The notes under the pieces are model-generated. The model had not been told where the DNA came from and did no database searches. It saw only the letters and a list, made by a program, of their open reading frames with translations. A program made the position numbers and the translations under genes. Below are positions 1 to 64,000 of a stretch of 64,000 bases of DNA, piece after piece. Position 1 is the first letter of the stretch. Every line of letters begins with the position of its first letter. The stretch is from Myxococcota bacterium. GTDB lineage: Bacteria > Myxococcota > JACRCW01. Location of the stretch: assembly GCA_040752415.1 (NCBI GenBank), contig JBFMGU010000002.1:1-64000 (forward strand). The letters are read 5' to 3'.

Positions 1-1550
1 AGCGTGGGCATCCCGTTGGCGCCGCTGGCGCCTTGGGGGCCCGTCGGTCCGGCGGGGCCCATCTCGCCGGGCAGCCCCTGCGGCCCCATGGCGCCGTGGC
101 ACGTGTACTGCGTCAGGGCCGCGTCCACCTCGCCGCTCTCCAGCACGCCATTGCCGTTGGCGTCGGTGCCCACCTCCAGCTTGACGCCGCCGGTGGCGCA
201 GTTCGCGCCAGGTGGCTCGGCCGAGCTGCGGGTGGCCGCGTTGAGCCCGGGTGCGCCCTGCGGGCCCACCGACCCCTGCGGGCCCACCAGGCCCTGCGGC
301 CCGCGCGGACCCACCGGCCCCTGCGGCCCAGCGGCACCCTCCGGTCCGGTCTCACCCGGCGGACCCACCTCGCCCTGGCTGCCGTGGCACAGCTGGCGCG
401 TCTGCAGCGGGTCCACCTCCTGCGGATCCAGCAGGCCATTGCCGTCGGCATCCCGGCCCACCTCCAGCGCCACGCCGCCGTTGGGGCAGGTTGCGCTTGG
501 CGGCTCCTCACGGGTCAGCGCCAGCGCGTGCCGCCCGTCCAGGCCGGGAATGCCCTGCGGCCCCTGCGGGCCCATCTCCCCCTGCGGCCCGGTCTCCCCG
601 GTGGCGCCCATCACGCCGGGCTGTCCTGGGGCGCCGTGGCAGACCCAGCGCGTCGCCAGCGGGTCCATCTCCACCACCTCCAGCGCGCCGCTCCCATCCA
701 GGTCCAGGCCACTCTCGATGCGCACGCCGCCGCCCGCACAGGTGGCGCCCGGCTCCTCCTCCGTCGTCACCACCAGGAAGGAGAGACCCGCGTTCCCGCG
801 GTCGCCTTGCTCCCCCTGCCGGCCGGGTGCGCCATGGCAGCTGGTCACCGTGTGGGCCGGGACCACCTCGGCGTCGTCGAGCACGTTGTTGGAATCCTGG
901 TCCAGGCCGGACTCCACCACCGTCCCGCCCTGCGGGCACGCCTCCGGGGACGCCAGCGCCGTCCGCAGCAGCGTGTTGCGACCGTCCGCCCCCGTGGCGC
1001 CGCGCGGGCCCACCGCGCCGGTCTCACCGCGCACGCCGTCCGCGCCGTGGCAGACGTAGGTGGTCAGTGCCGGGTCGGGCTCGCCGTCATCCAGCACGCC
1101 GTTGCGGTTGAGGTCGGGCCCGCTCTCCACGCGCACCCCGCCCGCTGCGCAGCGCGTGCCCGCCGCTTCCACGGTGGTGCGGACCAGCGCGGACAGCCCC
1201 ACCGGACCCTGCGGTCCCAGCGGCCCCACCGCACCGGTCTCCCCTTGCGGTCCCGCCACCCCCTGTGGCCCCACCGGCCCCAGCAGCCCCGGGTCCCCGT
1301 GGCAGACGTGGCGCGTCTGGATCGGGTCCACCTCCCCGTTGTCCAGCACGCCGTTGCCATTCTTGTCCAGGCCGACTTCCACGCGCAGCCCACCGGAATG
1401 GCACGAAACGCCCTCCGGCTCCTCGGCCACGCGGAGCAGCGCGTTCTTGCCCGGCGCGCCCGTCTCACCCTGCTTGGCGCCGTCGCCGCACCCCGCCAGT
1501 CCCAGTCCCACCACCGCGATCCTGCAGCAAATGCGGAAGCTCACCGTCAT
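1..1550 (-). CDS. Lipoprotein with alternating collagen (Gly-X-Y) segments and >=6 Cys-flanked EF-loop (DUF7151-like) repeats; 3' end runs off the window
   Basis: Hand translation from ATG at 1550: [21 protein letters not shown] (lipobox LAGC), then repeats such as [36 protein letters not shown] separated by GPxG runs. Missing from the ORF track because no stop lies in the window; + strand ORFs 4..1059 and 1060..1662 are its antisense shadow. Confidence 0.85.
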
Positions 1551-1748
1551 GTTGAAGTCGCCCCCGGGGCGCGCCCACTGTTGGGCGGCGCCAGGCCGTC
1601 CCGAACCAATTGCCACCCGCCACACCCGGCAGATGGGCCCCATGAAATTTTGCGGCCCCTAGATACACCGCGCATTGCGTGCATGCCAACGACTGGTTTA
1701 TGTGAAAAGCGTTCGCGGTGATCGCAGAGCACATTCCGGGGGTTGTGT

Positions 1749-2510
1749 ATGAACTTCCTGCGCGCGCACCTCATGCGTTGCGGGCTGACGGCGGCGCTGC
1801 TGCTCGCCTGTACGCCGGAGCCAGCCAACCCCCCGGCCCCGGCCGCGGTCTGCACGGACACCTGCGAGTCGCTGGGCCACGACTGTGGCACGGTGTGCGG
1901 GGTGGCCTGCGGTGGTTGTGAGGAGGGGCAGGCGTGCCTCGGGGGGCACTGTCGCTGTGCTCCCAGCTGCGGAGAGGACTCCTGCGGCGCCGACGACGGC
2001 TGCGGCGGAACCTGCCCGTGCGCGGGGGCCACCTCGTGCCTGGAGTGCCCGCTGCGCCTGGTGCTGGTGGACCAATGGGATGACGGCGTGGCGGTGGCGC
2101 GCGTCACGGTGGCGCTGGAGAGCATGGCGTCGGGAAGCGGGGACGTGCTGGCGCGGGTGGCGGACCTGCGCTTCTCCGGCGGGCCGGGGCTGCGCTTGAC
2201 CGCCGCGCAGTTGGGGCCCGCGCTCCGGGAGGCGCGCAAGGAGCTGCACCGCTTTGCCCGGACCAACCTGCCCTTCGAGCAGCTTGAGGACGGGACCTGG
2301 CGCATCCTGGTCCGCCCGCGCACCATCAACCCCGACGTGCCCCCGGGCCGCTGGCTCACCATGACCTGGGAGCGCACTGGCCCCGCCGACGGCGCCCCGG
2401 TCACCGTCTCGCTGGTGCGGCGCCCCCAGCTGCTGGCGCCCGCCGCCGCCGACAGCGCGCTGCAGGCCACCCCCTACGACCGTCCCCTGACCATCTCGGT
2501 GCGGCGATGA
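1749..2510 (+). CDS. Lipoprotein with Cys-rich linker and C-terminal cohesin-like beta-sandwich
   Basis: Lipobox LLLAC and CGxxCGxC repeats; C-terminal ADLRF..LRLTAAQLGPALREARKEL..WRILV..INPDVPPGRWLTMTW resembles the cohesin pattern; stop overlaps next start (ATGA at 2507). Confidence 0.75.
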   Translation: MNFLRAHLMRCGLTAALLLACTPEPANPPAPAAVCTDTCESLGHDCGTVCGVACGGCEEGQACLGGHCRCAPSCGEDSCGADDGCGGTCPCAGATSCLECPLRLVLVDQWDDGVAVARVTVALESMASGSGDVLARVADLRFSGGPGLRLTAAQLGPALREARKELHRFARTNLPFEQLEDGTWRILVRPRTINPDVPPGRWLTMTWERTGPADGAPVTVSLVRRPQLLAPAAADSALQATPYDRPLTISVRR

Positions 2511-5500
2511 ACCCGCGTCCCTTCCTCCGCGTCGTGCCGTTGCTGCTGCTCGTCGTGGCGCCGGGCGTGGCCCGGGCTGCGCCGCTGGGGGTGACGGAGC
2601 TGGATGCGTTGGCCCGCCACCTGGACTGTCGCGACGCGTGCGGCGCCGGCCCGGCCCAGGACTACCAGGTGTGCGTGGATGCCTGCGGCGTCGTCGATCC
2701 GGCCTGGGAGAAGGACGGCGTGCCCGGTGTCACGCGTACCGACCAGTGGCTGGCCGCGCTGGAGGTCGCCGACGCCGGGCGCGGGGTGGAGATCTGCTAC
2801 CGGGCCGGCGGCACCGTGGTGGTGCCCGCGGCGTTGTGCCCCGGCGCGCTGTGCCAGGCGCTGCCCGCGTGCTCGGACGCGCAGTGCGCCCTGGATGAAC
2901 CGAGTCGACCCGCCGCCTGCCTGGACCCGGTGTGTGAGCTGCGCCCGGCCCGCACCGCCGCGGACTGCGCCGACGCCGACGCCGACGGCATTCCCGCCTG
3001 GCTGGAGCCCGCCGCGGGCGGCAACGACGGCGAGGCCAACACCTTCTGCCAGTCCAACCTGGACTGCGGCTTCTCCTCCACCTGCGCGTACGACGCCAAC
3101 CTGGGGGCCAGCCACTGCGCCCCGCGCGCGTGCGGGACGGCGGGGTGCACCGCCTTCCACCTGGAGCTGGTGGCCTCCGACGACCAGCAGGTGCTGATCC
3201 AGTTGGTCTACGACTACTCGCCCGGCCCGGCCCGCGTGCTGGACCTGCTCATCGACTACGACCGCACGTCGCTGGCGCTGGCGGAGTCCCGCCCCCTGCC
3301 CAACCTCACGGAGTACGGCAAGACCCTCCACGTCACCCACCTCTCCAACGGCGTGCTGCGCCTGGTGGTGATCTCCACGGATTCCGACGACCCCATCCGC
3401 GCCGGCCCGCTGGTGGAGCTGGTGTTCCAGCGCGTGGGCCCCGAGGGCAGCCGCGTCGGCTTCGTGAATGACGACGAAACCCAGGTCAACGCGGTGGCCC
3501 CGCTGCAGGGGAGCGAGGACACGCAGGAGCAGCTGGCGGACGACGCGTTGTGGGGCGCCCCGGTGGACGTCCCCGCGCGCGCCGACGACGCCGGCGAGCG
3601 GGTGCTGCTGTGGTACGGCTTTGACACCGCGGACGCGCCGCTGACGCTGGAGCAGGTTCCCGACGCCGAGGAGCTGTGCGGCCGCGTGGCCTCGTGCGCG
3701 CAGGAGCAGGACCCGGTGGCGCGGGGGCGCCACGTGGCGCGGCTGGACACGCTGCAGTCGGGCTTCATCTCCGTGAGCGCCAGCGTCCCGGGCGTGGCGC
3801 GCGGCGCGGTGGTGCTGGACGGGCACAACAACCACCTGCGCCTGCCGGTGCACGCCCTGGAGCCCTACGACCCCACCGGCCAGAGCTTCTCCTTCTCCAC
3901 CTGGTTCTACACGGAGGGCAACAGCAGCGACGAGGCCGTCACCACGCCGCAGGTGCTCTTCTCCCACCTGGCCGCCGACGAGCGGACCCACTTCGGCCTC
4001 CTCTTGGAGCCGGGCAGCGACGCAGACCACTGGACGCTCTCCTTCTTCCAGGGCGACCTGCTGGCGCTCTCCTCCCTGCAACGCACGCCCGTGGCGGTGG
4101 ACTTCCCCGTCCTCACCTGGCACCACGTGGCCTTCACGCTGGACGGGCACACCGGCGTGACCGCGCTCTACTGGGACGGCGCCGCGGTGGCGTCCACCAC
4201 CTTCCCGGCCTCCCCGCCCGCCATCTCCTGCCCGGGATTCCAGCGCGGCAGCGACGTGGTGCTGCACGAGGAGGGCGCCATCCTGGGCGGGCGGCCGCCG
4301 GAGGCCATCGTGCTCGGGGTGCGCGAGGGGCCGCAGTACCAGCTCCAGCGCATGGACCCCGAGGGGCTGGCCACCGCCACGGTGATCTCCAACCCGCAGG
4401 CCTCGTTCGAGGACCCGGACGTCATGCCGCTGATTGGCAAGGTGGCCTACGTCTCCAACCTCAGCGGCGCGTACGAGGTGTGGATCGCCGACCTCGACGG
4501 TGGGAACGCACAGCAGGTGACGGTGGGATTCGGCGAGGCCACGCTGGGCACCGGGGCGCACCGCCCGCGCTGGGCGCCCGACGGCAGCGCGCTGATCTTC
4601 GAGAGCAACGCCTTCAGCGTGCCGTTCGACCACAACGTGGACAAGGCGGTGCAGCTCTACTTCGTGGGCTACGACCCCATCCAGGGCAAGGTCCGCATCC
4701 CGCTGGATGCCGGCGGCACCGCCGAGCAGCTGGACTACAACGCGCACGCCCAGCAGCGCACGCTCTCCGCCTACCAGCTCACGCGCGGTGAGGAGAACCA
4801 CGGCAACGTGCACTGGCTGCGGGGCGCGGAGGGCGGCACGCGCGGGGACATCGTCTTCGACGTCACCGACGAGCGGTACAAGGGCGGCACGCTGCACCGC
4901 ATGCTCATCCCCCAGAACATCCGCGAGGCCAGCTCCTCCGTCATCCCGGGGCTGGGCCTGGCCTCCGAGGAGCTGAGGCTGCTGGGCGCCAAGCACGTGG
5001 TGCGCGCCGGGCCGCAGGGCGGGGAGTGGTCATACCTGCTCTACGCCGCGTGGCAGGTGGGCTACGAGACGTCCACCCAGTTCCAGGCGGAGGTGGTGGA
5101 GGCGGGGAGCACCGCCACCGTCACCGTGCGCCACGTGCCCAACGGCTACGACGCCAACTGCTGGGACCTCAACCACAACCACCTGCCTCCCGCGCGCGAC
5201 GGGCGCGACGCCGCCGAGGACGCCAACGGCGACGGCGCGTGGAACACCCAGGATTGCCACCCCGTGGCGGTGGACGACCTCTTCCTGGCCTTTGACCCCA
5301 CGCTGTTCGTCCCGCGGGTGAGCGCCGCCGACTCCGCCGCGGCCAGGCAGAACACCGTCCTGGCGCCCACGGGCGTGGACAAGGACCTGCGCCTGGGTGA
5401 GTCGTTCTCCGCCACCGGCGCGTACGTGCGCGTGGAGATCACCAGCCCGCGCAATGGCCTGCCCATCCCCGCCGGCGTGGTGGCGCGCATCAAGCTCGAC

Positions 5501-8500
5501 CGTCGCCAGCCCGGGGCGCCCACCACGCCCATGGAGATGAGGAAGCGGGGCGCCACCTCGCGCGTGCTGCTGCAGGACCTGCTCTCCGCGGGAGCGCCGC
5601 AGGCCGTGTCCCTGGGCGACGTCCTGGACGACGTGGAGGCGGCCGCCTTCTCTCCCGACGGCACGGGGCTGTTGCTGTACGGCAGGTCGCGGGCGCGGCC
5701 CGTGGTGGTGCGGACGCGCTCACTCACCGACGCCTCCCAGGGCGTGCGCATCCGCTCCGACGTCAAGAGCGTGCGCGGCCTGTCCTGGACACGGGAGCAG
5801 CGCTACTTCCCCTGCAACTGGGTGGGCGGCGTGATGCACCCCATCCAGAAGACCATCATGATGGGGCTGCGCGGCGCGCTGGATGAGCTCAAGCTCCACG
5901 CCGGCGTGCGCGACCCCGACGCCATCCTCTCCGAGTCCGCCCTGGGCCATGAGCGGCTGCAGGAGGAGGGGCGCGACGGCGCGCTGGACGGACAGCTGCA
6001 GGGATGCGTCCTCACCTCCGACTGCCCGGCGTTCCACCTGTGCGTGGCGGGCGCGTGTCGCATGGTGGAGTGCAGCCCGGAGGACCCCTACGCCTGCGCC
6101 GCCGAGGGTGGACGCTGCACGCTGCGGCCCATCTCCGTGGAGCAGGAGCAGGCCGGCGTCGACGGGTACCGCTGGGTGTGTGCCGCGGACTGCGAGGTGG
6201 ACAACCAGTGCTTCACCCAGTCCTGCGGCGCGGGGCCGTGCCGGTTCTGCGAGGTGGCCACCGCCGCGTGCGTGGAGTGTCGCGACAGCATCCAGGACTA
6301 CGGGGCGTTCACCATCCGCTCCATCGAGGGCTGCCCGGACCGCAACAGCTTCCAGTGCGCGGCCGGCGCGTGCGAGACGGAGTGCTACACCTTCCGCGAC
6401 GGGCAGAGCATCTACCGCTGCGACCCGGCGCTGGAGTTCTGCCAGGCGGGACGCTGCGCCACGTTGGAGTGGGACTGGCCGGACTTCGCGCCCGCCTCGC
6501 TGCTGGGCCTCACCGAGACCATCTACGAGGAGCTGCCCGACGCCGTGCGCACCGTGGCGGTGGGCGAGCAGAGCACCATCCGCTTCAAGGCCTACGGCAA
6601 GGGCGACCGCGCCCAGCCCCCGGAAGTGCTGGTGGAGGCCCGGGCCGCGGGCAGCAACGTGGCGCTCTACGGCGGCAACTGGTTCGAGGTGGGGCGCGTC
6701 ACGGTCCACAACCGCACCCGCAACGAGGCCGACGCCAACCCCTACCTGCTCCACGTCAGCCATCCCATCACCGACGTGCGCCTGCGGCTCGTCCACACGC
6801 CCTACCAGAACCTGGAAGCCGCGGCTTCCGGCCTGGGCGCGCGGGACAAGGACTTCTGCGTGGCCGACGCCAAGGTGACGGCGGAGACGGGCGGTGAGCC
6901 CCTGGACCAGAGCGCCTGCATCCACCGCCCGCCCGGCTCGATCCAGCACCTGGGTTACGCCGCGGAGGTCCCGTTTGACGACGTGGCCGCCGACTGCGCC
7001 GCGCACGCCCGTCCCGGCTGCCCCAACGTGCTGGACCCGCTGCGGGTCTACCTGGTCGACGGGCGTCCCACGGTGCTGGTGCTGGAGATGCGCGTGGACG
7101 GCACCGCGGTGCCGGTGGAGGCCAACCCGGTCTGCTCCTACGAGGGCACGCTGGACCCGGTGCAGCCGGGGGGCGCGCCGCGCAAGCTGTTCTACGGCGA
7201 CATCCGCCAGGAGAAGTCCCCCACCGCCGCGCGCTTCTGCCAGGACAACCCCACCGCCTGCGCCCAGGCCACGGACCTCCTGGACTTCAGCGCGCGCAGC
7301 GGCGGCGCCTACGCGCTGCTCAACTGCAACTACAACGACCCCGGCACCGGCGCCCTGGCGCGCGTGGACTACCTGGTGCCGCCCTACCAGCAACCGTTCA
7401 ACGCCGGCGCGGTGCGGGAGACGGGCGCGGGCTGCATGGTGGAGCTGGACGCGGTGCGCCGCGAGCAGTGTTACGAGTTCATGGGCGGGCAGGTCACCAT
7501 GGACCCCCTGGCGGCGCCGCTGGCGGTGTACCAGGTCCTGGAGTTCACGCAGCAGCGCAGCTTCGGCCATGACCGCAACTTCACGCCGGTGGAGCTGCCG
7601 CGCTTCCCGCTCACCGTGGCGGTCAGCGGCTACCAGGGCGGCGGCCTGCAGCTCCGCAACCGCGCCGACGTGCTCACCATCTCCGGCAGCGGGGAGGTCA
7701 CCGCCACCTTTGCCAACACGCTGCGGCTGGGGGAGCGCTGGCACGTCGAGGTGGAGCGGCAGCCCACGGGCGGCTCCGCCCCGCGCTACTGCGTGGTCGA
7801 CGCGCAGGAGGCGCGCGGCGCCATGCGCCAGGGCGGCGCCACCGTCCACGTGAGCTGCGGGCCGGCCCAGCGCGTGGGTGTGCAGCTCAGCGGCCTGGTG
7901 GCGGACCGCGCCGCGCTGCGCCTGCGCACCAACGCGTACGTGGCGGGCGCCAACACCCGGGCCGGGACCGTGGAGCTGGACCTGTGGGCCAATGGCACCT
8001 CCTCCTTCCCGGTGCTCCTCCCCGTCGGCGCCACCTACCTCGTGGAGGTGCGCGACCAGCCGCGCGTCCCCAGCCAGCTGTGCACCGTCAGCAACGGCAG
8101 CGGCGCGGTGCTCCCCGACCAGGCTCCCCTGGCCCGGGTGGTCTGCGTGGAGACGCCCCCGCGCCTGCTGGGCGGGCGGGTGGACGGGCTGGAGGGCCAG
8201 GGGCTCATCCTCTCCAGTGCCACCACCGACGAGCTGCTCACCATCTCCGCGGCCGGGCCCTACGCCTTCTCGCGCCGCATCCGCCCCGGCCTGCCCTACC
8301 AGGTGGCCATCCACCAGCAGCCCACCAACCCGGCCCAGCGGTGCGAGGTGGAGGGCGCCACCGGCGTGATGCCCAACCAGGATCACCTGGCGGTGCGCGT
8401 GGCCTGCGCCACCCTGCCCACCTACGCCATCAAGGTGAACGTGGGGAACCTGCGCGGCCGCGACCTGGTGCTCAGCCTCAACGGCTCGGACACCATGGCC

Positions 8501-9679
8501 CCCTCCCGCGACGGCGTGTACGCGTTCACCCGCCGCCTGCTGGACGGCGCCAGCTACGACGTCAAGGTCACCTCCCAGCCCCACACCCCGCTCCAGGACT
8601 GCACCGTCATCAGCGGCACCGGCACGGTCAACGCCGCCGACGTGCAGGACGTCCAGGTGGTCTGCGCCGACCACGTGGAGAACCCGGTGGCCTTCGCGGT
8701 GCACGTGGAGGTCTCGGGGTTGCTGGGCGACTTCATGCGTCTCTCACTCAACAACGGCACCCAGCGCATGGACGTGACCCGCAACGGGCGCTTCACCTTC
8801 AACAACCCGCTGTCCGACAACAGCAACTTCGTCGTGGAGGTGGCGGAGCAGCCCAGCTCTCCCGCGCAGACCTGCACCGTGGCGGCGGGGTCCGGACGGA
8901 TCACCGGCGCGGACGTGGTGGCGCAGGTCAGCTGTCCCTCGGCGCGCCTGAACGTGGCGCTGGGTGGCGGCGGCAGCGGGCAGGCGGTGCGTGGCGTGTT
9001 GCTCAATCCGGCCGGTGCGCCGGTGGGGGAGCAGCTGCCGGATGCCAGCTGGCCGTCGTCGGGCGCGACGCTCCGCGTGGTGGAGGCGGGACGCACCGCG
9101 GAGGGCAATCCTCCCAACGCGGCCCTCGCCACCGGCTCCCACCGGCTCTACCTGTGGGTGAACTCCGACGGCAGCAACAACGGCGGCGTCCCCACCTTCC
9201 AGCCCGGCGACGCCGCGGTGGTCAAGACGGTGAGCATCCCGGGCACCGCGCCGGTCACCGTCAACGTCAGCACCTCCGAGCTGGCCGCCACCATCCACGA
9301 GCCGGTGCTCATCAAGGCCCCGCCGGACATCGACGCCAAGGCCTCGGTGGTCTGCTACTGGACCGCCACCACCGGAGGCGCGGTGGAGCTGCCCGCGGTG
9401 GCACCGCTGGGAACCAGCGCGGTGGCCTGCTCCGACGAGCTGGCCCCCTGCTTCCGCTACCGCACGGGCGCGGGAGCGGTGGCCGGCAGCACCAACATCC
9501 ACGCGCCGCTCCTGGCGGGCACCTACGACCTGACGTGCTGGTACGACCAGGGCGGGCCGGGCGGCGCACCCGACAACATCTTCAACGCAGGAGACCGCGT
9601 GGGCTTCACGCCGGGCGTCAACGTCGACGGCCCCGGCGTGCTCACTTCCCAGGCGGTGGTCACGCTCAACCCGCCCTGA
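2507..9679 (+). CDS. Giant secreted multidomain protein (cohesin-like x2, LamG/ConA-like, TolB/PD40-like propeller, Cys-rich repeats, 5 Ig-like repeats)
   Basis: 2390-aa ORF with signal peptide ending VARA. LamG motifs SFSFSTWF, WHHVAFT, LYWDG, GALDELKL; PD40-like VAYVSN..EVWIADLDG, PRWAPDGSALIFES, FSPDG; five ~85-aa repeats SGL.G..L.L...QP..P.Q.C.V..G.G...V.C at ~7600-8940. Confidence 0.85.
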   Translation: MNPRPFLRVVPLLLLVVAPGVARAAPLGVTELDALARHLDCRDACGAGPAQDYQVCVDACGVVDPAWEKDGVPGVTRTDQWLAALEVADAGRGVEICYRAGGTVVVPAALCPGALCQALPACSDAQCALDEPSRPAACLDPVCELRPARTAADCADADADGIPAWLEPAAGGNDGEANTFCQSNLDCGFSSTCAYDANLGASHCAPRACGTAGCTAFHLELVASDDQQVLIQLVYDYSPGPARVLDLLIDYDRTSLALAESRPLPNLTEYGKTLHVTHLSNGVLRLVVISTDSDDPIRAGPLVELVFQRVGPEGSRVGFVNDDETQVNAVAPLQGSEDTQEQLADDALWGAPVDVPARADDAGERVLLWYGFDTADAPLTLEQVPDAEELCGRVASCAQEQDPVARGRHVARLDTLQSGFISVSASVPGVARGAVVLDGHNNHLRLPVHALEPYDPTGQSFSFSTWFYTEGNSSDEAVTTPQVLFSHLAADERTHFGLLLEPGSDADHWTLSFFQGDLLALSSLQRTPVAVDFPVLTWHHVAFTLDGHTGVTALYWDGAAVASTTFPASPPAISCPGFQRGSDVVLHEEGAILGGRPPEAIVLGVREGPQYQLQRMDPEGLATATVISNPQASFEDPDVMPLIGKVAYVSNLSGAYEVWIADLDGGNAQQVTVGFGEATLGTGAHRPRWAPDGSALIFESNAFSVPFDHNVDKAVQLYFVGYDPIQGKVRIPLDAGGTAEQLDYNAHAQQRTLSAYQLTRGEENHGNVHWLRGAEGGTRGDIVFDVTDERYKGGTLHRMLIPQNIREASSSVIPGLGLASEELRLLGAKHVVRAGPQGGEWSYLLYAAWQVGYETSTQFQAEVVEAGSTATVTVRHVPNGYDANCWDLNHNHLPPARDGRDAAEDANGDGAWNTQDCHPVAVDDLFLAFDPTLFVPRVSAADSAAARQNTVLAPTGVDKDLRLGESFSATGAYVRVEITSPRNGLPIPAGVVARIKLDRRQPGAPTTPMEMRKRGATSRVLLQDLLSAGAPQAVSLGDVLDDVEAAAFSPDGTGLLLYGRSRARPVVVRTRSLTDASQGVRIRSDVKSVRGLSWTREQRYFPCNWVGGVMHPIQKTIMMGLRGALDELKLHAGVRDPDAILSESALGHERLQEEGRDGALDGQLQGCVLTSDCPAFHLCVAGACRMVECSPEDPYACAAEGGRCTLRPISVEQEQAGVDGYRWVCAADCEVDNQCFTQSCGAGPCRFCEVATAACVECRDSIQDYGAFTIRSIEGCPDRNSFQCAAGACETECYTFRDGQSIYRCDPALEFCQAGRCATLEWDWPDFAPASLLGLTETIYEELPDAVRTVAVGEQSTIRFKAYGKGDRAQPPEVLVEARAAGSNVALYGGNWFEVGRVTVHNRTRNEADANPYLLHVSHPITDVRLRLVHTPYQNLEAAASGLGARDKDFCVADAKVTAETGGEPLDQSACIHRPPGSIQHLGYAAEVPFDDVAADCAAHARPGCPNVLDPLRVYLVDGRPTVLVLEMRVDGTAVPVEANPVCSYEGTLDPVQPGGAPRKLFYGDIRQEKSPTAARFCQDNPTACAQATDLLDFSARSGGAYALLNCNYNDPGTGALARVDYLVPPYQQPFNAGAVRETGAGCMVELDAVRREQCYEFMGGQVTMDPLAAPLAVYQVLEFTQQRSFGHDRNFTPVELPRFPLTVAVSGYQGGGLQLRNRADVLTISGSGEVTATFANTLRLGERWHVEVERQPTGGSAPRYCVVDAQEARGAMRQGGATVHVSCGPAQRVGVQLSGLVADRAALRLRTNAYVAGANTRAGTVELDLWANGTSSFPVLLPVGATYLVEVRDQPRVPSQLCTVSNGSGAVLPDQAPLARVVCVETPPRLLGGRVDGLEGQGLILSSATTDELLTISAAGPYAFSRRIRPGLPYQVAIHQQPTNPAQRCEVEGATGVMPNQDHLAVRVACATLPTYAIKVNVGNLRGRDLVLSLNGSDTMAPSRDGVYAFTRRLLDGASYDVKVTSQPHTPLQDCTVISGTGTVNAADVQDVQVVCADHVENPVAFAVHVEVSGLLGDFMRLSLNNGTQRMDVTRNGRFTFNNPLSDNSNFVVEVAEQPSSPAQTCTVAAGSGRITGADVVAQVSCPSARLNVALGGGGSGQAVRGVLLNPAGAPVGEQLPDASWPSSGATLRVVEAGRTAEGNPPNAALATGSHRLYLWVNSDGSNNGGVPTFQPGDAAVVKTVSIPGTAPVTVNVSTSELAATIHEPVLIKAPPDIDAKASVVCYWTATTGGAVELPAVAPLGTSAVACSDELAPCFRYRTGAGAVAGSTNIHAPLLAGTYDLTCWYDQGGPGGAPDNIFNAGDRVGFTPGVNVDGPGVLTSQAVVTLNPP

Positions 9680-9714
9680 CGGCGGCACTCGCAGTCCTTT
9701 GTGGAGGTCAAGCC

Positions 9715-11733
9715 ATGTGCAGGTCCTTTGGCCAATGGGTGGGTGGCGCGGCGGCGCTGCTGCTGCTCGGGCAGCCGGTGACGGCCCGCGCCGAGCCGGA
9801 AGCGTGCGGCGGCACGGCCAACTTCCCCTGCGCCTTCCAGCTCCGGGAGGTCTCGCTGCAGCCAGTGCCCAACGTCTTCAAGTTCCAGGCGCGGGTCAGC
9901 CAGGCCAAGCTCCCCGTGGGGGAGGGCGTGTTCAACCGCGTCATCGTCAACCTCAACCGCGGGGATGAGACGCTGTGTCGCGAGGAGTTCCGCGACGTGC
10001 GGGTGGTGGACAGCACCATCAACGTCGAGATTGGCCGCAACATGAGCTGTGAGATGGACCAGGTCATTGCGGAGAACCATGACCTGTTCTTCCAGGTGTG
10101 CCTGGGCGGTGAGGACAACTGCCTGCGACCGGTCTCCCTCGGCAGCTCCCCCTACGCGGTCAAGAGCACGTTCGCGTCGCAGGCGCAGGAGGCCCACCAG
10201 TCCGACGTGGCCGGCCAGGCCCACTACGCCCACCGCGTCACCGCCGACCGCGACCTCTTCCTCACCAAGGAGCTCGGGACCGGGTACTTTGACTTCTTCA
10301 CGCCCGCCGAGGCGCCGCTGCTCTACACGCCCGCGGACTTCGAGCAGTACCGCAACGGCGGCTTCCTGCAGTGGACGCCCATGGATGAGCAGGAGCCCAC
10401 CCTGCACATCGTGGGCAAGGACCACCAGACCGACCAGGTCGTTCCGCTCGGCCGCCTGGTGCTGGGCGCCGACAACACCGACACCACCGGCCGCCTCACC
10501 GTGCGCTCGGGCGGCATGCAGGTCAACGGCTCCAGCTCCCTCACGGGCAACACCACGGTGCGCGGGCAGCTCAAGGTGGACCGCCCCGCGGGCACCGGGC
10601 CCCAGGGCCTGCAGGTGACCGGCAACTCCGCGGTCAACGGCACGCTGACGGTGAGCGAGGCCATCGCCGTGAACCCCGGCGGGATCGACGTCACCGGCGC
10701 CAGCAACTTCACCGGCCAGGTCACGGCGCAGGAGATCACCGTCAACTCCCTGCGCGTGCTGGGGGAGTTCGCGGTGCCCGGGGAGATCACGCTGGGAGGT
10801 GTCTCCGGCGACTTCTCCGTGGCCAATGACCTGGCGGTGGGCAACAGCATGCTGGTGGTGGGCCCCATTGCGGTGGGCGAGGGCCTGGCGCTCAACAGCG
10901 GCGTCAACGGCGACGGCGGCACCGCGCTGGTCCATGACCCCGGCGACACGCTGACCATCAACCCCGGCAGCGTCTTCTCCGGCGGCACGCTCATCGACAG
11001 CAACCTCAACCTCAACGGCACCCTCAGCGCCTCCAGCCGGGTCAACGCCCGCGACCTCCGGCTGGGCTACGGCATCAACGGCAGCGACCACGCCAACGCG
11101 GGCCTCCTGGAGTACCGCCCCTCCTTCCAGAACGACGCGCTGACCATCACCGGCGCGGGGACCAGCACCACCAACCGCAAGGTCAAGCTCTACGACGACG
11201 TGGTGGTGGACGAGAGCCTCACCGTGGGCGAGGAGCTGCGCGCGGGCAACTACGCCTCCACCCCCGCCGTCTACCTGGGCCTCGGCGGCTACAACACCAC
11301 CCGCAACCTGGGCTTTGCGCTCAACGCCGGCGACCACACCTTCGCCGGCCACATCGCGTACCGTCCGTCGGACTTCCCGGGCTACCTCACCATTGCCGGC
11401 GCCGGAACCAGCACCACCAACCGTGCCATCTACCTGCTGGACGACGTCACCGTGGACGAGGACCTGGCGGTGGGCGGCAACGTCTCGGTGTCGGGGAACG
11501 TCACGGTGGGCGGCAGCTCGGTGTGTCGCGCCAACGGCACCAACTGCCCCGGCGCGGCGTGGCCGGCGGGCAGCTACTGCATCCTGCAGCGCGGTGGCTC
11601 CTGCCCCGCCGGGTTCAGCTCGGGCTTCCGCTACTGGGACGACGAGGACAACAACAACGCCAACTCCCATGGCGGCGTGGTGCCGGACGGCTCCTACGGC
11701 GGAAACACGCGGCTCAACTTCTGTTGCAAGTGA
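9715..11733 (+). CDS. Secreted trimeric fibre/adhesin-like protein with C-terminal ApeC (apextrin)-like module
   Basis: RBS GGAGGT at 9703, ATG at 9715 (in frame with track ORF 7984..11733), signal peptide. N-terminal FQAR...E....V.....VEIG...L.SSPYA fibre-base motif; Gly/Val/Thr beta-repeat shaft; C-terminus WPAGSYCILQRGGSCPAGFSSGFRYWDDEDNNN...PDGSYGGNTRLNFCCK. Confidence 0.8.
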   Translation: MCRSFGQWVGGAAALLLLGQPVTARAEPEACGGTANFPCAFQLREVSLQPVPNVFKFQARVSQAKLPVGEGVFNRVIVNLNRGDETLCREEFRDVRVVDSTINVEIGRNMSCEMDQVIAENHDLFFQVCLGGEDNCLRPVSLGSSPYAVKSTFASQAQEAHQSDVAGQAHYAHRVTADRDLFLTKELGTGYFDFFTPAEAPLLYTPADFEQYRNGGFLQWTPMDEQEPTLHIVGKDHQTDQVVPLGRLVLGADNTDTTGRLTVRSGGMQVNGSSSLTGNTTVRGQLKVDRPAGTGPQGLQVTGNSAVNGTLTVSEAIAVNPGGIDVTGASNFTGQVTAQEITVNSLRVLGEFAVPGEITLGGVSGDFSVANDLAVGNSMLVVGPIAVGEGLALNSGVNGDGGTALVHDPGDTLTINPGSVFSGGTLIDSNLNLNGTLSASSRVNARDLRLGYGINGSDHANAGLLEYRPSFQNDALTITGAGTSTTNRKVKLYDDVVVDESLTVGEELRAGNYASTPAVYLGLGGYNTTRNLGFALNAGDHTFAGHIAYRPSDFPGYLTIAGAGTSTTNRAIYLLDDVTVDEDLAVGGNVSVSGNVTVGGSSVCRANGTNCPGAAWPAGSYCILQRGGSCPAGFSSGFRYWDDEDNNNANSHGGVVPDGSYGGNTRLNFCCK

Positions 11734-11786
11734 GCCGCCTGGTGCCTGGCGCAGTTGGGACGTCCCGGCCCGGAGATGGAGGGGTG

Positions 11787-12323
11787 ATGGAGCGCGTGGT
11801 GGGAAGATGGTGTCGAGCGCTGAGCGTGACGGTGGTGACGGCGTGCGCGGTGGCGCCGTCGGGAAACGGCTCCGGGTCGGTTGACGCCCCGCGGCCCGCC
11901 ACCAGCGAGGCCACCCCCGGCACCGTGGCGGCTCCCGCCAACCCGCCCGCCCGTGTCGAGGTGGCGCCCCGCGCCCGGACCTTTGCGCTGCTCCTCAACC
12001 TCCCACCCACCACCGTGCCGCCGCGCATGGTGGAAGCGTGGCTGGAGGTGGAGGAGGGATGGCGCATGACGTCGTCACAGGCGGGCCGGGTGGCGCAGGA
12101 GGCGGACAAGTCGGTGCGTGTGCAGGAGCGCAACGGCCGGCTGCGGGTGGTGGTGCTGTCGTCGGGGAATCTCAACACGCTGGCCAACGGGCCGCTGGCG
12201 CTGCTGGCGCTGGAAGGGGACGGCGGGTCCGCGGTGCCGCTGCGCGTGCACCCGCGCTCCAACCTGGCGCCCGGCGGCGCGGTGCGCCCGGGTGAGCTGG
12301 CGGTGGAGGAGGTCTCGCCATGA
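11787..12323 (+). CDS. Small lipoprotein with cohesin-like domain
   Basis: RBS GGAGG at 11778; MERVVGRWCRALSVTVVTAC (lipobox-like); Pro-rich linker; PRMVEAWLEV..AGRVAQEADKSV..RLRVVVLSSGNLNTLANGPLALLAL parallels the domains in 1749..2510 and 2507..9679. Confidence 0.7.
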   Translation: MERVVGRWCRALSVTVVTACAVAPSGNGSGSVDAPRPATSEATPGTVAAPANPPARVEVAPRARTFALLLNLPPTTVPPRMVEAWLEVEEGWRMTSSQAGRVAQEADKSVRVQERNGRLRVVVLSSGNLNTLANGPLALLALEGDGGSAVPLRVHPRSNLAPGGAVRPGELAVEEVSP

Positions 12324-15300
12324 TGCGCAGCCTTGCGGTGGGAGCGCTGTGGCTGGTGGCCGCGCTGGCCCAGGCGCAGGTGACCAGCGTCCCCAACCTG
12401 TGCGACGACGCCGGCGGCCTGGGCTCCAGCTGCTTCACCGACGACGACTGTGCCTTCCGCCCCTACGCCACGCGGTGCGTCGAGCACGTCCAGGGCGACC
12501 CGGCCAGCCGTCGCTGCGAGGCCCCGTGCGAGGCCGACGAGGCCCACCCCGGCACCCCCGACCACGCGGCGTGCGCCCTGGGGGAGACCTGCCTGGCCTC
12601 TCTGGGGGACGGCACCTTCTACTGCGCGCCCACCCGCTTCCGCATGGACCTCAACCTCGTGGACCAGTGCGTGGCGCACTTCCTGGCCGGCACCGGTCCC
12701 ACGCTGGGCAGCAACAACGCCTGCTCGCTGGAGGCCAACCTCAACCAGATGCTGGACCAGGACGGGGATGGAGAGTTCGACATCTTCGACGTGGACGGCT
12801 GCGTGCAGGCCTTCCTGCATGAGCCCGCGTGCAACCCGGACACCGGCACGTGTCCCACCGTGGACATGGTCTACTGCAACGCCGACGAGGATTGCGGCGC
12901 CGGCCTGTTCTGCGACGAGGAGCGCCACTTCTGCACGCGCGAGTGCGGCGTGGTGGCCAGCCGGGAGCCGGGCCTGGGCGCCCTGGAGCGCGCGTGCGCC
13001 GGACGCCTCAAGACCTGTGATCACGCGCAGGGGCGCTGCGTGGACGCCAACCTGGAGCAATACCGCTGCAGCGTGGACCGGGAGTGCCCGGTGGGCGCGT
13101 ATTGCCTGGTGGGTCGGTGCGCCGCGCGGTGCTCGCGTGCTTTGGATTGCCCGGACTCCGGCTGGTACTGCGCGCCCAACAACACCTGCCGCGTGCTGCC
13201 TTCCCCCGAGGAGAACGCGGGCAACAGCTTTGACCCGCGCAACTACGCGGTGCTCTTCGGCACCAACCAGGCCACGTTGACGCCGCTGGAGAACCACACC
13301 GAGGTGCCGCTGCTCATCATGGACCTCACCACCAAGCGGGAGGTGCTGGACAATCCCTCGGTGGGCTTCGGGTACCGGCTGGAGGTCACCTACGCGTTCA
13401 AGCAGGACCCGCGCTGCTTCCGCAGCCCGGATGAGTGGACCCTGGAGGACCGCGAGGAGTGCCTCATCGAGCCGGCCGAGGAGTTCGTGCAGCTCGCCAG
13501 CCCCTTCGGGACGGTGTTCGCGGTGGGGCGGCCCAAGGTGGCCTTCACGCTCAACCCCGCCGCCGCCGAGCGCCTCTCCCCCGGCAAGTACGTGGCCACG
13601 GTCAACGCCATCTTCGACAACGGCAACCAGGACACCGTGCAGGTGCGCTTCAACAAGACCACCGCCTCCGGCGAGTACGTGGGCTCGCTCTCGGTGGTGC
13701 TGGGCGCACCGGAGAACCAGCTCAACGCCGGCACGCTGCTGGACCTGGCCATCAAGATGGACATCAAGGAGGACCAGCTGGTGCGCTGGAACGAGCTGCT
13801 GGCCGCGGAGAACCTGGCCGCCACCTCCCAGGACTACACGGACATCACCCAGGGCCAGCTCATCCACGCCCACCTGCACGGCAATGACGCCGTGGCCTTT
13901 GCGCTGCCGGGCGCGGAGAGCCCCGCCGACAACGAGATCCCGCTCAAGGGCATCTACTCGCCGCAGCTGGGCATCATGCGGCTGGTGGGCGTGGTGGAGA
14001 TTCCCGCGGACTTCTGCCTGGGCGAGGAGGGCGCGTGCGCGGACGCCAGCGGGCTGCAGGTGCGCAACCTGTTTGGCCGCACCATCCGCCGCATCCTGTT
14101 CTTCAACGGCACCTACGACGACGTGGGACGGCGCTTCCTGGGCAACTACCGGGAGCGCGTCTCCGGGCTGTCACCGGGAGGAGAGCTGACGCTGGAGGGT
14201 GGGTTCGTGCTCAGCCAGACCTCCGCCGACGAGACCGGCCTGCAGCTCAGCGCGCCCCTGCTCCCGTCCGGCGCGTCACTGGTGGACTTCCCGCACCTCC
14301 CGGAGGTCCTCGCCGGCATCGACGCCGACGTCGCCACCTGGTGCCAGGGCAGCGAGGCCGCGGCCGCGGTGGGCAGGTTCACCTCCGCGTCCAGCTACCT
14401 CGCGTACCTGGGCTCGGAGGACTTCCCCATCTTCCCCGACGTGGTGGAGTTCAAGCAGCTCATCCAGGACGGCATCGACAACCTCCAGGATGACGACTCG
14501 CGCGCCCAGGACGTGTTGACCCTGCACGAGTACCTGGCGGGGCGGATCGTCCTGTGCGGCGAGGAGGAGGCGGCGGCGGGGGCGCCGTTGTCGTCGTCGG
14601 CGCCGGCGTGCGTGGATGAGGCCAGGCTGCGCTGCGCGCTCTCGCTCTACCGCAGGGCGGTGGTGGGCGGCCTGGCCGGCACACGCTACCTGGGCAACCC
14701 GGGCGCCAACCCCTACCCGCTCTTCTGCTCCAGCACGCTCCCGGCGGAAGGGTGCCATCCCTCGCCCACGGAGCTGCCCTTCGTGGCCACCCTGTTGGAG
14801 CACAACCGCTTCCACCAGGAGCTGGCGCAGGCCACCAAGTTCCAGGCTGACCAGGACCTCTCCGACGCGTTCTTTGCCCTCTACCGCAACCGGCTCAACC
14901 CCTTCACGCAAGGGGCGGCGCTCAACTTCAAGGCCGACAAGCTGGAGCGCGCCAACCGCCGCTACGACGACCTCACCGCGCTGGTGCTGGAGCCCGCCGC
15001 GGCCTCGGTGCTGTTTGACTGGCGCATGTGGGCCTTCGAGGCGCGCGGGCAGGAGTGGCTGCGCCAGATGCACGTCATGGCCGCGGACCGCATGGACGCG
15101 CTGGCGGAGCTGGTGGACCTGCGACGCCGCATCTACGCCCGCGACGGCGAGCGGCAGCAGCTCCTGGGCGAGCACCTGGCGCAGATGGAATACCTGCAGC
15201 AGGTCTACCTCATGGCCCTGCAGCGCGAGTGGCAGGGTGAGGACTTCAAGTACGGCGGGGAGGCCGGCCTCATCCTGGAGCGCCTCAAGGTCATCCTCAA

Positions 15301-17539
15301 GCAGCTGCACCAGACCCGCAATGCGCTGGGCGTGGTGCCGGAGCAGGTGTTCTTCGAGAACAGCGACCCCTCGCTGGTGAACTGGCGCTCCTACCTGCGC
15401 ATCCTCGCCGGTGACGACGGGACGGGCGGCCTGCTGGCGGAGGCGCAGTCCCAGATCGACAGCGCGGTGGCCAACCTGCAGGCCTCGTTGGCCGACGTGG
15501 ACGCGCTGGAGGACCGCATCTTCGAGCTGAACAACGAGTACGAGGGGGCGCTCATCGAGCTGTGCGGCGACGAGGAAGCCTCCGCGCCCTGCAACGCGCT
15601 GTGGCAGAAGGTGGCCGCCTGGGAGCAGAACGGGACGTCGCGGGCGGACATCCTCAGCCAGATGGAGGCGTTCATCCAGAACCGCTGCGGCAGCAGCGAC
15701 CCCCTCGCCGTGCTCCTCGGAGCCGCGCCCGCCTCGGCTTCCTCGGAGGAGTGCGAGTGGGTCAAGAGCGAGTTCGTCAGCGAGTACAACGCCCAGGGGC
15801 CCGCCTGCCCCCTCAGCGCGGCCAAGCACAACATCATGGTCCGCGGAGAGCGGCGCGCGTGCATTGGCGGCGCCATGGGCGGCCTGCTGCTGGAGAAGGA
15901 GGGACTGCTGCGCGAGCGGGAGGGCATCCGCCGCGACATGATGACGCTGCTCAAGCGCCTGGAGGAGTTCGCCGAGACGCGGGATTACGTGGAGGGGATC
16001 CACATCGGCCAGCGGCTGAGCCTCATCCTGGTGCGGATCATCGAGCTGGTGCTCACCTTCGTGGACAAGGCCAACAAGACCGCCTCCGAGGTCGCCGACG
16101 AGGTGGCGGAGAGCGCCAACTGCATGCTCATTGCCGGCCTGGCCGCGGGCACGGACTGTCCGCAGAGCTTTGCGTCGGGCGCCAGCAAGGTCTCCGTGAC
16201 GGTCGCGCGCACCGTGGGGGAGCGCGTGGTGGAGACGCTCAAGGAGCAGGCGGTCAACCTCTTCGAGATCGCCAACATGGAGTTCGACTTCGCCATCGAG
16301 GACCGCGAGGCGCAGCGCGAGATGACCGAGATGTCCTACGAGAGCTACGCGCTGGTCACCGCCTACATCGCCAACATCCAGGCCTCGCTGGCGGTGGAGG
16401 CGGGCATGGCGGAGACGCGCTTCCTGGCCAAGGACGCCGCCGCCGGGCTCAACGACTCCCTGAGCCTGCTGCTGGACCACCTCGTGGGGCGGGAGAGCGG
16501 CAGCGTGCTGGTGGGCAACTTCCTGGTGCGGGAGAGCTCCGCCACCTTCCGTCGCGCCCTGCAGGTGGCCTACCGCATGGTGCTGGCGTTTGCGCATCGC
16601 TACAACCTCAGCGTCGCGGAGCGGAACCAGCTCATTGCGCAGGTGATGCAGGCGGTCACCGTCGAGGACCTGCAGGCACTGGTGCAGCTGCTCATCGAGC
16701 GGGAGCGCGGCTACTGCGGCCGGGAAGCCATTGATTGCGACGCGTTCAACAACCTCAACGTGCTGCGCCTGAGCCTGCGCGACCTGCTCTTCCCGCAGCT
16801 CCGCGACCTGGTGGACCCCGCCACGGGGCGCGTGGTCACCCGGGGTGAGCAGTTCCACAACATCATCACCTCCCCGCCGTTCCTGCGTCGCCGGGTGCGC
16901 GGGGCGTGGGCCGTGGACCAGGTGGAGCTGCCCTTCACGGTGCTGCTGCAACAGCGCGACCCCGGCGACACGCGCGGCTGGCTGCTCAACCCCACCCAGT
17001 GCAACCACATCCTGGACGGCGACCCCACGGCCGGCGCGCTGGAGGCCGGCACGGTGGCGGTGAACGTGGTGGGACAACGACTGGGCCCGGCGGAACGCGC
17101 CATCACCTACGAGCTCGGTCGCGGCCACGTGGACCAGATCCGCGCGTGCCACGCCGAGTCCGTGCAGACGCAGATCGGTTCGCTCCCGGAGCTGGACTAC
17201 CCCATCCGCACGCAGGTGGTGGGTTACTCGTCGGAGAGCGCGCAGGGCCAGCAGACGCAGCCACCCACCTACTTCGTGCGCTCCGGCGAGCTGAACGCGT
17301 GCCTCAACCAGGCGGAGTCCGCCGGGCGGCTGGACGGTGGCTCGTGCTGGCACTTCTTCGGCCGGGATCGCAGCCTCGCCTCGCCGGACTACACGCTCTA
17401 CATCCCGCTGGCGATTGACGGCGAGAACACCAGCAACTCGTGGATCACCGGCGCGGGCCTGCCCGAGTCGCAGCGTCCCGTCATCGAGGACGTGGTGCTC
17501 TACCTCCGCTACCGCACCCGTCCCATCTCGGAACCGTGA
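12320..17539 (+). CDS. Large secreted protein with Cys-rich N-terminus, dockerin-like Ca loop and TcA-like coiled-coil/hydrophobic hairpin (putative pore-former)
   Basis: 1739-aa ORF, signal peptide ending AQA; DQDGDGEFDIFD loop; long helical heptad regions flanking LSLILVRIIELVLTF..CMLIAGLAAGTDC; C-terminal FRRALQVAYR...SLRDLL...DVVLYLRY; ATGA overlap with upstream gene. Confidence 0.75.
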   Translation: MMRSLAVGALWLVAALAQAQVTSVPNLCDDAGGLGSSCFTDDDCAFRPYATRCVEHVQGDPASRRCEAPCEADEAHPGTPDHAACALGETCLASLGDGTFYCAPTRFRMDLNLVDQCVAHFLAGTGPTLGSNNACSLEANLNQMLDQDGDGEFDIFDVDGCVQAFLHEPACNPDTGTCPTVDMVYCNADEDCGAGLFCDEERHFCTRECGVVASREPGLGALERACAGRLKTCDHAQGRCVDANLEQYRCSVDRECPVGAYCLVGRCAARCSRALDCPDSGWYCAPNNTCRVLPSPEENAGNSFDPRNYAVLFGTNQATLTPLENHTEVPLLIMDLTTKREVLDNPSVGFGYRLEVTYAFKQDPRCFRSPDEWTLEDREECLIEPAEEFVQLASPFGTVFAVGRPKVAFTLNPAAAERLSPGKYVATVNAIFDNGNQDTVQVRFNKTTASGEYVGSLSVVLGAPENQLNAGTLLDLAIKMDIKEDQLVRWNELLAAENLAATSQDYTDITQGQLIHAHLHGNDAVAFALPGAESPADNEIPLKGIYSPQLGIMRLVGVVEIPADFCLGEEGACADASGLQVRNLFGRTIRRILFFNGTYDDVGRRFLGNYRERVSGLSPGGELTLEGGFVLSQTSADETGLQLSAPLLPSGASLVDFPHLPEVLAGIDADVATWCQGSEAAAAVGRFTSASSYLAYLGSEDFPIFPDVVEFKQLIQDGIDNLQDDDSRAQDVLTLHEYLAGRIVLCGEEEAAAGAPLSSSAPACVDEARLRCALSLYRRAVVGGLAGTRYLGNPGANPYPLFCSSTLPAEGCHPSPTELPFVATLLEHNRFHQELAQATKFQADQDLSDAFFALYRNRLNPFTQGAALNFKADKLERANRRYDDLTALVLEPAAASVLFDWRMWAFEARGQEWLRQMHVMAADRMDALAELVDLRRRIYARDGERQQLLGEHLAQMEYLQQVYLMALQREWQGEDFKYGGEAGLILERLKVILKQLHQTRNALGVVPEQVFFENSDPSLVNWRSYLRILAGDDGTGGLLAEAQSQIDSAVANLQASLADVDALEDRIFELNNEYEGALIELCGDEEASAPCNALWQKVAAWEQNGTSRADILSQMEAFIQNRCGSSDPLAVLLGAAPASASSEECEWVKSEFVSEYNAQGPACPLSAAKHNIMVRGERRACIGGAMGGLLLEKEGLLREREGIRRDMMTLLKRLEEFAETRDYVEGIHIGQRLSLILVRIIELVLTFVDKANKTASEVADEVAESANCMLIAGLAAGTDCPQSFASGASKVSVTVARTVGERVVETLKEQAVNLFEIANMEFDFAIEDREAQREMTEMSYESYALVTAYIANIQASLAVEAGMAETRFLAKDAAAGLNDSLSLLLDHLVGRESGSVLVGNFLVRESSATFRRALQVAYRMVLAFAHRYNLSVAERNQLIAQVMQAVTVEDLQALVQLLIERERGYCGREAIDCDAFNNLNVLRLSLRDLLFPQLRDLVDPATGRVVTRGEQFHNIITSPPFLRRRVRGAWAVDQVELPFTVLLQQRDPGDTRGWLLNPTQCNHILDGDPTAGALEAGTVAVNVVGQRLGPAERAITYELGRGHVDQIRACHAESVQTQIGSLPELDYPIRTQVVGYSSESAQGQQTQPPTYFVRSGELNACLNQAESAGRLDGGSCWHFFGRDRSLASPDYTLYIPLAIDGENTSNSWITGAGLPESQRPVIEDVVLYLRYRTRPISEP

Positions 17540-20500
17540 TGCCGTCCGCCCGGAGCACTTCCATGGCAGGCAAGACCCCCTTCATCGCCGTGGCCCGGCC
17601 GGCACTGTTGGTCCTGGCGGCCCAGGCGTGCACCCAACCGCCCTGGCAGCCCCCGCCGGAGGAGGCGCCCCCGCCGGTGGAGGAGTCGCTGACGCTGGGC
17701 GGGGCCGCGCCAGGGGCGGCGTTGTCCCAGGGCGCGCACGACGTGGTGGTGGTGGTGGAGCGCGCCGTGCACAGCCGCCACGCAGACGTTGTTGCGCGCG
17801 CGCGCCTGGCCGCCGACGTGGTGGAGGCCCTGCGTCCGGTGGCGGCGGCGGCGTCCCTGTCCGGCGCGCCCATGCGGCTGGGCGTGGTGGCCTCGGGCAG
17901 CGGCGAGGGCGGCGTGGAATGGCTCATGCCGCTGACGCCCACCGGGCCGGAATGGAGCGTGGCGCAGGAGACGCTGCGGGCGCTGGAGCCGGAGGGGGAG
18001 GGCACGCTGAGCGGCGGCATGGAGCAGGCGCTGGCGGAGCTGCTGGGCCCGCGGGCCCGCGCGCGCGCGCTGCCCGTGATGGTGGTGGTGGCCAACGAGG
18101 TTGCGCGCGTGTCGACGTCGGTGGGGCGGCTGAGCGCGGAGGCCGGGGCCATCCTCCTGCACGTGGGTGGTGCGCCGCCGGAGGGCTGGGACCGCCTGGG
18201 CTCCCACGCGCACGTGCTGCGGCTGCCGGAAGGCGGCGACGCGCTGGCGCGCCTGGGTGACCTGCTGCTGTTGTCGCACGACCCGCTCACGGTGACCCTG
18301 CGCGGCCCGGAGGGCTGGACCCTGGGACTGCGGGCCTACGACGCGGACGGCAACGTGGTGGCGCGGAGCGACGGGCCGGGACCCCGGCTGGAGGCGACCG
18401 TGGACTGGTTCCCCGGCGTGGTGGCGCAGAACCTGGAGTTGCGCGGCGTGGGCACCACCCCGGAGGGGCGCGTGGTGGAGGTGACCCACCCGGTGCATGC
18501 CCTGCCGCAGCTCCGCCAGCCCGTGGTGGTCGAGGTTTCTCCCACGCTGGCCCAGCCGGGAGACCGGGTGCGGCTCCGTGGCCGGTTCTTCTCCCCGCGC
18601 CCCGGCGGAAACCGCGTCTTCATGGGCGTGGAGGTGGACGCCACCGCGCTCTCCAAGGGCGAGCTGGAGCTGGAGGTCCCACCCGAGGCCACCGACGAGG
18701 CCCTCACCGTCTTCTCCGACGGCCTCGCCGGCGACGCGGTGACGTTGCTGCGGGTGGACAACGACGGTGACGACATCCCGGACAACGACGAGCTGTTGGC
18801 GGGCACCGATCCGCGCCGCGCGGATAGCGACGGTGACGGCGTCCGCGACGACGCCGACGAGTGTCCGCTGGAGCTGCAGGGCGCGGGCAACGTGAACGAG
18901 CGCGGCTGCTCCCTGTGCACCGACGGCGAGCACAACGCGCCGAAGGAGACGGACGTGGACTGCGGTGGCGCCTGTCCGCCCTGCGCAGTGGGACTCGGGT
19001 GCAGCAACGACGCCGACTGCACCACCGGCATCTGCGTCGACGCGACGTGCCGCGAGCCCGCGTGCGACGACGGGCGTCTCAACGGCGCGGAGAGCAGCCT
19101 GGACTGCGGCGGCGGGTGTGAGCCCTGCGAGCCCGGCCGGGATTGCCGCGTGGGGAGCGACTGCGCCAGCGGCGTGTGCCAGGGCCAGCTGTGCGCCTTC
19201 CCCGGCTGCACCGACGGCATCCACAACGGCGACGAGACCGACCTGGACTGCGGTGGCCCCTGCGCCCCCTGCGCCGCCGGGCTGGCCTGCAACATCGGTC
19301 CGGACTGCGAGCACGGGACCTGCGTGGACCACGTGTGCGACGCGCCGCGCTGCAACGACGGCGTGCGCAACGGCCTGGAGACCGACGTGGATTGCGGGGA
19401 GAGCTGCGGGCCCTGCGCGCTGGGTCGGCGCTGCCTGGTGGCGGAGGACTGCGAGCTGGCGACGTGCCAGGCCGGTCAGTGCGTGCTCCCGGCCTGCGTC
19501 AACGGGGTGCTGGACAGCGGCGAGTCCGACGTGGACTGCGGCGGCGCGTGCGCTCCCTGCGACGACGGCGGGGCATGCGCTGCGGCCGGGGACTGTACCT
19601 CGCGGGTGTGCGCGGGAGGTTACTGCGCCACCGCGAGTTGCCAGGACGGCGTGGCCAACGGAGCGGAGACCGATCTGGACTGCGGCGGCCCGTGTCCCCG
19701 CTGTGGTGACGGGCTGGGGTGTGCGGCGGCCGACGATTGCGCCAGCCACGTGTGCGCCGAGGGTACCTGCGCCGCCCCCACCTGCGGCGACGGGGTGCGC
19801 AACGGCGACGAGACCGACGGGGATTGTGGCGGCGCTTGTCCAGCGTGTGCACCCGGCCGCGGCTGCGCGGTGGCGGCAGACTGCATCACCGGGTTCTGCG
19901 CCGCGCAGGTCTGCCTCCAGCCCACGTGCGTCGACGGCGCGCGTAACGGCGACGAGTCGGACGTGGATTGCGGCGGGAGCTGCCCGCCCTGTGCGCCGGG
20001 CCTGCGCTGCACCGTGCCCACCGACTGCCAGAGCGGCCTGTGCCCCACCGACGGACCCGACGCGCTCACCTGCGCCTCACCGGGATGTGCCGACGGCGTC
20101 CGCAACGGCGGGGAGGGCGACGTGGACTGTGGTGCGGTGTGCCTGGTCTGCGCGGATGGTCGCACCTGCCGCACCGGGGCGGACTGTGAGAGCCGCGTGT
20201 GCCTCATCTCGTCGGGGGAGGAGTGGGGCATCTGCCAGGCCCCGGCCTGCACCGACGGTGTACGAAACGGCGACGAGACCGACGTGGACTGCGGCGGCTC
20301 CTGCGGGGTGTGCGCGCTCGGGCAGACCTGTCGCGTGGATGCCGACTGCGAGCTGGACACCTGCCAGCAGGGTCTGTGCGTGCTGCCCCTGTGCGTGAAC
20401 GGGCTGCGTGACCTGCTGGAGGTCGACGTGGACTGCGGCGGGCCGTGCGCGCCCTGCGGGGACGGGGCCTACTGCTTCAACGGCGGGGATTGCCGCTCGT

Positions 20501-23500
20501 TCGTGTGTCGCGGGAGCCACTGCGCGGTGCCCACCTGCGGCGACGGCGTGCGCAACGGCGCGGAAGCGGACGTGGACTGCGGCGGTCCCTGCGGCGCGCC
20601 GTGCTCCGTGGGCTCGCGCTGCCGTGCGGACTCCGACTGCGACAGCGCCTCCTGCGGCGCCGACGGCTTCTGCGCCGCGCCCGCCTGCAACGACGGCCGG
20701 CGCAACGGCAGCGAGACCGCGGTGGACTGCGGCGGGGGCTGCCCGGGGTGCGCGCTGGGGCTCGCGTGCGTGGAGTGGTCCGACTGTGCCAGCGCGTTCT
20801 GTTCCGGCAACCGCTGCGTCACACCCCAGTGCGCCGACGGCGTGCGCAACGGCACCGAGACGGACACCGACTGCGGCGGCCCGTGCGCCCCGTGCGCGGA
20901 TGGCCTGCTGTGCACCGCGGGGAACGACTGCGCCAGCGGCGTGTGTCCCGACGTGGACCCCGGGGCGGGTCGCTGCGCCGCTCCCAGCTGCCTTGATGGC
21001 GTGCGCAACGGGGGCGAGTCCGACGTGGATTGCGGCGGGGACTGCGAGCCGTGCGTGGCCGGACAGGGCTGTCGCGCCGCCGCCGATTGCGTCAGCACGG
21101 TGTGCGTGGTGGTCCGGGGAGAGGGCACCTGCCGGGAGGCCGCCTGTGACGAGGGCGTGCACAACGGTGACGAGACGGACGTGGACTGCGGCGGAAGCTG
21201 CGGTGCCTGCGCTCCCGGGGCGCGCTGCCTCGGCGACACGGATTGCTCGAGCGGCCTCTGCGTGAGCACGCAGGATGGCCCACGCTGTGCCGCGCCGTCC
21301 TGCGACGACGGGGTGCGCAACGGCAGTGAGCCGGCCACCGACTGCGGAGCCAGCTGCTCCACGCGCTGCGCGGACACGGTGGCGTGTGGCATCCCCACGG
21401 ATTGCCAGAGCGGGGTGTGTTTCCAGAACCTCTGCGCCGTGCCCTCCTGCGCCGACAACGTCCGCAACGCCGACGAGTCCGACGTGGACTGCGGCGGCGG
21501 ATGCGCGGACTGCCCCGCCGGCAAGCGGTGCGGCAACGCCGGCGACTGCGCGAGCCGCGTCTGCGGGGGCGATGGGCTGTGCGCCGCGCCCACCTGTCAC
21601 GACGGGGTCCCCAACCAGGACGAGACCGACGTGGATTGTGGCGGCAGCTGCGCGCCCTGCCTGGATGGCCTGGCCTGCGTGGTTTCCGCCGACTGCGCCT
21701 CCGGTGTGTGCGCCGGCCTGGCCTGTGCCTACCCCACCTGTGACGACGGTGTGCGCAACGGCCTGGAGTCCGACGTGGATTGCGGCACGGGCTGCGGCGG
21801 CTGCCCGGTGGGCTCGCCATGCCAGGACGCGGCGGACTGCGGGAGCGGGCGCTGCCTGGCGGGGGCGTGCGTGGAGGACACCTGCGGCAACGGCGTGCGC
21901 GACGGCCACGAGGTCGACGTGGACTGCGGCGGCGCGTGTGAGCGCTGCGCAGCGGGACAGCAGTGCGGGCTCTCCGCCGACTGTGCCACCTCGTGGTGCC
22001 ACGCGGGCCGCTGTGAGCACGCGCCCTCCTGCAAGACGCTCATGTCTGCCTGGCCCCAGGCCCCGTCCGGCGTGTACCTGCTGCAGCCGCTCGGCGCGCC
22101 GGAGCCGCTCGCGGTGTCCTGCGACTTCGGCGTCGACGGCGGGGGCTGGACCTTGGTGGCCCACGCACGCGGCAGCGGCCTGACCGACGAGGCGGCGCCG
22201 TACTCGCCCGTGCTCGCCGACCCCACTGCACCGGGCAGCAGCACGGGCGTGTGGTCTGGCCTGCGCGAGCTGCTGGGGGACCGCAACACGGACGTGCGCT
22301 TCACCTGCCGGGTGCAGCCGGACCTGGTGGCGTACTCCGTCGACGTCACGGTGTACGGCGTGGATTGGTACCGCGGGATCACCGCCGGCACCGAGGCGGA
22401 GAGCTGCTTCAACGTGGTGGGCGTGACGGGCGGGGAGCCTCCGGGACGGCGCAACAACCTCACCGGCGCGGTCCGCTCGCCTGGCGACCCCTGGAACGAG
22501 AGCGGTCTGCCCGTGGGGGAACCGCAGTGCCAATCCCCTGGCAGCTTCACCGTCGACTTCGACGACCGGGGGCATGACAGCAACGAGCGCGACGGAACGG
22601 ACTGGGGTCTTGACGACGGATTCCTCAAGTGCGGGTCCGCCTACGCGCCGGCGGGGTCGTACCAGGTCTGGCTGCGTGACCCGGTGCACCCCTGTTTCAA
22701 CAACGTGCAGGACGGCACGGAGACCGGGGTGGATTGCGGCGGGACGTGCGCGGCCTGCCCGGTCCCCTGCGCCAGCGGGGAAGACTGCGGGAGCGGCGTG
22801 TGCGTCCAGGGCTTCTGCGCGGCGGCCCGGTGCGACGACGGCGTGCGCAACGCCGACGAGTCCGACGTGGATTGCGGCGGCGCGTGCGCGGCCGGTTGCG
22901 CCGTGGGCCAGCGCTGCCTGGACCCCGACGATTGCGCCGAGGGCACCTGCGAGGCGGGACGCTGCCGCGCCGCCAGCTGCTACGACCTCAGCCCCGGCCC
23001 GGGAGAGACCGACGTGGACTGTGGCGGCGGTTGTGCCCCGTGCGCCGCCGGCCGGGCCTGCGCGGTGGACGGGGACTGCACCTCCGGCTTCTGCAACGGC
23101 ACCTGCCTGGACGAGCCCTGCAGCGACGGGATCCGGGACTTCAGCGAGACGGACGTGGACTGCGGCGGCGACCGCTGCGATTCCTGCGTGGGCGGCCAGG
23201 CCTGCGTGAGCGCGGAGGACTGCGACTCCGGCGCCTGCGACGGCACCACCTGTCGCGTGCTGGCGTCGTGTTCAGACCTGCTGGACATCCCGGGCGTCCA
23301 CGCCAGCGGCGTCTACGTGCTGGGCTCCGGCGTGGCGGCGTACCGGGCGCGTTGCGACATGACCACCGACGGTGGTGGCTGGACCCTGGTGGCGGCGTCC
23401 CGGGGCGCCACGCTGCTGGACGCGGCCGGTTCGTACCACGGCGACCTGGCGCTGCTCCGGCCGCAGGGCTCGGTGCGCACGGTGTGGGACGCGCTGCGCG

Positions 23501-24066
23501 GCAGCGCCGGTGACCGCCACGACGTCCGCTTTGCCTGCCTCTCCGCGCCCAACCACGACGCCTACGACGTGGACCTCTCCTTCCATGGCACCGACTGGTA
23601 CCGCCGCATCACCGCGGGCAGCGACGCGCAGACGTGCTTCAACGAGTCCGACGGCATCAACATCTCCCTGCCCCCGCCCGCGCGGCGCAACAACCTGACC
23701 GGCACGTTCCTCCCGCGGGGGCGCGCCTGGAGCAGCGGGGAGCTGGAGGGCGAGGACGAGTGCAACGACGTGCTGGACTTCACCGTCGACTTCAACGACC
23801 GCGGCGTGGACGGCAACGACGCCGATGGCACCGACTGGGGCGAGGATGACGGCGTGGCCAAGTGCGGGCATCCCATCGAGGCGGGGGAGGGCACCTGGCT
23901 CATCTGGATGCGCGACCAGGCACCCACCTGCCGCGACGGCGTGAAGAACGGCGATGAGAGCGCGGTGGATTGTGGGGGCTCCTGTCGCCCCTGCGGCAGC
24001 GGGCTGGCTTGCGCCGCGCCCAGCGACTGCGCCTCCGGCGCCTGCGTGAGCCTGGTCTGCCAGTAG
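17539..24066 (+). CDS. Giant Cys-rich repeat protein (degenerate vWA, IPT/TIG, TSP3-like Ca repeats, 26 Cys-rich repeats, 2 fibrinogen-like domains), probable lipoprotein
   Basis: Start overlaps upstream stop (alternative starts 17536/17563); [12 protein letters not shown]-like [44 protein letters not shown]; [19 protein letters not shown] repeats; two SCxx[16 protein letters not shown] domains. Confidence 0.85.
18916..22020 (+). repeat. 21 tandem ~48-aa Cys-rich repeats (plus 4 at ~22693-23255 and 1 at ~23929-24063)
   Basis: Counted by hand from the translation; consensus CxDGVRNGxExDVDCGGxCxxCxxGxxCxxxxDCxSxxCxxxxC. Confidence 0.9.
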
Positions 24067-24158
24067 CGGCCACGCCTCCCGGTGAGCACGGAACAGCGGC
24101 GCCCGAGAGACACGCCGGCGGGTCGCGGAGCGCGCGTTGCGTGGCAGGGACGGCGGGT

Positions 24159-26840
24159 CTAGCGGCGCTGACGACGGCGCACCAACAGCGCGGCCAATCC
24201 CAGCAACGGCAGCGGACAGGGGCTCGACTGCGTGCAACCCGCGGACGCTGAGCTGTCGTCGCTGGGAGCGGAGCAGGTGACCTGGAGGTCATAGCTGTTG
24301 CCGCTGTAGGCGTCGGTGGTGACGCGGAAGTACAGGTCACCGCCCGACACATTGCTCTTGCGCGCAAAGGTGTGACCGTCCGCCGTGCTGGCCACGCCCA
24401 GCGAGTTGCCGCTGCCGTCCAACAGCTCCACCGCCAGCGTCTCCTCGCCGGAGAACTCCACCTTCAGCGTATCGCCCGCGTCCACCGTCAGCACAAACAC
24501 GTCGGCGTCGCGGGAGATGAACGCGCCCGCCGCACCGCAGGCAATGCGCGTGGCGCTGGGGAGGTCGTTGTTCGGCTCGGCGGTGTCGTCGTTACCGGGC
24601 GTGCCGGGGCCGGGGCCCGGGTCGGTGCCTTCCGTCTGACAGCCGATTTGCAGGGAGTAGCCGTACGTGGCGTTCTGTGACGCGCGGAGGCCCACGCCCA
24701 CCGTCCCGCCCGCCGTCACCGCGGTGGCGGTCCCGCTGCCATTGAGCGTCTGCGCCGTGGCCAAGGTGGAGACGTTCGCCGGGTCGTCGGTCAGGCGGAG
24801 GCCCAGGTCCGCGCCGCTGTCCGTGCTCACCGTGGCCGTGATCCGCGTGCCCGCGGGAGCAGTGAGCGAGAACCAGTCCTCGTCGCCCTGAGCCGCCACC
24901 AGGGTCAGCGTGGTGCCGCAGTCCACCGGGCGCGCGCTGCCAAAGTTGTCGTTCGGCTCCTGGTTGTCGTCGGAGGGGTTGGGGTCGGGGTTGGTGTTGC
25001 CAGCGTCGGGCGTGCCCGGATCAGGGTCCGGGTCGGGGTTGGTGTTGCCGGCGTCGGGCGCGGGGTCGGGATCCGGGTTGGCCGGCGGCTGGCAGGACAC
25101 CTGGAGGCGGTAGTTGCTCGTGGCCCCCTGGTAAGAGTTCACGCCGATGGCCAGCGCGCCGCCCGGTGCCGTCATCTCGATCTGCTCATTGCCCGTCGTC
25201 GTCTCACTGCGGTCCAGCACGCCCGCCTCACCAGAAGCGTTGCTGACGTAGAGGTCCAGGTCCTGCGCGTCGTCGGCGGAGTCCAGCACCACCTTCAGTG
25301 TCTGGCCCGCGGGCACCGACACGTTGAACCAGTCCATCTCGTTGGGCGCCATGAACAGCTGCAGGTCGGCGCCACAGGTGACGGGCTTGGACGTGTCAAA
25401 GCTGTCGTTCTCCTCGTAGGTGTCGTCGGTGGGGCCGGGGTCGGGATTGCCGGCGTCGGGCGTGCCGGGGTCCACCACCGTGCCGCCCATGGCATCCAGG
25501 ACCGCGTCCAGCTTCATGGCCTTCTTGCCCTGGCAGTTGGTGCAGTCCACGCCGTGCGTCTGCAGCAGCGTGACAATCTCCGTGCGCGTCAGCGCCGGGT
25601 TGAGCGACTGCATCAACGAGATGGCGCCGGTCACGTGCGGCGCGGCCATGGAGGTGCCCTCGTACCAGTTGTACGTGTCGGCGTCGGGCCCCACGGCGCT
25701 CAGCACACCCTGGCTCTGGCTGGACACCATGTTTCCGCCCGGCGCCACGATCTCCACGCTGTTGCCGAACGACGAGTACGAAGCCAGCGTGCGGTTCACG
25801 CCCGGCCCATGCGCCGCCACCGTGATGACGCCGGTGCAGTTGGCGGGGCTGCCCACCTCGCCGCCGTCGTTGCCCGCCGCCGCCACGAAGATGACGCCCT
25901 GGCTGTTGACGTAGTTCACCACCTGCTGCTCGTACTGGCTGCACGCGCCGGGGCCGCCCAGGCTCAGGTTCATCACGCTGACCTTGTTGGCGCCGATGGC
26001 CGGGACGCCGGAGACGTTGCCGCCGGCCAGCCAGTAGGACGCGTCGCCAATGTCGCTCAGCGCGCCGCCGCACCGACCCAACGCGCGCGCCGTCACCAGC
26101 TTGGCGTTCCAGTTCACGCCGGCAATGCCCTTGCCGTTGTTGGCGGAGGCCAGGATGGTGCCCGCCACGTGCGTGCCGTGGAAGCTGCTGTCCTGGTAGC
26201 CGCCGCCGCAATCCGCGCCGTCGCCGGGGTCATCCCAGTTGGAGTCGCGACCGTTTCCGTCGGCGGCCTGGCTGGGATCGTCGATGAAGTCGTAGCCGGC
26301 CAGGTCCTTGGCGCTGAGATCCTCGTGCGCGCGCACCGTGCCGGTGTCCACCACGCCAACGCGCTGGGAGGCGGTGCCTTGGGTGATGTCCCACGACGCC
26401 GTGGCGCCAATGGCATTGAGGTGCCACATCTGGCTGAAGCCGGGGTCATTGGGCGTGGCCAGGGGGCGGTACCAGCGGTCCTCCACCGCGCCTTCCACGG
26501 TGGCGTCGGCGCGCAGCACGGTGATGAGGCGCATGGTCTCCGCCTCGTCGACGATCTTCTGCGGCGCCAGCGCGTCGGCGACCTGGTAGAGGCCCCAGCC
26601 CAGCTGCAGCGGACGGACCGGCGTGATGCGCACGCCCACCCGCTTCTCCAGCTCCCGCAGTGCCGCCACGGCGGAGGCGCTCACCGCGAGCTGCTCGGGG
26701 TGGATGCCGCGAAGCTTGAGGATGGCGCGTCCCGGGACGTGGTGCGAAGGCGCGTTGAAGGTCACGTTGGTGGCAGCTGCCACGCTTACGCTCAAGCACG
26801 TCAGCAGGACGGACAGCACGGCACCGCTCATGCGCATCAT
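24159..26840 (-). CDS. S8 (subtilisin-like) serine peptidase with PPC-like domains and MYXO-CTERM-type sorting tail
   Basis: Catalytic motifs VGVVDTG, HGTHVAGTI, GTSMAAPHVTG; repeats starting DDTYEEND / DDNQEPND / DDTAEPNN; C-terminal AGC...LLGLAALLVRRRQRR; start moved to MMRMSG at 26840. Confidence 0.92.
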   Translation of the reverse strand: MMRMSGAVLSVLLTCLSVSVAAATNVTFNAPSHHVPGRAILKLRGIHPEQLAVSASAVAALRELEKRVGVRITPVRPLQLGWGLYQVADALAPQKIVDEAETMRLITVLRADATVEGAVEDRWYRPLATPNDPGFSQMWHLNAIGATASWDITQGTASQRVGVVDTGTVRAHEDLSAKDLAGYDFIDDPSQAADGNGRDSNWDDPGDGADCGGGYQDSSFHGTHVAGTILASANNGKGIAGVNWNAKLVTARALGRCGGALSDIGDASYWLAGGNVSGVPAIGANKVSVMNLSLGGPGACSQYEQQVVNYVNSQGVIFVAAAGNDGGEVGSPANCTGVITVAAHGPGVNRTLASYSSFGNSVEIVAPGGNMVSSQSQGVLSAVGPDADTYNWYEGTSMAAPHVTGAISLMQSLNPALTRTEIVTLLQTHGVDCTNCQGKKAMKLDAVLDAMGGTVVDPGTPDAGNPDPGPTDDTYEENDSFDTSKPVTCGADLQLFMAPNEMDWFNVSVPAGQTLKVVLDSADDAQDLDLYVSNASGEAGVLDRSETTTGNEQIEMTAPGGALAIGVNSYQGATSNYRLQVSCQPPANPDPDPAPDAGNTNPDPDPDPGTPDAGNTNPDPNPSDDNQEPNDNFGSARPVDCGTTLTLVAAQGDEDWFSLTAPAGTRITATVSTDSGADLGLRLTDDPANVSTLATAQTLNGSGTATAVTAGGTVGVGLRASQNATYGYSLQIGCQTEGTDPGPGPGTPGNDDTAEPNNDLPSATRIACGAAGAFISRDADVFVLTVDAGDTLKVEFSGEETLAVELLDGSGNSLGVASTADGHTFARKSNVSGGDLYFRVTTDAYSGNSYDLQVTCSAPSDDSSASAGCTQSSPCPLPLLGLAALLVRRRQRR

Positions 26841-27022
26841 GGAGATCGGTTCCCTGGGGCTGTGGGCTGGTGAGGGATCAGCGCCCACGATGCTGCCAGA
26901 GGTCGATCTCGCTCGGAATGTATTCAGGTTGCGTAGAAAGTCGGGGGGTTGGTCACACGACGGATGCGACAAGGTGGGATGCGGCATGACATGTTGGCCC
27001 CATCGCGTCGGAGAGAGGTGTC

Positions 27023-27664
27023 ATGGGCGGTCCTTCCATCCTGTACCTGCACGGTTTTGCCTCGGGTCCACAGTCCGCCAAGGCGTCGGCCACCGTGATG
27101 TGGGCTTCCGAACGGGGGATTCCCATCGAGGTGCCAGACCTCAACGGGGAAGGCTTCCAGACGCTCACCATCACGAGCCAGCTGAAGGTTGCGCGGGAGG
27201 CGCTGTCGCGTCTGCGTGCGCCGGTTGTCGTCGTGGGCTCGTCGCTGGGCGGGTGGATTGCGTCGCTGCTGGTGGAGGCGAAGGCTCCGTTGGCGGGCGC
27301 ACTGCTGATGGCTCCCGCGTTCGACTTCGGTCGTCGACTGTCGCGCGCACTGGGCGCGCAGGTGATGGAGCAGTGGCGTCGGGCGGGGCACATCAAGATC
27401 TACCACCACAGCGAGCGCGCGGAGCGTGACGTGGGCATTGCGCTCATCGACGACGCGCGCGGCTACAACCCGTTCCCGGACATGGATGTGCCCTGCACGA
27501 TTGTGCACGGCGTCCACGACCCGGACGTTCCCGTCGAGCTCAGTCGCCTCTACGTGAGGGACAACCTCAACGTGCGCCTGGTGGAGGTCGAGGACGACCA
27601 CACGCTGTTGCAGAGCATGCCGAGGGTGCTGGACGAGTTGGACGCGCTGATGAAGCGGCTGTGA
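27023..27664 (+). CDS. YqiA/YcfP-family alpha/beta-fold esterase
   Basis: LYLHGFASGPQS, GSSLGG nucleophile elbow, HGVHD..V, DDH. Confidence 0.88.
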   Translation: MGGPSILYLHGFASGPQSAKASATVMWASERGIPIEVPDLNGEGFQTLTITSQLKVAREALSRLRAPVVVVGSSLGGWIASLLVEAKAPLAGALLMAPAFDFGRRLSRALGAQVMEQWRRAGHIKIYHHSERAERDVGIALIDDARGYNPFPDMDVPCTIVHGVHDPDVPVELSRLYVRDNLNVRLVEVEDDHTLLQSMPRVLDELDALMKRL

Positions 27665-27669
27665 CGGGG

Positions 27670-27773
27670 AGAAGGAAGTCAGAAGTAGTCCCACCGCGGG
27701 CCAACACTGCTTGCGATGCCGACGCATCACCCCGTCCTTCTGACTTCTGTATTCTGACTTCTGACTTCCTTTT
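27670..27773. repeat. Heptamer-based (AGTCAGA/TCTGACT) inverted-repeat element, copy 1
   Basis: aaggaagtcagaagt ... ttctgacttctgtattctgacttctgacttcctt, between convergent genes. Confidence 0.85.
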
Positions 27774-27780
27774 CGCCCTC

Positions 27781-30678
<2,898 letters not shown>

Positions 30679-30739
30679 GCACCTCGGAAGGAGCGGAGGC
30701 TCACCCGACGGAGGGGGACCTGGCAACTGCCCGGGGCGC

Positions 30740-31207
30740 TCACTCGTCCTGCAGCCGCACCTTCTCGCCGGCTACCGCGGCGTCCTGCTCCAGGATCAAC
30801 ATCCGCACCCGTCCCGTGGCCACGGTGCGCTCCTGCTCATCCCGCACGGCGACCTCCCAGACGTGGCTCCGTCGACCGCGCGTCACCGGACGGGCCTCCG
30901 CGCGCAGCTTCCCCTCGCGCACGGCGCGGATGAAGCTGGTGTTGTTCTCCAGTCCCACCGCGCTGCGCCCATCCGGCATCACGTTCACCGCCGCGCCCAC
31001 CGACGCCAGCGTCTCGACGATGCCGCAGTACACCCCGCCGTGGACGATGCCGTAGGCCTGCCGGTGCTGCGGACCAATCTCCAGCTCCGCCACCACGACG
31101 TCCCGGGTGGCGCGCAGGAAACGCAGCCCGTTGGCCTTGACCCATCCGTCGCCGGCGGCGTTGATGATCTCCGCAAAGTCCTGGGGAATCTCGTGTTGTT
31201 GCGTCAT
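30740..31207 (-). CDS. PaaI-family thioesterase
   Basis: QAYGIVHGGVYCGIVET hot-dog-fold motif; start set at MTQQHE. Confidence 0.9.
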   Translation of the reverse strand: MTQQHEIPQDFAEIINAAGDGWVKANGLRFLRATRDVVVAELEIGPQHRQAYGIVHGGVYCGIVETLASVGAAVNVMPDGRSAVGLENNTSFIRAVREGKLRAEARPVTRGRRSHVWEVAVRDEQERTVATGRVRMLILEQDAAVAGEKVRLQDE

Positions 31208-31220
31208 GGGTGATGGACCT

Positions 31221-31928
31221 TCATTCCCTGTGTCCGGGTGGCAGCGCCAGGTGACCACGCTCGCGCATCATCTTGCGTTCCTTCTTGCGTCGTCGGTGCG
31301 CGTCGCCGGCGCTCTCCCCGGGAAGCCGCGTCTCGATCTCCACGCTGCCCATCACGGTGACGCCGGTGATGAGCAGGTAGGGTGCCTCCGGGTCGCGCAC
31401 CACGGGGAAGCGCGCGCAGTGCTCGAAGTCGCCCATCACCGCCGTACCTTGTGCTTCCACGGCGAGGCCAGGCGGGACGATCACCTCCGCGCTCCCCATC
31501 ACCGAGACAATGCGCAGCTCCGTGACGCCGGGACCAAACAGCGCCTCACGGAAATCCAGCTCACCGGAGCCCATCACGCAGACCACGTTGACCTTGCGCG
31601 CCACGCGCCAGCGTCCCCGACGCGCCACGCTGCCCATCACCGCCACCGCGGCGTCCTTCTGGCGCACGTCGCCAAGGGGGACCAGGGCCTGCGTGGTGGC
31701 GCTGGGCGCGGGAGCGGTGGGCGACGACGACGGCGTGGGCACCGCGGGCAGATCCCGGCACAGGTCCTCCAGCGCCTGCACCGTGTCCGCGGCGTGCGCC
31801 ACCGTCAGCCTGCGCTCGAACTCGTCGACGTCAATGACGTCATGGGCGAAGTGATGGCTCAGCGTGGCAATGGTGCGTTCCCGTGCGTCGCGCAAGGCCA
31901 CCAGCGTTCCCTTGTTGGCTTCACTCAC
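31221..31928 (-). CDS. DUF1707 (SHOCT-like) plus LiaF-like C-terminal domain protein
   Basis: RERTIATLSHHFAHDVIDVDEFERRL..L..DLP; VMGS..R.GRW..VMGSGELDFREA; GTG start with GGAGG upstream. Confidence 0.82.
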   Translation of the reverse strand: MSEANKGTLVALRDARERTIATLSHHFAHDVIDVDEFERRLTVAHAADTVQALEDLCRDLPAVPTPSSSPTAPAPSATTQALVPLGDVRQKDAAVAVMGSVARRGRWRVARKVNVVCVMGSGELDFREALFGPGVTELRIVSVMGSAEVIVPPGLAVEAQGTAVMGDFEHCARFPVVRDPEAPYLLITGVTVMGSVEIETRLPGESAGDAHRRRKKERKMMRERGHLALPPGHRE

Positions 31929-32050
31929 GTCGTTCCTCCAGACCCGGGCGGTCAATGTGGCAGGTGCCGCGGGGTGTTGTCCAAGACGGCGTGGCCTCGA
32001 GAATCCGTTAGAACCCGGTGTCAAACCGGGAGGCAGCCTTGAGCTCACGC

Positions 32051-32506
32051 ATGTCCTCGAGGGTGGCAGCGCACACCGCGCCCGACGTCAACAAGGACCT
32101 GGCGCGCCTGACGGAGATCAGCGTGGCGGACCACTTTGCCGCGGGCGCGGACGCCGTGAATCTCCGACTGGAAGAGCTGGACCGCGAGTGGGACCTGGAC
32201 CAGGCCATGGCCTCCGTGTCCGCGCTCATGGTGGCGCTGGGCGGCGTGCTCGGGCTGACGGTGAGCCGTCGTTTCCTGGGCATCCCCTTCGTGGTGGCGG
32301 GCGCGTTGTTCCAGCACGCGGTGGAGGGATGGTCGCCGGTGTTGCCGGTGTTGCGGCGCCTGGGTTTCCGCACGCGCCAGGAGATCGACGAGGAACGCTA
32401 TGCGCTCAAGGCAGTGCGCGGCGACTTCAAGGACCTCCCGCAACCGGCCAACCCGGGCAGCGTGCGCGACCTGGGCATCATCCTGCACCGCTGGCGCATC
32501 AATTGA
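32051..32506 (+). CDS. DUF2892/YgaP-like membrane protein
   Basis: RLEELDREWD..two hydrophobic segments..QHAVEGWSP..RRLGFRT..EIDEERYALK. Confidence 0.75.
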   Translation: MSSRVAAHTAPDVNKDLARLTEISVADHFAAGADAVNLRLEELDREWDLDQAMASVSALMVALGGVLGLTVSRRFLGIPFVVAGALFQHAVEGWSPVLPVLRRLGFRTRQEIDEERYALKAVRGDFKDLPQPANPGSVRDLGIILHRWRIN

Positions 32507-35063
32507 TGGCGTGCGGGTCCATCTCGCCGGGCGGCACGTCGGGGACGTCGTCGGGGGAGACGCCGGTGAGGCCGTAATCCCGGATGACGCCCTCCTTGAG
32601 CTCGCGGCACTGGGCCTTGGTGGGCGTGCGGCCGGAGAGCAGCGCCTCCGCGTACACCGCGCGGTATTCCTCGACGAGGATGTCCTTCGGTGAGCGGTAG
32701 TGGTCCTCGGAGGCGTTGGCCACGTGGTTGACCTCGTGCACCAGCGTCTGCGCCAGGCGTTGCGGCGTGAGATTCTCCGCCACGTAGATGCGGTCGTCCC
32801 ACATGTACCCGTCAATGGAGCCGCGGATGGCGCGCATGGCGCCGGAGTTCTTGTCGTGCAGCGTCTGGTAGTCGCCCGCCTTGAGGGGAATGCCGTCCTT
32901 GGCAAACTCCTTGCGCAGCTTGATGAAGTCCTCGCGCGTGAGGTCGGAGAGCGTGTCCAGCTTCACCTTGCCGGTGGCAATGGCCTCGAACGTGGCGCGT
33001 CCCACCTCGGACTTGCTCTCCTTGAGGATGTCCAGCGCCTTCTGCACGTAGGTGCGGAAGGACAGGCTGGAGCTCTTGGGATTGACCTCGAGGAACGGGT
33101 ACTGCATCCCGCGCTCGTACACGCGCACGGACTTCTCCGACGCTTCCGCGTGACTGTCGGCGCCCACCGCGCTTTCCACCAGCGGCCAGGTCAGTGACTC
33201 CGGGAAGCCGAAGCGCTTGGCGAAGTTCTTCATCAGACTGTCTGCCACGTCGGAGAACTCCACGTGGAAGTACACGTAGCTGCCCACCATGGCGAGCGCG
33301 CGCATGCGCTGGTCGTACGCGGACTCGTTGGGGCGGACCTCCTTCATGGTCTGCTGGGCGAGCGCGAAGGTCACCATCATGGCCACGGCGTCGGCGTCCT
33401 GGTTGGCGTAGGCGGCATTCACCTTCACGCGCCACACCGGCTCACCGTTGCCGTTGCTCTTCTCCACGCGCACGATCTCGTCGGGCTTGTCGGAGTTGAA
33501 CCAGCCGTCGGGCACAAAGCGGTCCGCGCGACGGTTCTCCCGGGGGCCACCCGACTCCTCGGCCCAGTAGAAGTACTCGGTGTTGAACCAGCTCACCGCG
33601 TCGGCCACCTTGCGCCCATCCAGCGTCGACGCATCCGCCACGCGCTTGCCGGGCTGGAAGCTGATGCTGTTGCCCGCGCCGCTGCGGACGTCCGGGTTGA
33701 ACAGGAGATCACGACGAGGACCGCTCACCTCGGTGCGTCCGTCGCCATCCAGGTCCACGTGGTGCAGTTGGATGGGGTCGTGCGGGAAGATGTAGTTGTT
33801 CTTCTCCCAGAGGTCTTCCTTCTCCGCGTTCTTCTCCATCTGCGCGTAGCTGGCGCGCGTGGCAATCCCGTCGAAGATCTTGTGGATCACGATGCGGTCG
33901 TCGTGGCCGTAGGTGCCGTGGTTGCTCACCAGCAGGTGCGAGCTGGGCAACTCACGACGGAGCGCCGGCAGGTTCTGCTTGGTGCGACAGGCGAAGAACG
34001 CCACCAGCTTCTCGCCCGCCTCCCGCGGCGCGTGCGCCGCCGAGAGTTTCCCCACGGCGCCCAGCTGCGAGTGCCCGGTGTACATGACCATGTGCACGTC
34101 GGGGTTGTTCATCTCCTGGAGCACTTCCGCATCGGACTGGTTCAGCTCCACGCGCGCGGTGACCGGAGGATTCTTCCCCGTGGGATCGACGAGAAGCTTG
34201 GTGGCCACGGCCTTCGTCTCGGAGAGCATCGTCACCTCGAAGCCCTCCTTGCGGTACGTGCTCAGCTCGGCCTTCCAGAACTCATCCTGCACGTACTGGC
34301 GCACGTTGAACTGCGGCTTGTCCGTGCCGGCGAACCACCTCTCGTACGGCGGCGCGGGAGGACACAGGCGTGCCAGCAGCTCCTTGCGCAGCGTGGCCTG
34401 CTCCGTCGTGAGACGGCCCGCGGGCAGCGCATCCAGTCCGGCCAGCATGGTGCGGCGCAGCCCGCTGTTGCGCTCCGCCTTCGCGGCGGCGAGCAGCCCG
34501 TCCACGACGGAGGAAAGCTGCTTTCCCTCCTTGGCGCCGTCCATGGCCTGGGCCAGCTGCGTGAGCATGGCGTAGGCCGCCGCGCGCGCCTGCACACCGG
34601 ATGACGACGCACGCGCGGAAGCATCCCGGTCATGCATGAGGAACGGCAGCAGGTGGTCCGCCAGTTGTCGACGAGCGGTGGCGCTCATGGCCGAGAAGGG
34701 GTTGTGGTCCAGCTGACCCAGCTGCGCCGCCGCCTGGTAGAGCGTGGCCGCCGCGCCGCCGGTGACGCCGCCCTGACGCGCCGTGGAACGCCCGCCCACG
34801 ACGAGACCGGTGCCGTCGAACTCGACGCCCGCCGCCAGGGGCTTGAGCGCCCGCAGGTTCACACCGCCGGTGCGGGAGACGCGGGTGGTGGTCGAGGTGG
34901 CGTCGGTGCCGGTGGCGCGTACGCGGGTGTTCTCGACGCTGTCCGTCGTCACCCCGCTGCTGCGACGTTGGGGAGCGGGTGCTTCCACCGTCGTGGTGGG
35001 GGCGGTGGTCGACGGCGTGGTGACGGGATGGGTGTTGCTGCGGGGTCGGACGGTGACAGGCAT
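32499..35063 (-). CDS. Hypothetical 854-aa protein with putative caspase/CHAT-fold His-Cys region and C-terminal HExxH
   Basis: Long ORF; Thr/Pro-rich N-terminus without signal peptide; VMYTGHSQLG...LVAFFACRT; LVHEVNH...EEYRA. Confidence 0.65.
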   Translation of the reverse strand: MPVTVRPRSNTHPVTTPSTTAPTTTVEAPAPQRRSSGVTTDSVENTRVRATGTDATSTTTRVSRTGGVNLRALKPLAAGVEFDGTGLVVGGRSTARQGGVTGGAAATLYQAAAQLGQLDHNPFSAMSATARRQLADHLLPFLMHDRDASARASSSGVQARAAAYAMLTQLAQAMDGAKEGKQLSSVVDGLLAAAKAERNSGLRRTMLAGLDALPAGRLTTEQATLRKELLARLCPPAPPYERWFAGTDKPQFNVRQYVQDEFWKAELSTYRKEGFEVTMLSETKAVATKLLVDPTGKNPPVTARVELNQSDAEVLQEMNNPDVHMVMYTGHSQLGAVGKLSAAHAPREAGEKLVAFFACRTKQNLPALRRELPSSHLLVSNHGTYGHDDRIVIHKIFDGIATRASYAQMEKNAEKEDLWEKNNYIFPHDPIQLHHVDLDGDGRTEVSGPRRDLLFNPDVRSGAGNSISFQPGKRVADASTLDGRKVADAVSWFNTEYFYWAEESGGPRENRRADRFVPDGWFNSDKPDEIVRVEKSNGNGEPVWRVKVNAAYANQDADAVAMMVTFALAQQTMKEVRPNESAYDQRMRALAMVGSYVYFHVEFSDVADSLMKNFAKRFGFPESLTWPLVESAVGADSHAEASEKSVRVYERGMQYPFLEVNPKSSSLSFRTYVQKALDILKESKSEVGRATFEAIATGKVKLDTLSDLTREDFIKLRKEFAKDGIPLKAGDYQTLHDKNSGAMRAIRGSIDGYMWDDRIYVAENLTPQRLAQTLVHEVNHVANASEDHYRSPKDILVEEYRAVYAEALLSGRTPTKAQCRELKEGVIRDYGLTGVSPDDVPDVPPGEMDPHAIN

Positions 35064-35150
35064 GCGCAGGGTCCCCTCGGAACGGACCGCGCATGTTGTG
35101 ATCGGGAACGCGTGATTTCAAGTCGCCGGGCGGGCGTTTTCCGTGCAAAC

Positions 35151-36524
35151 ATGGGTCGGCGGATGCGTTGGGTTGTCCTCACCACGAGCCTGCTGTTGCT
35201 CCTCCTCGGTGCCCTGGCGGTGCGCGCCGGCGTGGAGCGGGACCCGTGGATCGACGAGCTGGCCCGCGTGTACCAGGCGCAACCGGTGCAGGAACGGACG
35301 CTGCCCAATGGCATGCGCGTGCTGGTGCTGCCGCGCGGGACCACGCCGTGGTGCGCGGTGGCGACGGTGCTCCCCGGTGGCGCGCGCGAGGACCCCGCGG
35401 GTCTGGGCGGACTGGCGCACCTGGCGGAGCACCTGATGTTCGAGTCGGAGGCGGGCTCGGACAAGAAGAACACCGACGTCATGGCGGAGAGCCTGGGCAT
35501 GCGCTCCAACGCGTTCACCCTGGCGGACTACACCGTGCTCATCGAGGAGTTCTCGCCCGCGGTGTTGGAGCGCGCGCTGGGCATCCACCTGCTGCGCCTG
35601 CAGGCCGCGACGTTCGAGGAGTACCACCTGGTGCGCGAGAAGAAGGTGGTTGCCGACGAGCGCCGCTTCCGCGTCAGTGAGCCGCCGTTGGGACGCGCGG
35701 AGGAGATGCTGCTCGCGCTGGTGTGGCAGGGCCATCCCTACGGGCGACCGGTGCTGGGCGCGCCCGTGGAAGTGGGAGCCATTCGCTCCGACGACATCCG
35801 ACGCTGGATGCGCAACCGGGTGCGCCCCGAGCGCGCGGTGATGGCGTTGGTGGGACGTGTGGATCCCACGCGCGCGTTGCAGACGGCGGAGCGCGTGCTG
35901 GGAGCGTGGGCCCGCGGTGCGGCCGACAATGGCATGGCACCGCCAGAGCCTCCCGCCCATCCTCCGACGACGACGCGGGATGCCACGATGGACTCTTCGG
36001 TGGATGCGGTGATGTGGGCCGCCGCGGCCGCGCCGCTGGGTTCCGTCGACGAGAGCGCGGACCGCATGCTCTCCCGTCTGCTCGAAGGGGACCCGTATTA
36101 TCGGCTCGCCAATCCGCCCGAGGACATGCCTGGTATCGAAGTGCAGGCGGAATATCGCGCGGCGTTGCACCACGGTGAGATGGTGGCAACGGTGACGCCG
36201 CACGGTGATGTCGACGTCGTTACCGCTGCGAGAGCGCTGCAATCGGCGCTCACGTTGTTTGCAGAACAGGGCGCGGCGACGGAGTCCGTGGTGGCGGCGC
36301 GCACGCGAGTGGCGGCGGACCATCAACGGGAGCTGGAGATCCACGCGTCGCTCGCCGAGCGGTTGGCGGTGGATCGCGCGTTGCTGGGGCGCTGGCAGGT
36401 GGAAGCGGACCGGTTGCGCGCCTTGGCGGGTCTGGGGCCGCAGGATGTCCGTCGACGGGCGGCGGCGTTGAAGGCCTCGCCTTGGCAGGCGCTGGTGCGT
36501 GCACGCGCTCCGGAGGCTCGGTGA
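35151..36524 (+). CDS. M16 (pitrilysin-family) zinc peptidase, active subunit
   Basis: TLPNGMRV; GLAHLAEHLMF (HxxEH); NAFT; HPYGRPVLG; N-terminal hydrophobic segment. Confidence 0.9.
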   Translation: MGRRMRWVVLTTSLLLLLLGALAVRAGVERDPWIDELARVYQAQPVQERTLPNGMRVLVLPRGTTPWCAVATVLPGGAREDPAGLGGLAHLAEHLMFESEAGSDKKNTDVMAESLGMRSNAFTLADYTVLIEEFSPAVLERALGIHLLRLQAATFEEYHLVREKKVVADERRFRVSEPPLGRAEEMLLALVWQGHPYGRPVLGAPVEVGAIRSDDIRRWMRNRVRPERAVMALVGRVDPTRALQTAERVLGAWARGAADNGMAPPEPPAHPPTTTRDATMDSSVDAVMWAAAAAPLGSVDESADRMLSRLLEGDPYYRLANPPEDMPGIEVQAEYRAALHHGEMVATVTPHGDVDVVTAARALQSALTLFAEQGAATESVVAARTRVAADHQRELEIHASLAERLAVDRALLGRWQVEADRLRALAGLGPQDVRRRAAALKASPWQALVRARAPEAR

Positions 36525-37966
36525 GACGCGTCGTCATCACGGCGGCGTGGTGCGCACTGGTGGCGTGCCGGCAGGGCCCGGTCACACCCGCTCCCACGAC
36601 GGAAACCGAGACCCCGCCCGAGGAGATGCGCCATCCGGGCCCACCTTTCCAGCACGCCACCACGCCCGCGGGAATGGCGGTGGCATTCCACGACGAGCCG
36701 CAGAGCGGTCGCATGGCGCTGAGCCTGGTGTTGCCCGCCGGCACGCTGCATGAGCCACCCGACGCCGCCGGTGCCATGTCGCTCCTGGTCAACACGCTGC
36801 GACGCGCCGGGATGCGTGGCCTGGGGCAGGGACCGAACCTGATGGGGCATGAGCTCTCGTCGGTGGTGGAGTCCTCCGGCCTGGAGATGACGGTGGACGC
36901 GGACCTGCAGCACCTGCTGATCCAGGCCAATGGCCCGGCGCGCCATGCCGCCCTGGCGACGACGCTGGTGTGCGGTCTGGCCTTCGCTCCGCTGATTCCA
37001 CCCGAGCTCATCGACGTGGCACGCGAGGAAGCGTTGGATGCCGCCGACGAGCGAGCCCAGGGCTCCAGCCAGCTTGCCGACGAGGTCCTGCGCGCCGCGT
37101 TGTTCTCCGGTCACGCGCTGGCGCGTCCCGCGTTGCCACACCCCAGCGCCGTGGAGACCCTGGACACCCACGCCATCATCTCCATGCACACGCGCGCCGC
37201 CCGACCCGCGCAGAGCCTGCTGCTGGCCGCTGGTGGCGACGGAAACGAGATCCTCAAGGCCGCCAACACATGTCGCGCCTGGCAGCCGTCCCTGAGCGTG
37301 GAGGACATCCCGTCGCCACCGCCGCGCTTGTCGACGGGAAGAACACGACGCATCCACGTCCACGCCACCCAGAACCACAGCGCGTTCATCAAGCTGGGAG
37401 GACGCGCGCCGCCGCCGGCCACGCCCGAAGCCGCCGCACTCAGCGTGTTGATCGAGACGGTGGCCAACGGATTCTCGTCGTCACTGGTGCGCCAGCTGCG
37501 CGCGGAGCGCGGTCAGGTGTACGGCGTGGAGGGTGCGGTGTCCGGCGTCCGGCAGGCCGGGTGGTGGTCGGTGTCGACGAGCACGTCGGCGGGGCACGCG
37601 GTGGAAGTGGCGGAGGTCATGCAACGCACGCTGGCCGAGCTGCACGAGCGCGGAATGACGTCGGAGGCGTGGCGCGGCGCGGCGCGGGCCATGGCGCTGG
37701 GATTTGCGTACGGACGCGAGGCCGTCACCGAGCTGCTGGCGGTGGAGATCGACGGGTGGATCCTCGGGCGCATGCCGGGGGAGACCTGGAGGACGCCGGC
37801 GTGGTTGTGGAACCTCGACGCGGAATGGGCGTGGCGCGTGGTGAAGCCGTACCTGGACCCGGGGCAGATGGTGCTGGTGGTGGTTCTCCCACGGACCGGA
37901 GTGCAGGGAGCGCCGCCCGACGTCGTGATCGACGCTGAGACGTGGCCGGTCGAGATTCAGCCGTGA
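36521..37966 (+). CDS. M16 peptidase partner subunit lacking HxxEH, lipoprotein
   Basis: GTG start overlapping upstream stop; LVAC lipobox; GFSSSLVRQLRAERGQVYGV matches the M16 C-domain R/Y motif. Confidence 0.8.
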   Translation: MRRVVITAAWCALVACRQGPVTPAPTTETETPPEEMRHPGPPFQHATTPAGMAVAFHDEPQSGRMALSLVLPAGTLHEPPDAAGAMSLLVNTLRRAGMRGLGQGPNLMGHELSSVVESSGLEMTVDADLQHLLIQANGPARHAALATTLVCGLAFAPLIPPELIDVAREEALDAADERAQGSSQLADEVLRAALFSGHALARPALPHPSAVETLDTHAIISMHTRAARPAQSLLLAAGGDGNEILKAANTCRAWQPSLSVEDIPSPPPRLSTGRTRRIHVHATQNHSAFIKLGGRAPPPATPEAAALSVLIETVANGFSSSLVRQLRAERGQVYGVEGAVSGVRQAGWWSVSTSTSAGHAVEVAEVMQRTLAELHERGMTSEAWRGAARAMALGFAYGREAVTELLAVEIDGWILGRMPGETWRTPAWLWNLDAEWAWRVVKPYLDPGQMVLVVVLPRTGVQGAPPDVVIDAETWPVEIQP

Positions 37967-37995
37967 CCGGTTTCGGCGTGCCCCGCGTGCGTCGG

Positions 37996-38013
37996 TGATG
38001 TATACGTACATCA
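37996..38013. promoter_or_regulatory. Inverted repeat TGATGTA-N4-TACATCA, likely vapBC operator
   Basis: Perfect 7-bp arms ending on the A of the antitoxin ATG; AT-rich relative to surroundings. Confidence 0.6.
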
Positions 38014-38273
38014 TGAGACGGACCCAGATATATCTGAGTGAGGAGGAGTCTCTGGCCCTTGACCGGGCTGCGCGCGCGTCCGGCCTGAACAGGTCGCAGC
38101 TCATCCGACAGGCGATTGACCAGGTCTACGTGGCGCAGAACTCCTCTCGCCTCGTTGCGGCGCTGACGGGAGCGGCGGGAGCTTGGAAAGGCCCGCGCGA
38201 GAGTGGAGAGGAGCACGTCGAGGCGATGAGGTCCCGGCGGATGGCCCGGCTTCATCGGGGGCGCCGAAGGTGA
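38013..38273 (+). CDS. vapB: Ribbon-helix-helix (CopG-like) antitoxin
   Basis: MRRTQIYLSEEE..LDRAA..SQLIRQAID; overlaps PIN toxin gene. Confidence 0.85.
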   Translation: MRRTQIYLSEEESLALDRAARASGLNRSQLIRQAIDQVYVAQNSSRLVAALTGAAGAWKGPRESGEEHVEAMRSRRMARLHRGRRR

Positions 38274-38650
38274 GACGGCTGCTGGATACATCCGTGCTGA
38301 TTGATCACCTTCGCGGGGTGGAGCGCGCCGTTGAATTGCTGACGACCTTTGCGGCGGCCGGCGATGAGCTGTGGAGCGTGACGCCAGTGCGCACGGAGGT
38401 GCTGGCCGGAATGCGTCGCGGAGAGGAGAAGAAGACCATGCTGCTACTGAACGCGCTGGCTTGGCAGGTGGTCACCGAGGAAGTCGCGGACCGTGCGGGT
38501 GTGCTCGCCCGGCGGTTTCTTCGCTCCCACCCTGGTGTGGATACGGTGGACTACATCATCGCCGCGGCAGCTTTGGAGCTGGGCGCACAGCTCGTGACCC
38601 TCAACCTCAAGCACTTCCCCATGTTCTCGGACCTGCGGCGGCCCTACTGA
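38270..38650 (+). CDS. vapC: PIN-domain toxin
   Basis: LLDTSVLIDHLRG, E, DYIIAAAA, LVTLNLKHF; GTGA overlap with antitoxin. Confidence 0.92.
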   Translation: MRRLLDTSVLIDHLRGVERAVELLTTFAAAGDELWSVTPVRTEVLAGMRRGEEKKTMLLLNALAWQVVTEEVADRAGVLARRFLRSHPGVDTVDYIIAAAALELGAQLVTLNLKHFPMFSDLRRPY

Positions 38651-38656
38651 GCTGAG

Positions 38657-40081
38657 TCAGGGGAAGATCTTCCCCGGGTTGAGGATGCCCGCAGGATCGA
38701 ACACCTGCTTGAGTCGTTTCTGCAGGTCGATGACCGGCGGCTCCTGCTCGATGGGAAGCAGCGAGCGCTTCAGCAGACCCACGCCATGCTCCGCGGTGAT
38801 GCAGCCGCCCAGCTCCACCGCCGTCACCGCGATGTCGCGCAAGCAAGCTTCCACCGCGGGCATCTGCGTGGCGGGATCGTCGTAGAGGACCTGCGCGTGC
38901 AGGTTTCCGTCCCCAGCGTGGCCAAAGGAACAGGTCTGCAGGCCGTGCTTCTCGCCCAGCGCGTCCATGCGCGCCACCATCTCCGGCAGGCGGGAACGCG
39001 GCACCACGATGTCCTCACTGCGCTTGTGTTTGCGGATGCGCCTGGTGGCCTGGCTCAGCAGGTGACGGCTCTGCCAGATGGCGTTGCGCTGCGCCGCATC
39101 CTGCGCCACCAGCACGTCCTGCGCGCCGAACTTCTGTCCCACGTCGGCGGCACGGTTGAGCTGCGCAAAGGCCGCTTCGGGCTGATCGGCATCCGTCTCC
39201 ACGATGAGCGCAGCACCGGCGTTGGTGGGGAACTTGTAGGGAGCCAGCGGCCGCAACGCGTCGATGGAGGCGCGGTCCATGTACTCCAGGGTCCGCGGTT
39301 GGATGCCCGCCTGGAGGATGGCCGCCACGGCGCGGGAGGCGCGCGCAGCGTCGGGAAAGATGAACAGCGCGGTCTCCACGGCGCGGGGACGTGGGATGAG
39401 CTTGAGGGTCACTTCCGTGATGATGCCCAGCGTGCCCTCGCTCCCGACGAGAAGCGCGGTGAGGTCGTAACCCGTCACGCCCTTCACGGTGCGCTTGCCC
39501 ACGCGGATGACCTCGCCGCTGCTCAGCACCACCGTCATGCCCAGCACGTAGTCGCGCGTGACGCCGTAGCGCACCGCGCGCGGACCGCCTGCGTTCTCCG
39601 CCACCGTCCCACCCACCGTGCAGCTCTGCCACGACGCGGGGTCCGGCGGATAGAACAGCCCTGCGTCCTCGACGGCATTCTGCAGGTCACCCAGGATCAC
39701 GCCCGGCTCCACCACCGCGACGAGGTCCTCCCCGCTCACCTCCCGGATGCGGTTCATCCGCGTCAACGTCAGCACCACGCCACCCTGCGCCGGCACGCAA
39801 CCGCCGGAACGCCCCGTCCCCGCGCCGCGCGGCGTCACCGGCACGCCCAGTCGCGCGCACAGCGCCACCACGCGGTGCACCTCCTCCGACGTCGACGCAT
39901 GCACCACTGCGTGCGGAAGAATCGGCTGCAGACCGTGGCTCTCGTCGCGACCGAAGGGCGTCAGCGCCTCCGGATCGGTGATGACGTGCGGATCCCCGAC
40001 GATGTCGACGAGCCCGCGACGCAGCTCATCCAGGCAGGACAGCTCCCGCGGCCGGGTCTCAAGGGTCATGGGGGTGGCCAT
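38657..40081 (-). CDS. FAD-linked oxidase, glycolate oxidase GlcD-like
   Basis: PRGAGTGRSGG, YPPDPAS, GYDLTALLVGSEGTLG, GHAGDGNLH, EHGVG, DPAGILNPGK. Confidence 0.9.
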   Translation of the reverse strand: MATPMTLETRPRELSCLDELRRGLVDIVGDPHVITDPEALTPFGRDESHGLQPILPHAVVHASTSEEVHRVVALCARLGVPVTPRGAGTGRSGGCVPAQGGVVLTLTRMNRIREVSGEDLVAVVEPGVILGDLQNAVEDAGLFYPPDPASWQSCTVGGTVAENAGGPRAVRYGVTRDYVLGMTVVLSSGEVIRVGKRTVKGVTGYDLTALLVGSEGTLGIITEVTLKLIPRPRAVETALFIFPDAARASRAVAAILQAGIQPRTLEYMDRASIDALRPLAPYKFPTNAGAALIVETDADQPEAAFAQLNRAADVGQKFGAQDVLVAQDAAQRNAIWQSRHLLSQATRRIRKHKRSEDIVVPRSRLPEMVARMDALGEKHGLQTCSFGHAGDGNLHAQVLYDDPATQMPAVEACLRDIAVTAVELGGCITAEHGVGLLKRSLLPIEQEPPVIDLQKRLKQVFDPAGILNPGKIFP

Positions 40082-40208
40082 GGGTGCTCCTTCTCGTCGT
40101 GGAGAATCATCTTCCCGGTGACGGCGCACCTTTTCAACCCGCCCGCGCGGTTCCCGTTCCCGCCGACGGCTGGGCAGCACGGCGTGGGACGCGGTATGAG
40201 GCGCGCCC

Positions 40209-42098
40209 ATGACGAGATCCCGCTTCCTCCTCCTGGCCGGCGGCGCATCGTTCGCCTCCGCGCTGGCGCTCCTTGTCCACACGCTCCCCGTCAACGCCGG
40301 CACGCCCGCGCAGAAGCCCGCGCCCAAGGCCGCTCCCGCTCCCGTCGAGGCCAAGCCCGCGGCACCGAGCGCGGAGCAGGAAGCCCAGGCGTTCCTCTCG
40401 TTCTACAACCCCATGTACGAGCGCCTCTCCACCGTGGCCGCGGAAGCCGCGTGGAAGGCCTCCACCGACGTCAAACCGGAGCACGAGGGTGAGCGCACCG
40501 GCGCGGGCAAGGCGTGGGGCGCGTTCGCCGGCAACCGCGTGATCATCGAGAAGGTGCGTGCGCTGCTGGCCCGCAAGGCCGAGCTGCAGCCGCTCACCGT
40601 GCGCCAGCTGGAGCGCATCATGCTCATGGCCGCGGAAGCGCCGGGCACCATTCCCGACGTGGTGAACCGTCGCGTGGAGCTGGAGAGCCGCCAGTCGAGC
40701 CTGCTGGACGGGTGGCAGTTCTGCCTGCAGCGCGACAAGAAGGGCGCCTGCGCCAAGCCCACGGATGCCAACGGGATCGACAAGATCCTCGTCGAGAGCA
40801 AGAAGCTGCCCGAGCGCCTGACGGCGTGGAACGCGGCCAAGGAGGTGGGCACCACGTTGCGTCCGGGCATCCTGCAGCTGCGTGAGGTGCGCAACCAGGT
40901 GGCGCGTGAGATGGGGCACTCCAGCTTCTTTGCGCTGCAGGTGGCGGACTACCGCATGAGCGTGCCGGAGATGATGACGCTGCTGGACCAGCTCCTCGTC
41001 GACACCAGGCCGCTGTACGAACAGATCCACTGCTACGCCAAGCACACGCTGGCCCAGCGCTACGGCGTCAAGGAGGTGCCGCAGAAGATGCCCGCGCACT
41101 GGCTCGGCAACCGCTGGGCGCAGGCGTGGCCCGGCATCGTCGAGGGCGTGGATGCGGATGCGCCGTTCAAGGGCAAGACGCCAGAATGGATCGTCAAGAG
41201 CGCGGAGGCGTTCTACGTGGGCATCGGCTTCCCCACGCTCCCCGACGGGTTCTGGAAGAAGAGCGACCTGTATCCCGTCGAGAAGGGCAACCCGCGCAAG
41301 AAGAACAGCCACGCCTCCGCCTGGCACATGGACCTGGGCAGCGACGTGCGCAGCCTCATGAGCGTGGAGTCCAACAGCTACTGGTTCGGCACCACCCACC
41401 ATGAGCTGGGGCACATCTACTACTACGTCTCGTACACGCGCCCCGACGTGCCGCCGGTCCTGCGTGAGGGCGCCAACCGCTCCTTCCACGAGGGCATGGG
41501 CGACCTGATGGCCATTGCCGCCGGACAGCAGCCCTACCTCGAGAAGATGGGCCTGGTGCAGAAGGACAAGCCGGTGAGCCAGGAGCAGTGGCTGCTGGAG
41601 GAGGCCATGGAGTCCATCGTGTTCATTCCGTGGGGCGCGGGCGTGATGAGCCACTACGAGCACGACCTCTACGAGAAGAACCTCCCCGAGGCGGAGCTCA
41701 ACAAGCGCTGGTGGGACTACGTGGCGCAGTACCAGGGCATTGTCCCGCCCGCCGCGCGCGACGAGAGCACCTGCGACGCCTGCACCAAGACGCACATCAA
41801 CGACGACCCCGCGCAATACTACGACTACGCGCTGGCCAGCATCGTGAAGTACCAGCTGCACGACCACATCTGTCGCAAGATCCTGGGCAAGGACCCGCAC
41901 GCGTGCGACTACAGTGGCAACAAGGCGGTGGGTGAGTTCCTGCAGGGCATCATGAAGCTGGGCGCCACGCGTGACTGGCGTGAGGTCATCCAGAACGCCA
42001 CGGGCAAGGCGCTGAGCACGCAGCCGCTGGCGGAGTACTACGCGCCGGTGCTGGCGTACCTGAAGAAGCAGAACGAAGGCCGGCAATGCGGATTCTGA
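40209..42098 (+). CDS. M2 family peptidyl-dipeptidase (ACE-like), secreted
   Basis: HHELGH, REGANRSFHEGMGD, HASAW, PAHWLGNRWAQ; signal peptide. Confidence 0.92.
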   Translation: MTRSRFLLLAGGASFASALALLVHTLPVNAGTPAQKPAPKAAPAPVEAKPAAPSAEQEAQAFLSFYNPMYERLSTVAAEAAWKASTDVKPEHEGERTGAGKAWGAFAGNRVIIEKVRALLARKAELQPLTVRQLERIMLMAAEAPGTIPDVVNRRVELESRQSSLLDGWQFCLQRDKKGACAKPTDANGIDKILVESKKLPERLTAWNAAKEVGTTLRPGILQLREVRNQVAREMGHSSFFALQVADYRMSVPEMMTLLDQLLVDTRPLYEQIHCYAKHTLAQRYGVKEVPQKMPAHWLGNRWAQAWPGIVEGVDADAPFKGKTPEWIVKSAEAFYVGIGFPTLPDGFWKKSDLYPVEKGNPRKKNSHASAWHMDLGSDVRSLMSVESNSYWFGTTHHELGHIYYYVSYTRPDVPPVLREGANRSFHEGMGDLMAIAAGQQPYLEKMGLVQKDKPVSQEQWLLEEAMESIVFIPWGAGVMSHYEHDLYEKNLPEAELNKRWWDYVAQYQGIVPPAARDESTCDACTKTHINDDPAQYYDYALASIVKYQLHDHICRKILGKDPHACDYSGNKAVGEFLQGIMKLGATRDWREVIQNATGKALSTQPLAEYYAPVLAYLKKQNEGRQCGF

Positions 42099-42114
42099 TC
42101 ACGGAGGAAGGACC

Positions 42115-42723
42115 ATGAAGATCATCCAGGTGACGACGATGTTGGGCCTCTGTGCGGCGCTCATGGGCGCGGCCCCGCCGGCACAGAAGGCAGCGCCCGC
42201 GCAGAAGGGCGTGGATCCCAAGGCGGTGATGGCGGCCATGCAGCAGTACGCCACGCCGGGGCCGGAGCATCAGCGGCTGAAAATGCTGGAAGGATCCTGG
42301 GACGTGGGCATCACGTTGTACGCGCAGGGCCAGGCGCTCCCGGAGAGCAAGGGGCGCGCGGACTTCTGGCTCATCCTCGGGGACCGGTTTGTCGTCGAGG
42401 AGCTGAAGGGGCAGTTCCTGGACCAGCCGGTCAACTCGCACATCGTCTTCGGCTATGACAACGCGAAGAAGAAGTACGTCTCCATGCGCATCACCTCGCT
42501 GGGCACGGACATGATGGTGCGCGAGGGCACCGCCGACGCCAGCGGCAAGGTCATCACGCTGACGGGCGAGGCGTTCGACGCGCAGACCGGCAAGAGCGCC
42601 ACCGGCCGCATGGTCTACACCTTCGAGAGCAACGACAAGTTCACCGTCAGCGTCTACGAGACCAAGCCCGGCGCCGCCGAGGTGAAGTTGTTTGACATGG
42701 TGTACACGCGTCGCGCGGCGTGA
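42115..42723 (+). CDS. DUF1579 family secreted protein
   Basis: TPGPEHQRL..L.GSW, GYDNAKKKYVS; RBS and signal peptide. Confidence 0.85.
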   Translation: MKIIQVTTMLGLCAALMGAAPPAQKAAPAQKGVDPKAVMAAMQQYATPGPEHQRLKMLEGSWDVGITLYAQGQALPESKGRADFWLILGDRFVVEELKGQFLDQPVNSHIVFGYDNAKKKYVSMRITSLGTDMMVREGTADASGKVITLTGEAFDAQTGKSATGRMVYTFESNDKFTVSVYETKPGAAEVKLFDMVYTRRAA

Positions 42724-42726
42724 GCT

Positions 42727-43290
42727 TCACGTGCGGGAAGGCAGCCAGCGGTCCCACGCGGCGCTGGCCACCGCGGTGTGCAGGTAGATGCCCGGCAGCC
42801 ACACCGTCACGTTGAACAGGTCGGGGTGGTTGTACCAGAAGGCCCCCGTCGACGAGATGGTGGACTCCACCACCGGTCCCAGCAGCGCGGCGCCCGCGGC
42901 ATGCAGCATGAGCGCCGGTCTTGCATCCCCGGGCGTCAGCAGCACTGCCACCGCGAACAGCACCACGTAGAGCGCCAATGCGGGGTACGGCCACGCCTGG
43001 ATGAAGCCGCTGCTGCCGTAGACTCCGACGAGGAACAACAGGCCCCGGATCATCTCCGCCGTGCTCGCGGGCGGCAGCTTCCTCCCCGCCAGTCGCGACG
43101 CCACCTGGTGGTGTCCCTCGCCCAGCGCCAGGCCCGCGCCGGCAAACAACAGCGGCACCCACCACGCCTGCACGCCCAACGTGGGATGCGCGTACGAGAG
43201 GACGCCGGTCACCACGTGCAGCGCATCCAGCGACGTGCCGACGACGGTGCCCAGCACGGCCCACGAGAGGAGTCGGAGAGGAGTGCTCAC
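42727..43290 (-). CDS. Hypothetical multi-pass membrane protein
   Basis: Several hydrophobic helices; WWVPLLF, GPVVE..ISSTGAFWY..PD..WLP; GTG start overlapping the glycosylase stop. Confidence 0.7.
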   Translation of the reverse strand: MSTPLRLLSWAVLGTVVGTSLDALHVVTGVLSYAHPTLGVQAWWVPLLFAGAGLALGEGHHQVASRLAGRKLPPASTAEMIRGLLFLVGVYGSSGFIQAWPYPALALYVVLFAVAVLLTPGDARPALMLHAAGAALLGPVVESTISSTGAFWYNHPDLFNVTVWLPGIYLHTAVASAAWDRWLPSRT

Positions 43291-43904
43291 TTGAGCTCCG
43301 CGGCGCGCCACAGGTACCAGCTGGCCACGGAACGGTACGGCGACCACACCACGCCGCGCTCGGTGACCTCCTTCGGGCTCGGCAGCTCTCGGCGCGCGTC
43401 GACGACCATCACGCCTTTGCGGATGCCGTAGTCGGTGGCGGACAGCACGTCGGGACGGGCCAGGCGGAACAACAGAAGCATCTCCGCCGTCCACACGCCA
43501 ACGCCACGGACCTGCGTGAGCGTCTCGATGACGGCGTCACTCTCCATGCTGCCCAGCCGCGCCAGGCTCACCACGCCGGAGGTGGTCTTCTCCGCCAGGT
43601 CCCGGATGGCCGCGGCCTTTTGTCGACTCAGACCCGCGCTGCGCAACCGCGCGTCACCCAGGTCCAGCACGCGGGTGGCGGTGGGAAAACGTCCGCCCTC
43701 TCCCAAGGCCCGCAGCCGGCCGAAGATGGTGGCCGCCGCCGCGCCGGTGACCTGCTGGTAGGCAATGGCCCGGCACAGCGCCTCGAAATGCGTGCCGCTC
43801 CGTCGGAAGGTCAGCCGGCATGCACCCACGCGGTCAATGATGCGCGCCAGGCGACGGTCCCGCGCGCGCAGGTAGGCCACCGCCTCGTCGTGCTGGTTGC
43901 TCAT
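43287..43904 (-). CDS. alkA: DNA-3-methyladenine glycosylase II (HhH-GPD family)
   Basis: AIAYQQVTGAAA, GLSRQK, LTQVRGVGVWTAEM, DYGIR, WSPYRS. Confidence 0.88.
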   Translation of the reverse strand: MSNQHDEAVAYLRARDRRLARIIDRVGACRLTFRRSGTHFEALCRAIAYQQVTGAAAATIFGRLRALGEGGRFPTATRVLDLGDARLRSAGLSRQKAAAIRDLAEKTTSGVVSLARLGSMESDAVIETLTQVRGVGVWTAEMLLLFRLARPDVLSATDYGIRKGVMVVDARRELPSPKEVTERGVVWSPYRSVASWYLWRAAELK

Positions 43905-44203
43905 GAGCGCTCCACCGAGATGCCGCGGCGGGTGCGTCGGCCCGTCACGGTGATCCGCATGGGACGACAACAGCGGTTGCAGTCCTCCACGTAGGAGCTG
44001 CCCGCGGGCTGGTCGGGGTCGACGTAGAGGGTGTCGGGTGTGCCGCACCAAGGGCACATCAGCGGGAAGGAGTCCTCCTCCTCCGCCAGCTCGGTGTCGT
44101 CGTCGGTGTCTTCGTCGTCGGATTCGACGTCGTCCTCGTCGGAGGGATCGTCCAGCTCGTCGTCCTCGCCTTCCGGCTCGTCATCCCAGACCCTGGATGG
44201 CAT
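43901..44203 (-). CDS. CPXCG-motif cysteine-rich protein with acidic N-terminus
   Basis: CPWCG...YVEDCNRCCRP. Confidence 0.82.
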   Translation of the reverse strand: MPSRVWDDEPEGEDDELDDPSDEDDVESDDEDTDDDTELAEEEDSFPLMCPWCGTPDTLYVDPDQPAGSSYVEDCNRCCRPMRITVTGRRTRRGISVERS

Positions 44204-44642
44204 TGGTGCGCTCTCCCGGAGGGGATGCTGCACCAGGGGCGCCGGCGGGAAAAGCCGCATCGCCGCGTGACTGCTCCGCCATGCGCTGCACCGCGGTCTT
44301 CAGCTGCGCGGGCTCGAAAGGCTTCTCGATACAGAGGTTGGGCATGCGGGCCAGGAACTCCCGCGCCGACGCGGTGAAGGCTCCGCCGGTGAGGAAGATC
44401 ATCCGCGGCACCACGGCGGGCGCGGCGCGTTGCAGCGCGGCGTACAGGTCCATGCCGGTCATCTCCGGCATCATCAGGTCGCACACCACCACGTCATAGG
44501 TCTTTCCGGAGAGCAGCTCCTCCAATGCCAGGCGCGCACTGGTGAAGCAGGTGACCTCGTGCTGGGCCCCCAGGGTGCGCCGGACCGTCCGACCCATCAG
44601 CGGCTCGTCGTCCACCACCAGCACCTGCGTGGGCCTGGGCAT
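44181..44642 (-). CDS. Single-domain response regulator
   Basis: VLVVDDE, CDLMMPEMTG, FLTGG, KPF. Confidence 0.9.
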   Translation of the reverse strand: MPRPTQVLVVDDEPLMGRTVRRTLGAQHEVTCFTSARLALEELLSGKTYDVVVCDLMMPEMTGMDLYAALQRAAPAVVPRMIFLTGGAFTASAREFLARMPNLCIEKPFEPAQLKTAVQRMAEQSRGDAAFPAGAPGAASPPGERTNAIQGLG

Positions 44643-44839
44643 CTCGTGGCCTCCTGCCCCTGCTTCTCGGCACGCGCGGCGGGTCCCTTGAGGCCCCGGG
44701 ATCAGGGATGCCGTGACGTCGTCAGATGGCGCCCCACAGGGTGGTTTGGTGTGGGCAGGGTGGTTAGGTAGCCAGCCGCGGCAAGGTGGCGCGGGTCACG
44801 CCAGGCATGAGGGGGCATCACCGCGCGCCAGGAGACGTC

Positions 44840-45262
44840 ATGAACGCGGTCCCCGAGAGTGCGCCCCCCGGCGGCCCCAGGAGGCACCTGGCCACGCGGT
44901 CCACCGCGGAGCTGGTCTCCCTGGTGGTCAGCAAGGCGGTGGAGCTGGCGCGCAAGGAGGTGGTGCTTGCCCAGGTGGAGCTCCGCGACGACATCCGCAC
45001 CGAGCTGCACGCGGCGCGCGCGCTGGGATTTGCCGGGCTGGGCGCGGTGTGCGCGGTCAACATGCTCCTGGTGGCCGTCATCCTGGCCCTGTCCCAGGTG
45101 ATGCTGCCGTGGGTGGCGGCGCTCGTGGTGGCGGTGGCGGTGGCGCTGGTGGCCGGGGTGGTGGCGCTGGTGGCGCGTCGACGCCTGGTGCGGACTCCGC
45201 TGGAGGATACCCGTCAGATGCTGAGGGAGAACGCGGAATGGATGCACCGAAGCCTGCACTGA
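44840..45262 (+). CDS. YqjE/phage-holin-family membrane protein
   Basis: L.RKEVVLAQVEL followed by two TM helices and PLEDT; RBS AGGAG. Confidence 0.75.
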   Translation: MNAVPESAPPGGPRRHLATRSTAELVSLVVSKAVELARKEVVLAQVELRDDIRTELHAARALGFAGLGAVCAVNMLLVAVILALSQVMLPWVAALVVAVAVALVAGVVALVARRRLVRTPLEDTRQMLRENAEWMHRSLH

Positions 45263-45717
45263 GCACGGGTGGCGTCATCCCGTCGGAGCGTCAGCTCGTC
45301 CACGATATCGAGAAGGTTCGCGGTGAACTGGGAGAACTGCTCATGGAACTGGATCGTCGTCGCCAGGAGGTGGTGGAGCTGGGCGTGCGTCTCCGGCCGT
45401 ACCTGTTGCCCGCGTTGCTCCTGGGCGGCGGGATTGTCACGGCCATCACCGCGTTGGCGGCCTCCGCACGTCGTCGACGGGAAACCGCCTTCAGTCGCCT
45501 GCTGGGCGCGCTGCGGCCCCGTTCCGTGCAGGTCAGCCCGCAGCCGTCCATCTTCCGCACCGCCGCGGTGCGCATCCTCACCAGCGCCGGCAGCGCGGTG
45601 TTGGGCCTGTACCTGAACCGCTGGGCGGAGCGGATGGCGGAGCGCGAGGAGGGCACGGTGACGTACTATGACCGTCGTCGCAGCCCGCGCGGTCCCGACG
45701 TGCGTGAGATGCACTGA
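45238..45717 (+). CDS. Hypothetical membrane-associated protein (DUF3618-like partner of the YqjE-like gene)
   Basis: DIEKVRGELGELLMELDRRR then a TM segment; typical gene context. Confidence 0.6.
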   Translation: MDAPKPALSTGGVIPSERQLVHDIEKVRGELGELLMELDRRRQEVVELGVRLRPYLLPALLLGGGIVTAITALAASARRRRETAFSRLLGALRPRSVQVSPQPSIFRTAAVRILTSAGSAVLGLYLNRWAERMAEREEGTVTYYDRRRSPRGPDVREMH

Positions 45718-45724
45718 GCCGGGC

Positions 45725-46600
45725 TCAGCTGTCGACCTCGAGCTCCAGGACGGGCGGCGGCGCCTCCAGGGGCACGTGCTCCACGCCATGGTTGTGCCCG
45801 TGCTGGCGGTGCTGCACCGCGGAGGCCACGCGGTGACGCGCGCGCAGGTCGTAACGGTCGCCGGGACGGAGCAGGTCCACCAGCAGGGAGCCGGGGTGCT
45901 TCTGCGCGTCCACCACCATCACGCGCTCCGGTCCCACCACGCGCGCGTGCCGGTCGTCGGTGATGGCCAGCGCGGTGCCCTCGTCCACGCCCACGCCCAG
46001 CAGGTGCTCATGCTCCAGCACCAGGCCAAAGAGGCGGTTCTGACGACGTCGCTTGAGAAAATGCTGGTCCACCACGCAGCCCGGCAGCAGCCCCAGGCCG
46101 CCGCGCGTGGTCACCCCCTGGCGCGCGCACAGCAGGGACGGGTCGCCGTCGCCGGAGATCATCACGGATGACATGACGGCGGTTCCCGCGCTGGTGCCGC
46201 CAAAGGTCACGCCCGCCGCGTAGCGCTGGCGCATCAGCGTGAGCAGCTCCGGGTCCCCCAGCACGTCCATGATGCGGTTCTGGTCACCGCCGGAGAAGAA
46301 CACGCCGGTGGCGGTGGACAGCGCGTGGACCAGCTCCGCCCGCGCCTGGGGACGACGGGGAGACAGCGGTGCGTCGCGGATCTCCGCGGGGTCCCACAGG
46401 GCCAGGTCGGAGGCCAGCGCGGCGTGGGCCAACGCGGGCTCCTGTGCGGCCCAGGTGATGACCACAATGCGCGCGTTGGTGCCCCCCGCCCAGGAGACGA
46501 ACTGTTTCATCGCCTGCGGAGGTCTGGGGCCTCCACCGAACAGGACGAGTCTCTTGGGCGTGGGACCAGCAGGCGTGGCCTGCCAGTGCGGCTCGTGCAT
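45725..46600 (-). CDS. Cyanophycinase / S51 peptidase
   Basis: FFSGGDQ, GGTSAG, VVDQHF..R.R.NRL, GVDEGT. Confidence 0.88.
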   Translation of the reverse strand: MHEPHWQATPAGPTPKRLVLFGGGPRPPQAMKQFVSWAGGTNARIVVITWAAQEPALAHAALASDLALWDPAEIRDAPLSPRRPQARAELVHALSTATGVFFSGGDQNRIMDVLGDPELLTLMRQRYAAGVTFGGTSAGTAVMSSVMISGDGDPSLLCARQGVTTRGGLGLLPGCVVDQHFLKRRRQNRLFGLVLEHEHLLGVGVDEGTALAITDDRHARVVGPERVMVVDAQKHPGSLLVDLLRPGDRYDLRARHRVASAVQHRQHGHNHGVEHVPLEAPPPVLELEVDS

Positions 46601-46759
46601 GGGTGCTCCCGGGTTGGCGCGCAGGCGTTGCGTCACCAGGCAACAGCGCGCTGCATATGGAACCCACATGTGGGTGGCACGTGCCGGGACGCAGAATCTC
46701 TCGCGCTGCAGGTGTGGCCCACGTCGGAGCGGGGCGGTTTGTCGACGAGCGGAGGCCGA

Positions 46760-47536
46760 TCAGGAGGCGGGTGCGCAGACGAAGGACAGCGCGTCCCGTC
46801 GGGCGGAGGCCACCTGCAGCAGCATCTTGAGCCCGGCGGCATCCAGCTCCACGACGCGACGGGGACCCACCGTGAGGTCCGTCCCGTCGGTGCGCACGGT
46901 GGTCTGACGCTCGCGGGCCTGGCGGATGGCCTCCGTCACGTGCGTGGGAACCTCGGTGCCGGTCTGCTCCCTGCGTCGCGCGGATTCCTCGCGGGCGCGC
47001 CACACGAACAGCTCGCTTTCCGCCTGCACGCGGGCCAGCTCGGCGGGGGCGCGCAGTCGCGGTGCACGCAACAGCTCCTCGGCGGCGCCGGGCGCGGTGA
47101 TGGGCTTCAGCGCTTCGTCCATGGTCATGGGCTGGTGGTAGGCGGGCAGCTGCTGGTGACGACCCAACGCCCACAACAACGTGCCGGCCTGCTCCATGGC
47201 CCACGACGTGTCGGCGAGCTCCTGGCTGTCCCAGCCACCCAGCGGTCGCGCCATCAGCTCCCGCTCGCGCGCGGTGAAGGAGGAGTCCAGCGCCAACGCC
47301 TTCACCCGCTCCCGCAGCTGCTTGTGACGACGGTGCAGCTCCTTCACCTGCGTCTCCTGGCGCACCGTGGGGAGCTTCAGCTCCAGCCAGGCGCGGGAGG
47401 CCAGCAGGCTCAACGCCACGGCCCGACGCGCGGCCTGGTCCGCGGTGGCGCTGCGGAAGCACGCGTGCGGCCCGCTGGGCGTTGGCGGGGAGGCCTGGCT
47501 CAGCATCAGGGCAACGGCGAGCAGCGCGGAGGTCAT
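46760..47536 (-). CDS. DUF4272-like protein
   Basis: ARRAVAL, SWAMEQAGTLLWALG, LR...EL, RRDALSF. Confidence 0.65.
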   Translation of the reverse strand: MTSALLAVALMLSQASPPTPSGPHACFRSATADQAARRAVALSLLASRAWLELKLPTVRQETQVKELHRRHKQLRERVKALALDSSFTARERELMARPLGGWDSQELADTSWAMEQAGTLLWALGRHQQLPAYHQPMTMDEALKPITAPGAAEELLRAPRLRAPAELARVQAESELFVWRAREESARRREQTGTEVPTHVTEAIRQARERQTTVRTDGTDLTVGPRRVVELDAAGLKMLLQVASARRDALSFVCAPAS

Positions 47537-47644
47537 GGCGGATTCCTAGGCCAGCAGCGGCGACGGCGCATCTGTGACCCGCCGGAGCGCAACCATTCAC
47601 GGGCTGGAGAGGGCGCGTCGGGGGCGGTTACCCTGGGGCTCCCC

Positions 47645-49117
47645 ATGGTGCGTGCCGCTCCCTTCCTGCTCGTCCCGTTGCTCGTGATGGCCGCGTCCTC
47701 CGCGTGGAGCGCGCTGCAATCCCGGGGCTCCAGCCCGCCGCTGGTCCAGCTCGCCGCGCTCGCGGAGGCCGCGGTTCTCGTCGACAAGGCCGCGGACCTG
47801 GGGGTGCACGCCGCGCCCGCGTTGGATTTCCTGGGCATGTCCATGCCGGAGCTGAGCGCGCGCCAGGCGGGCGTGATCCGTGGGCAGGATGGCAGTGCCG
47901 CGTTGCTCACCGTCGAGGGACTGGGCGACGCGGCGATTCCACCCCACGCGCCCCTGGCCGTGCTCCTGCTGGACTACGCGCCGGCGCCGGTGGTGGCGGT
48001 GCAGGGGATCTCCGACGAGGAATGCGCCACGTTGCGCGCCGCGGTGGCGGGCGGTCCCACGGAGAACGACGGGGAATGGCGCAAGGCGGGCGTGTGCGTG
48101 ACGGTGGTGGGGGAATGCGGGCGACACCGGTGTGGTCCCGTGGGTCTGCCGCCGCCGGGCAAGCTCGGTGGCGCCTGCAGGACGCGGCTCTCGCTGCTGG
48201 AGTCCCTTCCGACGGGAGCGTTGCGTGCCGTCGTCGGCGGGACGCGCTTGCGGCGTTTCCTTCCGTCGGAGGCGGAGCCCTACCTGCGCACGGTGGATGC
48301 CGTGGCAATGCGCCTGGATGCGTCCGCTCCGACGTGGAAGATGCTCACCCGCGTGGCACTCACGCGCGCGGATTCCGCTCTGGACGGATGGCAGCCCCTG
48401 GCGGGCCGTCACGCCGCGCTCGATCCTGCGCCCGTCGTCGAGGTGACGCTGGCGCCCGACGCTGCGTCGCTCAAGCGGGTGCTGAATCCGCGGGAGCCTC
48501 CGCACGGCGCGGCGTTGCAGTCGCTGTGGGGTGATGACCTGTCAGCGCACCTGGTGCGCGCGGGGACGGAGTCGCTGACGTTGGCGTGGCGCGGGGTGGA
48601 CAGCAGCATCCCACCGGAGGGCGGCGCGGCGGACCGGCTGTTCCATTTCTTTGGCGGGTTGACCGCGGTGACGTCGTCAGATGCCCAGGCGCGGGCGCTG
48701 GGGGAGGAGGCCGCGCGGCGTTTCAAGAGCCACGGATTCGAGGCCGACGGTCCCTACTGGGTGCGCGGTCCGCGTCTGCTGGGGTTGGTGCAGAAGGAGC
48801 GGCAGGTGGCCGTGATGACGGGGCCGTTCGCGCAACAGCCGTTCCAGGGCGCCACATCTCCGGTGCAACCGCCGTCGTCGGCAAGCGGCGCGGTGTTGCG
48901 CGTGCGCGGCAACGGTCGACGGCTGCGTGGCGTCATGGAATCCGTCCCCACGCTCCACGGCGCCTCCCGACGGGACCTGCGCGGCGTGCTGGCCGTGCGT
49001 GAGCTGTTCTCTCCCTCGCTGACGCGCCTGGGCGAGCTCACGGCGTGGCTGGTGCCGGAGCAGCGTGGGGCGCGCTGGAGCCTGCACGTGGAGGCGAACG
49101 TGGGGCCGCCGCGGTGA
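47645..49117 (+). CDS. Hypothetical exported protein
   Basis: Signal-like MVRAAPFLLVPLLVMAASS; fills the gap between neighbours; no motif recognised. Confidence 0.6.
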   Translation: MVRAAPFLLVPLLVMAASSAWSALQSRGSSPPLVQLAALAEAAVLVDKAADLGVHAAPALDFLGMSMPELSARQAGVIRGQDGSAALLTVEGLGDAAIPPHAPLAVLLLDYAPAPVVAVQGISDEECATLRAAVAGGPTENDGEWRKAGVCVTVVGECGRHRCGPVGLPPPGKLGGACRTRLSLLESLPTGALRAVVGGTRLRRFLPSEAEPYLRTVDAVAMRLDASAPTWKMLTRVALTRADSALDGWQPLAGRHAALDPAPVVEVTLAPDAASLKRVLNPREPPHGAALQSLWGDDLSAHLVRAGTESLTLAWRGVDSSIPPEGGAADRLFHFFGGLTAVTSSDAQARALGEEAARRFKSHGFEADGPYWVRGPRLLGLVQKERQVAVMTGPFAQQPFQGATSPVQPPSSASGAVLRVRGNGRRLRGVMESVPTLHGASRRDLRGVLAVRELFSPSLTRLGELTAWLVPEQRGARWSLHVEANVGPPR

Positions 49118-50830
49118 TCAGCGGATGTTCACTTCCACGCCGTCGAGGCGCGTCAGGGTGAAGCCGCTGAAATGCTCGTGGTAGGTGCCGCGCAGGTCGC
49201 GCAGGAAGCCAATGGCCACGGCTTCACCCAGTCGCATGCCTTCCATGGCGTCGGAGCGGAAGCCCGTCCCCGCCGCCACGCCCGCCAGCGCGATGTTGGA
49301 CGCCAGCTTGTGCAGCTCACCGCCCACCGTCAGCGGCGCGCCCTCGTACGGCAGGAGCAGCTGCCCATCCTCCGACGCCACCACCGACGCCGGCAGCACA
49401 TACGCCTCCTTGAAGAACGCCTTGAGCACCGTGGCGCACGCGCCCGCCACCGCGGCGTGCCCCGAGGGATAGGCGGGATGCAACGGCGCGCCGCCGGGAG
49501 CGGCCTGGGAGAGCAGATAGGTGCCTTGCCGGTCATACACGCGGGTCAGCACGCCGGCGTGCAGCACGTCGGGATGGAGCGGGTAGCGGGTGCGCCCGGT
49601 CATGTGCAGGTGGATGCGCCCACCCATGGCCTCCGGTCGCAGGCGACGGTGCACGAGCCACTTCTGGTACCACGCGGCCTTCATGGCCACGCTGGCCACG
49701 CGCACCACCACGTCCAGCACGTTGCAGGGACCAAAGGTCAGCTCACCGCGCTGCGTGCGCCAGCCGTGGTACGGATTTGCCGACGAGAACGCGGCCTCAC
49801 CGAGGGAGACGAGGAGCAACGCGGCATTCAGGAACGCCTGGAACGGGTGGTCGCGCAGCACGTACTCCGCCAGGTCGCGGCCGCAGCGGATGTGGCGCGG
49901 GACCTCTTCCGTCGTCGTCACGCCGGCGGGCAACGCGCCCTGCTGTACCGCCAGCCACTCCTCGTACGCGGTCAGGTGATCCTGTCCCACGACGGGGAAA
50001 CGCGCCTTCTGCACCACCTGGAGCACACCCTGGGGAACGTCCTGCCACAGGAATTGCGAGATGGGCGGACCGGCCAGGTCGCTGGGGGTGTTGCCGCGGA
50101 AGAGGCACGCGGGCGTCACCTGTCCGTTCTGACGCGGCCCGCGGTACTGGCTGCACGCCATGAGCTCGGTGCACGCCTGGCCCACGCGGTCGTCGACGGG
50201 AAACGCGGCATAGGGCACATCACGACACAACGCTTGCCAGTAAAGCTCCACCATCTCCGCGGCCGTCTCCGCGCTGCTGAACGTGGGCGGCACCGTCATG
50301 CCCAGGTGGTGGCTGTCCGGTCCCTCCAGCGCGTACGCGTAGGCCGCCTGCGGATTGCAGAGCTTGTGCACACCGCCCAGCGGCACCGCCTCGAAGTGCT
50401 CGGAGCGTCCCGTGCTCAGCGCCGCAATCAGGCGCGCGTACGCCTCCGGGTCCACCTCACCCAGCGCGTTGTGCGGGAGCCCCTTGCTGTAGCTGGCAAT
50501 GTGCTGCGCGTAGGCGTCGTCGTCGCCGTTGGTGGGGTGGCCGGGGAGGGGAACCCGACGCTGATACAACGAGGCCTTGTGACGCACCTGGAAGGCCTGG
50601 TTGCTGCGCTGGTGGGGCGAGAGCGGGCCTTTCTCGTCGCTGGGGGGCTCACGGGAGGGAGCGGGGGTCAACGCCTTCTGGCCCTCGCCCTCGCCCAGCA
50701 GCGTCACGCGGGAAGACTGGTAGGAGATGGACGCGCCGCGACCGCGCTCCGCCGCGCCAAGGGCCGGCGGCGTTCGTGGCAGGTTGTTCTTCACTCCCGT
50801 GGAGACCACGTCCTTTTTCACGAGCCGCAC
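49118..50830 (-). CDS. Vanadium-dependent haloperoxidase homologue (third active-site motif degenerate)
   Basis: YSKGLPH, AWYQKWLVHRRLRPE, HPAYPSGHA, KLASNIA...FRSD. Confidence 0.88.
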   Translation of the reverse strand: MRLVKKDVVSTGVKNNLPRTPPALGAAERGRGASISYQSSRVTLLGEGEGQKALTPAPSREPPSDEKGPLSPHQRSNQAFQVRHKASLYQRRVPLPGHPTNGDDDAYAQHIASYSKGLPHNALGEVDPEAYARLIAALSTGRSEHFEAVPLGGVHKLCNPQAAYAYALEGPDSHHLGMTVPPTFSSAETAAEMVELYWQALCRDVPYAAFPVDDRVGQACTELMACSQYRGPRQNGQVTPACLFRGNTPSDLAGPPISQFLWQDVPQGVLQVVQKARFPVVGQDHLTAYEEWLAVQQGALPAGVTTTEEVPRHIRCGRDLAEYVLRDHPFQAFLNAALLLVSLGEAAFSSANPYHGWRTQRGELTFGPCNVLDVVVRVASVAMKAAWYQKWLVHRRLRPEAMGGRIHLHMTGRTRYPLHPDVLHAGVLTRVYDRQGTYLLSQAAPGGAPLHPAYPSGHAAVAGACATVLKAFFKEAYVLPASVVASEDGQLLLPYEGAPLTVGGELHKLASNIALAGVAAGTGFRSDAMEGMRLGEAVAIGFLRDLRGTYHEHFSGFTLTRLDGVEVNIR

Positions 50831-51151
50831 CTATGCCGGCCCCGCGCGAGCTGCCGCGAGGCTGGTCAGTGGAGGACACAAGCCATGGGTTGCACGTCAC
50901 GCGGACCGCGGTGTTCTCGTCGACACGCTCGCGACGAGGCCACCGTTCCCGCCCAATCCGGGCCGCATGTTGCCGCTGTGATTGGGAAGCGCACATCACC
51001 GCTTCCAACACCCATCGTAACTGCGGGAAGTTGGGGTCGCATCGCGGAAATAGTCCTGATCACACGGGGGTTGACGGCGTCGCGGAAGGTTGTGACAACC
51101 GCGTTTCCGCGTCGGTGTGGCGTGTGAGGGGCTCTCCAGGCGGCGCGTCCA

Positions 51152-51841
51152 ATGACGGTGACTCCCACGGAAGAAGAGCTGCGCCTGATGCGCGTGACCC
51201 TGGCCGGCCGCCCCGTGGAGCTGTGGTGCGTGCGGGACCTGGACGTGTTCCTGGACCGCCTCATTGCCGTGCAGGGCACCGTGGGTGACGACGACATCCC
51301 CTACTACGCGCACCTCTGGCCCACCGCGCGCGTGCTGGCCGAGGAGCTGCTCAAGGGCCCTTCCCTGGAGGGCGTGGCGGCGCTGGAGCTGGGTTGTGGC
51401 CTGGGGCTGGTGGGGCTGTGCGCGGCGCTGCAGGGCGCGCACGTGCTCATGACCGACCTGCAGCCTGGCGCGCTGGACCTGGTGATGAAGAACGCGGCGC
51501 GCAACGGCGTCCAGGCGCGCATCACCACGCAGCTGCTGGACTGGCGACACCCGCCGGAGGGACTGCAACGCCCGCTCGTGCTCGCCTCCGACGTGCTCTA
51601 CGAGGCGCGCTTTGCCGTTCCGTTGGCGGAGACGCTGCGCCGCGTGTTGCAGCCGGGCGGGATTGCATTGCTGGGGGACCCGTCACGACCGCACCTGGAC
51701 CGCTTCCTGGAGGCCGCCCACGACGTGGGATTGGCTGTCCGGCCCGGTCCGTTCCACGCGCCCACCGACAGCAGCGAGGTGCGCTTGTACGCCGTGCAGC
51801 ACCGCGGGGATGCGCGCGTCAATGCTCCGTGGGAGCGCTGA
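51152..51841 (+). CDS. Class I SAM-dependent methyltransferase (METTL21/Methyltransf_16-like)
   Basis: PYYAHLWP, LELGCGLG, LDW, ASDVLYE. Confidence 0.88.
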   Translation: MTVTPTEEELRLMRVTLAGRPVELWCVRDLDVFLDRLIAVQGTVGDDDIPYYAHLWPTARVLAEELLKGPSLEGVAALELGCGLGLVGLCAALQGAHVLMTDLQPGALDLVMKNAARNGVQARITTQLLDWRHPPEGLQRPLVLASDVLYEARFAVPLAETLRRVLQPGGIALLGDPSRPHLDRFLEAAHDVGLAVRPGPFHAPTDSSEVRLYAVQHRGDARVNAPWER

Positions 51842-51844
51842 GGC

Positions 51845-54058
51845 TCAGGGGTCGACGGAGACCTGCAGGACGAAGTCGCCCGCGGAGTCCGGTCCGTGCG
51901 CGTCGACGCCGAGGTAGAGCCACTGCGGGCCGCCGGTCTCGTTGGTGTAGACCAGCTCCTCGGGCCAGATGCCGCTCGCCTGGTCGGCGCCCGCCCAGCA
52001 GCAGCGGCTGGTGCAGTCCTGCAGGAGCCAGAGCGAGAGGTTGGCGCTGCTGGTGACGCGCGCGTCCAGCGTGTGTCCCGCCGGGATGAACACGCTGTAG
52101 ACCACGTCGCCACCGGTGTTGAGGAAGCCGGTGCACGCGCTGGAGGAGAACTCCACGTTGTTGGCCGCGCCCAGCGTGCTGCCGCGCACGGTGATGGGCG
52201 TTTCCAGCGCAAAGGCGTTCTCGCAGCTCTCATTGGCGGGCGTCAGCCCGTACACGTCCACGCCGTACCAGGTGCCGCTGCGTCCCGGCGGATTGCTCAC
52301 CCGCAACGCGTAGGTGACACACGCCTGCGAGACGAACTGGAGCACCACGCGGTCCGGCTCCCGGGTGACGGTGTGCTGCACCGGGACGCCCATGGCGTCG
52401 GTGAGCGAGGCCAGGACGGTGCCGGTGCCGTCATTGATGACCACGCGGGAGCCGGGCCCGGCCAGCGGGATGTTGAAGCGGAACTCGTCGTGGTCCTCGC
52501 CGCACAGGATGAGGTCCTCGATGTGCCCGCCGTTGATCTCCGTCGAGGTCTCGAAGCTGTTGTTCGGCTCGAGATCGTCGTCGTAGCAGAAGGCGGCGCC
52601 GGCCAGCTGGATGTCGTAGTTCACGCTGCTGTAGCCCACCGGGTTGTGCACCTCGACGAGGTACGTCTCCTCCGCGCGGCTGCTGAAGACCATGTTGTGA
52701 CCGCCCAGCGCGGAGTCATACGCACCGCTCACCGCCACCGGGGCCTCCGGGCTGCCCAGCGGGTAGATGCGCGCGTTCAGCTCCCCGTGGCCCTCCCAGT
52801 AGCGCAGCTGGATCTGGGTGTCGGGGCTGGCGGCGTTGACGCGGAAGGAGAAGTAGTCCACGTCGTCCTCACACAGGCGGCGCGCGTTGACGCCCAGGAA
52901 CATGCTCCGCGCCTCATCCGCGCTGTTGTTCGGCTCCGAGGAGTCATCCTGGCAGAACCCGCCGCGCGCCAGCTCCACCGAGTATTCAATGCCGGAGGAC
53001 TCCCCCAGGTATTGCACGCGCAGCACGTAGACCACGTCGGCCTCGCTGGGGAACGTGATGAGTGCCTGCCCATCCGCGTACACGCCCGTGGCCAGCGGCT
53101 CGCTCTCGCCCCGGCGGTAGACCGCGGTCTCCAGGTGGCCCGCCTGCTCGTCGTAGAGGACGCGCACCAGGGTGTCCGGGCGCGGCGTGGGCACCGTGAA
53201 GCGGTAGTGGTCCAGGTTGCCGTCGCACGCCGAGAGGCGCGTGAGGATGTGCGGGAAGGCGTTGATGGGGCGCGCGGTCTCCTGCGTGTCATTCGGCTCG
53301 AACCGGTCCGTCAGGCAGGTCCCGCCGGCAATCACCCGCACCCGCAGCTGGTAGCCAGCGGGCTGCCCGCCCCAGTTGCGCACGCGCAGCAGGACCGGGG
53401 TGTCCGTGGCAAACAGCGCGTGAGCCACCGCCTCCGCGTCGTCCACACCGTCGGAGACGGCGATGGGCTCGGCGGGATTGCTGGCTTGGTACAAGTAGAG
53501 GTCCAGGTCGCTCTCGTCGTGCTCGAACTGCAGCAGCGCGGAGACGCCGTACTGCGCGGGCACCGTGAAGTGGAACCAGTCATCATCCGCGCCGCACGCC
53601 TGCATCTCGGTGAACGCGGTCTCCGTCCCGGTCAGCGTGAGCTCACGCGCGTGCTCCGGGACGTTGTTGGGCTCGTAGATGTCGTCGTCACAGGAGGTGG
53701 GCGCGCCGCCGGTGGAAGTGGTGGAGGGCGGAGGCGGCGTGAGCCGGTCCGGGATGCACGCCGGGGCCACGCCGCCGGAGCCGCCCCCGGCGCTGCTGCT
53801 GCCGCCCGCGGAGGAGCTCACCGACGAGGAAACGCTGCCGTCATCTGTGCTGCTGCTTCCCCCACCGGAGCTGCTGGAGGTCAGCGCGCTGCCGCCGGAG
53901 GGAGCCTCCGACGTGGAGTCGCCGCCGCTGCTGCCCGACGCCGTGGCGTGGCGTTCATCCGGGGTCCGGTTGTCGTCGGAAGCCTGCCCTTGAGGGGCAC
54001 ATGCACCAACCATGGCAAGGATGCTTGCCAACCCGAAAGCCCGGACGCGACACACCAT
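51845..54058 (-). CDS. Lipoprotein with Ser/Gly linker and tandem PPC-like domains
   Basis: VGAC lipobox; four CxxDxxEPN..DxD.F.F repeats; no catalytic domain seen. Confidence 0.8.
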   Translation of the reverse strand: MVCRVRAFGLASILAMVGACAPQGQASDDNRTPDERHATASGSSGGDSTSEAPSGGSALTSSSSGGGSSSTDDGSVSSSVSSSAGGSSSAGGGSGGVAPACIPDRLTPPPPSTTSTGGAPTSCDDDIYEPNNVPEHARELTLTGTETAFTEMQACGADDDWFHFTVPAQYGVSALLQFEHDESDLDLYLYQASNPAEPIAVSDGVDDAEAVAHALFATDTPVLLRVRNWGGQPAGYQLRVRVIAGGTCLTDRFEPNDTQETARPINAFPHILTRLSACDGNLDHYRFTVPTPRPDTLVRVLYDEQAGHLETAVYRRGESEPLATGVYADGQALITFPSEADVVYVLRVQYLGESSGIEYSVELARGGFCQDDSSEPNNSADEARSMFLGVNARRLCEDDVDYFSFRVNAASPDTQIQLRYWEGHGELNARIYPLGSPEAPVAVSGAYDSALGGHNMVFSSRAEETYLVEVHNPVGYSSVNYDIQLAGAAFCYDDDLEPNNSFETSTEINGGHIEDLILCGEDHDEFRFNIPLAGPGSRVVINDGTGTVLASLTDAMGVPVQHTVTREPDRVVLQFVSQACVTYALRVSNPPGRSGTWYGVDVYGLTPANESCENAFALETPITVRGSTLGAANNVEFSSSACTGFLNTGGDVVYSVFIPAGHTLDARVTSSANLSLWLLQDCTSRCCWAGADQASGIWPEELVYTNETGGPQWLYLGVDAHGPDSAGDFVLQVSVDP

Positions 54059-54223
54059 GGTGCCTCCACGCGCAGGCGCCCCCGTCCCCAGACAACGGTT
54101 GGGGGACGCAGGCTGAAGCTCACGGTAGCAACGGGTGAGGATCGCGCGCACCCGTTTTTTGTCGTCATAACGTCGGAAAAGTGTCGCCGCCCCGCCGTTT
54201 TACCGACGGAGACCGTGACGACG

Positions 54224-55132
54224 TCAGGGTGTGCCTACGTGGCCAGGTGTGGGTGCGGGGCTCACCCGGATGGTGGGCCGCGGCATCACGCGACGGGGAG
54301 ATTCCAGTGCCGGCATGCGCTCTTGCACCCGACGCATGAGGTGCTGGTGCACGGGCTGGATTTGCGCACGGGTTGCGCGGGGAGCGGGAAGCTGTCCGGT
54401 GGCGGCGAAGAACGGTTGCAGCGCCAGGGGCACCACCTGCGGACCGGCGGCCAGCAGATCCGCGCCGCTGCGCAGCGAGGAGATCAGGAACGCGCTGGTG
54501 GCGGGGAGGTCCGCGTCGATGACGCCGGCGTAGTGGAACCAGGCGCGGCGGCCGATGCGCACGTCGTCACCGGGCACGTGGGCCAGTTGGTGCAGGCGCG
54601 CGCCGGGCTCCAGGCCAATCCACGCCTCGCCCACCTGGACGCGGATCGCGTCGGCGGTGACGTCGGCGCGGTCATCCTCCAGCGTGGCCCACACGTCAGC
54701 GTAGAACGGGCCGCGCCCGCCGCTGAACATGGACACCAGGTGCAGCTCCACCGGCTCACCGCGCGCCAGGGCCGTGGCCCCCGACGTGCGCGAGGGCGTG
54801 GCCGCCTCAAACGGGATGCTCCACGTCAGCTCCGCCTGCTCCCCCGTCCAGCTCAGCGCCAGGAAGCCCATGCTGCTGAAGCTGCCGCCGCGGAACAGCG
54901 GGTCCATGAGCAGGTTGCCCACGCTGGTGGTGCCGAACATGGAGGTGTCCTCCTCCACGGTGCGCAGCGGCACGCCCGCGTCCTCCGTCGTCACGCCGGC
55001 GTCCGGGTTCGTCGCCACGCCGCCGTCCTGGGCGGGACGCGCGGGGCCGGGACGCAGCGTGGTCTCCTGGCCGCCCGGGCGCACGTCCTGGCACGCGGCA
55101 ACCAACGCCAACAACACAAGCGACTTCTTCAC
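54224..55132 (-). CDS. Hypothetical lipoprotein
   Basis: GTG start VKKSLVLLALVAAC overlapping the upstream stop. Confidence 0.7.
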   Translation of the reverse strand: MKKSLVLLALVAACQDVRPGGQETTLRPGPARPAQDGGVATNPDAGVTTEDAGVPLRTVEEDTSMFGTTSVGNLLMDPLFRGGSFSSMGFLALSWTGEQAELTWSIPFEAATPSRTSGATALARGEPVELHLVSMFSGGRGPFYADVWATLEDDRADVTADAIRVQVGEAWIGLEPGARLHQLAHVPGDDVRIGRRAWFHYAGVIDADLPATSAFLISSLRSGADLLAAGPQVVPLALQPFFAATGQLPAPRATRAQIQPVHQHLMRRVQERMPALESPRRVMPRPTIRVSPAPTPGHVGTP

Positions 55133-57318
55133 GGCGCCTCCGTGAGCCACGCGCGGGCACGGGTGATGAGCGTGTCCCGTCCGGTCAGGGAGTGGGAGAG
55201 CTTCTGGATCACGGTCTCGTCGGGGATCACGCCGGTGCCGCTCTCGTAGGCGGCGGTGGCCAGCGCACTGGAGCTGGCGGCGAAGCGGCTGTCATGCACC
55301 TGGATGGAGCCGCCGTAGTACTCGCCGGGGAGCAGTGGGGGCAGGGCCACAATGGCGCCGTACGCACCGCTCAGCGGCGTGGGTCCCAGGATGCGCACCC
55401 CCGCGCGGCCCCGCAGCAGGCGCGGCACGAAGTCGTTGGCGCTGACGTCGGCGGTGGTGACCCAGGCAATGCGTGCGACGCTGGCCACCGCGGGCTCCTC
55501 GCGCGCGCCCAGCCAGATGGTGCCACTGCACGCGTCGAAGAGCGGAGGCTCCGGGTTGGTCACGCAGCCCAGCAGCGACTGGTAGTACCCGTCGGGATCC
55601 AGCGTGTGCCACGGACGCGAGACGCCCAGCACCACCTGCGGAGAGCTCTGGTCGCGCACCAGCCCGACGAGGAACTCCGCCAGCGCCGCGGCACCGCCGT
55701 TGCCCAGGCGCGTGTCGAACAGGACCTTCTCCGGCGCGTCGCCCAGGCCGGTGAGGAACGGGGTGCGCCAGCTCTGTCCGCCGGTGAAGCCGTCAAACTG
55801 GAACGTGTTGATCCCCTCCAGCAGCTCGTGGCTCACCGCGTCGCTTCCGTCGTCGGGGCGGGGGCGGGGCGTGGTCACGGAGGGCGCGTAGCGACCGTCG
55901 CAGGTGAAGGCCTCCACCACGCCCAGTCCGCGCGCGGCCAGCACCGCCTGGCGCACCGTGGGCTGCAGGTCCACGCGGATGTGCGTGGGCGCGTTGCAGC
56001 TGGTGGATGACTCGCAACGCAGCACGCTGAAATGGCTCGCCCGCGACGAGAGCACGTTGGCCAGGTCCACCGCGGTCCACGGCGCGTCGGCGGCCGGGTC
56101 CGAGGGCGCGTTGGTGCCAAAGGTCCCCTGGCGCGCCAGCCACGTGTCCACCGCCTCGTCCTCGATGCTCTCCAGCACGTCGCCCACCCGCAGCGCGTCA
56201 CCCAGCAGGCTGCGCGCCGCGTCGACGCGGAAGACGGTGAAACCGGCGCCGCCATCCAGCAGGTCCAGCTCCGTCAACCCGAAGCACGCACCCAGCACGC
56301 CGCTGCTCTCCCGCCCCAGCACCGACGGGACGGAGGACTGCAGCGCGGCGTAGCTCACCGGGGCGCTGGTGTGGTGGTCGCGGAAGAAGTGCACCGCGTC
56401 GGCCACGCCGCCCCAGAAACGTCGCGGGCTTGCCACGTGGGCCAGCGCCGCCAGGCGGGCCGCGAACTCCGTGCCCCGACGCTGCACCGCGCTGCGGTTG
56501 GCGTGTACGCGCGTGAAGATGTGCGTCAGCCGGTCCAGGTACTCCCGACGATGACGCGGCGTGTACGGCACCGCGCCCCACACCACCGCGCTGTCCACGC
56601 ACGCGCCAAAGATGCACTCACCATCTTCCCCGCACTGGCTCGCCACGTTGGCCTGGGTGCACGTGGTGTCGTCGCCAAAGGCGCGGTCACCCACGCGCTT
56701 CACCTCCAGCGCGTCAAAGACCACGTCGCTGAAGCCACCCTGGATCACCACCTGCTTGAGCGGGATGCCCAGTACCGCGCCGTCGACGGGACCGGTGGAC
56801 AGCTCCACCCAGTCGTCGCTGGTGCGCCGCCCCGTGGCCACCGCGGTCACCGTGGCGAAGAGGCCCGTGAGCGGATCGTCGCTGGTGCTGTACACGACGA
56901 ACAAGGCCGGCAGCATGGGCTCCGCGCGCACCCAGACGGTGACCTCCACGCGCCCGTCCACCGACGGGACGTCCAGCCCCAGCGACGAGACATCGTCCTC
57001 GCGCGGCTCGATGTAGACGTATCCCTCGCCCTCCAGCGGGCGCGGGTCGGAGAGCGTGATCACCCGCTGCAGTCTTTGCGCGTCGATGGGCGCGGGGTTG
57101 AGGTTCCGGTCGTAGAAACGCGCGCCCGCGTCCAGCAGCGCCTCCGGGTCCTCGAAAGACACCGAGAGGATGTTTTCCGACGACAACTGCAGTCGACCCA
57201 GCGCATCAAAACCCGCCGCACGGACCGGGACCGCGCCCACCATCAGCGCCAGCACGAGCGTGGGCATCAACCAACAACGCATGGAGCACCACCACGACGA
57301 CATTCGTGGCGCCTCCAT
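55129..57318 (-). CDS. Secreted S41-family peptidase
   Basis: FFRDHHT, PDZ-like LRVGDVLESI, LFDTRLGNGG, VSANDF, ILG..SGAYG, GVIPD. Confidence 0.7.
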   Translation of the reverse strand: MEAPRMSSWWCSMRCWLMPTLVLALMVGAVPVRAAGFDALGRLQLSSENILSVSFEDPEALLDAGARFYDRNLNPAPIDAQRLQRVITLSDPRPLEGEGYVYIEPREDDVSSLGLDVPSVDGRVEVTVWVRAEPMLPALFVVYSTSDDPLTGLFATVTAVATGRRTSDDWVELSTGPVDGAVLGIPLKQVVIQGGFSDVVFDALEVKRVGDRAFGDDTTCTQANVASQCGEDGECIFGACVDSAVVWGAVPYTPRHRREYLDRLTHIFTRVHANRSAVQRRGTEFAARLAALAHVASPRRFWGGVADAVHFFRDHHTSAPVSYAALQSSVPSVLGRESSGVLGACFGLTELDLLDGGAGFTVFRVDAARSLLGDALRVGDVLESIEDEAVDTWLARQGTFGTNAPSDPAADAPWTAVDLANVLSSRASHFSVLRCESSTSCNAPTHIRVDLQPTVRQAVLAARGLGVVEAFTCDGRYAPSVTTPRPRPDDGSDAVSHELLEGINTFQFDGFTGGQSWRTPFLTGLGDAPEKVLFDTRLGNGGAAALAEFLVGLVRDQSSPQVVLGVSRPWHTLDPDGYYQSLLGCVTNPEPPLFDACSGTIWLGAREEPAVASVARIAWVTTADVSANDFVPRLLRGRAGVRILGPTPLSGAYGAIVALPPLLPGEYYGGSIQVHDSRFAASSSALATAAYESGTGVIPDETVIQKLSHSLTGRDTLITRARAWLTEAP

Positions 57319-57409
57319 GCCGCTTTCCGCACCCGCTGGCCAGCGCCACTTGGCGGATGCCGCCGCGTGCGTCGCGAATTGACAAACCCTCGTCGACGAG
57401 GGGTGGAGA

Positions 57410-58258
57410 TCAGGCGCGGACCAGCGTCAGCTCGGTGACTTCCGCGGGAACGCCCACGCGCAGCGGGAACCAGTGCCCGGTGCCGCCGTTGACGTAGAGG
57501 TGGCTGTCCCCGGCGACGTAGTGGCCCAGCACGTAGTTGAAGATGCGGTTGGCCATGAACGGCCCCAGCGGCGCCACCTGGCCGCCGTGGGTGTGCCCGG
57601 AGAGCGTCAGCTCCGCGCCGCGGGTGCGCGCCACGTCAAAGCAGTCCGGGTGGTGCACCAGGCAGAGGCGGAAGTCCGCGTCGGGCGCGCGCTGGAGGGC
57701 GGCGCCCACGTTGCGCTCATGCACGTGCAGCAGGTTCTTGAAGCGCGCGCGGATGTTCGGGTAGTCCACGCCCCCGACGAGAAAACGCGCGCCCTGCACG
57801 TCCACCAGCTCACCCTGGTTCACCAGCGTGGTTGGGGCGGCGTGGGAGCGGGCGGCGCGCAGGACCTTGTCACGGCCGGCGTAGTTGTCGTGGTTGCCCA
57901 TCACGAAGAAGCGGCCGTAGGGCGAGCGCACGCGGGAGAGCAGCTCGAAGCACGCGCTGGCCTGGGACGCGTCATCCAGCAGGTCGCCCGTCACGGCCAG
58001 CAGGTCCGGCGGATACCTCCCGAAAGCGCGCAACGCCTTCTCCAGGTGATCCACGCCCAGCACGGCGCCCACGTGCACGTCGGAGATCTGGCCGATCCGC
58101 ATGCCGTGCAGCCGGCGGTCCAGGCCGCGCACCGGCACGGTCACCTTGTGCAGCGCGGGGTGCAGGTTGCGCTGGTTGTCGTCGTCCTCCGCCAGGGTGC
58201 GCAGCGGCGTGTTGGCAAGGACCAGGGCAAACAGCTCGCGCTTGGTCAGACCAGCCAT
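57410..58258 (-). CDS. Metallophosphoesterase (YkuE/YaeI-like)
   Basis: SDVH, TGDLLD, GNHD, HHPD, SGHTHGGQ. Confidence 0.92.
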   Translation of the reverse strand: MAGLTKRELFALVLANTPLRTLAEDDDNQRNLHPALHKVTVPVRGLDRRLHGMRIGQISDVHVGAVLGVDHLEKALRAFGRYPPDLLAVTGDLLDDASQASACFELLSRVRSPYGRFFVMGNHDNYAGRDKVLRAARSHAAPTTLVNQGELVDVQGARFLVGGVDYPNIRARFKNLLHVHERNVGAALQRAPDADFRLCLVHHPDCFDVARTRGAELTLSGHTHGGQVAPLGPFMANRIFNYVLGHYVAGDSHLYVNGGTGHWFPLRVGVPAEVTELTLVRA

Positions 58259-58384
58259 CGGGTGCTCCGGGCAGGCGCGGGCCCCTCTCGCCCACGTCCT
58301 GGGTCCTTCATGTGACGAGAGCCCGGCCGGAGATCAAGTGCCCACTTTCCAGGGCACTGGGAGGTGTGGCTACACTGCGCGGCC

Positions 58385-58885
58385 ATGCGACGCGTCCTCC
58401 ACGTGGTCCTGCTGTCCCTGGCCTGCACCCCCGCCTGCATCATCAGCATGGCGCCTCCACCCACCGCCGCGTGTGAGAGTGATCCGTGCGGATGCTGGGA
58501 GAAGAAGCCCATGACGTTCACGGGAGTCGTGGCGGACGGCGACACCGGCGAGTGCATCCCCTTCAAGCTGGTGCGCCTGCGCGACCGCGACGGGACGGTG
58601 AAGGCCGAGGATCGCAGCAAGTCCTTTGGCAGCTACACGGTGTCCGGGGAGGTGGACCGGAGCCCCAAGGGTTGCCCCGGTGGTGAACCCGTCATCCGCG
58701 ACGATCCCGAGGCCGGCCAGGAGCTACCGACGTACACGTATCTGCCGCGTCGCACGCCGGTGGATGACTTCAGTGAGCGCGTGGATCTCTTCCGCTTCCC
58801 GTGGGGCACCGTGGACGCCGGCCCCAACCTGCCCACGTCGTGCACCCCGCCCCGCACCGACGGTGGCGCGGGCGACGCGGGCTGA
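58385..58885 (+). CDS. Hypothetical lipoprotein
   Basis: MRRVLHVVLLSLAC lipobox-like signal; upstream of the M1 peptidase gene. Confidence 0.65.
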   Translation: MRRVLHVVLLSLACTPACIISMAPPPTAACESDPCGCWEKKPMTFTGVVADGDTGECIPFKLVRLRDRDGTVKAEDRSKSFGSYTVSGEVDRSPKGCPGGEPVIRDDPEAGQELPTYTYLPRRTPVDDFSERVDLFRFPWGTVDAGPNLPTSCTPPRTDGGAGDAG

Positions 58886-58894
58886 TTCCCTTCC

Positions 58895-61234
58895 ATGTCA
58901 CCGGTGACAACGTGCGTGTTGGCGCTTGCGCTCCTGGGTTTTCCCGGCGCGCCGCGCCAGGCGGACCTGCTGCATCAACGGGTGGACCTCGTCGTGGATA
59001 TCGCCGCGCGTGAGCTGCGCGGGAGCACCACGCTGAGCCTGGCACCGCTGCGCGCGGACCTGGAGACACTGGTCCTGGATGGCGCGGGTCTGACGGTGGA
59101 GGGCGCGAGTGTCGACGGGGCGGACGCCGCCGCGCGGGTGCGTGGCGACACCGTGGTGATCACGCTCCCGCGCGCCCGCCCCACGGTGGGGAAGCCGTTC
59201 CAGGTGACGCTGCGCTACCGCACGCGACCGCAACGCGGGTTCCATTTCCAGTCGAATGGCGCCGTGCCCGCGTTCACGCAGAACCAACCGCACCTGACGC
59301 GGTTCTGGCTGCCCACCGTCGACACGCCGCAGGAGCGCGCCACCTACGAGCTGGCCATCACCGTCCCTGCCGCGCACGGTGTGCACGGGAGCGGTGCGCT
59401 GATCTCCGACGAGACCGTGGGCCACGGACAACGCCGCGTCACCCGGCGGCTGGACGTGGCGGTGCCGCCGTACCTGCTCAGCGTGGTGGTGGGTCAGCTC
59501 AAGGAGGTCCCGCTGACGACGGGGGAGGGCGGTCCGCACGCCGTGGCGCGGGTCCCGGCGGGTCGCGAGAAGGATGCCCAGCGGGCCTTCGCCGTGCTCC
59601 CGCGTGTGCTGCAGACGCTGCAACGGTGGACCGGCGTGGCCTACCCGTTCCCGACGCTGGAGCTCGTGGTTGTCGACGGATTCCCCTTCCAGGGCATGGA
59701 GAACGCCGCCGCCCCCACCGTGGACACCACCGTGCTCCCCGAGGCCTCGCTCGACGTGGAGGACGCTGACCGGAACCTGTGGGTCCACGAGCTCGCCCAC
59801 CAGTGGTTCGGCGTGCTCACCGTGGTGGGCCACGAGCGCGACTTGTGGATGCAGGAGGGACTGGCCGGCTACCTGGCACATCTCGTCGAGGAAGAGCTGC
59901 GGGATCCGCACGAGGCGCGCGCGGACCTGCTGGAGGAGAGCCTGAGCCCGCCGGCCGACGACCAGGCGGCGCGCGCCCTGGATGACCTCACCGACGACGA
60001 TCCCGAGGCCGCGTTTGATTCCGTCACCTACGGTCGGGGCGCACTGATGTTCCACGTGCTGCGCGCGCGCCTGGGAGATGCAGCGTTCTCCGCGGTGCTG
60101 CGCCTCCTGCTCACCGAGCAGGGCGGTGGCGTCATGGATCGCGACGACCTGTTGCGGGCCCTGCACGCCGTCACCGGGGTGGCGCATGAGTCGCTGCTGG
60201 ATTCATGGACCGCGGCGCCGGGCGAGCCGGGATTGCAGGTGGAGCTGCAGGAGGAGCCGTTGGGTCGCGGGATGATGTTGCGGCTGGAGCAGGCGGACCC
60301 GCCGCGCCCGGTGTTCACCACCGTCACGCTGGGGACCGCGCGCGGGGAGGTGCGGCTTCCCTTGTGGTCCACCTCCCGCGAGGCGTGGCTGGCGCTGCCC
60401 GGCGTCACCGGCCTGCAATGGATGGTGATCGACGACGAGCAATGGCTCCCCGCCCCGCCGCCCAGCCTGCCGAGCCAGCTGCTGGTGGGCGCGCTCCAAC
60501 ACGCCCGTGAGCCGCACACCCGCGCCGCCGCCGCGCGCGCGCTGAAGGGCCGTCACGACGGAGAAACGCGCCAGGCGCTCCTGCACGCGCTGAAGACGGA
60601 CCCAAACGCGCTGGTCCGGGAGGGGGCCGCGCTGGCCCTGGGCGAGGCGACCGGTCCCGACGTCACCGAGGCCCTCACCGCGGCGTTGAAGGACCCGAAC
60701 CATCGCGTGCAGCGCGCCGCCGCGACGGGACTGTGCGGCATGGGCGACGTGCAGACGGCCCGCGCGTTGGCGCGACTGGCGGGCGCTCCCGGGCGCATGG
60801 CACCGCGGGAGGCCGCCGCGTTCAGCCTGGGATGTCACGTGCGGGATGCGCCGGATCTCGTCGAGCGGGCGTTGAAGCTGAAGAGTGCGGGCGCGCGCGT
60901 GGAGGCGTCGGTGCTCTACGGCGTCAGCACGCGGGAGCCGGAGCATGCGCTCCTCGTCGACGCGCTGCAGAGGGGATCACCGCCGTTGGCACGCGCCGCC
61001 GCCGACACCATCGCCCCTTCCGCCACGCGGGCCACGGTCGTGTACGCGCTGGCCCGTCGGCTCGTCGACGCGGACCACGCGGTGCGCCAATCCGCCGCGG
61101 AAGCGTTGCAGCGTCTCCACGCCGTGGAAGCACTCCCCGCATTGCGCGCCGCCGAGCAGACCGAGTCCGTGGGCCCCACGCGCCACGCCATGCGCCGGGC
61201 CATCCGCGAGCTCACGCGTCCCACGCCGCGGTGA
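58895..61234 (+). CDS. M1 aminopeptidase with C-terminal HEAT repeats
   Basis: QGMEN, HELAHQWFG, W.QEGLA, Y.RGA; HEAT repeats DPNALVREGAALALG. Confidence 0.92.
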   Translation: MSPVTTCVLALALLGFPGAPRQADLLHQRVDLVVDIAARELRGSTTLSLAPLRADLETLVLDGAGLTVEGASVDGADAAARVRGDTVVITLPRARPTVGKPFQVTLRYRTRPQRGFHFQSNGAVPAFTQNQPHLTRFWLPTVDTPQERATYELAITVPAAHGVHGSGALISDETVGHGQRRVTRRLDVAVPPYLLSVVVGQLKEVPLTTGEGGPHAVARVPAGREKDAQRAFAVLPRVLQTLQRWTGVAYPFPTLELVVVDGFPFQGMENAAAPTVDTTVLPEASLDVEDADRNLWVHELAHQWFGVLTVVGHERDLWMQEGLAGYLAHLVEEELRDPHEARADLLEESLSPPADDQAARALDDLTDDDPEAAFDSVTYGRGALMFHVLRARLGDAAFSAVLRLLLTEQGGGVMDRDDLLRALHAVTGVAHESLLDSWTAAPGEPGLQVELQEEPLGRGMMLRLEQADPPRPVFTTVTLGTARGEVRLPLWSTSREAWLALPGVTGLQWMVIDDEQWLPAPPPSLPSQLLVGALQHAREPHTRAAAARALKGRHDGETRQALLHALKTDPNALVREGAALALGEATGPDVTEALTAALKDPNHRVQRAAATGLCGMGDVQTARALARLAGAPGRMAPREAAAFSLGCHVRDAPDLVERALKLKSAGARVEASVLYGVSTREPEHALLVDALQRGSPPLARAAADTIAPSATRATVVYALARRLVDADHAVRQSAAEALQRLHAVEALPALRAAEQTESVGPTRHAMRRAIRELTRPTPR

Positions 61235-61258
61235 GTCTGGTGGGTGTCGGTGAATTCG

Positions 61259-61348
61259 AAAAAGGAAGTCAGAAGTCAGAAGGGGGGCCGGTGACGACGA
61301 AGGGCAAGCACCTTCTGACTTCTGTATTCTGACTCCTGACTTCCTTCT
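61259..61348. repeat. Heptamer-based inverted-repeat element, copy 2
   Basis: aaggaagtcagaagtcagaagg ... ccttctgacttctgtattctgactcctgacttcctt, between convergent genes. Confidence 0.85.
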
Positions 61349-61368
61349 CGTGATTCCCCGACCCACCT

Positions 61369-61935
61369 TTACGTCGTCATGGCCTCGCTGGCCTTGCGGT
61401 GGACCAGCTCCGCGTCCAGCGTCCGGCCGTCGGTCTCCAGGTAGAGGTGTCCCTCGCTCACCGTCACGCTCCACGTGTTCCGACGGGACTCCTGCGCACC
61501 CAGCTCCGCCATCAGCTCTTCCGGGACGCGCCACAGCTCCACCTTGTCCAGCTTGCGCACGCCCGCCTTGCGCGCCAGCGTCAGGAACTCCTCCTCCCGA
61601 CGGGGAACGCAGGTCAGCACCACCACCCGCGCGCGGGGATGTGCGTTCACCATGCGCTGCGTCTTCTCCGGGTCGGCCGCGCCGCACTCCACCCACAACG
61701 TCACCTGGCCGGTGAGGTCCCTGCCCCACACGTCGGCGCCCTCGGCGTCGGCCAGCGCGGGACCGAACTCCACGCCCTCCGCCCAGAACAGGCATAGCGC
61801 CAGGACGCGCAGCTGCAGGTGCTCCAGCGTCTCGGAGGGATGGCGCGCCGCGGTCACGGTGACGTCGGTGTAGACGCCCTCATCCACGCGGTTGATGTTG
61901 AGCTTGTAGGTGTACGCCACGGAGGGGAGAGCCAC
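61369..61935 (-). CDS. yaeQ: YaeQ family protein
   Basis: ARHPSETLEHL..RVLA, DVWGRDLTG..LWVECG. Confidence 0.88.
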   Translation of the reverse strand: MALPSVAYTYKLNINRVDEGVYTDVTVTAARHPSETLEHLQLRVLALCLFWAEGVEFGPALADAEGADVWGRDLTGQVTLWVECGAADPEKTQRMVNAHPRARVVVLTCVPRREEEFLTLARKAGVRKLDKVELWRVPEELMAELGAQESRRNTWSVTVSEGHLYLETDGRTLDAELVHRKASEAMTT

Positions 61936-61963
61936 GTTCTTCCACCTGAGAGGACGCAGCGCT

Positions 61964-62974
61964 TCAGTTGCCCAGCACCGCGCTTGCGCCCAGGTAGCAA
62001 CCGTACGCCACCAGCGCGGTGACGGGGATGGTCAGCACCCAGGCCCACAGGATCCGGGTGGTCACGCCCCAACGCACCGCGCTGACGCGCTGGCTGCTCC
62101 CCACGCCCATGATGCAGCCGCTGATGACGTGGGTGGTGGAAACCGGCATGCCCAGGCTGGAGGCGCCCAGGATGGTGACCGCGGCGCTGGTCTCGGCGGC
62201 AAAGCCGTGGATGGGCTTGAGGTCGATGATCTTGGTGCCCATGGTCTTGATGATGCGGATGCCGCCCGCGGCCGTGCCCAGCGCCATGGCCAGCGCGCAG
62301 CTGATCACCACCCACAGCGGCACGGGGAACTTGCCCGCCTCCGCCTTCACCGTGCCGTAGGCCACCAGGCTCATGGTGATGATGCCCATGGTCTTCTGCG
62401 CGTCGTTGCTGCCGTGGCTGAGCGCCATGAAGCCCGCGCTCACCATCTGCAGCCGGCGGAACATGTGGTTCATCCGGGACGGCTTTCCCCGTCGACAAAT
62501 CCACAGGATGGTCACCATCACCAGGAACGCAATGGAGAAGCCCACCAGCGGGCTGATGATCAGGCTCTTGATGATCTTGACGAGCCCCTCGGTCTGTACC
62601 GAGGCCGTGCCCGCCTTGGCCAGCGCCGCCCCGACGAGACCGCCCACCAGCGCGTGGCTGGAGGAGCTGGGAATGCCGAAGTACCAGGTGAACAGGTTCC
62701 AGAAGATGGCGCCCAGCAGCGCGCTCAGCACCACCACCTGCGTCACCGCCTCCGGGACAATCAAGCCCTTGCCAATGGTGCTGGCCACCGCCGTGCCGGT
62801 GAGCGCGCCCGCGAAATTCAGCACCGCGGCCAGCAGCACCGCGGTCCGCATGGGCAGCACGCCGGTGGAGACCACGGTGGCCACGGCGTTGGCGGTGTCA
62901 TGGAAGCCGTTGATGTAATCAAACACCAACGCCACCACCACCACCACGCAGAGAGTGACAAAGAGGATGGTCAT
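61964..62974 (-). CDS. pit: Inorganic phosphate transporter (PiT family)
   Basis: NGFHDTANAVAT, PSSSSHAL, HGSNDAQK, PVSTTH. Confidence 0.93.
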   Translation of the reverse strand: MTILFVTLCVVVVVALVFDYINGFHDTANAVATVVSTGVLPMRTAVLLAAVLNFAGALTGTAVASTIGKGLIVPEAVTQVVVLSALLGAIFWNLFTWYFGIPSSSSHALVGGLVGAALAKAGTASVQTEGLVKIIKSLIISPLVGFSIAFLVMVTILWICRRGKPSRMNHMFRRLQMVSAGFMALSHGSNDAQKTMGIITMSLVAYGTVKAEAGKFPVPLWVVISCALAMALGTAAGGIRIIKTMGTKIIDLKPIHGFAAETSAAVTILGASSLGMPVSTTHVISGCIMGVGSSQRVSAVRWGVTTRILWAWVLTIPVTALVAYGCYLGASAVLGN

Positions 62975-62980
62975 GGCGCG

Positions 62981-63628
62981 TCACGCGTTCTTGATGACCA
63001 CGGTTTCCAGGGCGTTCGCCACGTCGTCGCAGACGTCCAGCGTGTGCTCCAGGCTCTCCAGGAACTCCTTGTGTTTCAGCAGGTGGATGGCGTCCTTCTC
63101 CGTGCGGAAGAGCTCGCCAATGCGCTGGCGGAAGACCTGGTCCCCGTCGTGCTCCAGCTGGTAGACCGCCTTGCACCTCTGCCGGATCTGGTCCAGCTGC
63201 TTGAGGCCGCGCAGGTTCCGCACCGCCGCCTGCAGGTGCTCGCACGCGCTGACAATGTGCTTGGCGATCTCCAGGCTGCCCGCCGGGACGTCATCCATGG
63301 CGTGCACCACCACCTGCTGGCCGGTGGCGTTCACCAGGTCCGTGATGTTCTCCAGCTGGGTGGCCAGCTCATAGATGTCCGAGCGGTCCAGCGGCGTCAC
63401 GAAGGTCCGGTTGAGCGCCTCGTACACCTCGTGGATGACCTTGTCCGCGGCGTGTTCCGCCTCGCGCATCTTGCTCACGAACCCTTCACGCTCGGCGTAG
63501 CTCTGCGCCGCGCAGCAGTCCCGCAGCAGCGTGGCCGACGTCAGCGCGCAGTCCGCGCCTTTCTCCAGCAGGTCGAAGAAGTGCTCCTCCCGGGGGAGCA
63601 GCCATTTCACAGCGCGGTCCAACCACAT
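62981..63628 (-). CDS. DUF47 phosphate-transport regulator (PhoU-like)
   Basis: LLPREEHFF, EHAAD, TFVTPLDRSDI, LEHDGD; immediately upstream of pit. Confidence 0.9.
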   Translation of the reverse strand: MWLDRAVKWLLPREEHFFDLLEKGADCALTSATLLRDCCAAQSYAEREGFVSKMREAEHAADKVIHEVYEALNRTFVTPLDRSDIYELATQLENITDLVNATGQQVVVHAMDDVPAGSLEIAKHIVSACEHLQAAVRNLRGLKQLDQIRQRCKAVYQLEHDGDQVFRQRIGELFRTEKDAIHLLKHKEFLESLEHTLDVCDDVANALETVVIKNA

Positions 63629-63780
63629 GTTGCACCTCGTGGGGAGACGCGCCTCTAGCAGGGCATGGCCCCGAGGGCGAGTGACAAACGGGTGACAGTC
63701 CAGACGTGCCGAATGTGCACTGGAGGGTAGCGGCGGGCCGGCCCGGTCTCAGGGGGCTGTCGGTTCGGAGAGTCCCCACA

Positions 63781-63888
63781 AGGGAGTCAGAAGTCAGAAG
63801 TCAGGAGTCAGAAGGTGGTCCGTAACGACGAAGGACGAGCACCTTCGGCTTCTGCATTCTGACTGCTGAACTCCTGACTTCCTTCCCT
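63781..63888. repeat. Heptamer-based inverted-repeat element, copy 3
   Basis: ggagtcagaagtcagaagtcaggagtcagaagg ... ccttcggcttctgcattctgactgctgaactcctgacttcc. Confidence 0.85.
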
Positions 63889-63907
63889 GGGATCTCCCGA
63901 CAGATCT

Positions 63908-64000
63908 TCAGTGCATCTCCCGTGCGCCCCGGCGACGGTTGGCCAGCCATGCGCGGATTCCCGCGGCATCACGCGTGTTGATGACGTCGTGGGCGGTAAG
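63908..64000 (-). CDS. C-terminal fragment, probably PolX/PHP DNA polymerase
   Basis: Hand translation LTAHDVINTRDAAGIRAWLANRRRGAREMH*; L...DVINT...W resembles PolX-PHP C-termini; only 30 aa visible. Confidence 0.5.
   Translation of the reverse strand, partial: LTAHDVINTRDAAGIRAWLANRRRGAREMH

Follow-up and report, generated by a model that had tools for sequence, protein, structure and literature searches.

A block of six co-directional genes in a Myxococcota bacterium MAG (GTDB JACRCW01; GCA_040752415.1, contig JBFMGU010000002.1) encodes exported proteins that include a distant relative, by predicted structure, of the TcA subunits of Tc toxins, and a small cohesin-like lipoprotein predicted to hold it. 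We analysed a window of 64,000 nucleotides, positions 1-64,000 of the forward strand of this contig. We propose that the operon specifies a Sec-exported, lipoprotein-tethered complex built around the TcA relative and used to attack prey or competitors, a reading to which we give an even chance. A cohesin-tethered TcA-like protein served by interchangeable sugar-binding proteins would be an arrangement that has not been described before.

The genes, G1 to G6, all lie on the + strand and span 1749-24066. Direct reading of the junctions confirmed the overlaps at 2507, 12320 and 17539 reported in the initial annotation: ATGA stop/start overlaps connect G1 with G2 (2507-2510) and G4 with G5 (12320-12323), and a TGATG overlap connects G5 with G6 (17537-17541). 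Gaps of 35 nt and 53 nt separate G2 from G3 and G3 from G4, respectively. The neighbouring genes on both sides (3-1643 and 24159-26987) are on the opposite strand and therefore delimit the six-gene block. Export signals, called by eye from the translations, were present on all six proteins as first described, with signal peptides in G2, G3 and G5 and lipoboxes in G1, G4 and G6. No catalytic motif had been recognized in the cluster, and Pfam and NCBIfam indeed matched no enzyme family in any of G1-G6. Likewise, the window had been said to hold no T6SS, eCIS, TcB/TcC or phage genes; a Pfam scan of 22 other ORFs in it found none of the T6SS, eCIS, TcB/TcC or phage structural families. A holin-type ORF at 44768-45262 was the single exception among the ORFs scanned.

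G5 (12320-17539, + strand) is a secreted protein of 1739 aa with 54 Cys. Its N-terminal half is Cys-rich, and its C-terminal part runs from a helical region through a long helical hairpin to a beta domain. It had no sequence match in Pfam (E<=0.01), NCBIfam, PHROG or PDB, and its family amounts to 45 clusters among 5.8 billion, every one named hypothetical. The curated TcA Pfam families matched neither G5 nor any of 20 sampled distant relatives, and PF18276 (TcA_TcB_BD) had no match in the genome or in the control genomes. Structure prediction with AF2 covered residues 640-1739 (pLDDT 77.3; <50 in the tip loop). With these C-terminal 1100 residues, all 20 Foldseek matches at E<=1e-3 were TcA subunits (best 3.1e-7), at low TM-scores (0.15-0.21) and with large global rmsd. 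The closest known counterparts are TcA subunits (TcdA1, XptA1/A2, TcdA4, YenTcA and TcaA-TcaB). Residues 1001-1734 mapped colinearly onto TcdA1 2007-2516, and VIA rows 1-17 were TcA (Z 13.0-9.8). The beta domain aligned with the TcB-binding domain alone (6l7i_A) at Z 7.2 (VIA; rmsd 4.1 Å, 149 residues), and a search independent of Foldseek ranked TcdA4 first among 48,161 chains. Coiled-coil hairpins of a generic kind (SMC, dynein stalk, colicin Ia) reached Z 10-11 in a wide VIA search, on a par with the TcA rows at Z 9.7-11.7; the hairpin and the beta domain were both covered by TcA rows alone.

The predicted model thus supports a G5 C-terminus in which a long channel hairpin is followed by a TcB-binding-like beta domain, in TcA order. 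The putative translocation module occupies residues 1001-1734 (nt 15320-17521, + strand), with a channel-like helical hairpin at residues 1184-1261 and 1291-1427 and the C-terminal beta domain at residues 1479-1735. Between the arms of the hairpin, a tip loop (residues 1262-1290, nt 16103-16189), bracketed by two cysteines, carries the conserved motif CxxIAGxAxGTDC. Conservation within G5 is highest in the tip motif and the C-terminal domain. A TcA-like subunit with a hairpin had been suggested from the sequence alone, with a pore-forming fold as the test, and the 20 of 20 significant Foldseek matches to TcA agree with that suggestion.

A profile of the G5 C-terminal module found 377 representative proteins. 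Six module relatives of the 'type-2' kind in three related genomes (G002:C118, G001:C44 (two), G001:C120, G014:C13 and G014:C56) are co-directional with TcdB_toxin_midN matches that lie 9-13 kb away on the same contig. The relative examined in detail directly adjoins an SpvB+FG-GAP+TcdB_midN+RHS gene and has the tip motif too; hhalign matched the relative beside the TcB/TcC-like gene to the G5 module with a probability of 98.8% (E 6.6e-17). This adjacency is evidence independent of any structural model.

It also bears on the alternative of a complete Tc-like holotoxin, with G5 as its A component and a TcB/TcC cocoon that comes from another part of the genome and attaches to the G5 beta domain, so that the operon would supply the translocator and the targeting parts only. 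SpvB, TcdB and RHS families were found neither in the six proteins nor in the 22 other window ORFs scanned. The same genome does encode two giant SpvB+FG-GAP+TcdB_midN+RHS proteins, neither with a large neighbour and one ending in a Tox-REase-7 toxin domain, which together with the alignment of the beta domain to the TcB-binding domain and the cocoon-type genes beside module relatives speaks for such a holotoxin. However, a third, 'type-2' TcA-like gene in this genome, on contig C19 and 840 nt from the contig end, could be the true partner of the RHS proteins. Most type-2 matches to the G5 profile end before its final ~100 positions, where conservation within the G5 family is highest. Moreover, TcB-like genes occurred in 4 of 7 G5-bearing genomes and in 14 of 39 genomes without G5, and so do not track G5 across genomes; in three of the five other G5-bearing genomes, whose completeness is uncertain, they were not found. 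We consider the holotoxin distinctly unlikely.

The protein proposed to tether G5 is G4 (11787-12323, + strand), a 178-aa lipoprotein in which a disordered linker precedes a cohesin-fold domain (residues 59-175, nt 11961-12311). All 30 aligned homologues retain its lipobox Cys, and a G4-homologous lipoprotein ORF lies immediately upstream of G5 in 29 loci. Pfam Cohesin (PF00963) touched just one of the 30 G4 homologues (E 0.014) with no family-level match, and a G4-family profile found no cohesin among PDB sequences. The AF2 model of G4 (pLDDT 84.4) supports a cohesin-type beta-sandwich, the fold for which structure prediction had been set as the test. The first 21 Foldseek rows listed were all cohesin or cohesin-like, with a best E of only 2.0e-3, and the best VIA rows, 1-41, were cohesin entries throughout (Z 10.6-7.6), including 5nrk_A at Z 10.6 (rmsd 2.4 Å, 106 residues).

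G1 (1749-2510, + strand) is a second small lipoprotein, of 253 aa, with the lipobox LLLAC (called by eye), a Cys-rich linker and a C-terminal cohesin-like domain at about residues 117-249. It had no Pfam or NCBIfam match, while its family alignment (A4, 11 sequences) matched that of G4 (A2) with a probability of 99.4% (hhalign, E 1.4e-21, 118 columns). These results sustain the earlier description of two small membrane-anchored cohesin-like proteins, in each of which the cohesin-like domain is predicted to be the sole folded domain.

A dockerin-like loop had also been proposed in G5. A pattern search located one DxDxDG EF-hand-type loop (D146-D157), set between two helices in a segment near the G5 N-terminus (residues ~107-168, nt 12638-12823, + strand). 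D115, D146, F153 and D157 do not vary among 41 sequences, and MDLNL[LV]DxC is among the three most conserved stretches of the G5 family. Pfam Dockerin (PF00404) had no match in G5, which has one canonical Ca-loop (residue 146) and not a duplicated pair, the preceding helix (107-123) being without a loop. Prediction of the G4 cohesin together with the G5 segment gave an ipSAE of 0.74 (runs 0.75, 0.66 and 0.74), against 0.00 for the best of three controls; the ipSAE mark is one reached by 116 of 157 solved complexes and by 2 of 215 mismatched pairs. Contact agreement between the runs was at least 8% and partner pLDDT at least 82. This score may owe something to likeness to solved cohesin-dockerin complexes that the model has memorized. 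The G4 cohesin is thus predicted to clamp the conserved dockerin-like segment, with the loop lying in the predicted contact. On the G5 side the predicted interface comprises residues 110-123 and 158-166.

The interface coincides with family-invariant residues in both proteins, and this argues against the possibility that the fold resemblances are coincidental and that unrelated secreted proteins simply travel together. Such a coincidence would fit the findings that sequence comparison does not link the proteins to the cohesin, dockerin or TcA families and that all the structural evidence comes from predicted models. Yet two independent folds each returned one family almost exclusively, and the position of G5 relatives next to TcB/TcC-like genes owes nothing to a model, so that we regard coincidence as very improbable.

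Homologues co-occurring as a conserved cluster had been named as a further test, and they do co-occur. The same genome holds a complete paralogous copy of the six-gene cluster elsewhere, and a related MAG holds two further copies, giving one gene order four times in two genomes at protein identities of 31-58%. In family f1, four of four G5-type loci had the full G1-G6 order. A full 10-kb flank upstream of G5 was available in 21 MAG loci; all 21 carried G2 there, while G3 and the G4 lipoprotein were each present in 19. All relatives found were in Myxococcota-type MAGs, and every genome compared was a MAG. The gene order is therefore shared beyond chance, in four copies in two genomes and with a G1-G5 core that recurs in Myxococcota MAG loci. 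The proposal of a six-gene unit holds for this core; G6 stands outside it, being specific to f1 and filling a variable sixth slot.

G2 (2507-9679, + strand), a secreted giant protein of 2390 aa and putative scaffold, is the most conserved partner in the cluster (alignment A6, mean column identity 47%). It contains the third cohesin-like module of the operon, at residues ~212-322 (nt 3140-3472; hhalign against A2, probability 98.2%, E 3.6e-14) and a Laminin_G_3 domain at residues 438-571 (Pfam E 5.1e-10). Its centre is Cys-rich, units of ~90 aa are repeated in its C-terminal part, and its beta-propeller signals were weak (PD40 under its cut-off; best E 0.014 in a PDB profile search). G3 (9715-11733, + strand) is a secreted, fibre-like protein of 672 aa without a PDB, PHROG or Atlas assignment. 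Its N-terminal ~390 residues are conserved and its C-terminal part is variable; tblastn matches elsewhere were mainly N-terminal. At its extreme C-terminus, residues 614-672 (nt 11554-11730) match ApeC (PF16977; Pfam E 6.9e-19, 68.9 bits against a cut-off of 26.5), covering just profile positions 73-133 of 208. ApeC is reported to bind peptidoglycan (PMC9585378, PMC8361754).

G6 (17539-24066, + strand) is a lipoprotein of 2175 aa with an N-terminal region, Cys-rich repeats and fibrinogen-like lectin domains. A stalk of Cys repeats with fibrinogen-like heads had been read from its sequence, and both the repeats and the domains were borne out. A pattern count gave ~22 Cys-rich repeats of ~48 aa and 223 Cys. 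GGGWT_bact (NF040941; E 1.7e-21, 75.9 bits, cut-off 30) matched in two stretches, one at residues 1497-1540 (nt 22027-22158) and the other near residues 1922-1958 (nt 23302-23412). Pfam Fibrinogen_C scored 31.4 bits (cut-off 22), and one TSP3/EF-hand-type loop lies at residue 429. Homologues of G6 were restricted to the f1 clusters. The sixth position is taken in other loci by a PPC lipoprotein, by TSP3/RCC1 proteins, or by a protein with nine C-type lectin domains and Dockerin_1.

This inventory raises the question of whether the operon forms an adhesion or lectin assembly only, in which the cohesin lipoproteins display glycan-binding giants through which the cell attaches to surfaces, prey or kin. 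In that case, the TcA-like module of G5 would be a rigid stalk or oligomerization device and not a membrane-inserting channel. All other identifiable domains are indeed binding or structural (LamG, ApeC and fibrinogen-like here; C-type lectin, PPC and TSP3 elsewhere), the cluster has no cargo and no enzyme, and long coiled-coil hairpins are common structural elements. Against this, the tip motif and C-terminal domain, the parts most conserved in G5, are common to relatives beside toxin-cocoon genes, a pattern easier to reconcile with a retained translocation function than with a spacer. An assembly for adhesion only is, in our view, unlikely.

In the attack complex that we favour, G4 would tether G5 to the outer membrane, and G1 would handle G2 by analogy, because G1-G2 and G4-G5 are each translationally coupled. 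G3, with its conserved N-terminus and variable tip (here ApeC), and the sixth gene (here G6) would provide target recognition in trans, a job that built-in receptor-binding domains do in classical TcA. The complex may first bind the glycan or peptidoglycan surface of another cell, after which the helical tips of G5 oligomers would enter the membrane of the target. With no TcB/TcC cocoon gene in the cluster, it would act as a pore or move other cargo. Myxococcota would probably use it to attack prey or competitors on contact.

Compared with known TcA subunits, the predicted C-terminal organization of G5 is colinear with TcdA1 2007-2516. In Tc toxins the pore and translocation machinery is described as conserved and the shell as variable (PMC6795518), a pattern that G5 matches. 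Classical Tc toxins are reported to be released by T10SS-dependent lysis (PMC10847048), whereas G5 has a Sec signal peptide and its 54 Cys. In a 2021 census, 96.4% of TcC proteins were from Proteobacteria and 3.2% from Firmicutes, and its main text contains neither 'Myxo' nor 'Deltaproteobacteria' (PMC7861908), whereas G5 occurs in Myxococcota. G5 is also shorter, at 1739 aa, than the whole-TcA chains among the Foldseek matches (1873-2540 residues), and differs in having an N-terminal half that is unrelated even to the type-2 relatives, no sequence match to TcA Pfam families, no TcB/TcC gene in its operon and receptor-binding functions that appear to come from separate proteins.

In YenTc, the TcA shell is decorated by separate chitinase subunits. 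By analogy, and if G5 forms a pentamer, accessory glycan-binding proteins would here too be added in trans to a TcA-type pentamer, although they are lectin or fibre proteins and their attachment is proposed to occur via cohesin-like modules. The teneurin-like/RHS polymorphic toxins of Myxococcota share the phylum and are likewise large Sec/SPII-targeted surface proteins, but the operon has neither a YD/RHS shell nor a toxin domain. Bacterial teneurin-like/RHS proteins are described as having no obvious delivery machinery (PMC13018210); a functional link between them and the operon is only a possibility.

The cohesin-dockerin parallel differs from cellulosomes in that here lipoproteins of a diderm bacterium carry the cohesins, carbohydrate-active enzymes are absent, and G5 has one canonical loop where dockerin has a duplicated F-hand pair. 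The G4 domain can be superposed on cohesins of types I, II and III, and on the non-cellulosomal Archaeoglobus cohesin 2xdh at Z 10.1, although most rows show 7-15% identity between it and the solved cohesins, with values down to 2%. As in these systems, its predicted partner is a helical segment bearing a Ca-loop, and the sixth-slot protein of one related locus has a true Dockerin_1 match.

Six genes on the + strand make up the cluster: G1 (1749-2510, 253 aa), G2 (2507-9679, 2390 aa), G3 (9715-11733, 672 aa), G4 (11787-12323, 178 aa), G5 (12320-17539, 1739 aa) and G6 (17539-24066, 2175 aa). The G1/G2 and G4/G5 junctions are ATGA overlaps and the G5/G6 junction is TGATG, while gaps of 35 nt and 53 nt separate G2 from G3 and G3 from G4. 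The translated coordinates and junction sequences bore out the co-directional six-gene block with overlapping stop and start codons described in the initial annotation. Third-position GC placed genes of the opposite strand on both sides (3-1658 and 24159-27020), which delimits the block. By Pfam, the upstream one, divergent from G1, is an open-ended gene (3-1643, - strand) with collagen triple-helix repeats and six DUF7151 stretches, and the downstream one encodes an S8 peptidase with a PPC domain (24159-26987, - strand). Read by eye, signal peptides of the typical kind open G2, G3 and G5, and lipoboxes are present in G1, G4 and G6. Pfam and NCBIfam scans identified Laminin_G_3 and a sub-threshold PD40 in G2, a partial ApeC at the extreme C-terminus of G3, and Fibrinogen_C with two NF040941 GGGWT stretches in G6; they returned no family for G1, G4 or G5. 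ApeC is described as a peptidoglycan-binding domain in PMC9585378 and PMC8361754. A promoter and terminator scan downstream of G6 found none.

We folded residues 640-1739 of G5 with a 41-row alignment (pLDDT 77.3, pTM 0.67). In the model, a helical region is followed by a helical hairpin, made of a 78-residue helix (1184-1261) and a 137-residue helix (1291-1427), and then by a beta domain (1479-1735). The tip loop that joins the hairpin helices (1262-1290) was modelled with low confidence; within it lies a motif conserved across the family, CxxIAGxAxGTDC, with C1268, G1273, G1277 and C1280 nearly invariant. Foldseek returned 20 matches at E<=1e-3, all of them TcA proteins, the A subunits of Tc toxins (TcdA1, XptA1/A2, TcdA4, YenTcA and TcaA-TcaB), the best at 3.1e-7. 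The alignments ran over about 1000 columns with low TM-scores (0.15-0.21) and a large global rmsd. With VIA-align, TcA chains filled rows 1-17 (Z 13.0-9.8), and G5 1001-1734 was aligned to TcdA1 2007-2516, which we take to be the linker, pore-forming and TcB-binding domains. A deposited TcdA1 fragment (2327-2516) matched the beta domain of G5 alone (Z 7.2, rmsd 4.1 Å over 149 residues). In a wide VIA search independent of Foldseek, TcdA4 came first among 48,161 chains (Z 11.7); generic coiled-coil hairpins reached Z 10-11 in this search, with TcdA4 not set above them, and only in the TcA rows did the alignment take in hairpin and beta domain together (410-445 aligned residues). At the level of predicted fold, these matches speak for the TcA-like subunit proposed initially. 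Searched by sequence against solved structures, G5 gave nothing significant (its family profile reached E 0.064 at best), nor did G3 or G2, the G2 profile returning weak propeller rows only. ESM Atlas scores for G5 and the G3 N-terminus stayed below 0.9 and pointed to no family, and PHROGs held nothing for G3 or G5 and only families of unknown function for G2 and G6.

The small lipoprotein G4 was aligned with 29 homologues encoded directly upstream of G5, across which the lipobox Cys is invariant. Its AlphaFold2 model had a pLDDT of 84.4, with 86-98 over the 10-residue blocks spanning residues 61-178. Foldseek found nothing below E 1e-3 for this model; the first 21 listed rows were all cohesin or cohesin-like (best 2.0e-3). 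Rows 1-41 of VIA-align were likewise all cohesin entries, a non-cellulosomal one from Archaeoglobus included, with Z 10.6 and an rmsd of 2.4 Å over 106 residues against a type I cohesin. Sequence comparison gave no link between the G4 family and Pfam Cohesin (one of the 30 members touches it, at E 0.014), and the G4 profile found no cohesin among PDB sequences. The C-terminal domain of G1 (hhalign 99.4%, E 1.4e-21) and residues 212-322 of G2 (hhalign 98.2%, E 3.6e-14) are homologous to the G4 domain, which brings the cohesin-like modules of the operon to three, two being carried by small lipoproteins. The predicted fold of G4 and the homology of G1 are consistent with the small membrane-anchored cohesin-like proteins noted at the outset.

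Only one canonical DxDxDG loop (D146-D157) occurs in G5, with helices 107-123 and 158-168 on either side. D115, D146, F153 and D157 are invariant in the G5 family, and 'MDLNL[LV]DxC' is among its three most conserved stretches. A complex of G5 21-660 with G4 55-178, predicted from custom alignments, reached an ipSAE of 0.74 (runs 0.75, 0.66, 0.74) versus 0.00 for the best of three controls. The mark applied to this score is reached by 116 of 157 solved complexes and by 2 of 215 mismatched pairs, and with custom alignments it is a rough guide only. Agreement between the runs amounts to at least 8% of contacts, with a partner pLDDT of 82 or more. The predicted interface comprises G5 residues 110-123 and 158-166, plus 227-229, 272 and 286-288, and G4 residues 73, 75, 80-83, 111, 113, 122, 124-129, 159-165 and 167, including the invariant R80, A161 and P162. 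The dockerin-like loop of the initial annotation thus falls between the helices of the segment predicted to contact G4, and in the model the two proteins look like a cohesin-dockerin pair. The model supports, rather than shows, that G4 and G5 bind each other; since cohesin-dockerin complexes have already been solved, the pass may come from likeness to them. G1/G2 and G4/G5 are the two translationally coupled pairs, a coupling that suggests one anchor per large protein.

A paralogue of G5 (58% identical) lies on contig C504 of the same 11-Mb genome, where homologues of G1, G2, G3, G5 and G6 are encoded in the same order around it (47-57% identity). Two colinear clusters are carried by G001, the only other genome of the host's family, f1, among the genomes compared. 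The G4 paralogue was not detected by tblastn in C504 or in contig C101 of G001; at the latter locus (L017), inspection revealed a G4-type ORF despite the tblastn blank. A search of 5.8 billion protein clusters found 45 members of the G5 family (E<=0.001), all full-size, named 'hypothetical' and with no Pfam domain. In the species-representative genome collection the family is encoded at 41 loci. Every one of them is in a MAG, under the name Myxococcota, Myxococcales, Polyangiales or 'Deltaproteobacteria', with a few unspecific labels ('Proteobacteria bacterium', 'uncultured proteobacterium'). We counted upstream synteny over the 21 loci having the full 10-kb flank. G2 was found in all 21, G3 in 19 (missing in L024 and L036) and a G4-type lipoprotein ORF in 19 (none turned up in L029, where there are frameshifts, or in L044, where there is an N run). 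G1 was present wherever the flank was long enough (L024, L031 with two copies, L032, L036, L044 and L051). The homologues co-occur as a conserved cluster, as expected from the initial annotation, and the core is conserved across uncultured Myxococcota. Loci L021, L026 and L030 have a tandem pair of G3-like fibre genes upstream of G5 instead of one. Downstream of the cluster in L044 (18291-21177, + strand) are genes for an OmpA-family protein, a second G4-like ORF (tblastn 19701-19973) and a TPR protein.

The gene after G5, the sixth slot, differs between loci. Homologues of G6 occur only in f1 clusters, namely the two of G001 (L016 and L017) and C504. Outside f1, five loci encode a conserved PPC-domain lipoprotein of 900-1000 aa (mutually 33-53% identical over full-length alignments), L023 encodes a 3295-aa protein with nine C-type lectin domains and PPC (15811-25695, + strand), and further loci encode TSP3/RCC1 proteins. 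The N-terminus of the L023 protein matches Dockerin_1 (E 3.1e-6), the only curated dockerin match near any cluster. Because G6 is restricted to f1 and other proteins follow G5 elsewhere, we describe the system as a conserved unit, G1-G5, with a variable lectin-rich sixth slot; the C-terminal part of G3 is likewise variable across loci. The PPC lipoprotein has no homologue in the window, C504 or the G001 loci, and the flanking S8 peptidase, considered as its kin through the PPC domain, was rejected as unrelated. About 2.7 kb downstream of the G5 homologue in L047 (18186-22568, + strand) lies a TSP3 and RCC1-repeat protein whose C-terminus gives weak ADP-ribosyltransferase matches below curated cut-offs (ART E 2.3e-4, ADPrib_exo_Tox E 4.4e-4).

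In genome G002, which belongs to the same class, a weak G5 match pointed to a 2061-aa ORF with its own lipobox. Over its last ~620 residues this ORF shows homology to the G5 family (hhalign 98.8%, E 6.6e-17, 576 columns), and the tip motif is common to both. Its direct upstream neighbour on the same strand encodes a 2106-aa protein with SpvB, FG-GAP, TcdB_toxin_midN and RHS, judged by these domains to be a TcB/TcC-type fusion, the cocoon of Tc toxins. When the N-terminal 1419 residues of the TcA-like protein were compared with G2 (best E 0.009 over 27 residues) and with the G5 family (probability 38%), neither gave a match, and the idea that G2 and G5 are a split TcA was rejected. Directly downstream of the pair, on G002:C118, is an ORF of 1067 aa (L061:2783-5986, - strand), Cys-rich and lipoprotein-like, to which Pfam assigns no family.

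A profile of the G5 C-terminal module, A5, matched 377 representative proteins (clusters at 50% identity) at E<=1e-3, 289 at E<=1e-10 and 94 at E<=1e-30. The distant relatives are proteins of 1300-2250 aa with the match near their C-termini, and TcA Pfam families were found in none of 20 sampled. The profile matched 9 of 41 related genomes. Matches formed co-directional pairs with TcdB_toxin_midN matches, 9-13 kb apart on the same contig, at G002:C118, G001:C44 (twice), G001:C120, G014:C13 and G014:C56, with G007:C46 a partial case. Because of this pairing, the superfamily that holds the G5 module includes the A-type partners of RHS cocoons in Myxococcota; the G5 branch sits in a cohesin-lipoprotein cluster instead of beside RHS cocoons. 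The G002 homology and the gene pairing are evidence independent of the structure models.

The cluster itself contains no TcB/TcC gene. Two TcB/TcC-like fusions are encoded elsewhere in the host genome, one of 3666 aa on contig C512 (L059:6173-17173, + strand; SpvB, FG-GAP, TcdB_toxin_midN and RHS repeats) and one of 2512 aa on C301 (L060:5620-13158, - strand), which has the same families and a Tox-REase-7 toxin domain of nuclease type at its end. No large gene adjoins either of them within the stretch covered. A third TcA-like gene, belonging to the distant relatives of G5 that we call type-2, lies on C19 (L063:12625-18477, - strand). Its 1951-aa product shares 33% identity with the G002 protein over 1625 residues. 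The contig ends 840 nt from the start of the gene, which leaves its upstream partner unassembled, and its product could be the partner of the C512 and C301 fusions. TcB-like genes are present in 4 of 7 G5-bearing genomes versus 14 of 39 without G5, no clear link for interrelated MAGs that may be incomplete, and we rejected this co-occurrence as linkage. Because the C19 protein could partner the fusions and co-occurrence is not clear, we rate a cocoon-free mode, with G5 acting as a pore or on cargo such as G2, above a holotoxin assembled in trans. On this cocoon-free reading, a tentative and on balance rather doubtful proposal is that the cluster represents a hitherto unrecognised branch of Tc toxins in which a cohesin-dockerin-like clamp would keep a Sec-exported TcA-type injector on the outer membrane of the producing cell, and lectin and fibre subunits, exchangeable and with genes of their own, would aim it. 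It would serve as a contact-dependent weapon of predatory Myxococcota, with G2 maybe as cargo or trigger.

The Tc toxins known so far come from Proteobacteria and Firmicutes; they are insecticidal or pathogen toxins, soluble and set free by lysis. A census of Tc loci from 2021 assigned 96.4% of TcC proteins to Proteobacteria and 3.2% to Firmicutes, and neither 'Myxo' nor 'Deltaproteobacteria' occurs in its main text (PMC7861908). Published accounts describe conserved pore machinery with a variable shell (PMC6795518), glycan receptors of TcA (PMC7264150) and T10SS-dependent release (PMC10847048). The best 15 of 84 literature matches held no description of a cohesin/dockerin lipoprotein system in Myxococcota, and the best 15 of 237 for 'TcA-like' or 'Tc toxin' since 2018 concerned classical Tc toxins only. 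No description of the G1-G6 architecture was found in the literature searched, which does not prove its absence. The cluster is best filed as a putative variant of Tc-like systems, with a sequence-divergent TcA-type module, cohesin-type lipoprotein anchors and trans-acting lectin and fibre subunits. The initial annotation, which saw a candidate surface-assembled recognition and pore-forming machine, is largely supported for the cluster, the cohesin fold and the TcA fold; its mechanism past the fold level is what we infer. A TcA-like superfamily invisible by sequence (377 clusters), part paired with RHS cocoons and part in a cohesin-lipoprotein cluster, would widen the evolutionary range of Tc toxins. 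If true, the many RHS and teneurin-like toxins of Myxococcota that have no delivery route would gain a candidate for it; teneurin-like toxins without obvious delivery machinery are described in PMC13018210. The system would also represent a natural design with targeting outsourced to separate modules, and a cohesin-dockerin-type assembly outside polysaccharide degradation, on a diderm cell surface. These proposals are open to ordinary expression, binding, structural and knockout work.

Elsewhere in the window the genes are ordinary ones by Pfam, and families of T6SS, eCIS, Tc or phage structural proteins do not occur among them, in agreement with the initial claim that T6SS, eCIS, TcB/TcC and phage genes are absent, except for a holin-X-type ORF (Phage_holin_3_6; 44768-45262, + strand). 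A bacterial Peptidase_M2, of the angiotensin-converting-enzyme family, is encoded at 40200-42098 (+ strand; E 4e-103). Four large ORFs with coding-type GC3 and no Pfam family lie on the - strand at 32499-35117, 51845-54199, 54224-55291 and 55129-57426.

What the first reader, a model, noticed from the sequence alone, without database searches (positions are those of the whole stretch)
11560..11730. ApeC (apextrin C-terminal)-like module at the tip of a bacterial fibre
Seen: the last 57 aa are WPAGSYCILQRGGSCPAGFSSGFRYWDDEDNNNANSHGGVVPDGSYGGNTRLNFCCK. Known: this closely follows the WPxGxYCI..CPxGF..G...WDDED..N....G.LPDG.Y..NT...CC pattern of invertebrate ApeC domains, whose DxED motif is conserved and which in amphioxus bind peptidoglycan. 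Only one subunit-sized copy is present. Inference: fibre trimerisation may assemble the full binding domain, giving a cell-wall sensor, and may point to the evolutionary origin of, or horizontal transfer of, animal ApeC.
Basis: partly seen in the sequence, partly recalled or inferred. Interest (0 to 1): 0.8.

Follow-up and report, generated by a model that had tools for sequence, protein, structure and literature searches.

The report
Single ApeC repeat tipping bacterial fibre
A secreted fibre protein of an uncultured myxobacterium ends in one copy of the 57-residue unit that invertebrate animals carry three times in a row as their bacteria-binding ApeC domain, so three fibre chains probably rebuild that domain as a sticky knob at the fibre's tip.

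Summary
Window 11560-11730 encodes exactly the quoted 57 residues, the C-terminus of a 672-aa secreted protein (9715-11733, +). It matches Pfam ApeC at E 6.9e-19, but only profile positions 73-133 of 208.

The animal ApeC domain proves to be three homologous units of about 60 aa. This tip is one unit of the middle type, with four cysteines and one DDED motif.

The carrier belongs to a family of 68 homologues, named only as Myxococcota or Deltaproteobacteria MAG proteins. They share an N-terminal domain and proximal stalk but have swapped tips, including phage tail-collar, S74 chaperone, SRCR, C-type lectin and dermatopontin. This resembles the MAT fibres of Bdellovibrio.

The gene lies in a cassette of giant secreted proteins that is syntenic at 6 loci in 4 genomes.

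Other single-unit tips sit on unrelated scaffolds, one of them a collagen triple helix.

The idea that trimerisation rebuilds an ApeC-like knob is therefore well supported, but only indirectly: the complex predictor was unavailable. Ligand and direction of evolution remain open. Bacterial ApeC-like domains are already in print, but I found no description of a one-unit fibre tip. An earlier scan note (e1-1370152) described another myxobacterial fibre with an animal-type tip, not ApeC.

Verdict: a new variant of a known kind; interest 0.6.

The parts
9703..9707 (+). GGAGG ribosome-binding site 8 nt before the start codon
   Evidence: sequence printed
9715..9792 (+). signal-peptide-like N-terminus (residues 1-26, hydrophobic core, ...TARA before EPE)
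   Evidence: read from the translation; no signal-peptide program was run
9793..10584 (+). N-terminal domain conserved across the fibre family (residues 27-290; six conserved Cys at 31, 39, 88, 112, 129, 136)
   Evidence: alignments A1 and A5; 68 homologues; model pLDDT 79, pTM 0.46; no Foldseek PDB match at E<=0.001
10585..11520 (+). Gly/Thr/Val-rich fibre stalk (residues 291-602); homology to the closest relatives ends inside it
   Evidence: closest homologues cover only 60-63% of the query
11101..11229 (+). stalk repeat copy 1 (GLLEYRPS ... DESLTVG)
   Evidence: the same motif precedes the tip in P0005 and P0109
11347..11475 (+). stalk repeat copy 2 (GHIAYRPS ... DEDLAVG)
11521..11547 (+). 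neck with two Cys (C604, C611; C-x6-C); similar Cys pairs precede the module in P0109 and P0144
11560..11730 (+). single ApeC unit of the middle (R2) type: 57 aa, Cys at 622, 630, 670, 671
11635..11664 (+). WDDEDNNNAN acidic motif (the one DXED motif of the unit)
   Evidence: D30, D31, D33, N36, N38 invariant in 8 of 8 single modules
1743..2510 (+). cassette gene g1, small Cys-rich lipoprotein-like protein (255 aa)
   Evidence: no Pfam family
2507..9679 (+). cassette gene g2, 2390-aa secreted giant protein with Laminin_G_3
11787..12323 (+). cassette gene g4, small lipoprotein-like protein (178 aa) whose stop overlaps the g5 start
12320..17539 (+). cassette gene g5, 1739-aa protein with no Pfam family
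17440..24066 (+). cassette gene g6, 2208-aa repetitive giant protein with a weak Fibrinogen_C piece

Best explanation
The gene encodes a secreted, modular surface fibre of an uncultured Myxococcota bacterium. It has a signal peptide, a family-conserved N-terminal domain that presumably anchors it, a Gly/Thr/Val-rich stalk, a short two-cysteine neck and a 57-residue tip. The tip is one unit of the ApeC domain, of the middle (R2) type with four cysteines and one DDED..N.N motif.

Animal ApeC is three such units in tandem on one chain (shown here). I infer that the fibre is a homotrimer, so three tips pack into a knob equivalent to one animal ApeC domain, with three identical acidic motifs. I further infer that the knob binds a carbohydrate or cell-wall ligand on another cell or on matrix.

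The tip is one of many interchangeable tips in this fibre family, as in the MAT adhesin fibres of Bdellovibrio. The fibre works within a conserved cassette of giant secreted proteins.

Shown: identity of the module, its one-unit extent, the three-unit build of ApeC, tip swapping, and synteny. Inferred: trimer, knob geometry, ligand.
For: Module and extent:
- Pfam ApeC at E 6.9e-19, profile positions 73-133 of 208.
- 8 of 8 other single-module proteins tested map to profile 68-134.

Three-unit build of ApeC:
- A phmmer re-scan with the last 62 aa of the 150 best hits of the 70-aa tip search found 125 of 150 matched in two or more stretches: 84 in two, 39 in three, 1 in four, 1 in six, 25 in one.
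- hhalign probabilities between unit profiles were S-R1 99.6, S-R2 100, S-R3 99.3, R1-R2 99.4, R1-R3 96.8 and R2-R3 99.5%.
- The AlphaFold model of a 206-aa ApeC domain has pLDDT 94.1, pTM 0.90 and 12 strands, four per unit.
- Cysteines run 2+4+2 across the units.

Trimer, indirect:
- Among 68 homologues sharing the N-terminus and stalk, four end in Peptidase_S74.
- P0003 ends in a phage tail-collar fibre domain (PHROG 1800, E 1.5e-21) and P0011 in tail-fibre tips.
- P0177 is a collagen triple helix (E 3.9e-10) followed by one ApeC unit.

Terminal position and tip swapping:
- 11 of 256 scanned proteins, making 9 clusters, carry a single unit ending within 6 residues of the C-terminus.
- A second, unrelated scaffold (P0222) also swaps ApeC, dermatopontin and S74 tips.

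Context:
- Order g1, g2, fibre(s), g5 is syntenic at 6 loci in 4 genomes (g1 was not matched at the G112 locus); g6-like sequence was matched at three of the five other loci, once on the opposite side.

Ligand lead:
- Amphioxus and mollusc ApeC domains bind peptidoglycan (PMC8361754 abstract; PMC9585378 abstract).
Against:
- I could not inspect model coordinates, so the claim that the three units of ApeC surround a pseudo-threefold axis rests on repeat homology and strand pattern alone.
- The unit profiles compared were collected with the single-module HMM, which favours their similarity.
- The protein itself has no PHROG hit and no significant solved relative.
- Its stalk beyond about residue 440 differs from that of the S74- and collar-tipped homologues, so their trimeric nature is transferred by family membership only.
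- Animal ApeC ligand data are for three non-identical units. The role of the DXED motifs is stated to be unknown (PMC8361754, results passage).
- Nothing shows that the organism is predatory or that the protein is expressed.
Confidence: 0.6

Rival explanations
1. The tip is an independent disulfide-stapled cap on each chain, or on a fibre that is not trimeric. It stabilises or terminates the stalk, and its likeness to ApeC reflects a shared small fold, not a shared three-unit assembly or ligand.
For: The unit has four Cys of its own plus two in the neck. Many unrelated tips of the family also end in a Cys-Cys pair. In Bdellovibrio MAT fibres the non-S74 caps 'fold independently' (PMC10769870, Discussion). 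A Paceibacterota protein (L002) keeps the Cys frame but lacks the DDED motif.
Against: The acidic motif and 23 of 57 positions are invariant across 8 single modules on unrelated scaffolds, which is more than a structural cap needs. One of these scaffolds is collagen, an obligate trimer. The same unit occurs in threes in every full ApeC domain.
Confidence: 0.2
2. The knob is chiefly a metal-binding (for example Ca2+) stabiliser or assembly aid for the fibre end. The acidic D-D-E-D..N.N loops coordinate ions on or near the threefold axis rather than binding a foreign ligand.
For: The invariant Asp/Asn-rich motif. Ions lie on the threefold axis of the Bd2133 MAT tip (PMC10769870, figure 5 legend passage).
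Against: No metal-site prediction was made. Animal ApeC domains bind peptidoglycan and agglutinate microbes (PMC8361754 and PMC9585378 abstracts). Metal binding and lectin activity are not exclusive.
Confidence: 0.12
3. The tip is a recently captured fragment of an animal ApeC gene, or an assembly chimera, with no settled function in the bacterium.
For: The module is up to 71% identical to the R2 unit of a sea-urchin MACPF-ApeC protein (P0297), closer than to the ApeC-like domains of its own phylum (24-48 bits). FastTree scatters the single modules among animal R2 units.
Against: GC3 of the tip is 0.93, like the rest of the gene. The tip is in frame on a 70% GC contig. Nine clusters of single-unit tips exist on different bacterial-type scaffolds. 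The AU test does not reject all single modules forming one clade (p 0.85) or all animal units forming one clade (p 0.83), and those constrained trees had higher likelihood than the free quick tree.
Confidence: 0.05

Closest known systems
Animal ApeC domain (Pfam PF16977; amphioxus ACP1/2/3/5, mollusc CgACP1/BgACP1, apextrins)
   Same: Clear sequence homology (E 6.9e-19). The tip shares the WP.G.YCI..CP.GF...WDDED..N.N...LPDG.Y..NT...CC signature of the middle unit and is 55-71% identical to animal R2 units. It is extracellular, like ApeC.
   Different: It has one unit of 57 aa with 4 Cys and 1 DXED motif. Animal ApeC has about 200 aa, 8 Cys and 3 DXED motifs (PMC8361754 introduction passage). 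It sits at the end of a bacterial fibre, not behind MACPF, CUB or similar domains. If the knob forms, it is a true homotrimer of identical units, not three diverged units on one chain.
Bacterial 'ApeC-like' domains (Li et al., Mol Phylogenet Evol, as cited in PMC8361754; paper not seen)
   Same: A bacterial relative of ApeC with four cysteines.
   Different: [quoted passage not shown] The ApeC-like domains I found in 23 of 172 genomes of one Myxococcota family are full three-unit domains. One covers Pfam profile 2-191 of 208 at 27.1 bits. They have 2+2+0 Cys and are fused to subtilase or metalloprotease parts. The window's tip is a different form: one unit, with all four Cys in it.
MAT (mosaic adhesive trimer) fibres of Bdellovibrio bacteriovorus (Caulton et al. 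2024, PMC10769870)
   Same: A secreted fibre with an invariant N-terminal domain that has no solved structural relative, an extended beta-rich stalk, and swapped C-terminal tips. There are S74 and non-S74 subgroups, including lectin-type tips, and several paralogues per genome (paper abstract, passages and Discussion).
   Different: Homology of the N-terminal domain to Bdellovibrio MATs was not tested because no MAT sequence was at hand. The family profile found no MAT chain in the PDB at E<=1. This family sits in a fixed cassette with giant secreted proteins, which the parts of the MAT paper I read do not describe. ApeC is not mentioned in that paper's main text (0 occurrences), and its supplementary tables 3 and 4 could not be read.
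Phage tail fibres and receptor-binding proteins
   Same: Homologues end in tail-collar and S74-chaperone tips found on phage fibres. The logic is a trimeric stalk with an exchangeable receptor-binding tip.
   Different: This protein has no PHROG hit. No phage structural genes lie in the window. The tip found no match in 50,697 phage records, and only noise in IMG/VR.

Membership tests
ApeC domain (Pfam PF16977) | Match to the family HMM above the curated gathering score | tested here: met
   68.9 bits against a cut-off of 26.5, E 6.9e-19
ApeC domain (Pfam PF16977) | Full domain of about 200 aa with three DXED motifs | tested here: not met
   Only profile positions 73-133 of 208 are matched. 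There is one matching stretch and one DDED motif.
ApeC domain (Pfam PF16977) | Eight conserved cysteines | tested here: not met
   Four Cys in the module (622, 630, 670, 671) plus two in the neck. Animal units carry 2+4+2.
ApeC domain (Pfam PF16977) | Binds peptidoglycan and agglutinates microbes | not testable with these tools
   Known only for amphioxus and mollusc proteins (PMC8361754 and PMC9585378 abstracts)
Bacterial ApeC-like domain as described in print | Four of the eight cysteines; occurs as a single-domain protein | tested here: inconclusive
   The Cys number fits, but the module is the tip of a 672-aa multidomain fibre. The defining paper (Li et al., Mol Phylogenet Evol) is not held, so I know it only from two sentences in PMC8361754.
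MAT fibre superfamily (Bdellovibrio) | Conserved N-terminal domain with diversified C-terminal tips | tested here: met
   Alignments A1 and A5; differing tip families across 68 homologues
MAT fibre superfamily (Bdellovibrio) | S74 and non-S74 subgroups | tested here: met
   PF13884 in 4 of 68 homologues; tail-fibre PHROGs on P0011
MAT fibre superfamily (Bdellovibrio) | Intertwined homotrimeric stalk | not testable with these tools
MAT fibre superfamily (Bdellovibrio) | Sequence or fold homology to the Bdellovibrio MAT N-terminal domain | not tested
   No MAT sequence was available. The family profile found no MAT chain in the PDB at E<=1, but the PDB holds only C-terminal MAT fragments according to the paper.
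Phage tail fibre | Match to phage fibre families, or a place in a phage or tailocin gene cluster | tested here: not met
   0 PHROGs for P0002. Neighbouring genes are giant secreted proteins, peptidases and a TonB receptor.

The most novel reading that the evidence does not exclude
Animal ApeC, and by the same pattern dermatopontin, descend from the tip module of bacterial trimeric fibres. In this reading a unit that works as a homotrimeric knob in bacteria was captured by early animals and triplicated in tandem, turning a three-chain knob into a one-chain pseudo-trimer that animals then used against bacteria.

The window's tip has the shortest branch and the basal place among non-Myxococcaceae units when the tree is rooted on the Myxococcaceae domains. 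Dermatopontin tips on the same kinds of fibres also cover only the middle third of their Pfam profile (positions 43-98 of 152 in 5 of 5 tested).
Probability: 0.3. Interest if true: 0.8.

Novelty: new variant of a known kind. Interest (0 to 1): 0.6.

Why it matters
ApeC is an invertebrate pattern-recognition domain with no solved structure. I found no relative by sequence in the PDB and none by fold. The role of its DXED motifs is stated to be unknown (PMC8361754).

Reading ApeC as three copies of a 57-residue unit, with a natural one-unit form on trimeric scaffolds, offers a minimal symmetric construct for structure and ligand work. It also gives a concrete, testable route for the domain's origin: a homotrimer turned into a tandem triplication.

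For microbiology, it adds an animal-type lectin module to the repertoire of swappable tips on bacterial surface fibres. It also points to an uncharacterised, conserved cassette of giant secreted proteins in uncultured Myxococcota in which such fibres operate.

Tried and rejected
1. Trimer modelling. Complex prediction with three copies of residues 540-672 (alignment A4) met a full queue three times and was then declared unavailable. There is no result either way.

2. Are the other tips of the fibre family distant relatives of the ApeC unit, given the shared C...CP.G...CC look? hhalign of the single-module alignment against five tip groups gave probabilities of 0.1-2.9%. Rejected.

3. Fold relatives of ApeC.
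- Foldseek against the PDB: best E 7.5e-2, TM 0.10.
- VIA-align against 48,161 chains: none with Z>=2. That is unusually empty, and the tool warns it proves nothing.
- BFVD: best E 6.6e-2.
- PDB by sequence profile: nothing below E 0.069.

4. Fold relatives of the N-terminal domain: only generic beta-sandwiches, best E 1.4e-2.

5. PDB sequence searches with the protein and the family profile. The best rows were a hexapeptide-repeat acetyltransferase (E 0.36) and the T4 short tail fibre (E 0.094). Neither is significant.

6. ApeC tips in phages: none in 50,697 phage records. The two IMG/VR loci were noise when scored with the module HMM, at 6.1 bits or less.

7. Direction of transfer. FastTree, IQ-TREE and AU tests on 57 columns could not decide it.

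8. ESM Atlas look-ups for the fibre and for g5 gave only scores of 0.85 or less and TM of 0.33 or less. These are leads, not evidence.

The single-protein scan of genome contigs gave 3 weak loci.

10. A Pfam scan of all 68 homologues exceeded the size limit. I used the precomputed Pfam column instead.

11. Papers. The PNAS 2014 ApeC paper is not held, and Li et al. (Mol Phylogenet Evol) was not seen. No held paper contains both 'ApeC domain' and 'AlphaFold', or both 'apextrin' and 'Myxococc'.
Full report
THE OBSERVATION

They form the C-terminus of a 672-aa ORF. It begins at the ATG at 9715, with GGAGG 8 nt upstream and a signal-peptide-like start. The longer stop-to-stop frame from 7984 merely overlaps the end of the upstream gene.

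GC by codon position is 0.64/0.48/0.95 for the gene and 0.53/0.56/0.93 for the tip, in a window of 70.5% GC. The tip therefore uses the host's codon style and is not a chimera or a fresh import.

Pfam ApeC (PF16977) matches residues 614-672 at E 6.9e-19 and 68.9 bits, against a curated cut-off of 26.5. Only profile positions 73-133 of 208 are covered. NCBIfam has nothing. The module profile finds one place in the 11.0-Mb, 96.8%-complete assembly, and that is this one. Both the observation and 'only one subunit-sized copy' are confirmed.

WHAT APEC IS MADE OF

A search of 1.84 billion representative proteins with the last 70 aa gave 818 hits at E<=1e-3 and 293 at E<=1e-10. I re-scanned the 150 best with phmmer using the last 62 aa. 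The tip matched 84 of them in two stretches, 39 in three, 1 in four, 1 in six and 25 in one. The strongest match is always the middle stretch.

Read directly, the proteins show three units:
- R1, with 2 Cys;
- R2, with 4 Cys and the WP.G.YCI..CP.GF...WDDED..N.N...LPDG.Y..NT...CC signature;
- R3, with 2 Cys.

Each unit has an acidic D.ED motif. This accounts for the '8 cysteines and three DXED motifs' of the literature (PMC8361754, introduction passage).

Profiles of the units match each other by hhalign at 96.8-99.5% probability. One caveat applies: the units were gathered with the single-module HMM.

An AlphaFold model of a 206-aa ApeC domain (P0088, aligned with 37 relatives) reached pLDDT 94.1 and pTM 0.90. 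It shows 12 strands, four per unit, in the same short-long-short-long order. I could not see coordinates, so a pseudo-threefold arrangement is inferred, not shown.

The model has no detectable relative in any library tried:
- PDB by Foldseek: best E 7.5e-2.
- 48,161 PDB representatives by VIA-align: none with Z>=2.
- BFVD: best E 6.6e-2.
- PDB by sequence profile: nothing below E 0.069.

I found no held paper containing both 'ApeC domain' and 'AlphaFold'.

ONE-UNIT TIPS ELSEWHERE

I scanned 256 proteins. Eleven of them, forming nine clusters, have a single unit that ends within 6 residues of the C-terminus. All come from unnamed metagenome sources. All 8 tested map to Pfam profile positions 68-134.

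Their scaffolds differ:
- P0109/P0221 share the window's stalk motif and Cys neck.
- P0144 has a coiled-coil and a membrane segment.
- P0147 and P0222/P0311 have acidic repeats.
- P0177 has a collagen triple-helix region (Pfam Collagen, E 3.9e-10) directly before the unit.

Across 8 single modules, 23 of 57 positions are invariant, including the four Cys and D-D-.-D-..-N-.-N. Every organism-named hit of the module profile is an animal: cnidarians, molluscs, echinoderms, amphioxus, a hemichordate and sponges. Most are 44-70% identical to the query, with extremes of 29% and 73%.

THE CARRIER PROTEIN

A search with the whole protein gave 69 proteins including itself. The few that carry names are 'Myxococcota bacterium' or 'Deltaproteobacteria bacterium' MAG proteins.

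They share the signal peptide, an N-terminal domain of about 260 aa with six conserved cysteines, and the first part of the stalk. After that they diverge completely.

The precomputed Pfam families of the tips are:
- Peptidase_S74 in 4;
- TSP_3 with SRCR in 2;
- TSP_3 with PF11617 in 1;
- bactofilin in 2;
- dermatopontin in 1;
- DUF4215 in 2, one of them also with C-type lectin and FGE-sulfatase;
- ApeC only in the query.

P0003 ends in a phage tail-collar fibre domain (PHROG 1800, E 1.5e-21). P0011 ends in tail-fibre tips (E 1.9e-12). The window's protein has no PHROG hit.

The N-terminal domain model (pLDDT 79, pTM 0.46) has no significant PDB match. The family profile's best PDB rows are the T4 short tail fibre (E 0.094) and a putative tail fibre (E 0.63). 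Neither is significant.

This design is that of the MAT fibres of Bdellovibrio (PMC10769870; abstract, passages and Discussion read). The lead to that paper came from earlier scan note e1-1370152. I could not test homology to MAT proteins themselves.

GENOMIC CONTEXT

The fibre is not in a prophage. No phage structural family appears among the neighbours. It is the third gene of a co-directional run:
- g1 (255 aa, Cys-rich, lipoprotein-like);
- g2 (2390 aa, Laminin_G_3);
- the fibre;
- g4 (178 aa, lipoprotein-like);
- g5 (1739 aa, no family);
- g6 (2208 aa, weak Fibrinogen_C).

The same genome holds a second copy of the run on another contig. Its fibre is 66% identical in the N-terminal domain but has a different tip.

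With the N-terminal domain as query, 4 of 401 sampled genomes of the phylum have the fibre, and 0 of 172 in family f11. The order g1, g2, fibre(s), g5 is kept at all six loci, except that g1 was not matched at the G112 locus. One genome has three fibres in tandem. g6-like sequence was matched at three of the five other loci, once on the opposite side of the cassette.

APEC-LIKE DOMAINS IN THE SAME PHYLUM

The module profile matches 24 of 401 sampled genomes. The other 23 all belong to family f11 (23 of 172) and score weakly, at 23.6-48.5 bits.

These are full three-unit domains with 2+2+0 cysteines. They are fused to subtilases, metalloprotease-like parts and other regions. Of four tested with Pfam:
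- L010 reaches ApeC at 27.1 bits over profile positions 2-191 of 208;
- L023 reaches 29.1 bits;
- L009 falls below the cut-off at 22.4 bits;
- L005 has no match.

They fit the 'bacterial ApeC-like domain with only four cysteines' of the literature better than the window's tip does. They are not single-domain proteins.

A PARALLEL CASE

The scaffold of P0222 has 57 homologues at E<=1e-5. By precomputed Pfam, 10 end in dermatopontin, 2 in S74 and 1 in ApeC.

In 5 of 5 dermatopontin tips tested, including P0033 of the window's own fibre family, only profile positions 43-98 of 152 are matched. That is again about the middle third of an animal domain.

EVOLUTION

On 57 columns the tree is weak.
- FastTree scatters the single units among animal R2 units.
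- IQ-TREE rooted on the Myxococcaceae units puts the window's tip, with a very short branch, at the base of all other units, at SH-aLRT 80.
- AU tests do not reject all nine single units as one clade (p 0.85) or all animal units as one clade (p 0.83). Those constrained trees had higher likelihood than the free quick search.

Direction of transfer is therefore open. Recent import from an animal is unlikely given the tip's GC3 of 0.93.

MECHANISM AND VERDICT

Shown:
- a genuine one-unit ApeC module at the C-terminus of a secreted, tip-swapping fibre;
- ApeC as three homologous units;
- one-unit tips on other scaffolds, including collagen;
- a conserved giant-protein cassette around the fibre.

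Inferred:
- the fibre is a homotrimer;
- the three tips form an ApeC-like knob;
- the knob binds a glycan or cell-wall ligand, by analogy with peptidoglycan binding by amphioxus and mollusc ApeC (PMC8361754 and PMC9585378 abstracts).

It lacks a direct test because the complex predictor was unavailable.

Bacterial ApeC-like domains and a prokaryotic origin are already in print. A one-unit ApeC tip on a trimer-type fibre, and the reading of ApeC as a triplicated unit, I did not find. Li et al. (Mol Phylogenet Evol) and the MAT paper's supplementary tables were not readable.

I class the finding as a new variant of a known kind.

Noticed in passing
window 1743-24066 (+); also L026 (own genome, second contig), L031, L032, L033, L034: A cassette of a small Cys-rich lipoprotein-like gene, a giant protein of about 2400 aa with LamG, one to three fibres, a small lipoprotein-like gene and a protein of about 1740 aa without any family keeps its order at 6 loci in 4 Myxococcota genomes (the first small gene was not matched at L034). 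It occurs twice in this genome; a repetitive giant like the window's sixth gene was matched at three of the five other loci, once on the opposite side. Its function is unknown.
   Followed up: partly
P0033 (this fibre family); P0326, P0328, P0330, P0337 (P0222 scaffold): Dermatopontin (PF14704) tips on bacterial fibres cover only profile positions 43-98 of 152 in 5 of 5 tested. This is the same 'middle third of an animal domain' pattern as the ApeC tip. From recall only, dermatopontin is described as internally repetitive; I did not check this.
   Followed up: partly
window 3-1643 (-): An ORF cut by the window edge encodes collagen triple-helix repeats (E 2.4e-26) and six DUF7151 stretches (E 7.2e-82). 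It is another animal-style matrix element beside the cassette.
   Followed up: no
window 17440-24066 (+), residues 1541-1580: A short piece of Fibrinogen_C (E 2.3e-7, 31.3 bits) lies inside the 2208-aa repetitive giant protein.
   Followed up: no
window 40209-42098 (+): A full-length Peptidase_M2 (angiotensin-converting-enzyme family) homologue, E 3.9e-103. The window is also rich in other peptidases: S8 with PPC, M1, M16 and S51.
   Followed up: no
L002:3434-4189 (+), a Candidatus Paceibacterota MAG: A 252-aa protein with Tyr-rich stalk repeats ends in a module that keeps the first half of the ApeC unit's signature and the terminal Cys-Cys-Lys. It replaces the DDED loop with an unrelated Cys-rich loop (Pfam ApeC only 20.3 bits, below cut-off).
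   Followed up: partly
L009:1-1887 (+), a genome of Myxococcota family f11: A weak Thiol_cytolysin match (E 0.0022, below cut-off) lies directly before a three-unit ApeC-like domain. If real, this pore-former plus ApeC layout would echo animal apextrins (MACPF plus ApeC).
   Followed up: no
P0003-P0070, C-terminal ends: Many otherwise unrelated tips of the fibre family end with a Cys-Cys pair a few residues before the C-terminus. hhalign found no homology to the ApeC unit (at most 2.9%), so the shared feature is unexplained.
   Followed up: partly
model me5a97772669c (ApeC domain of P0088): VIA-align found 0 of 48,161 PDB chains with Z>=2 for a confident 206-residue all-beta model. The tool's own note says a typical best Z is 7 to 8. 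This means either an unusual fold or a technical failure.
   Followed up: no
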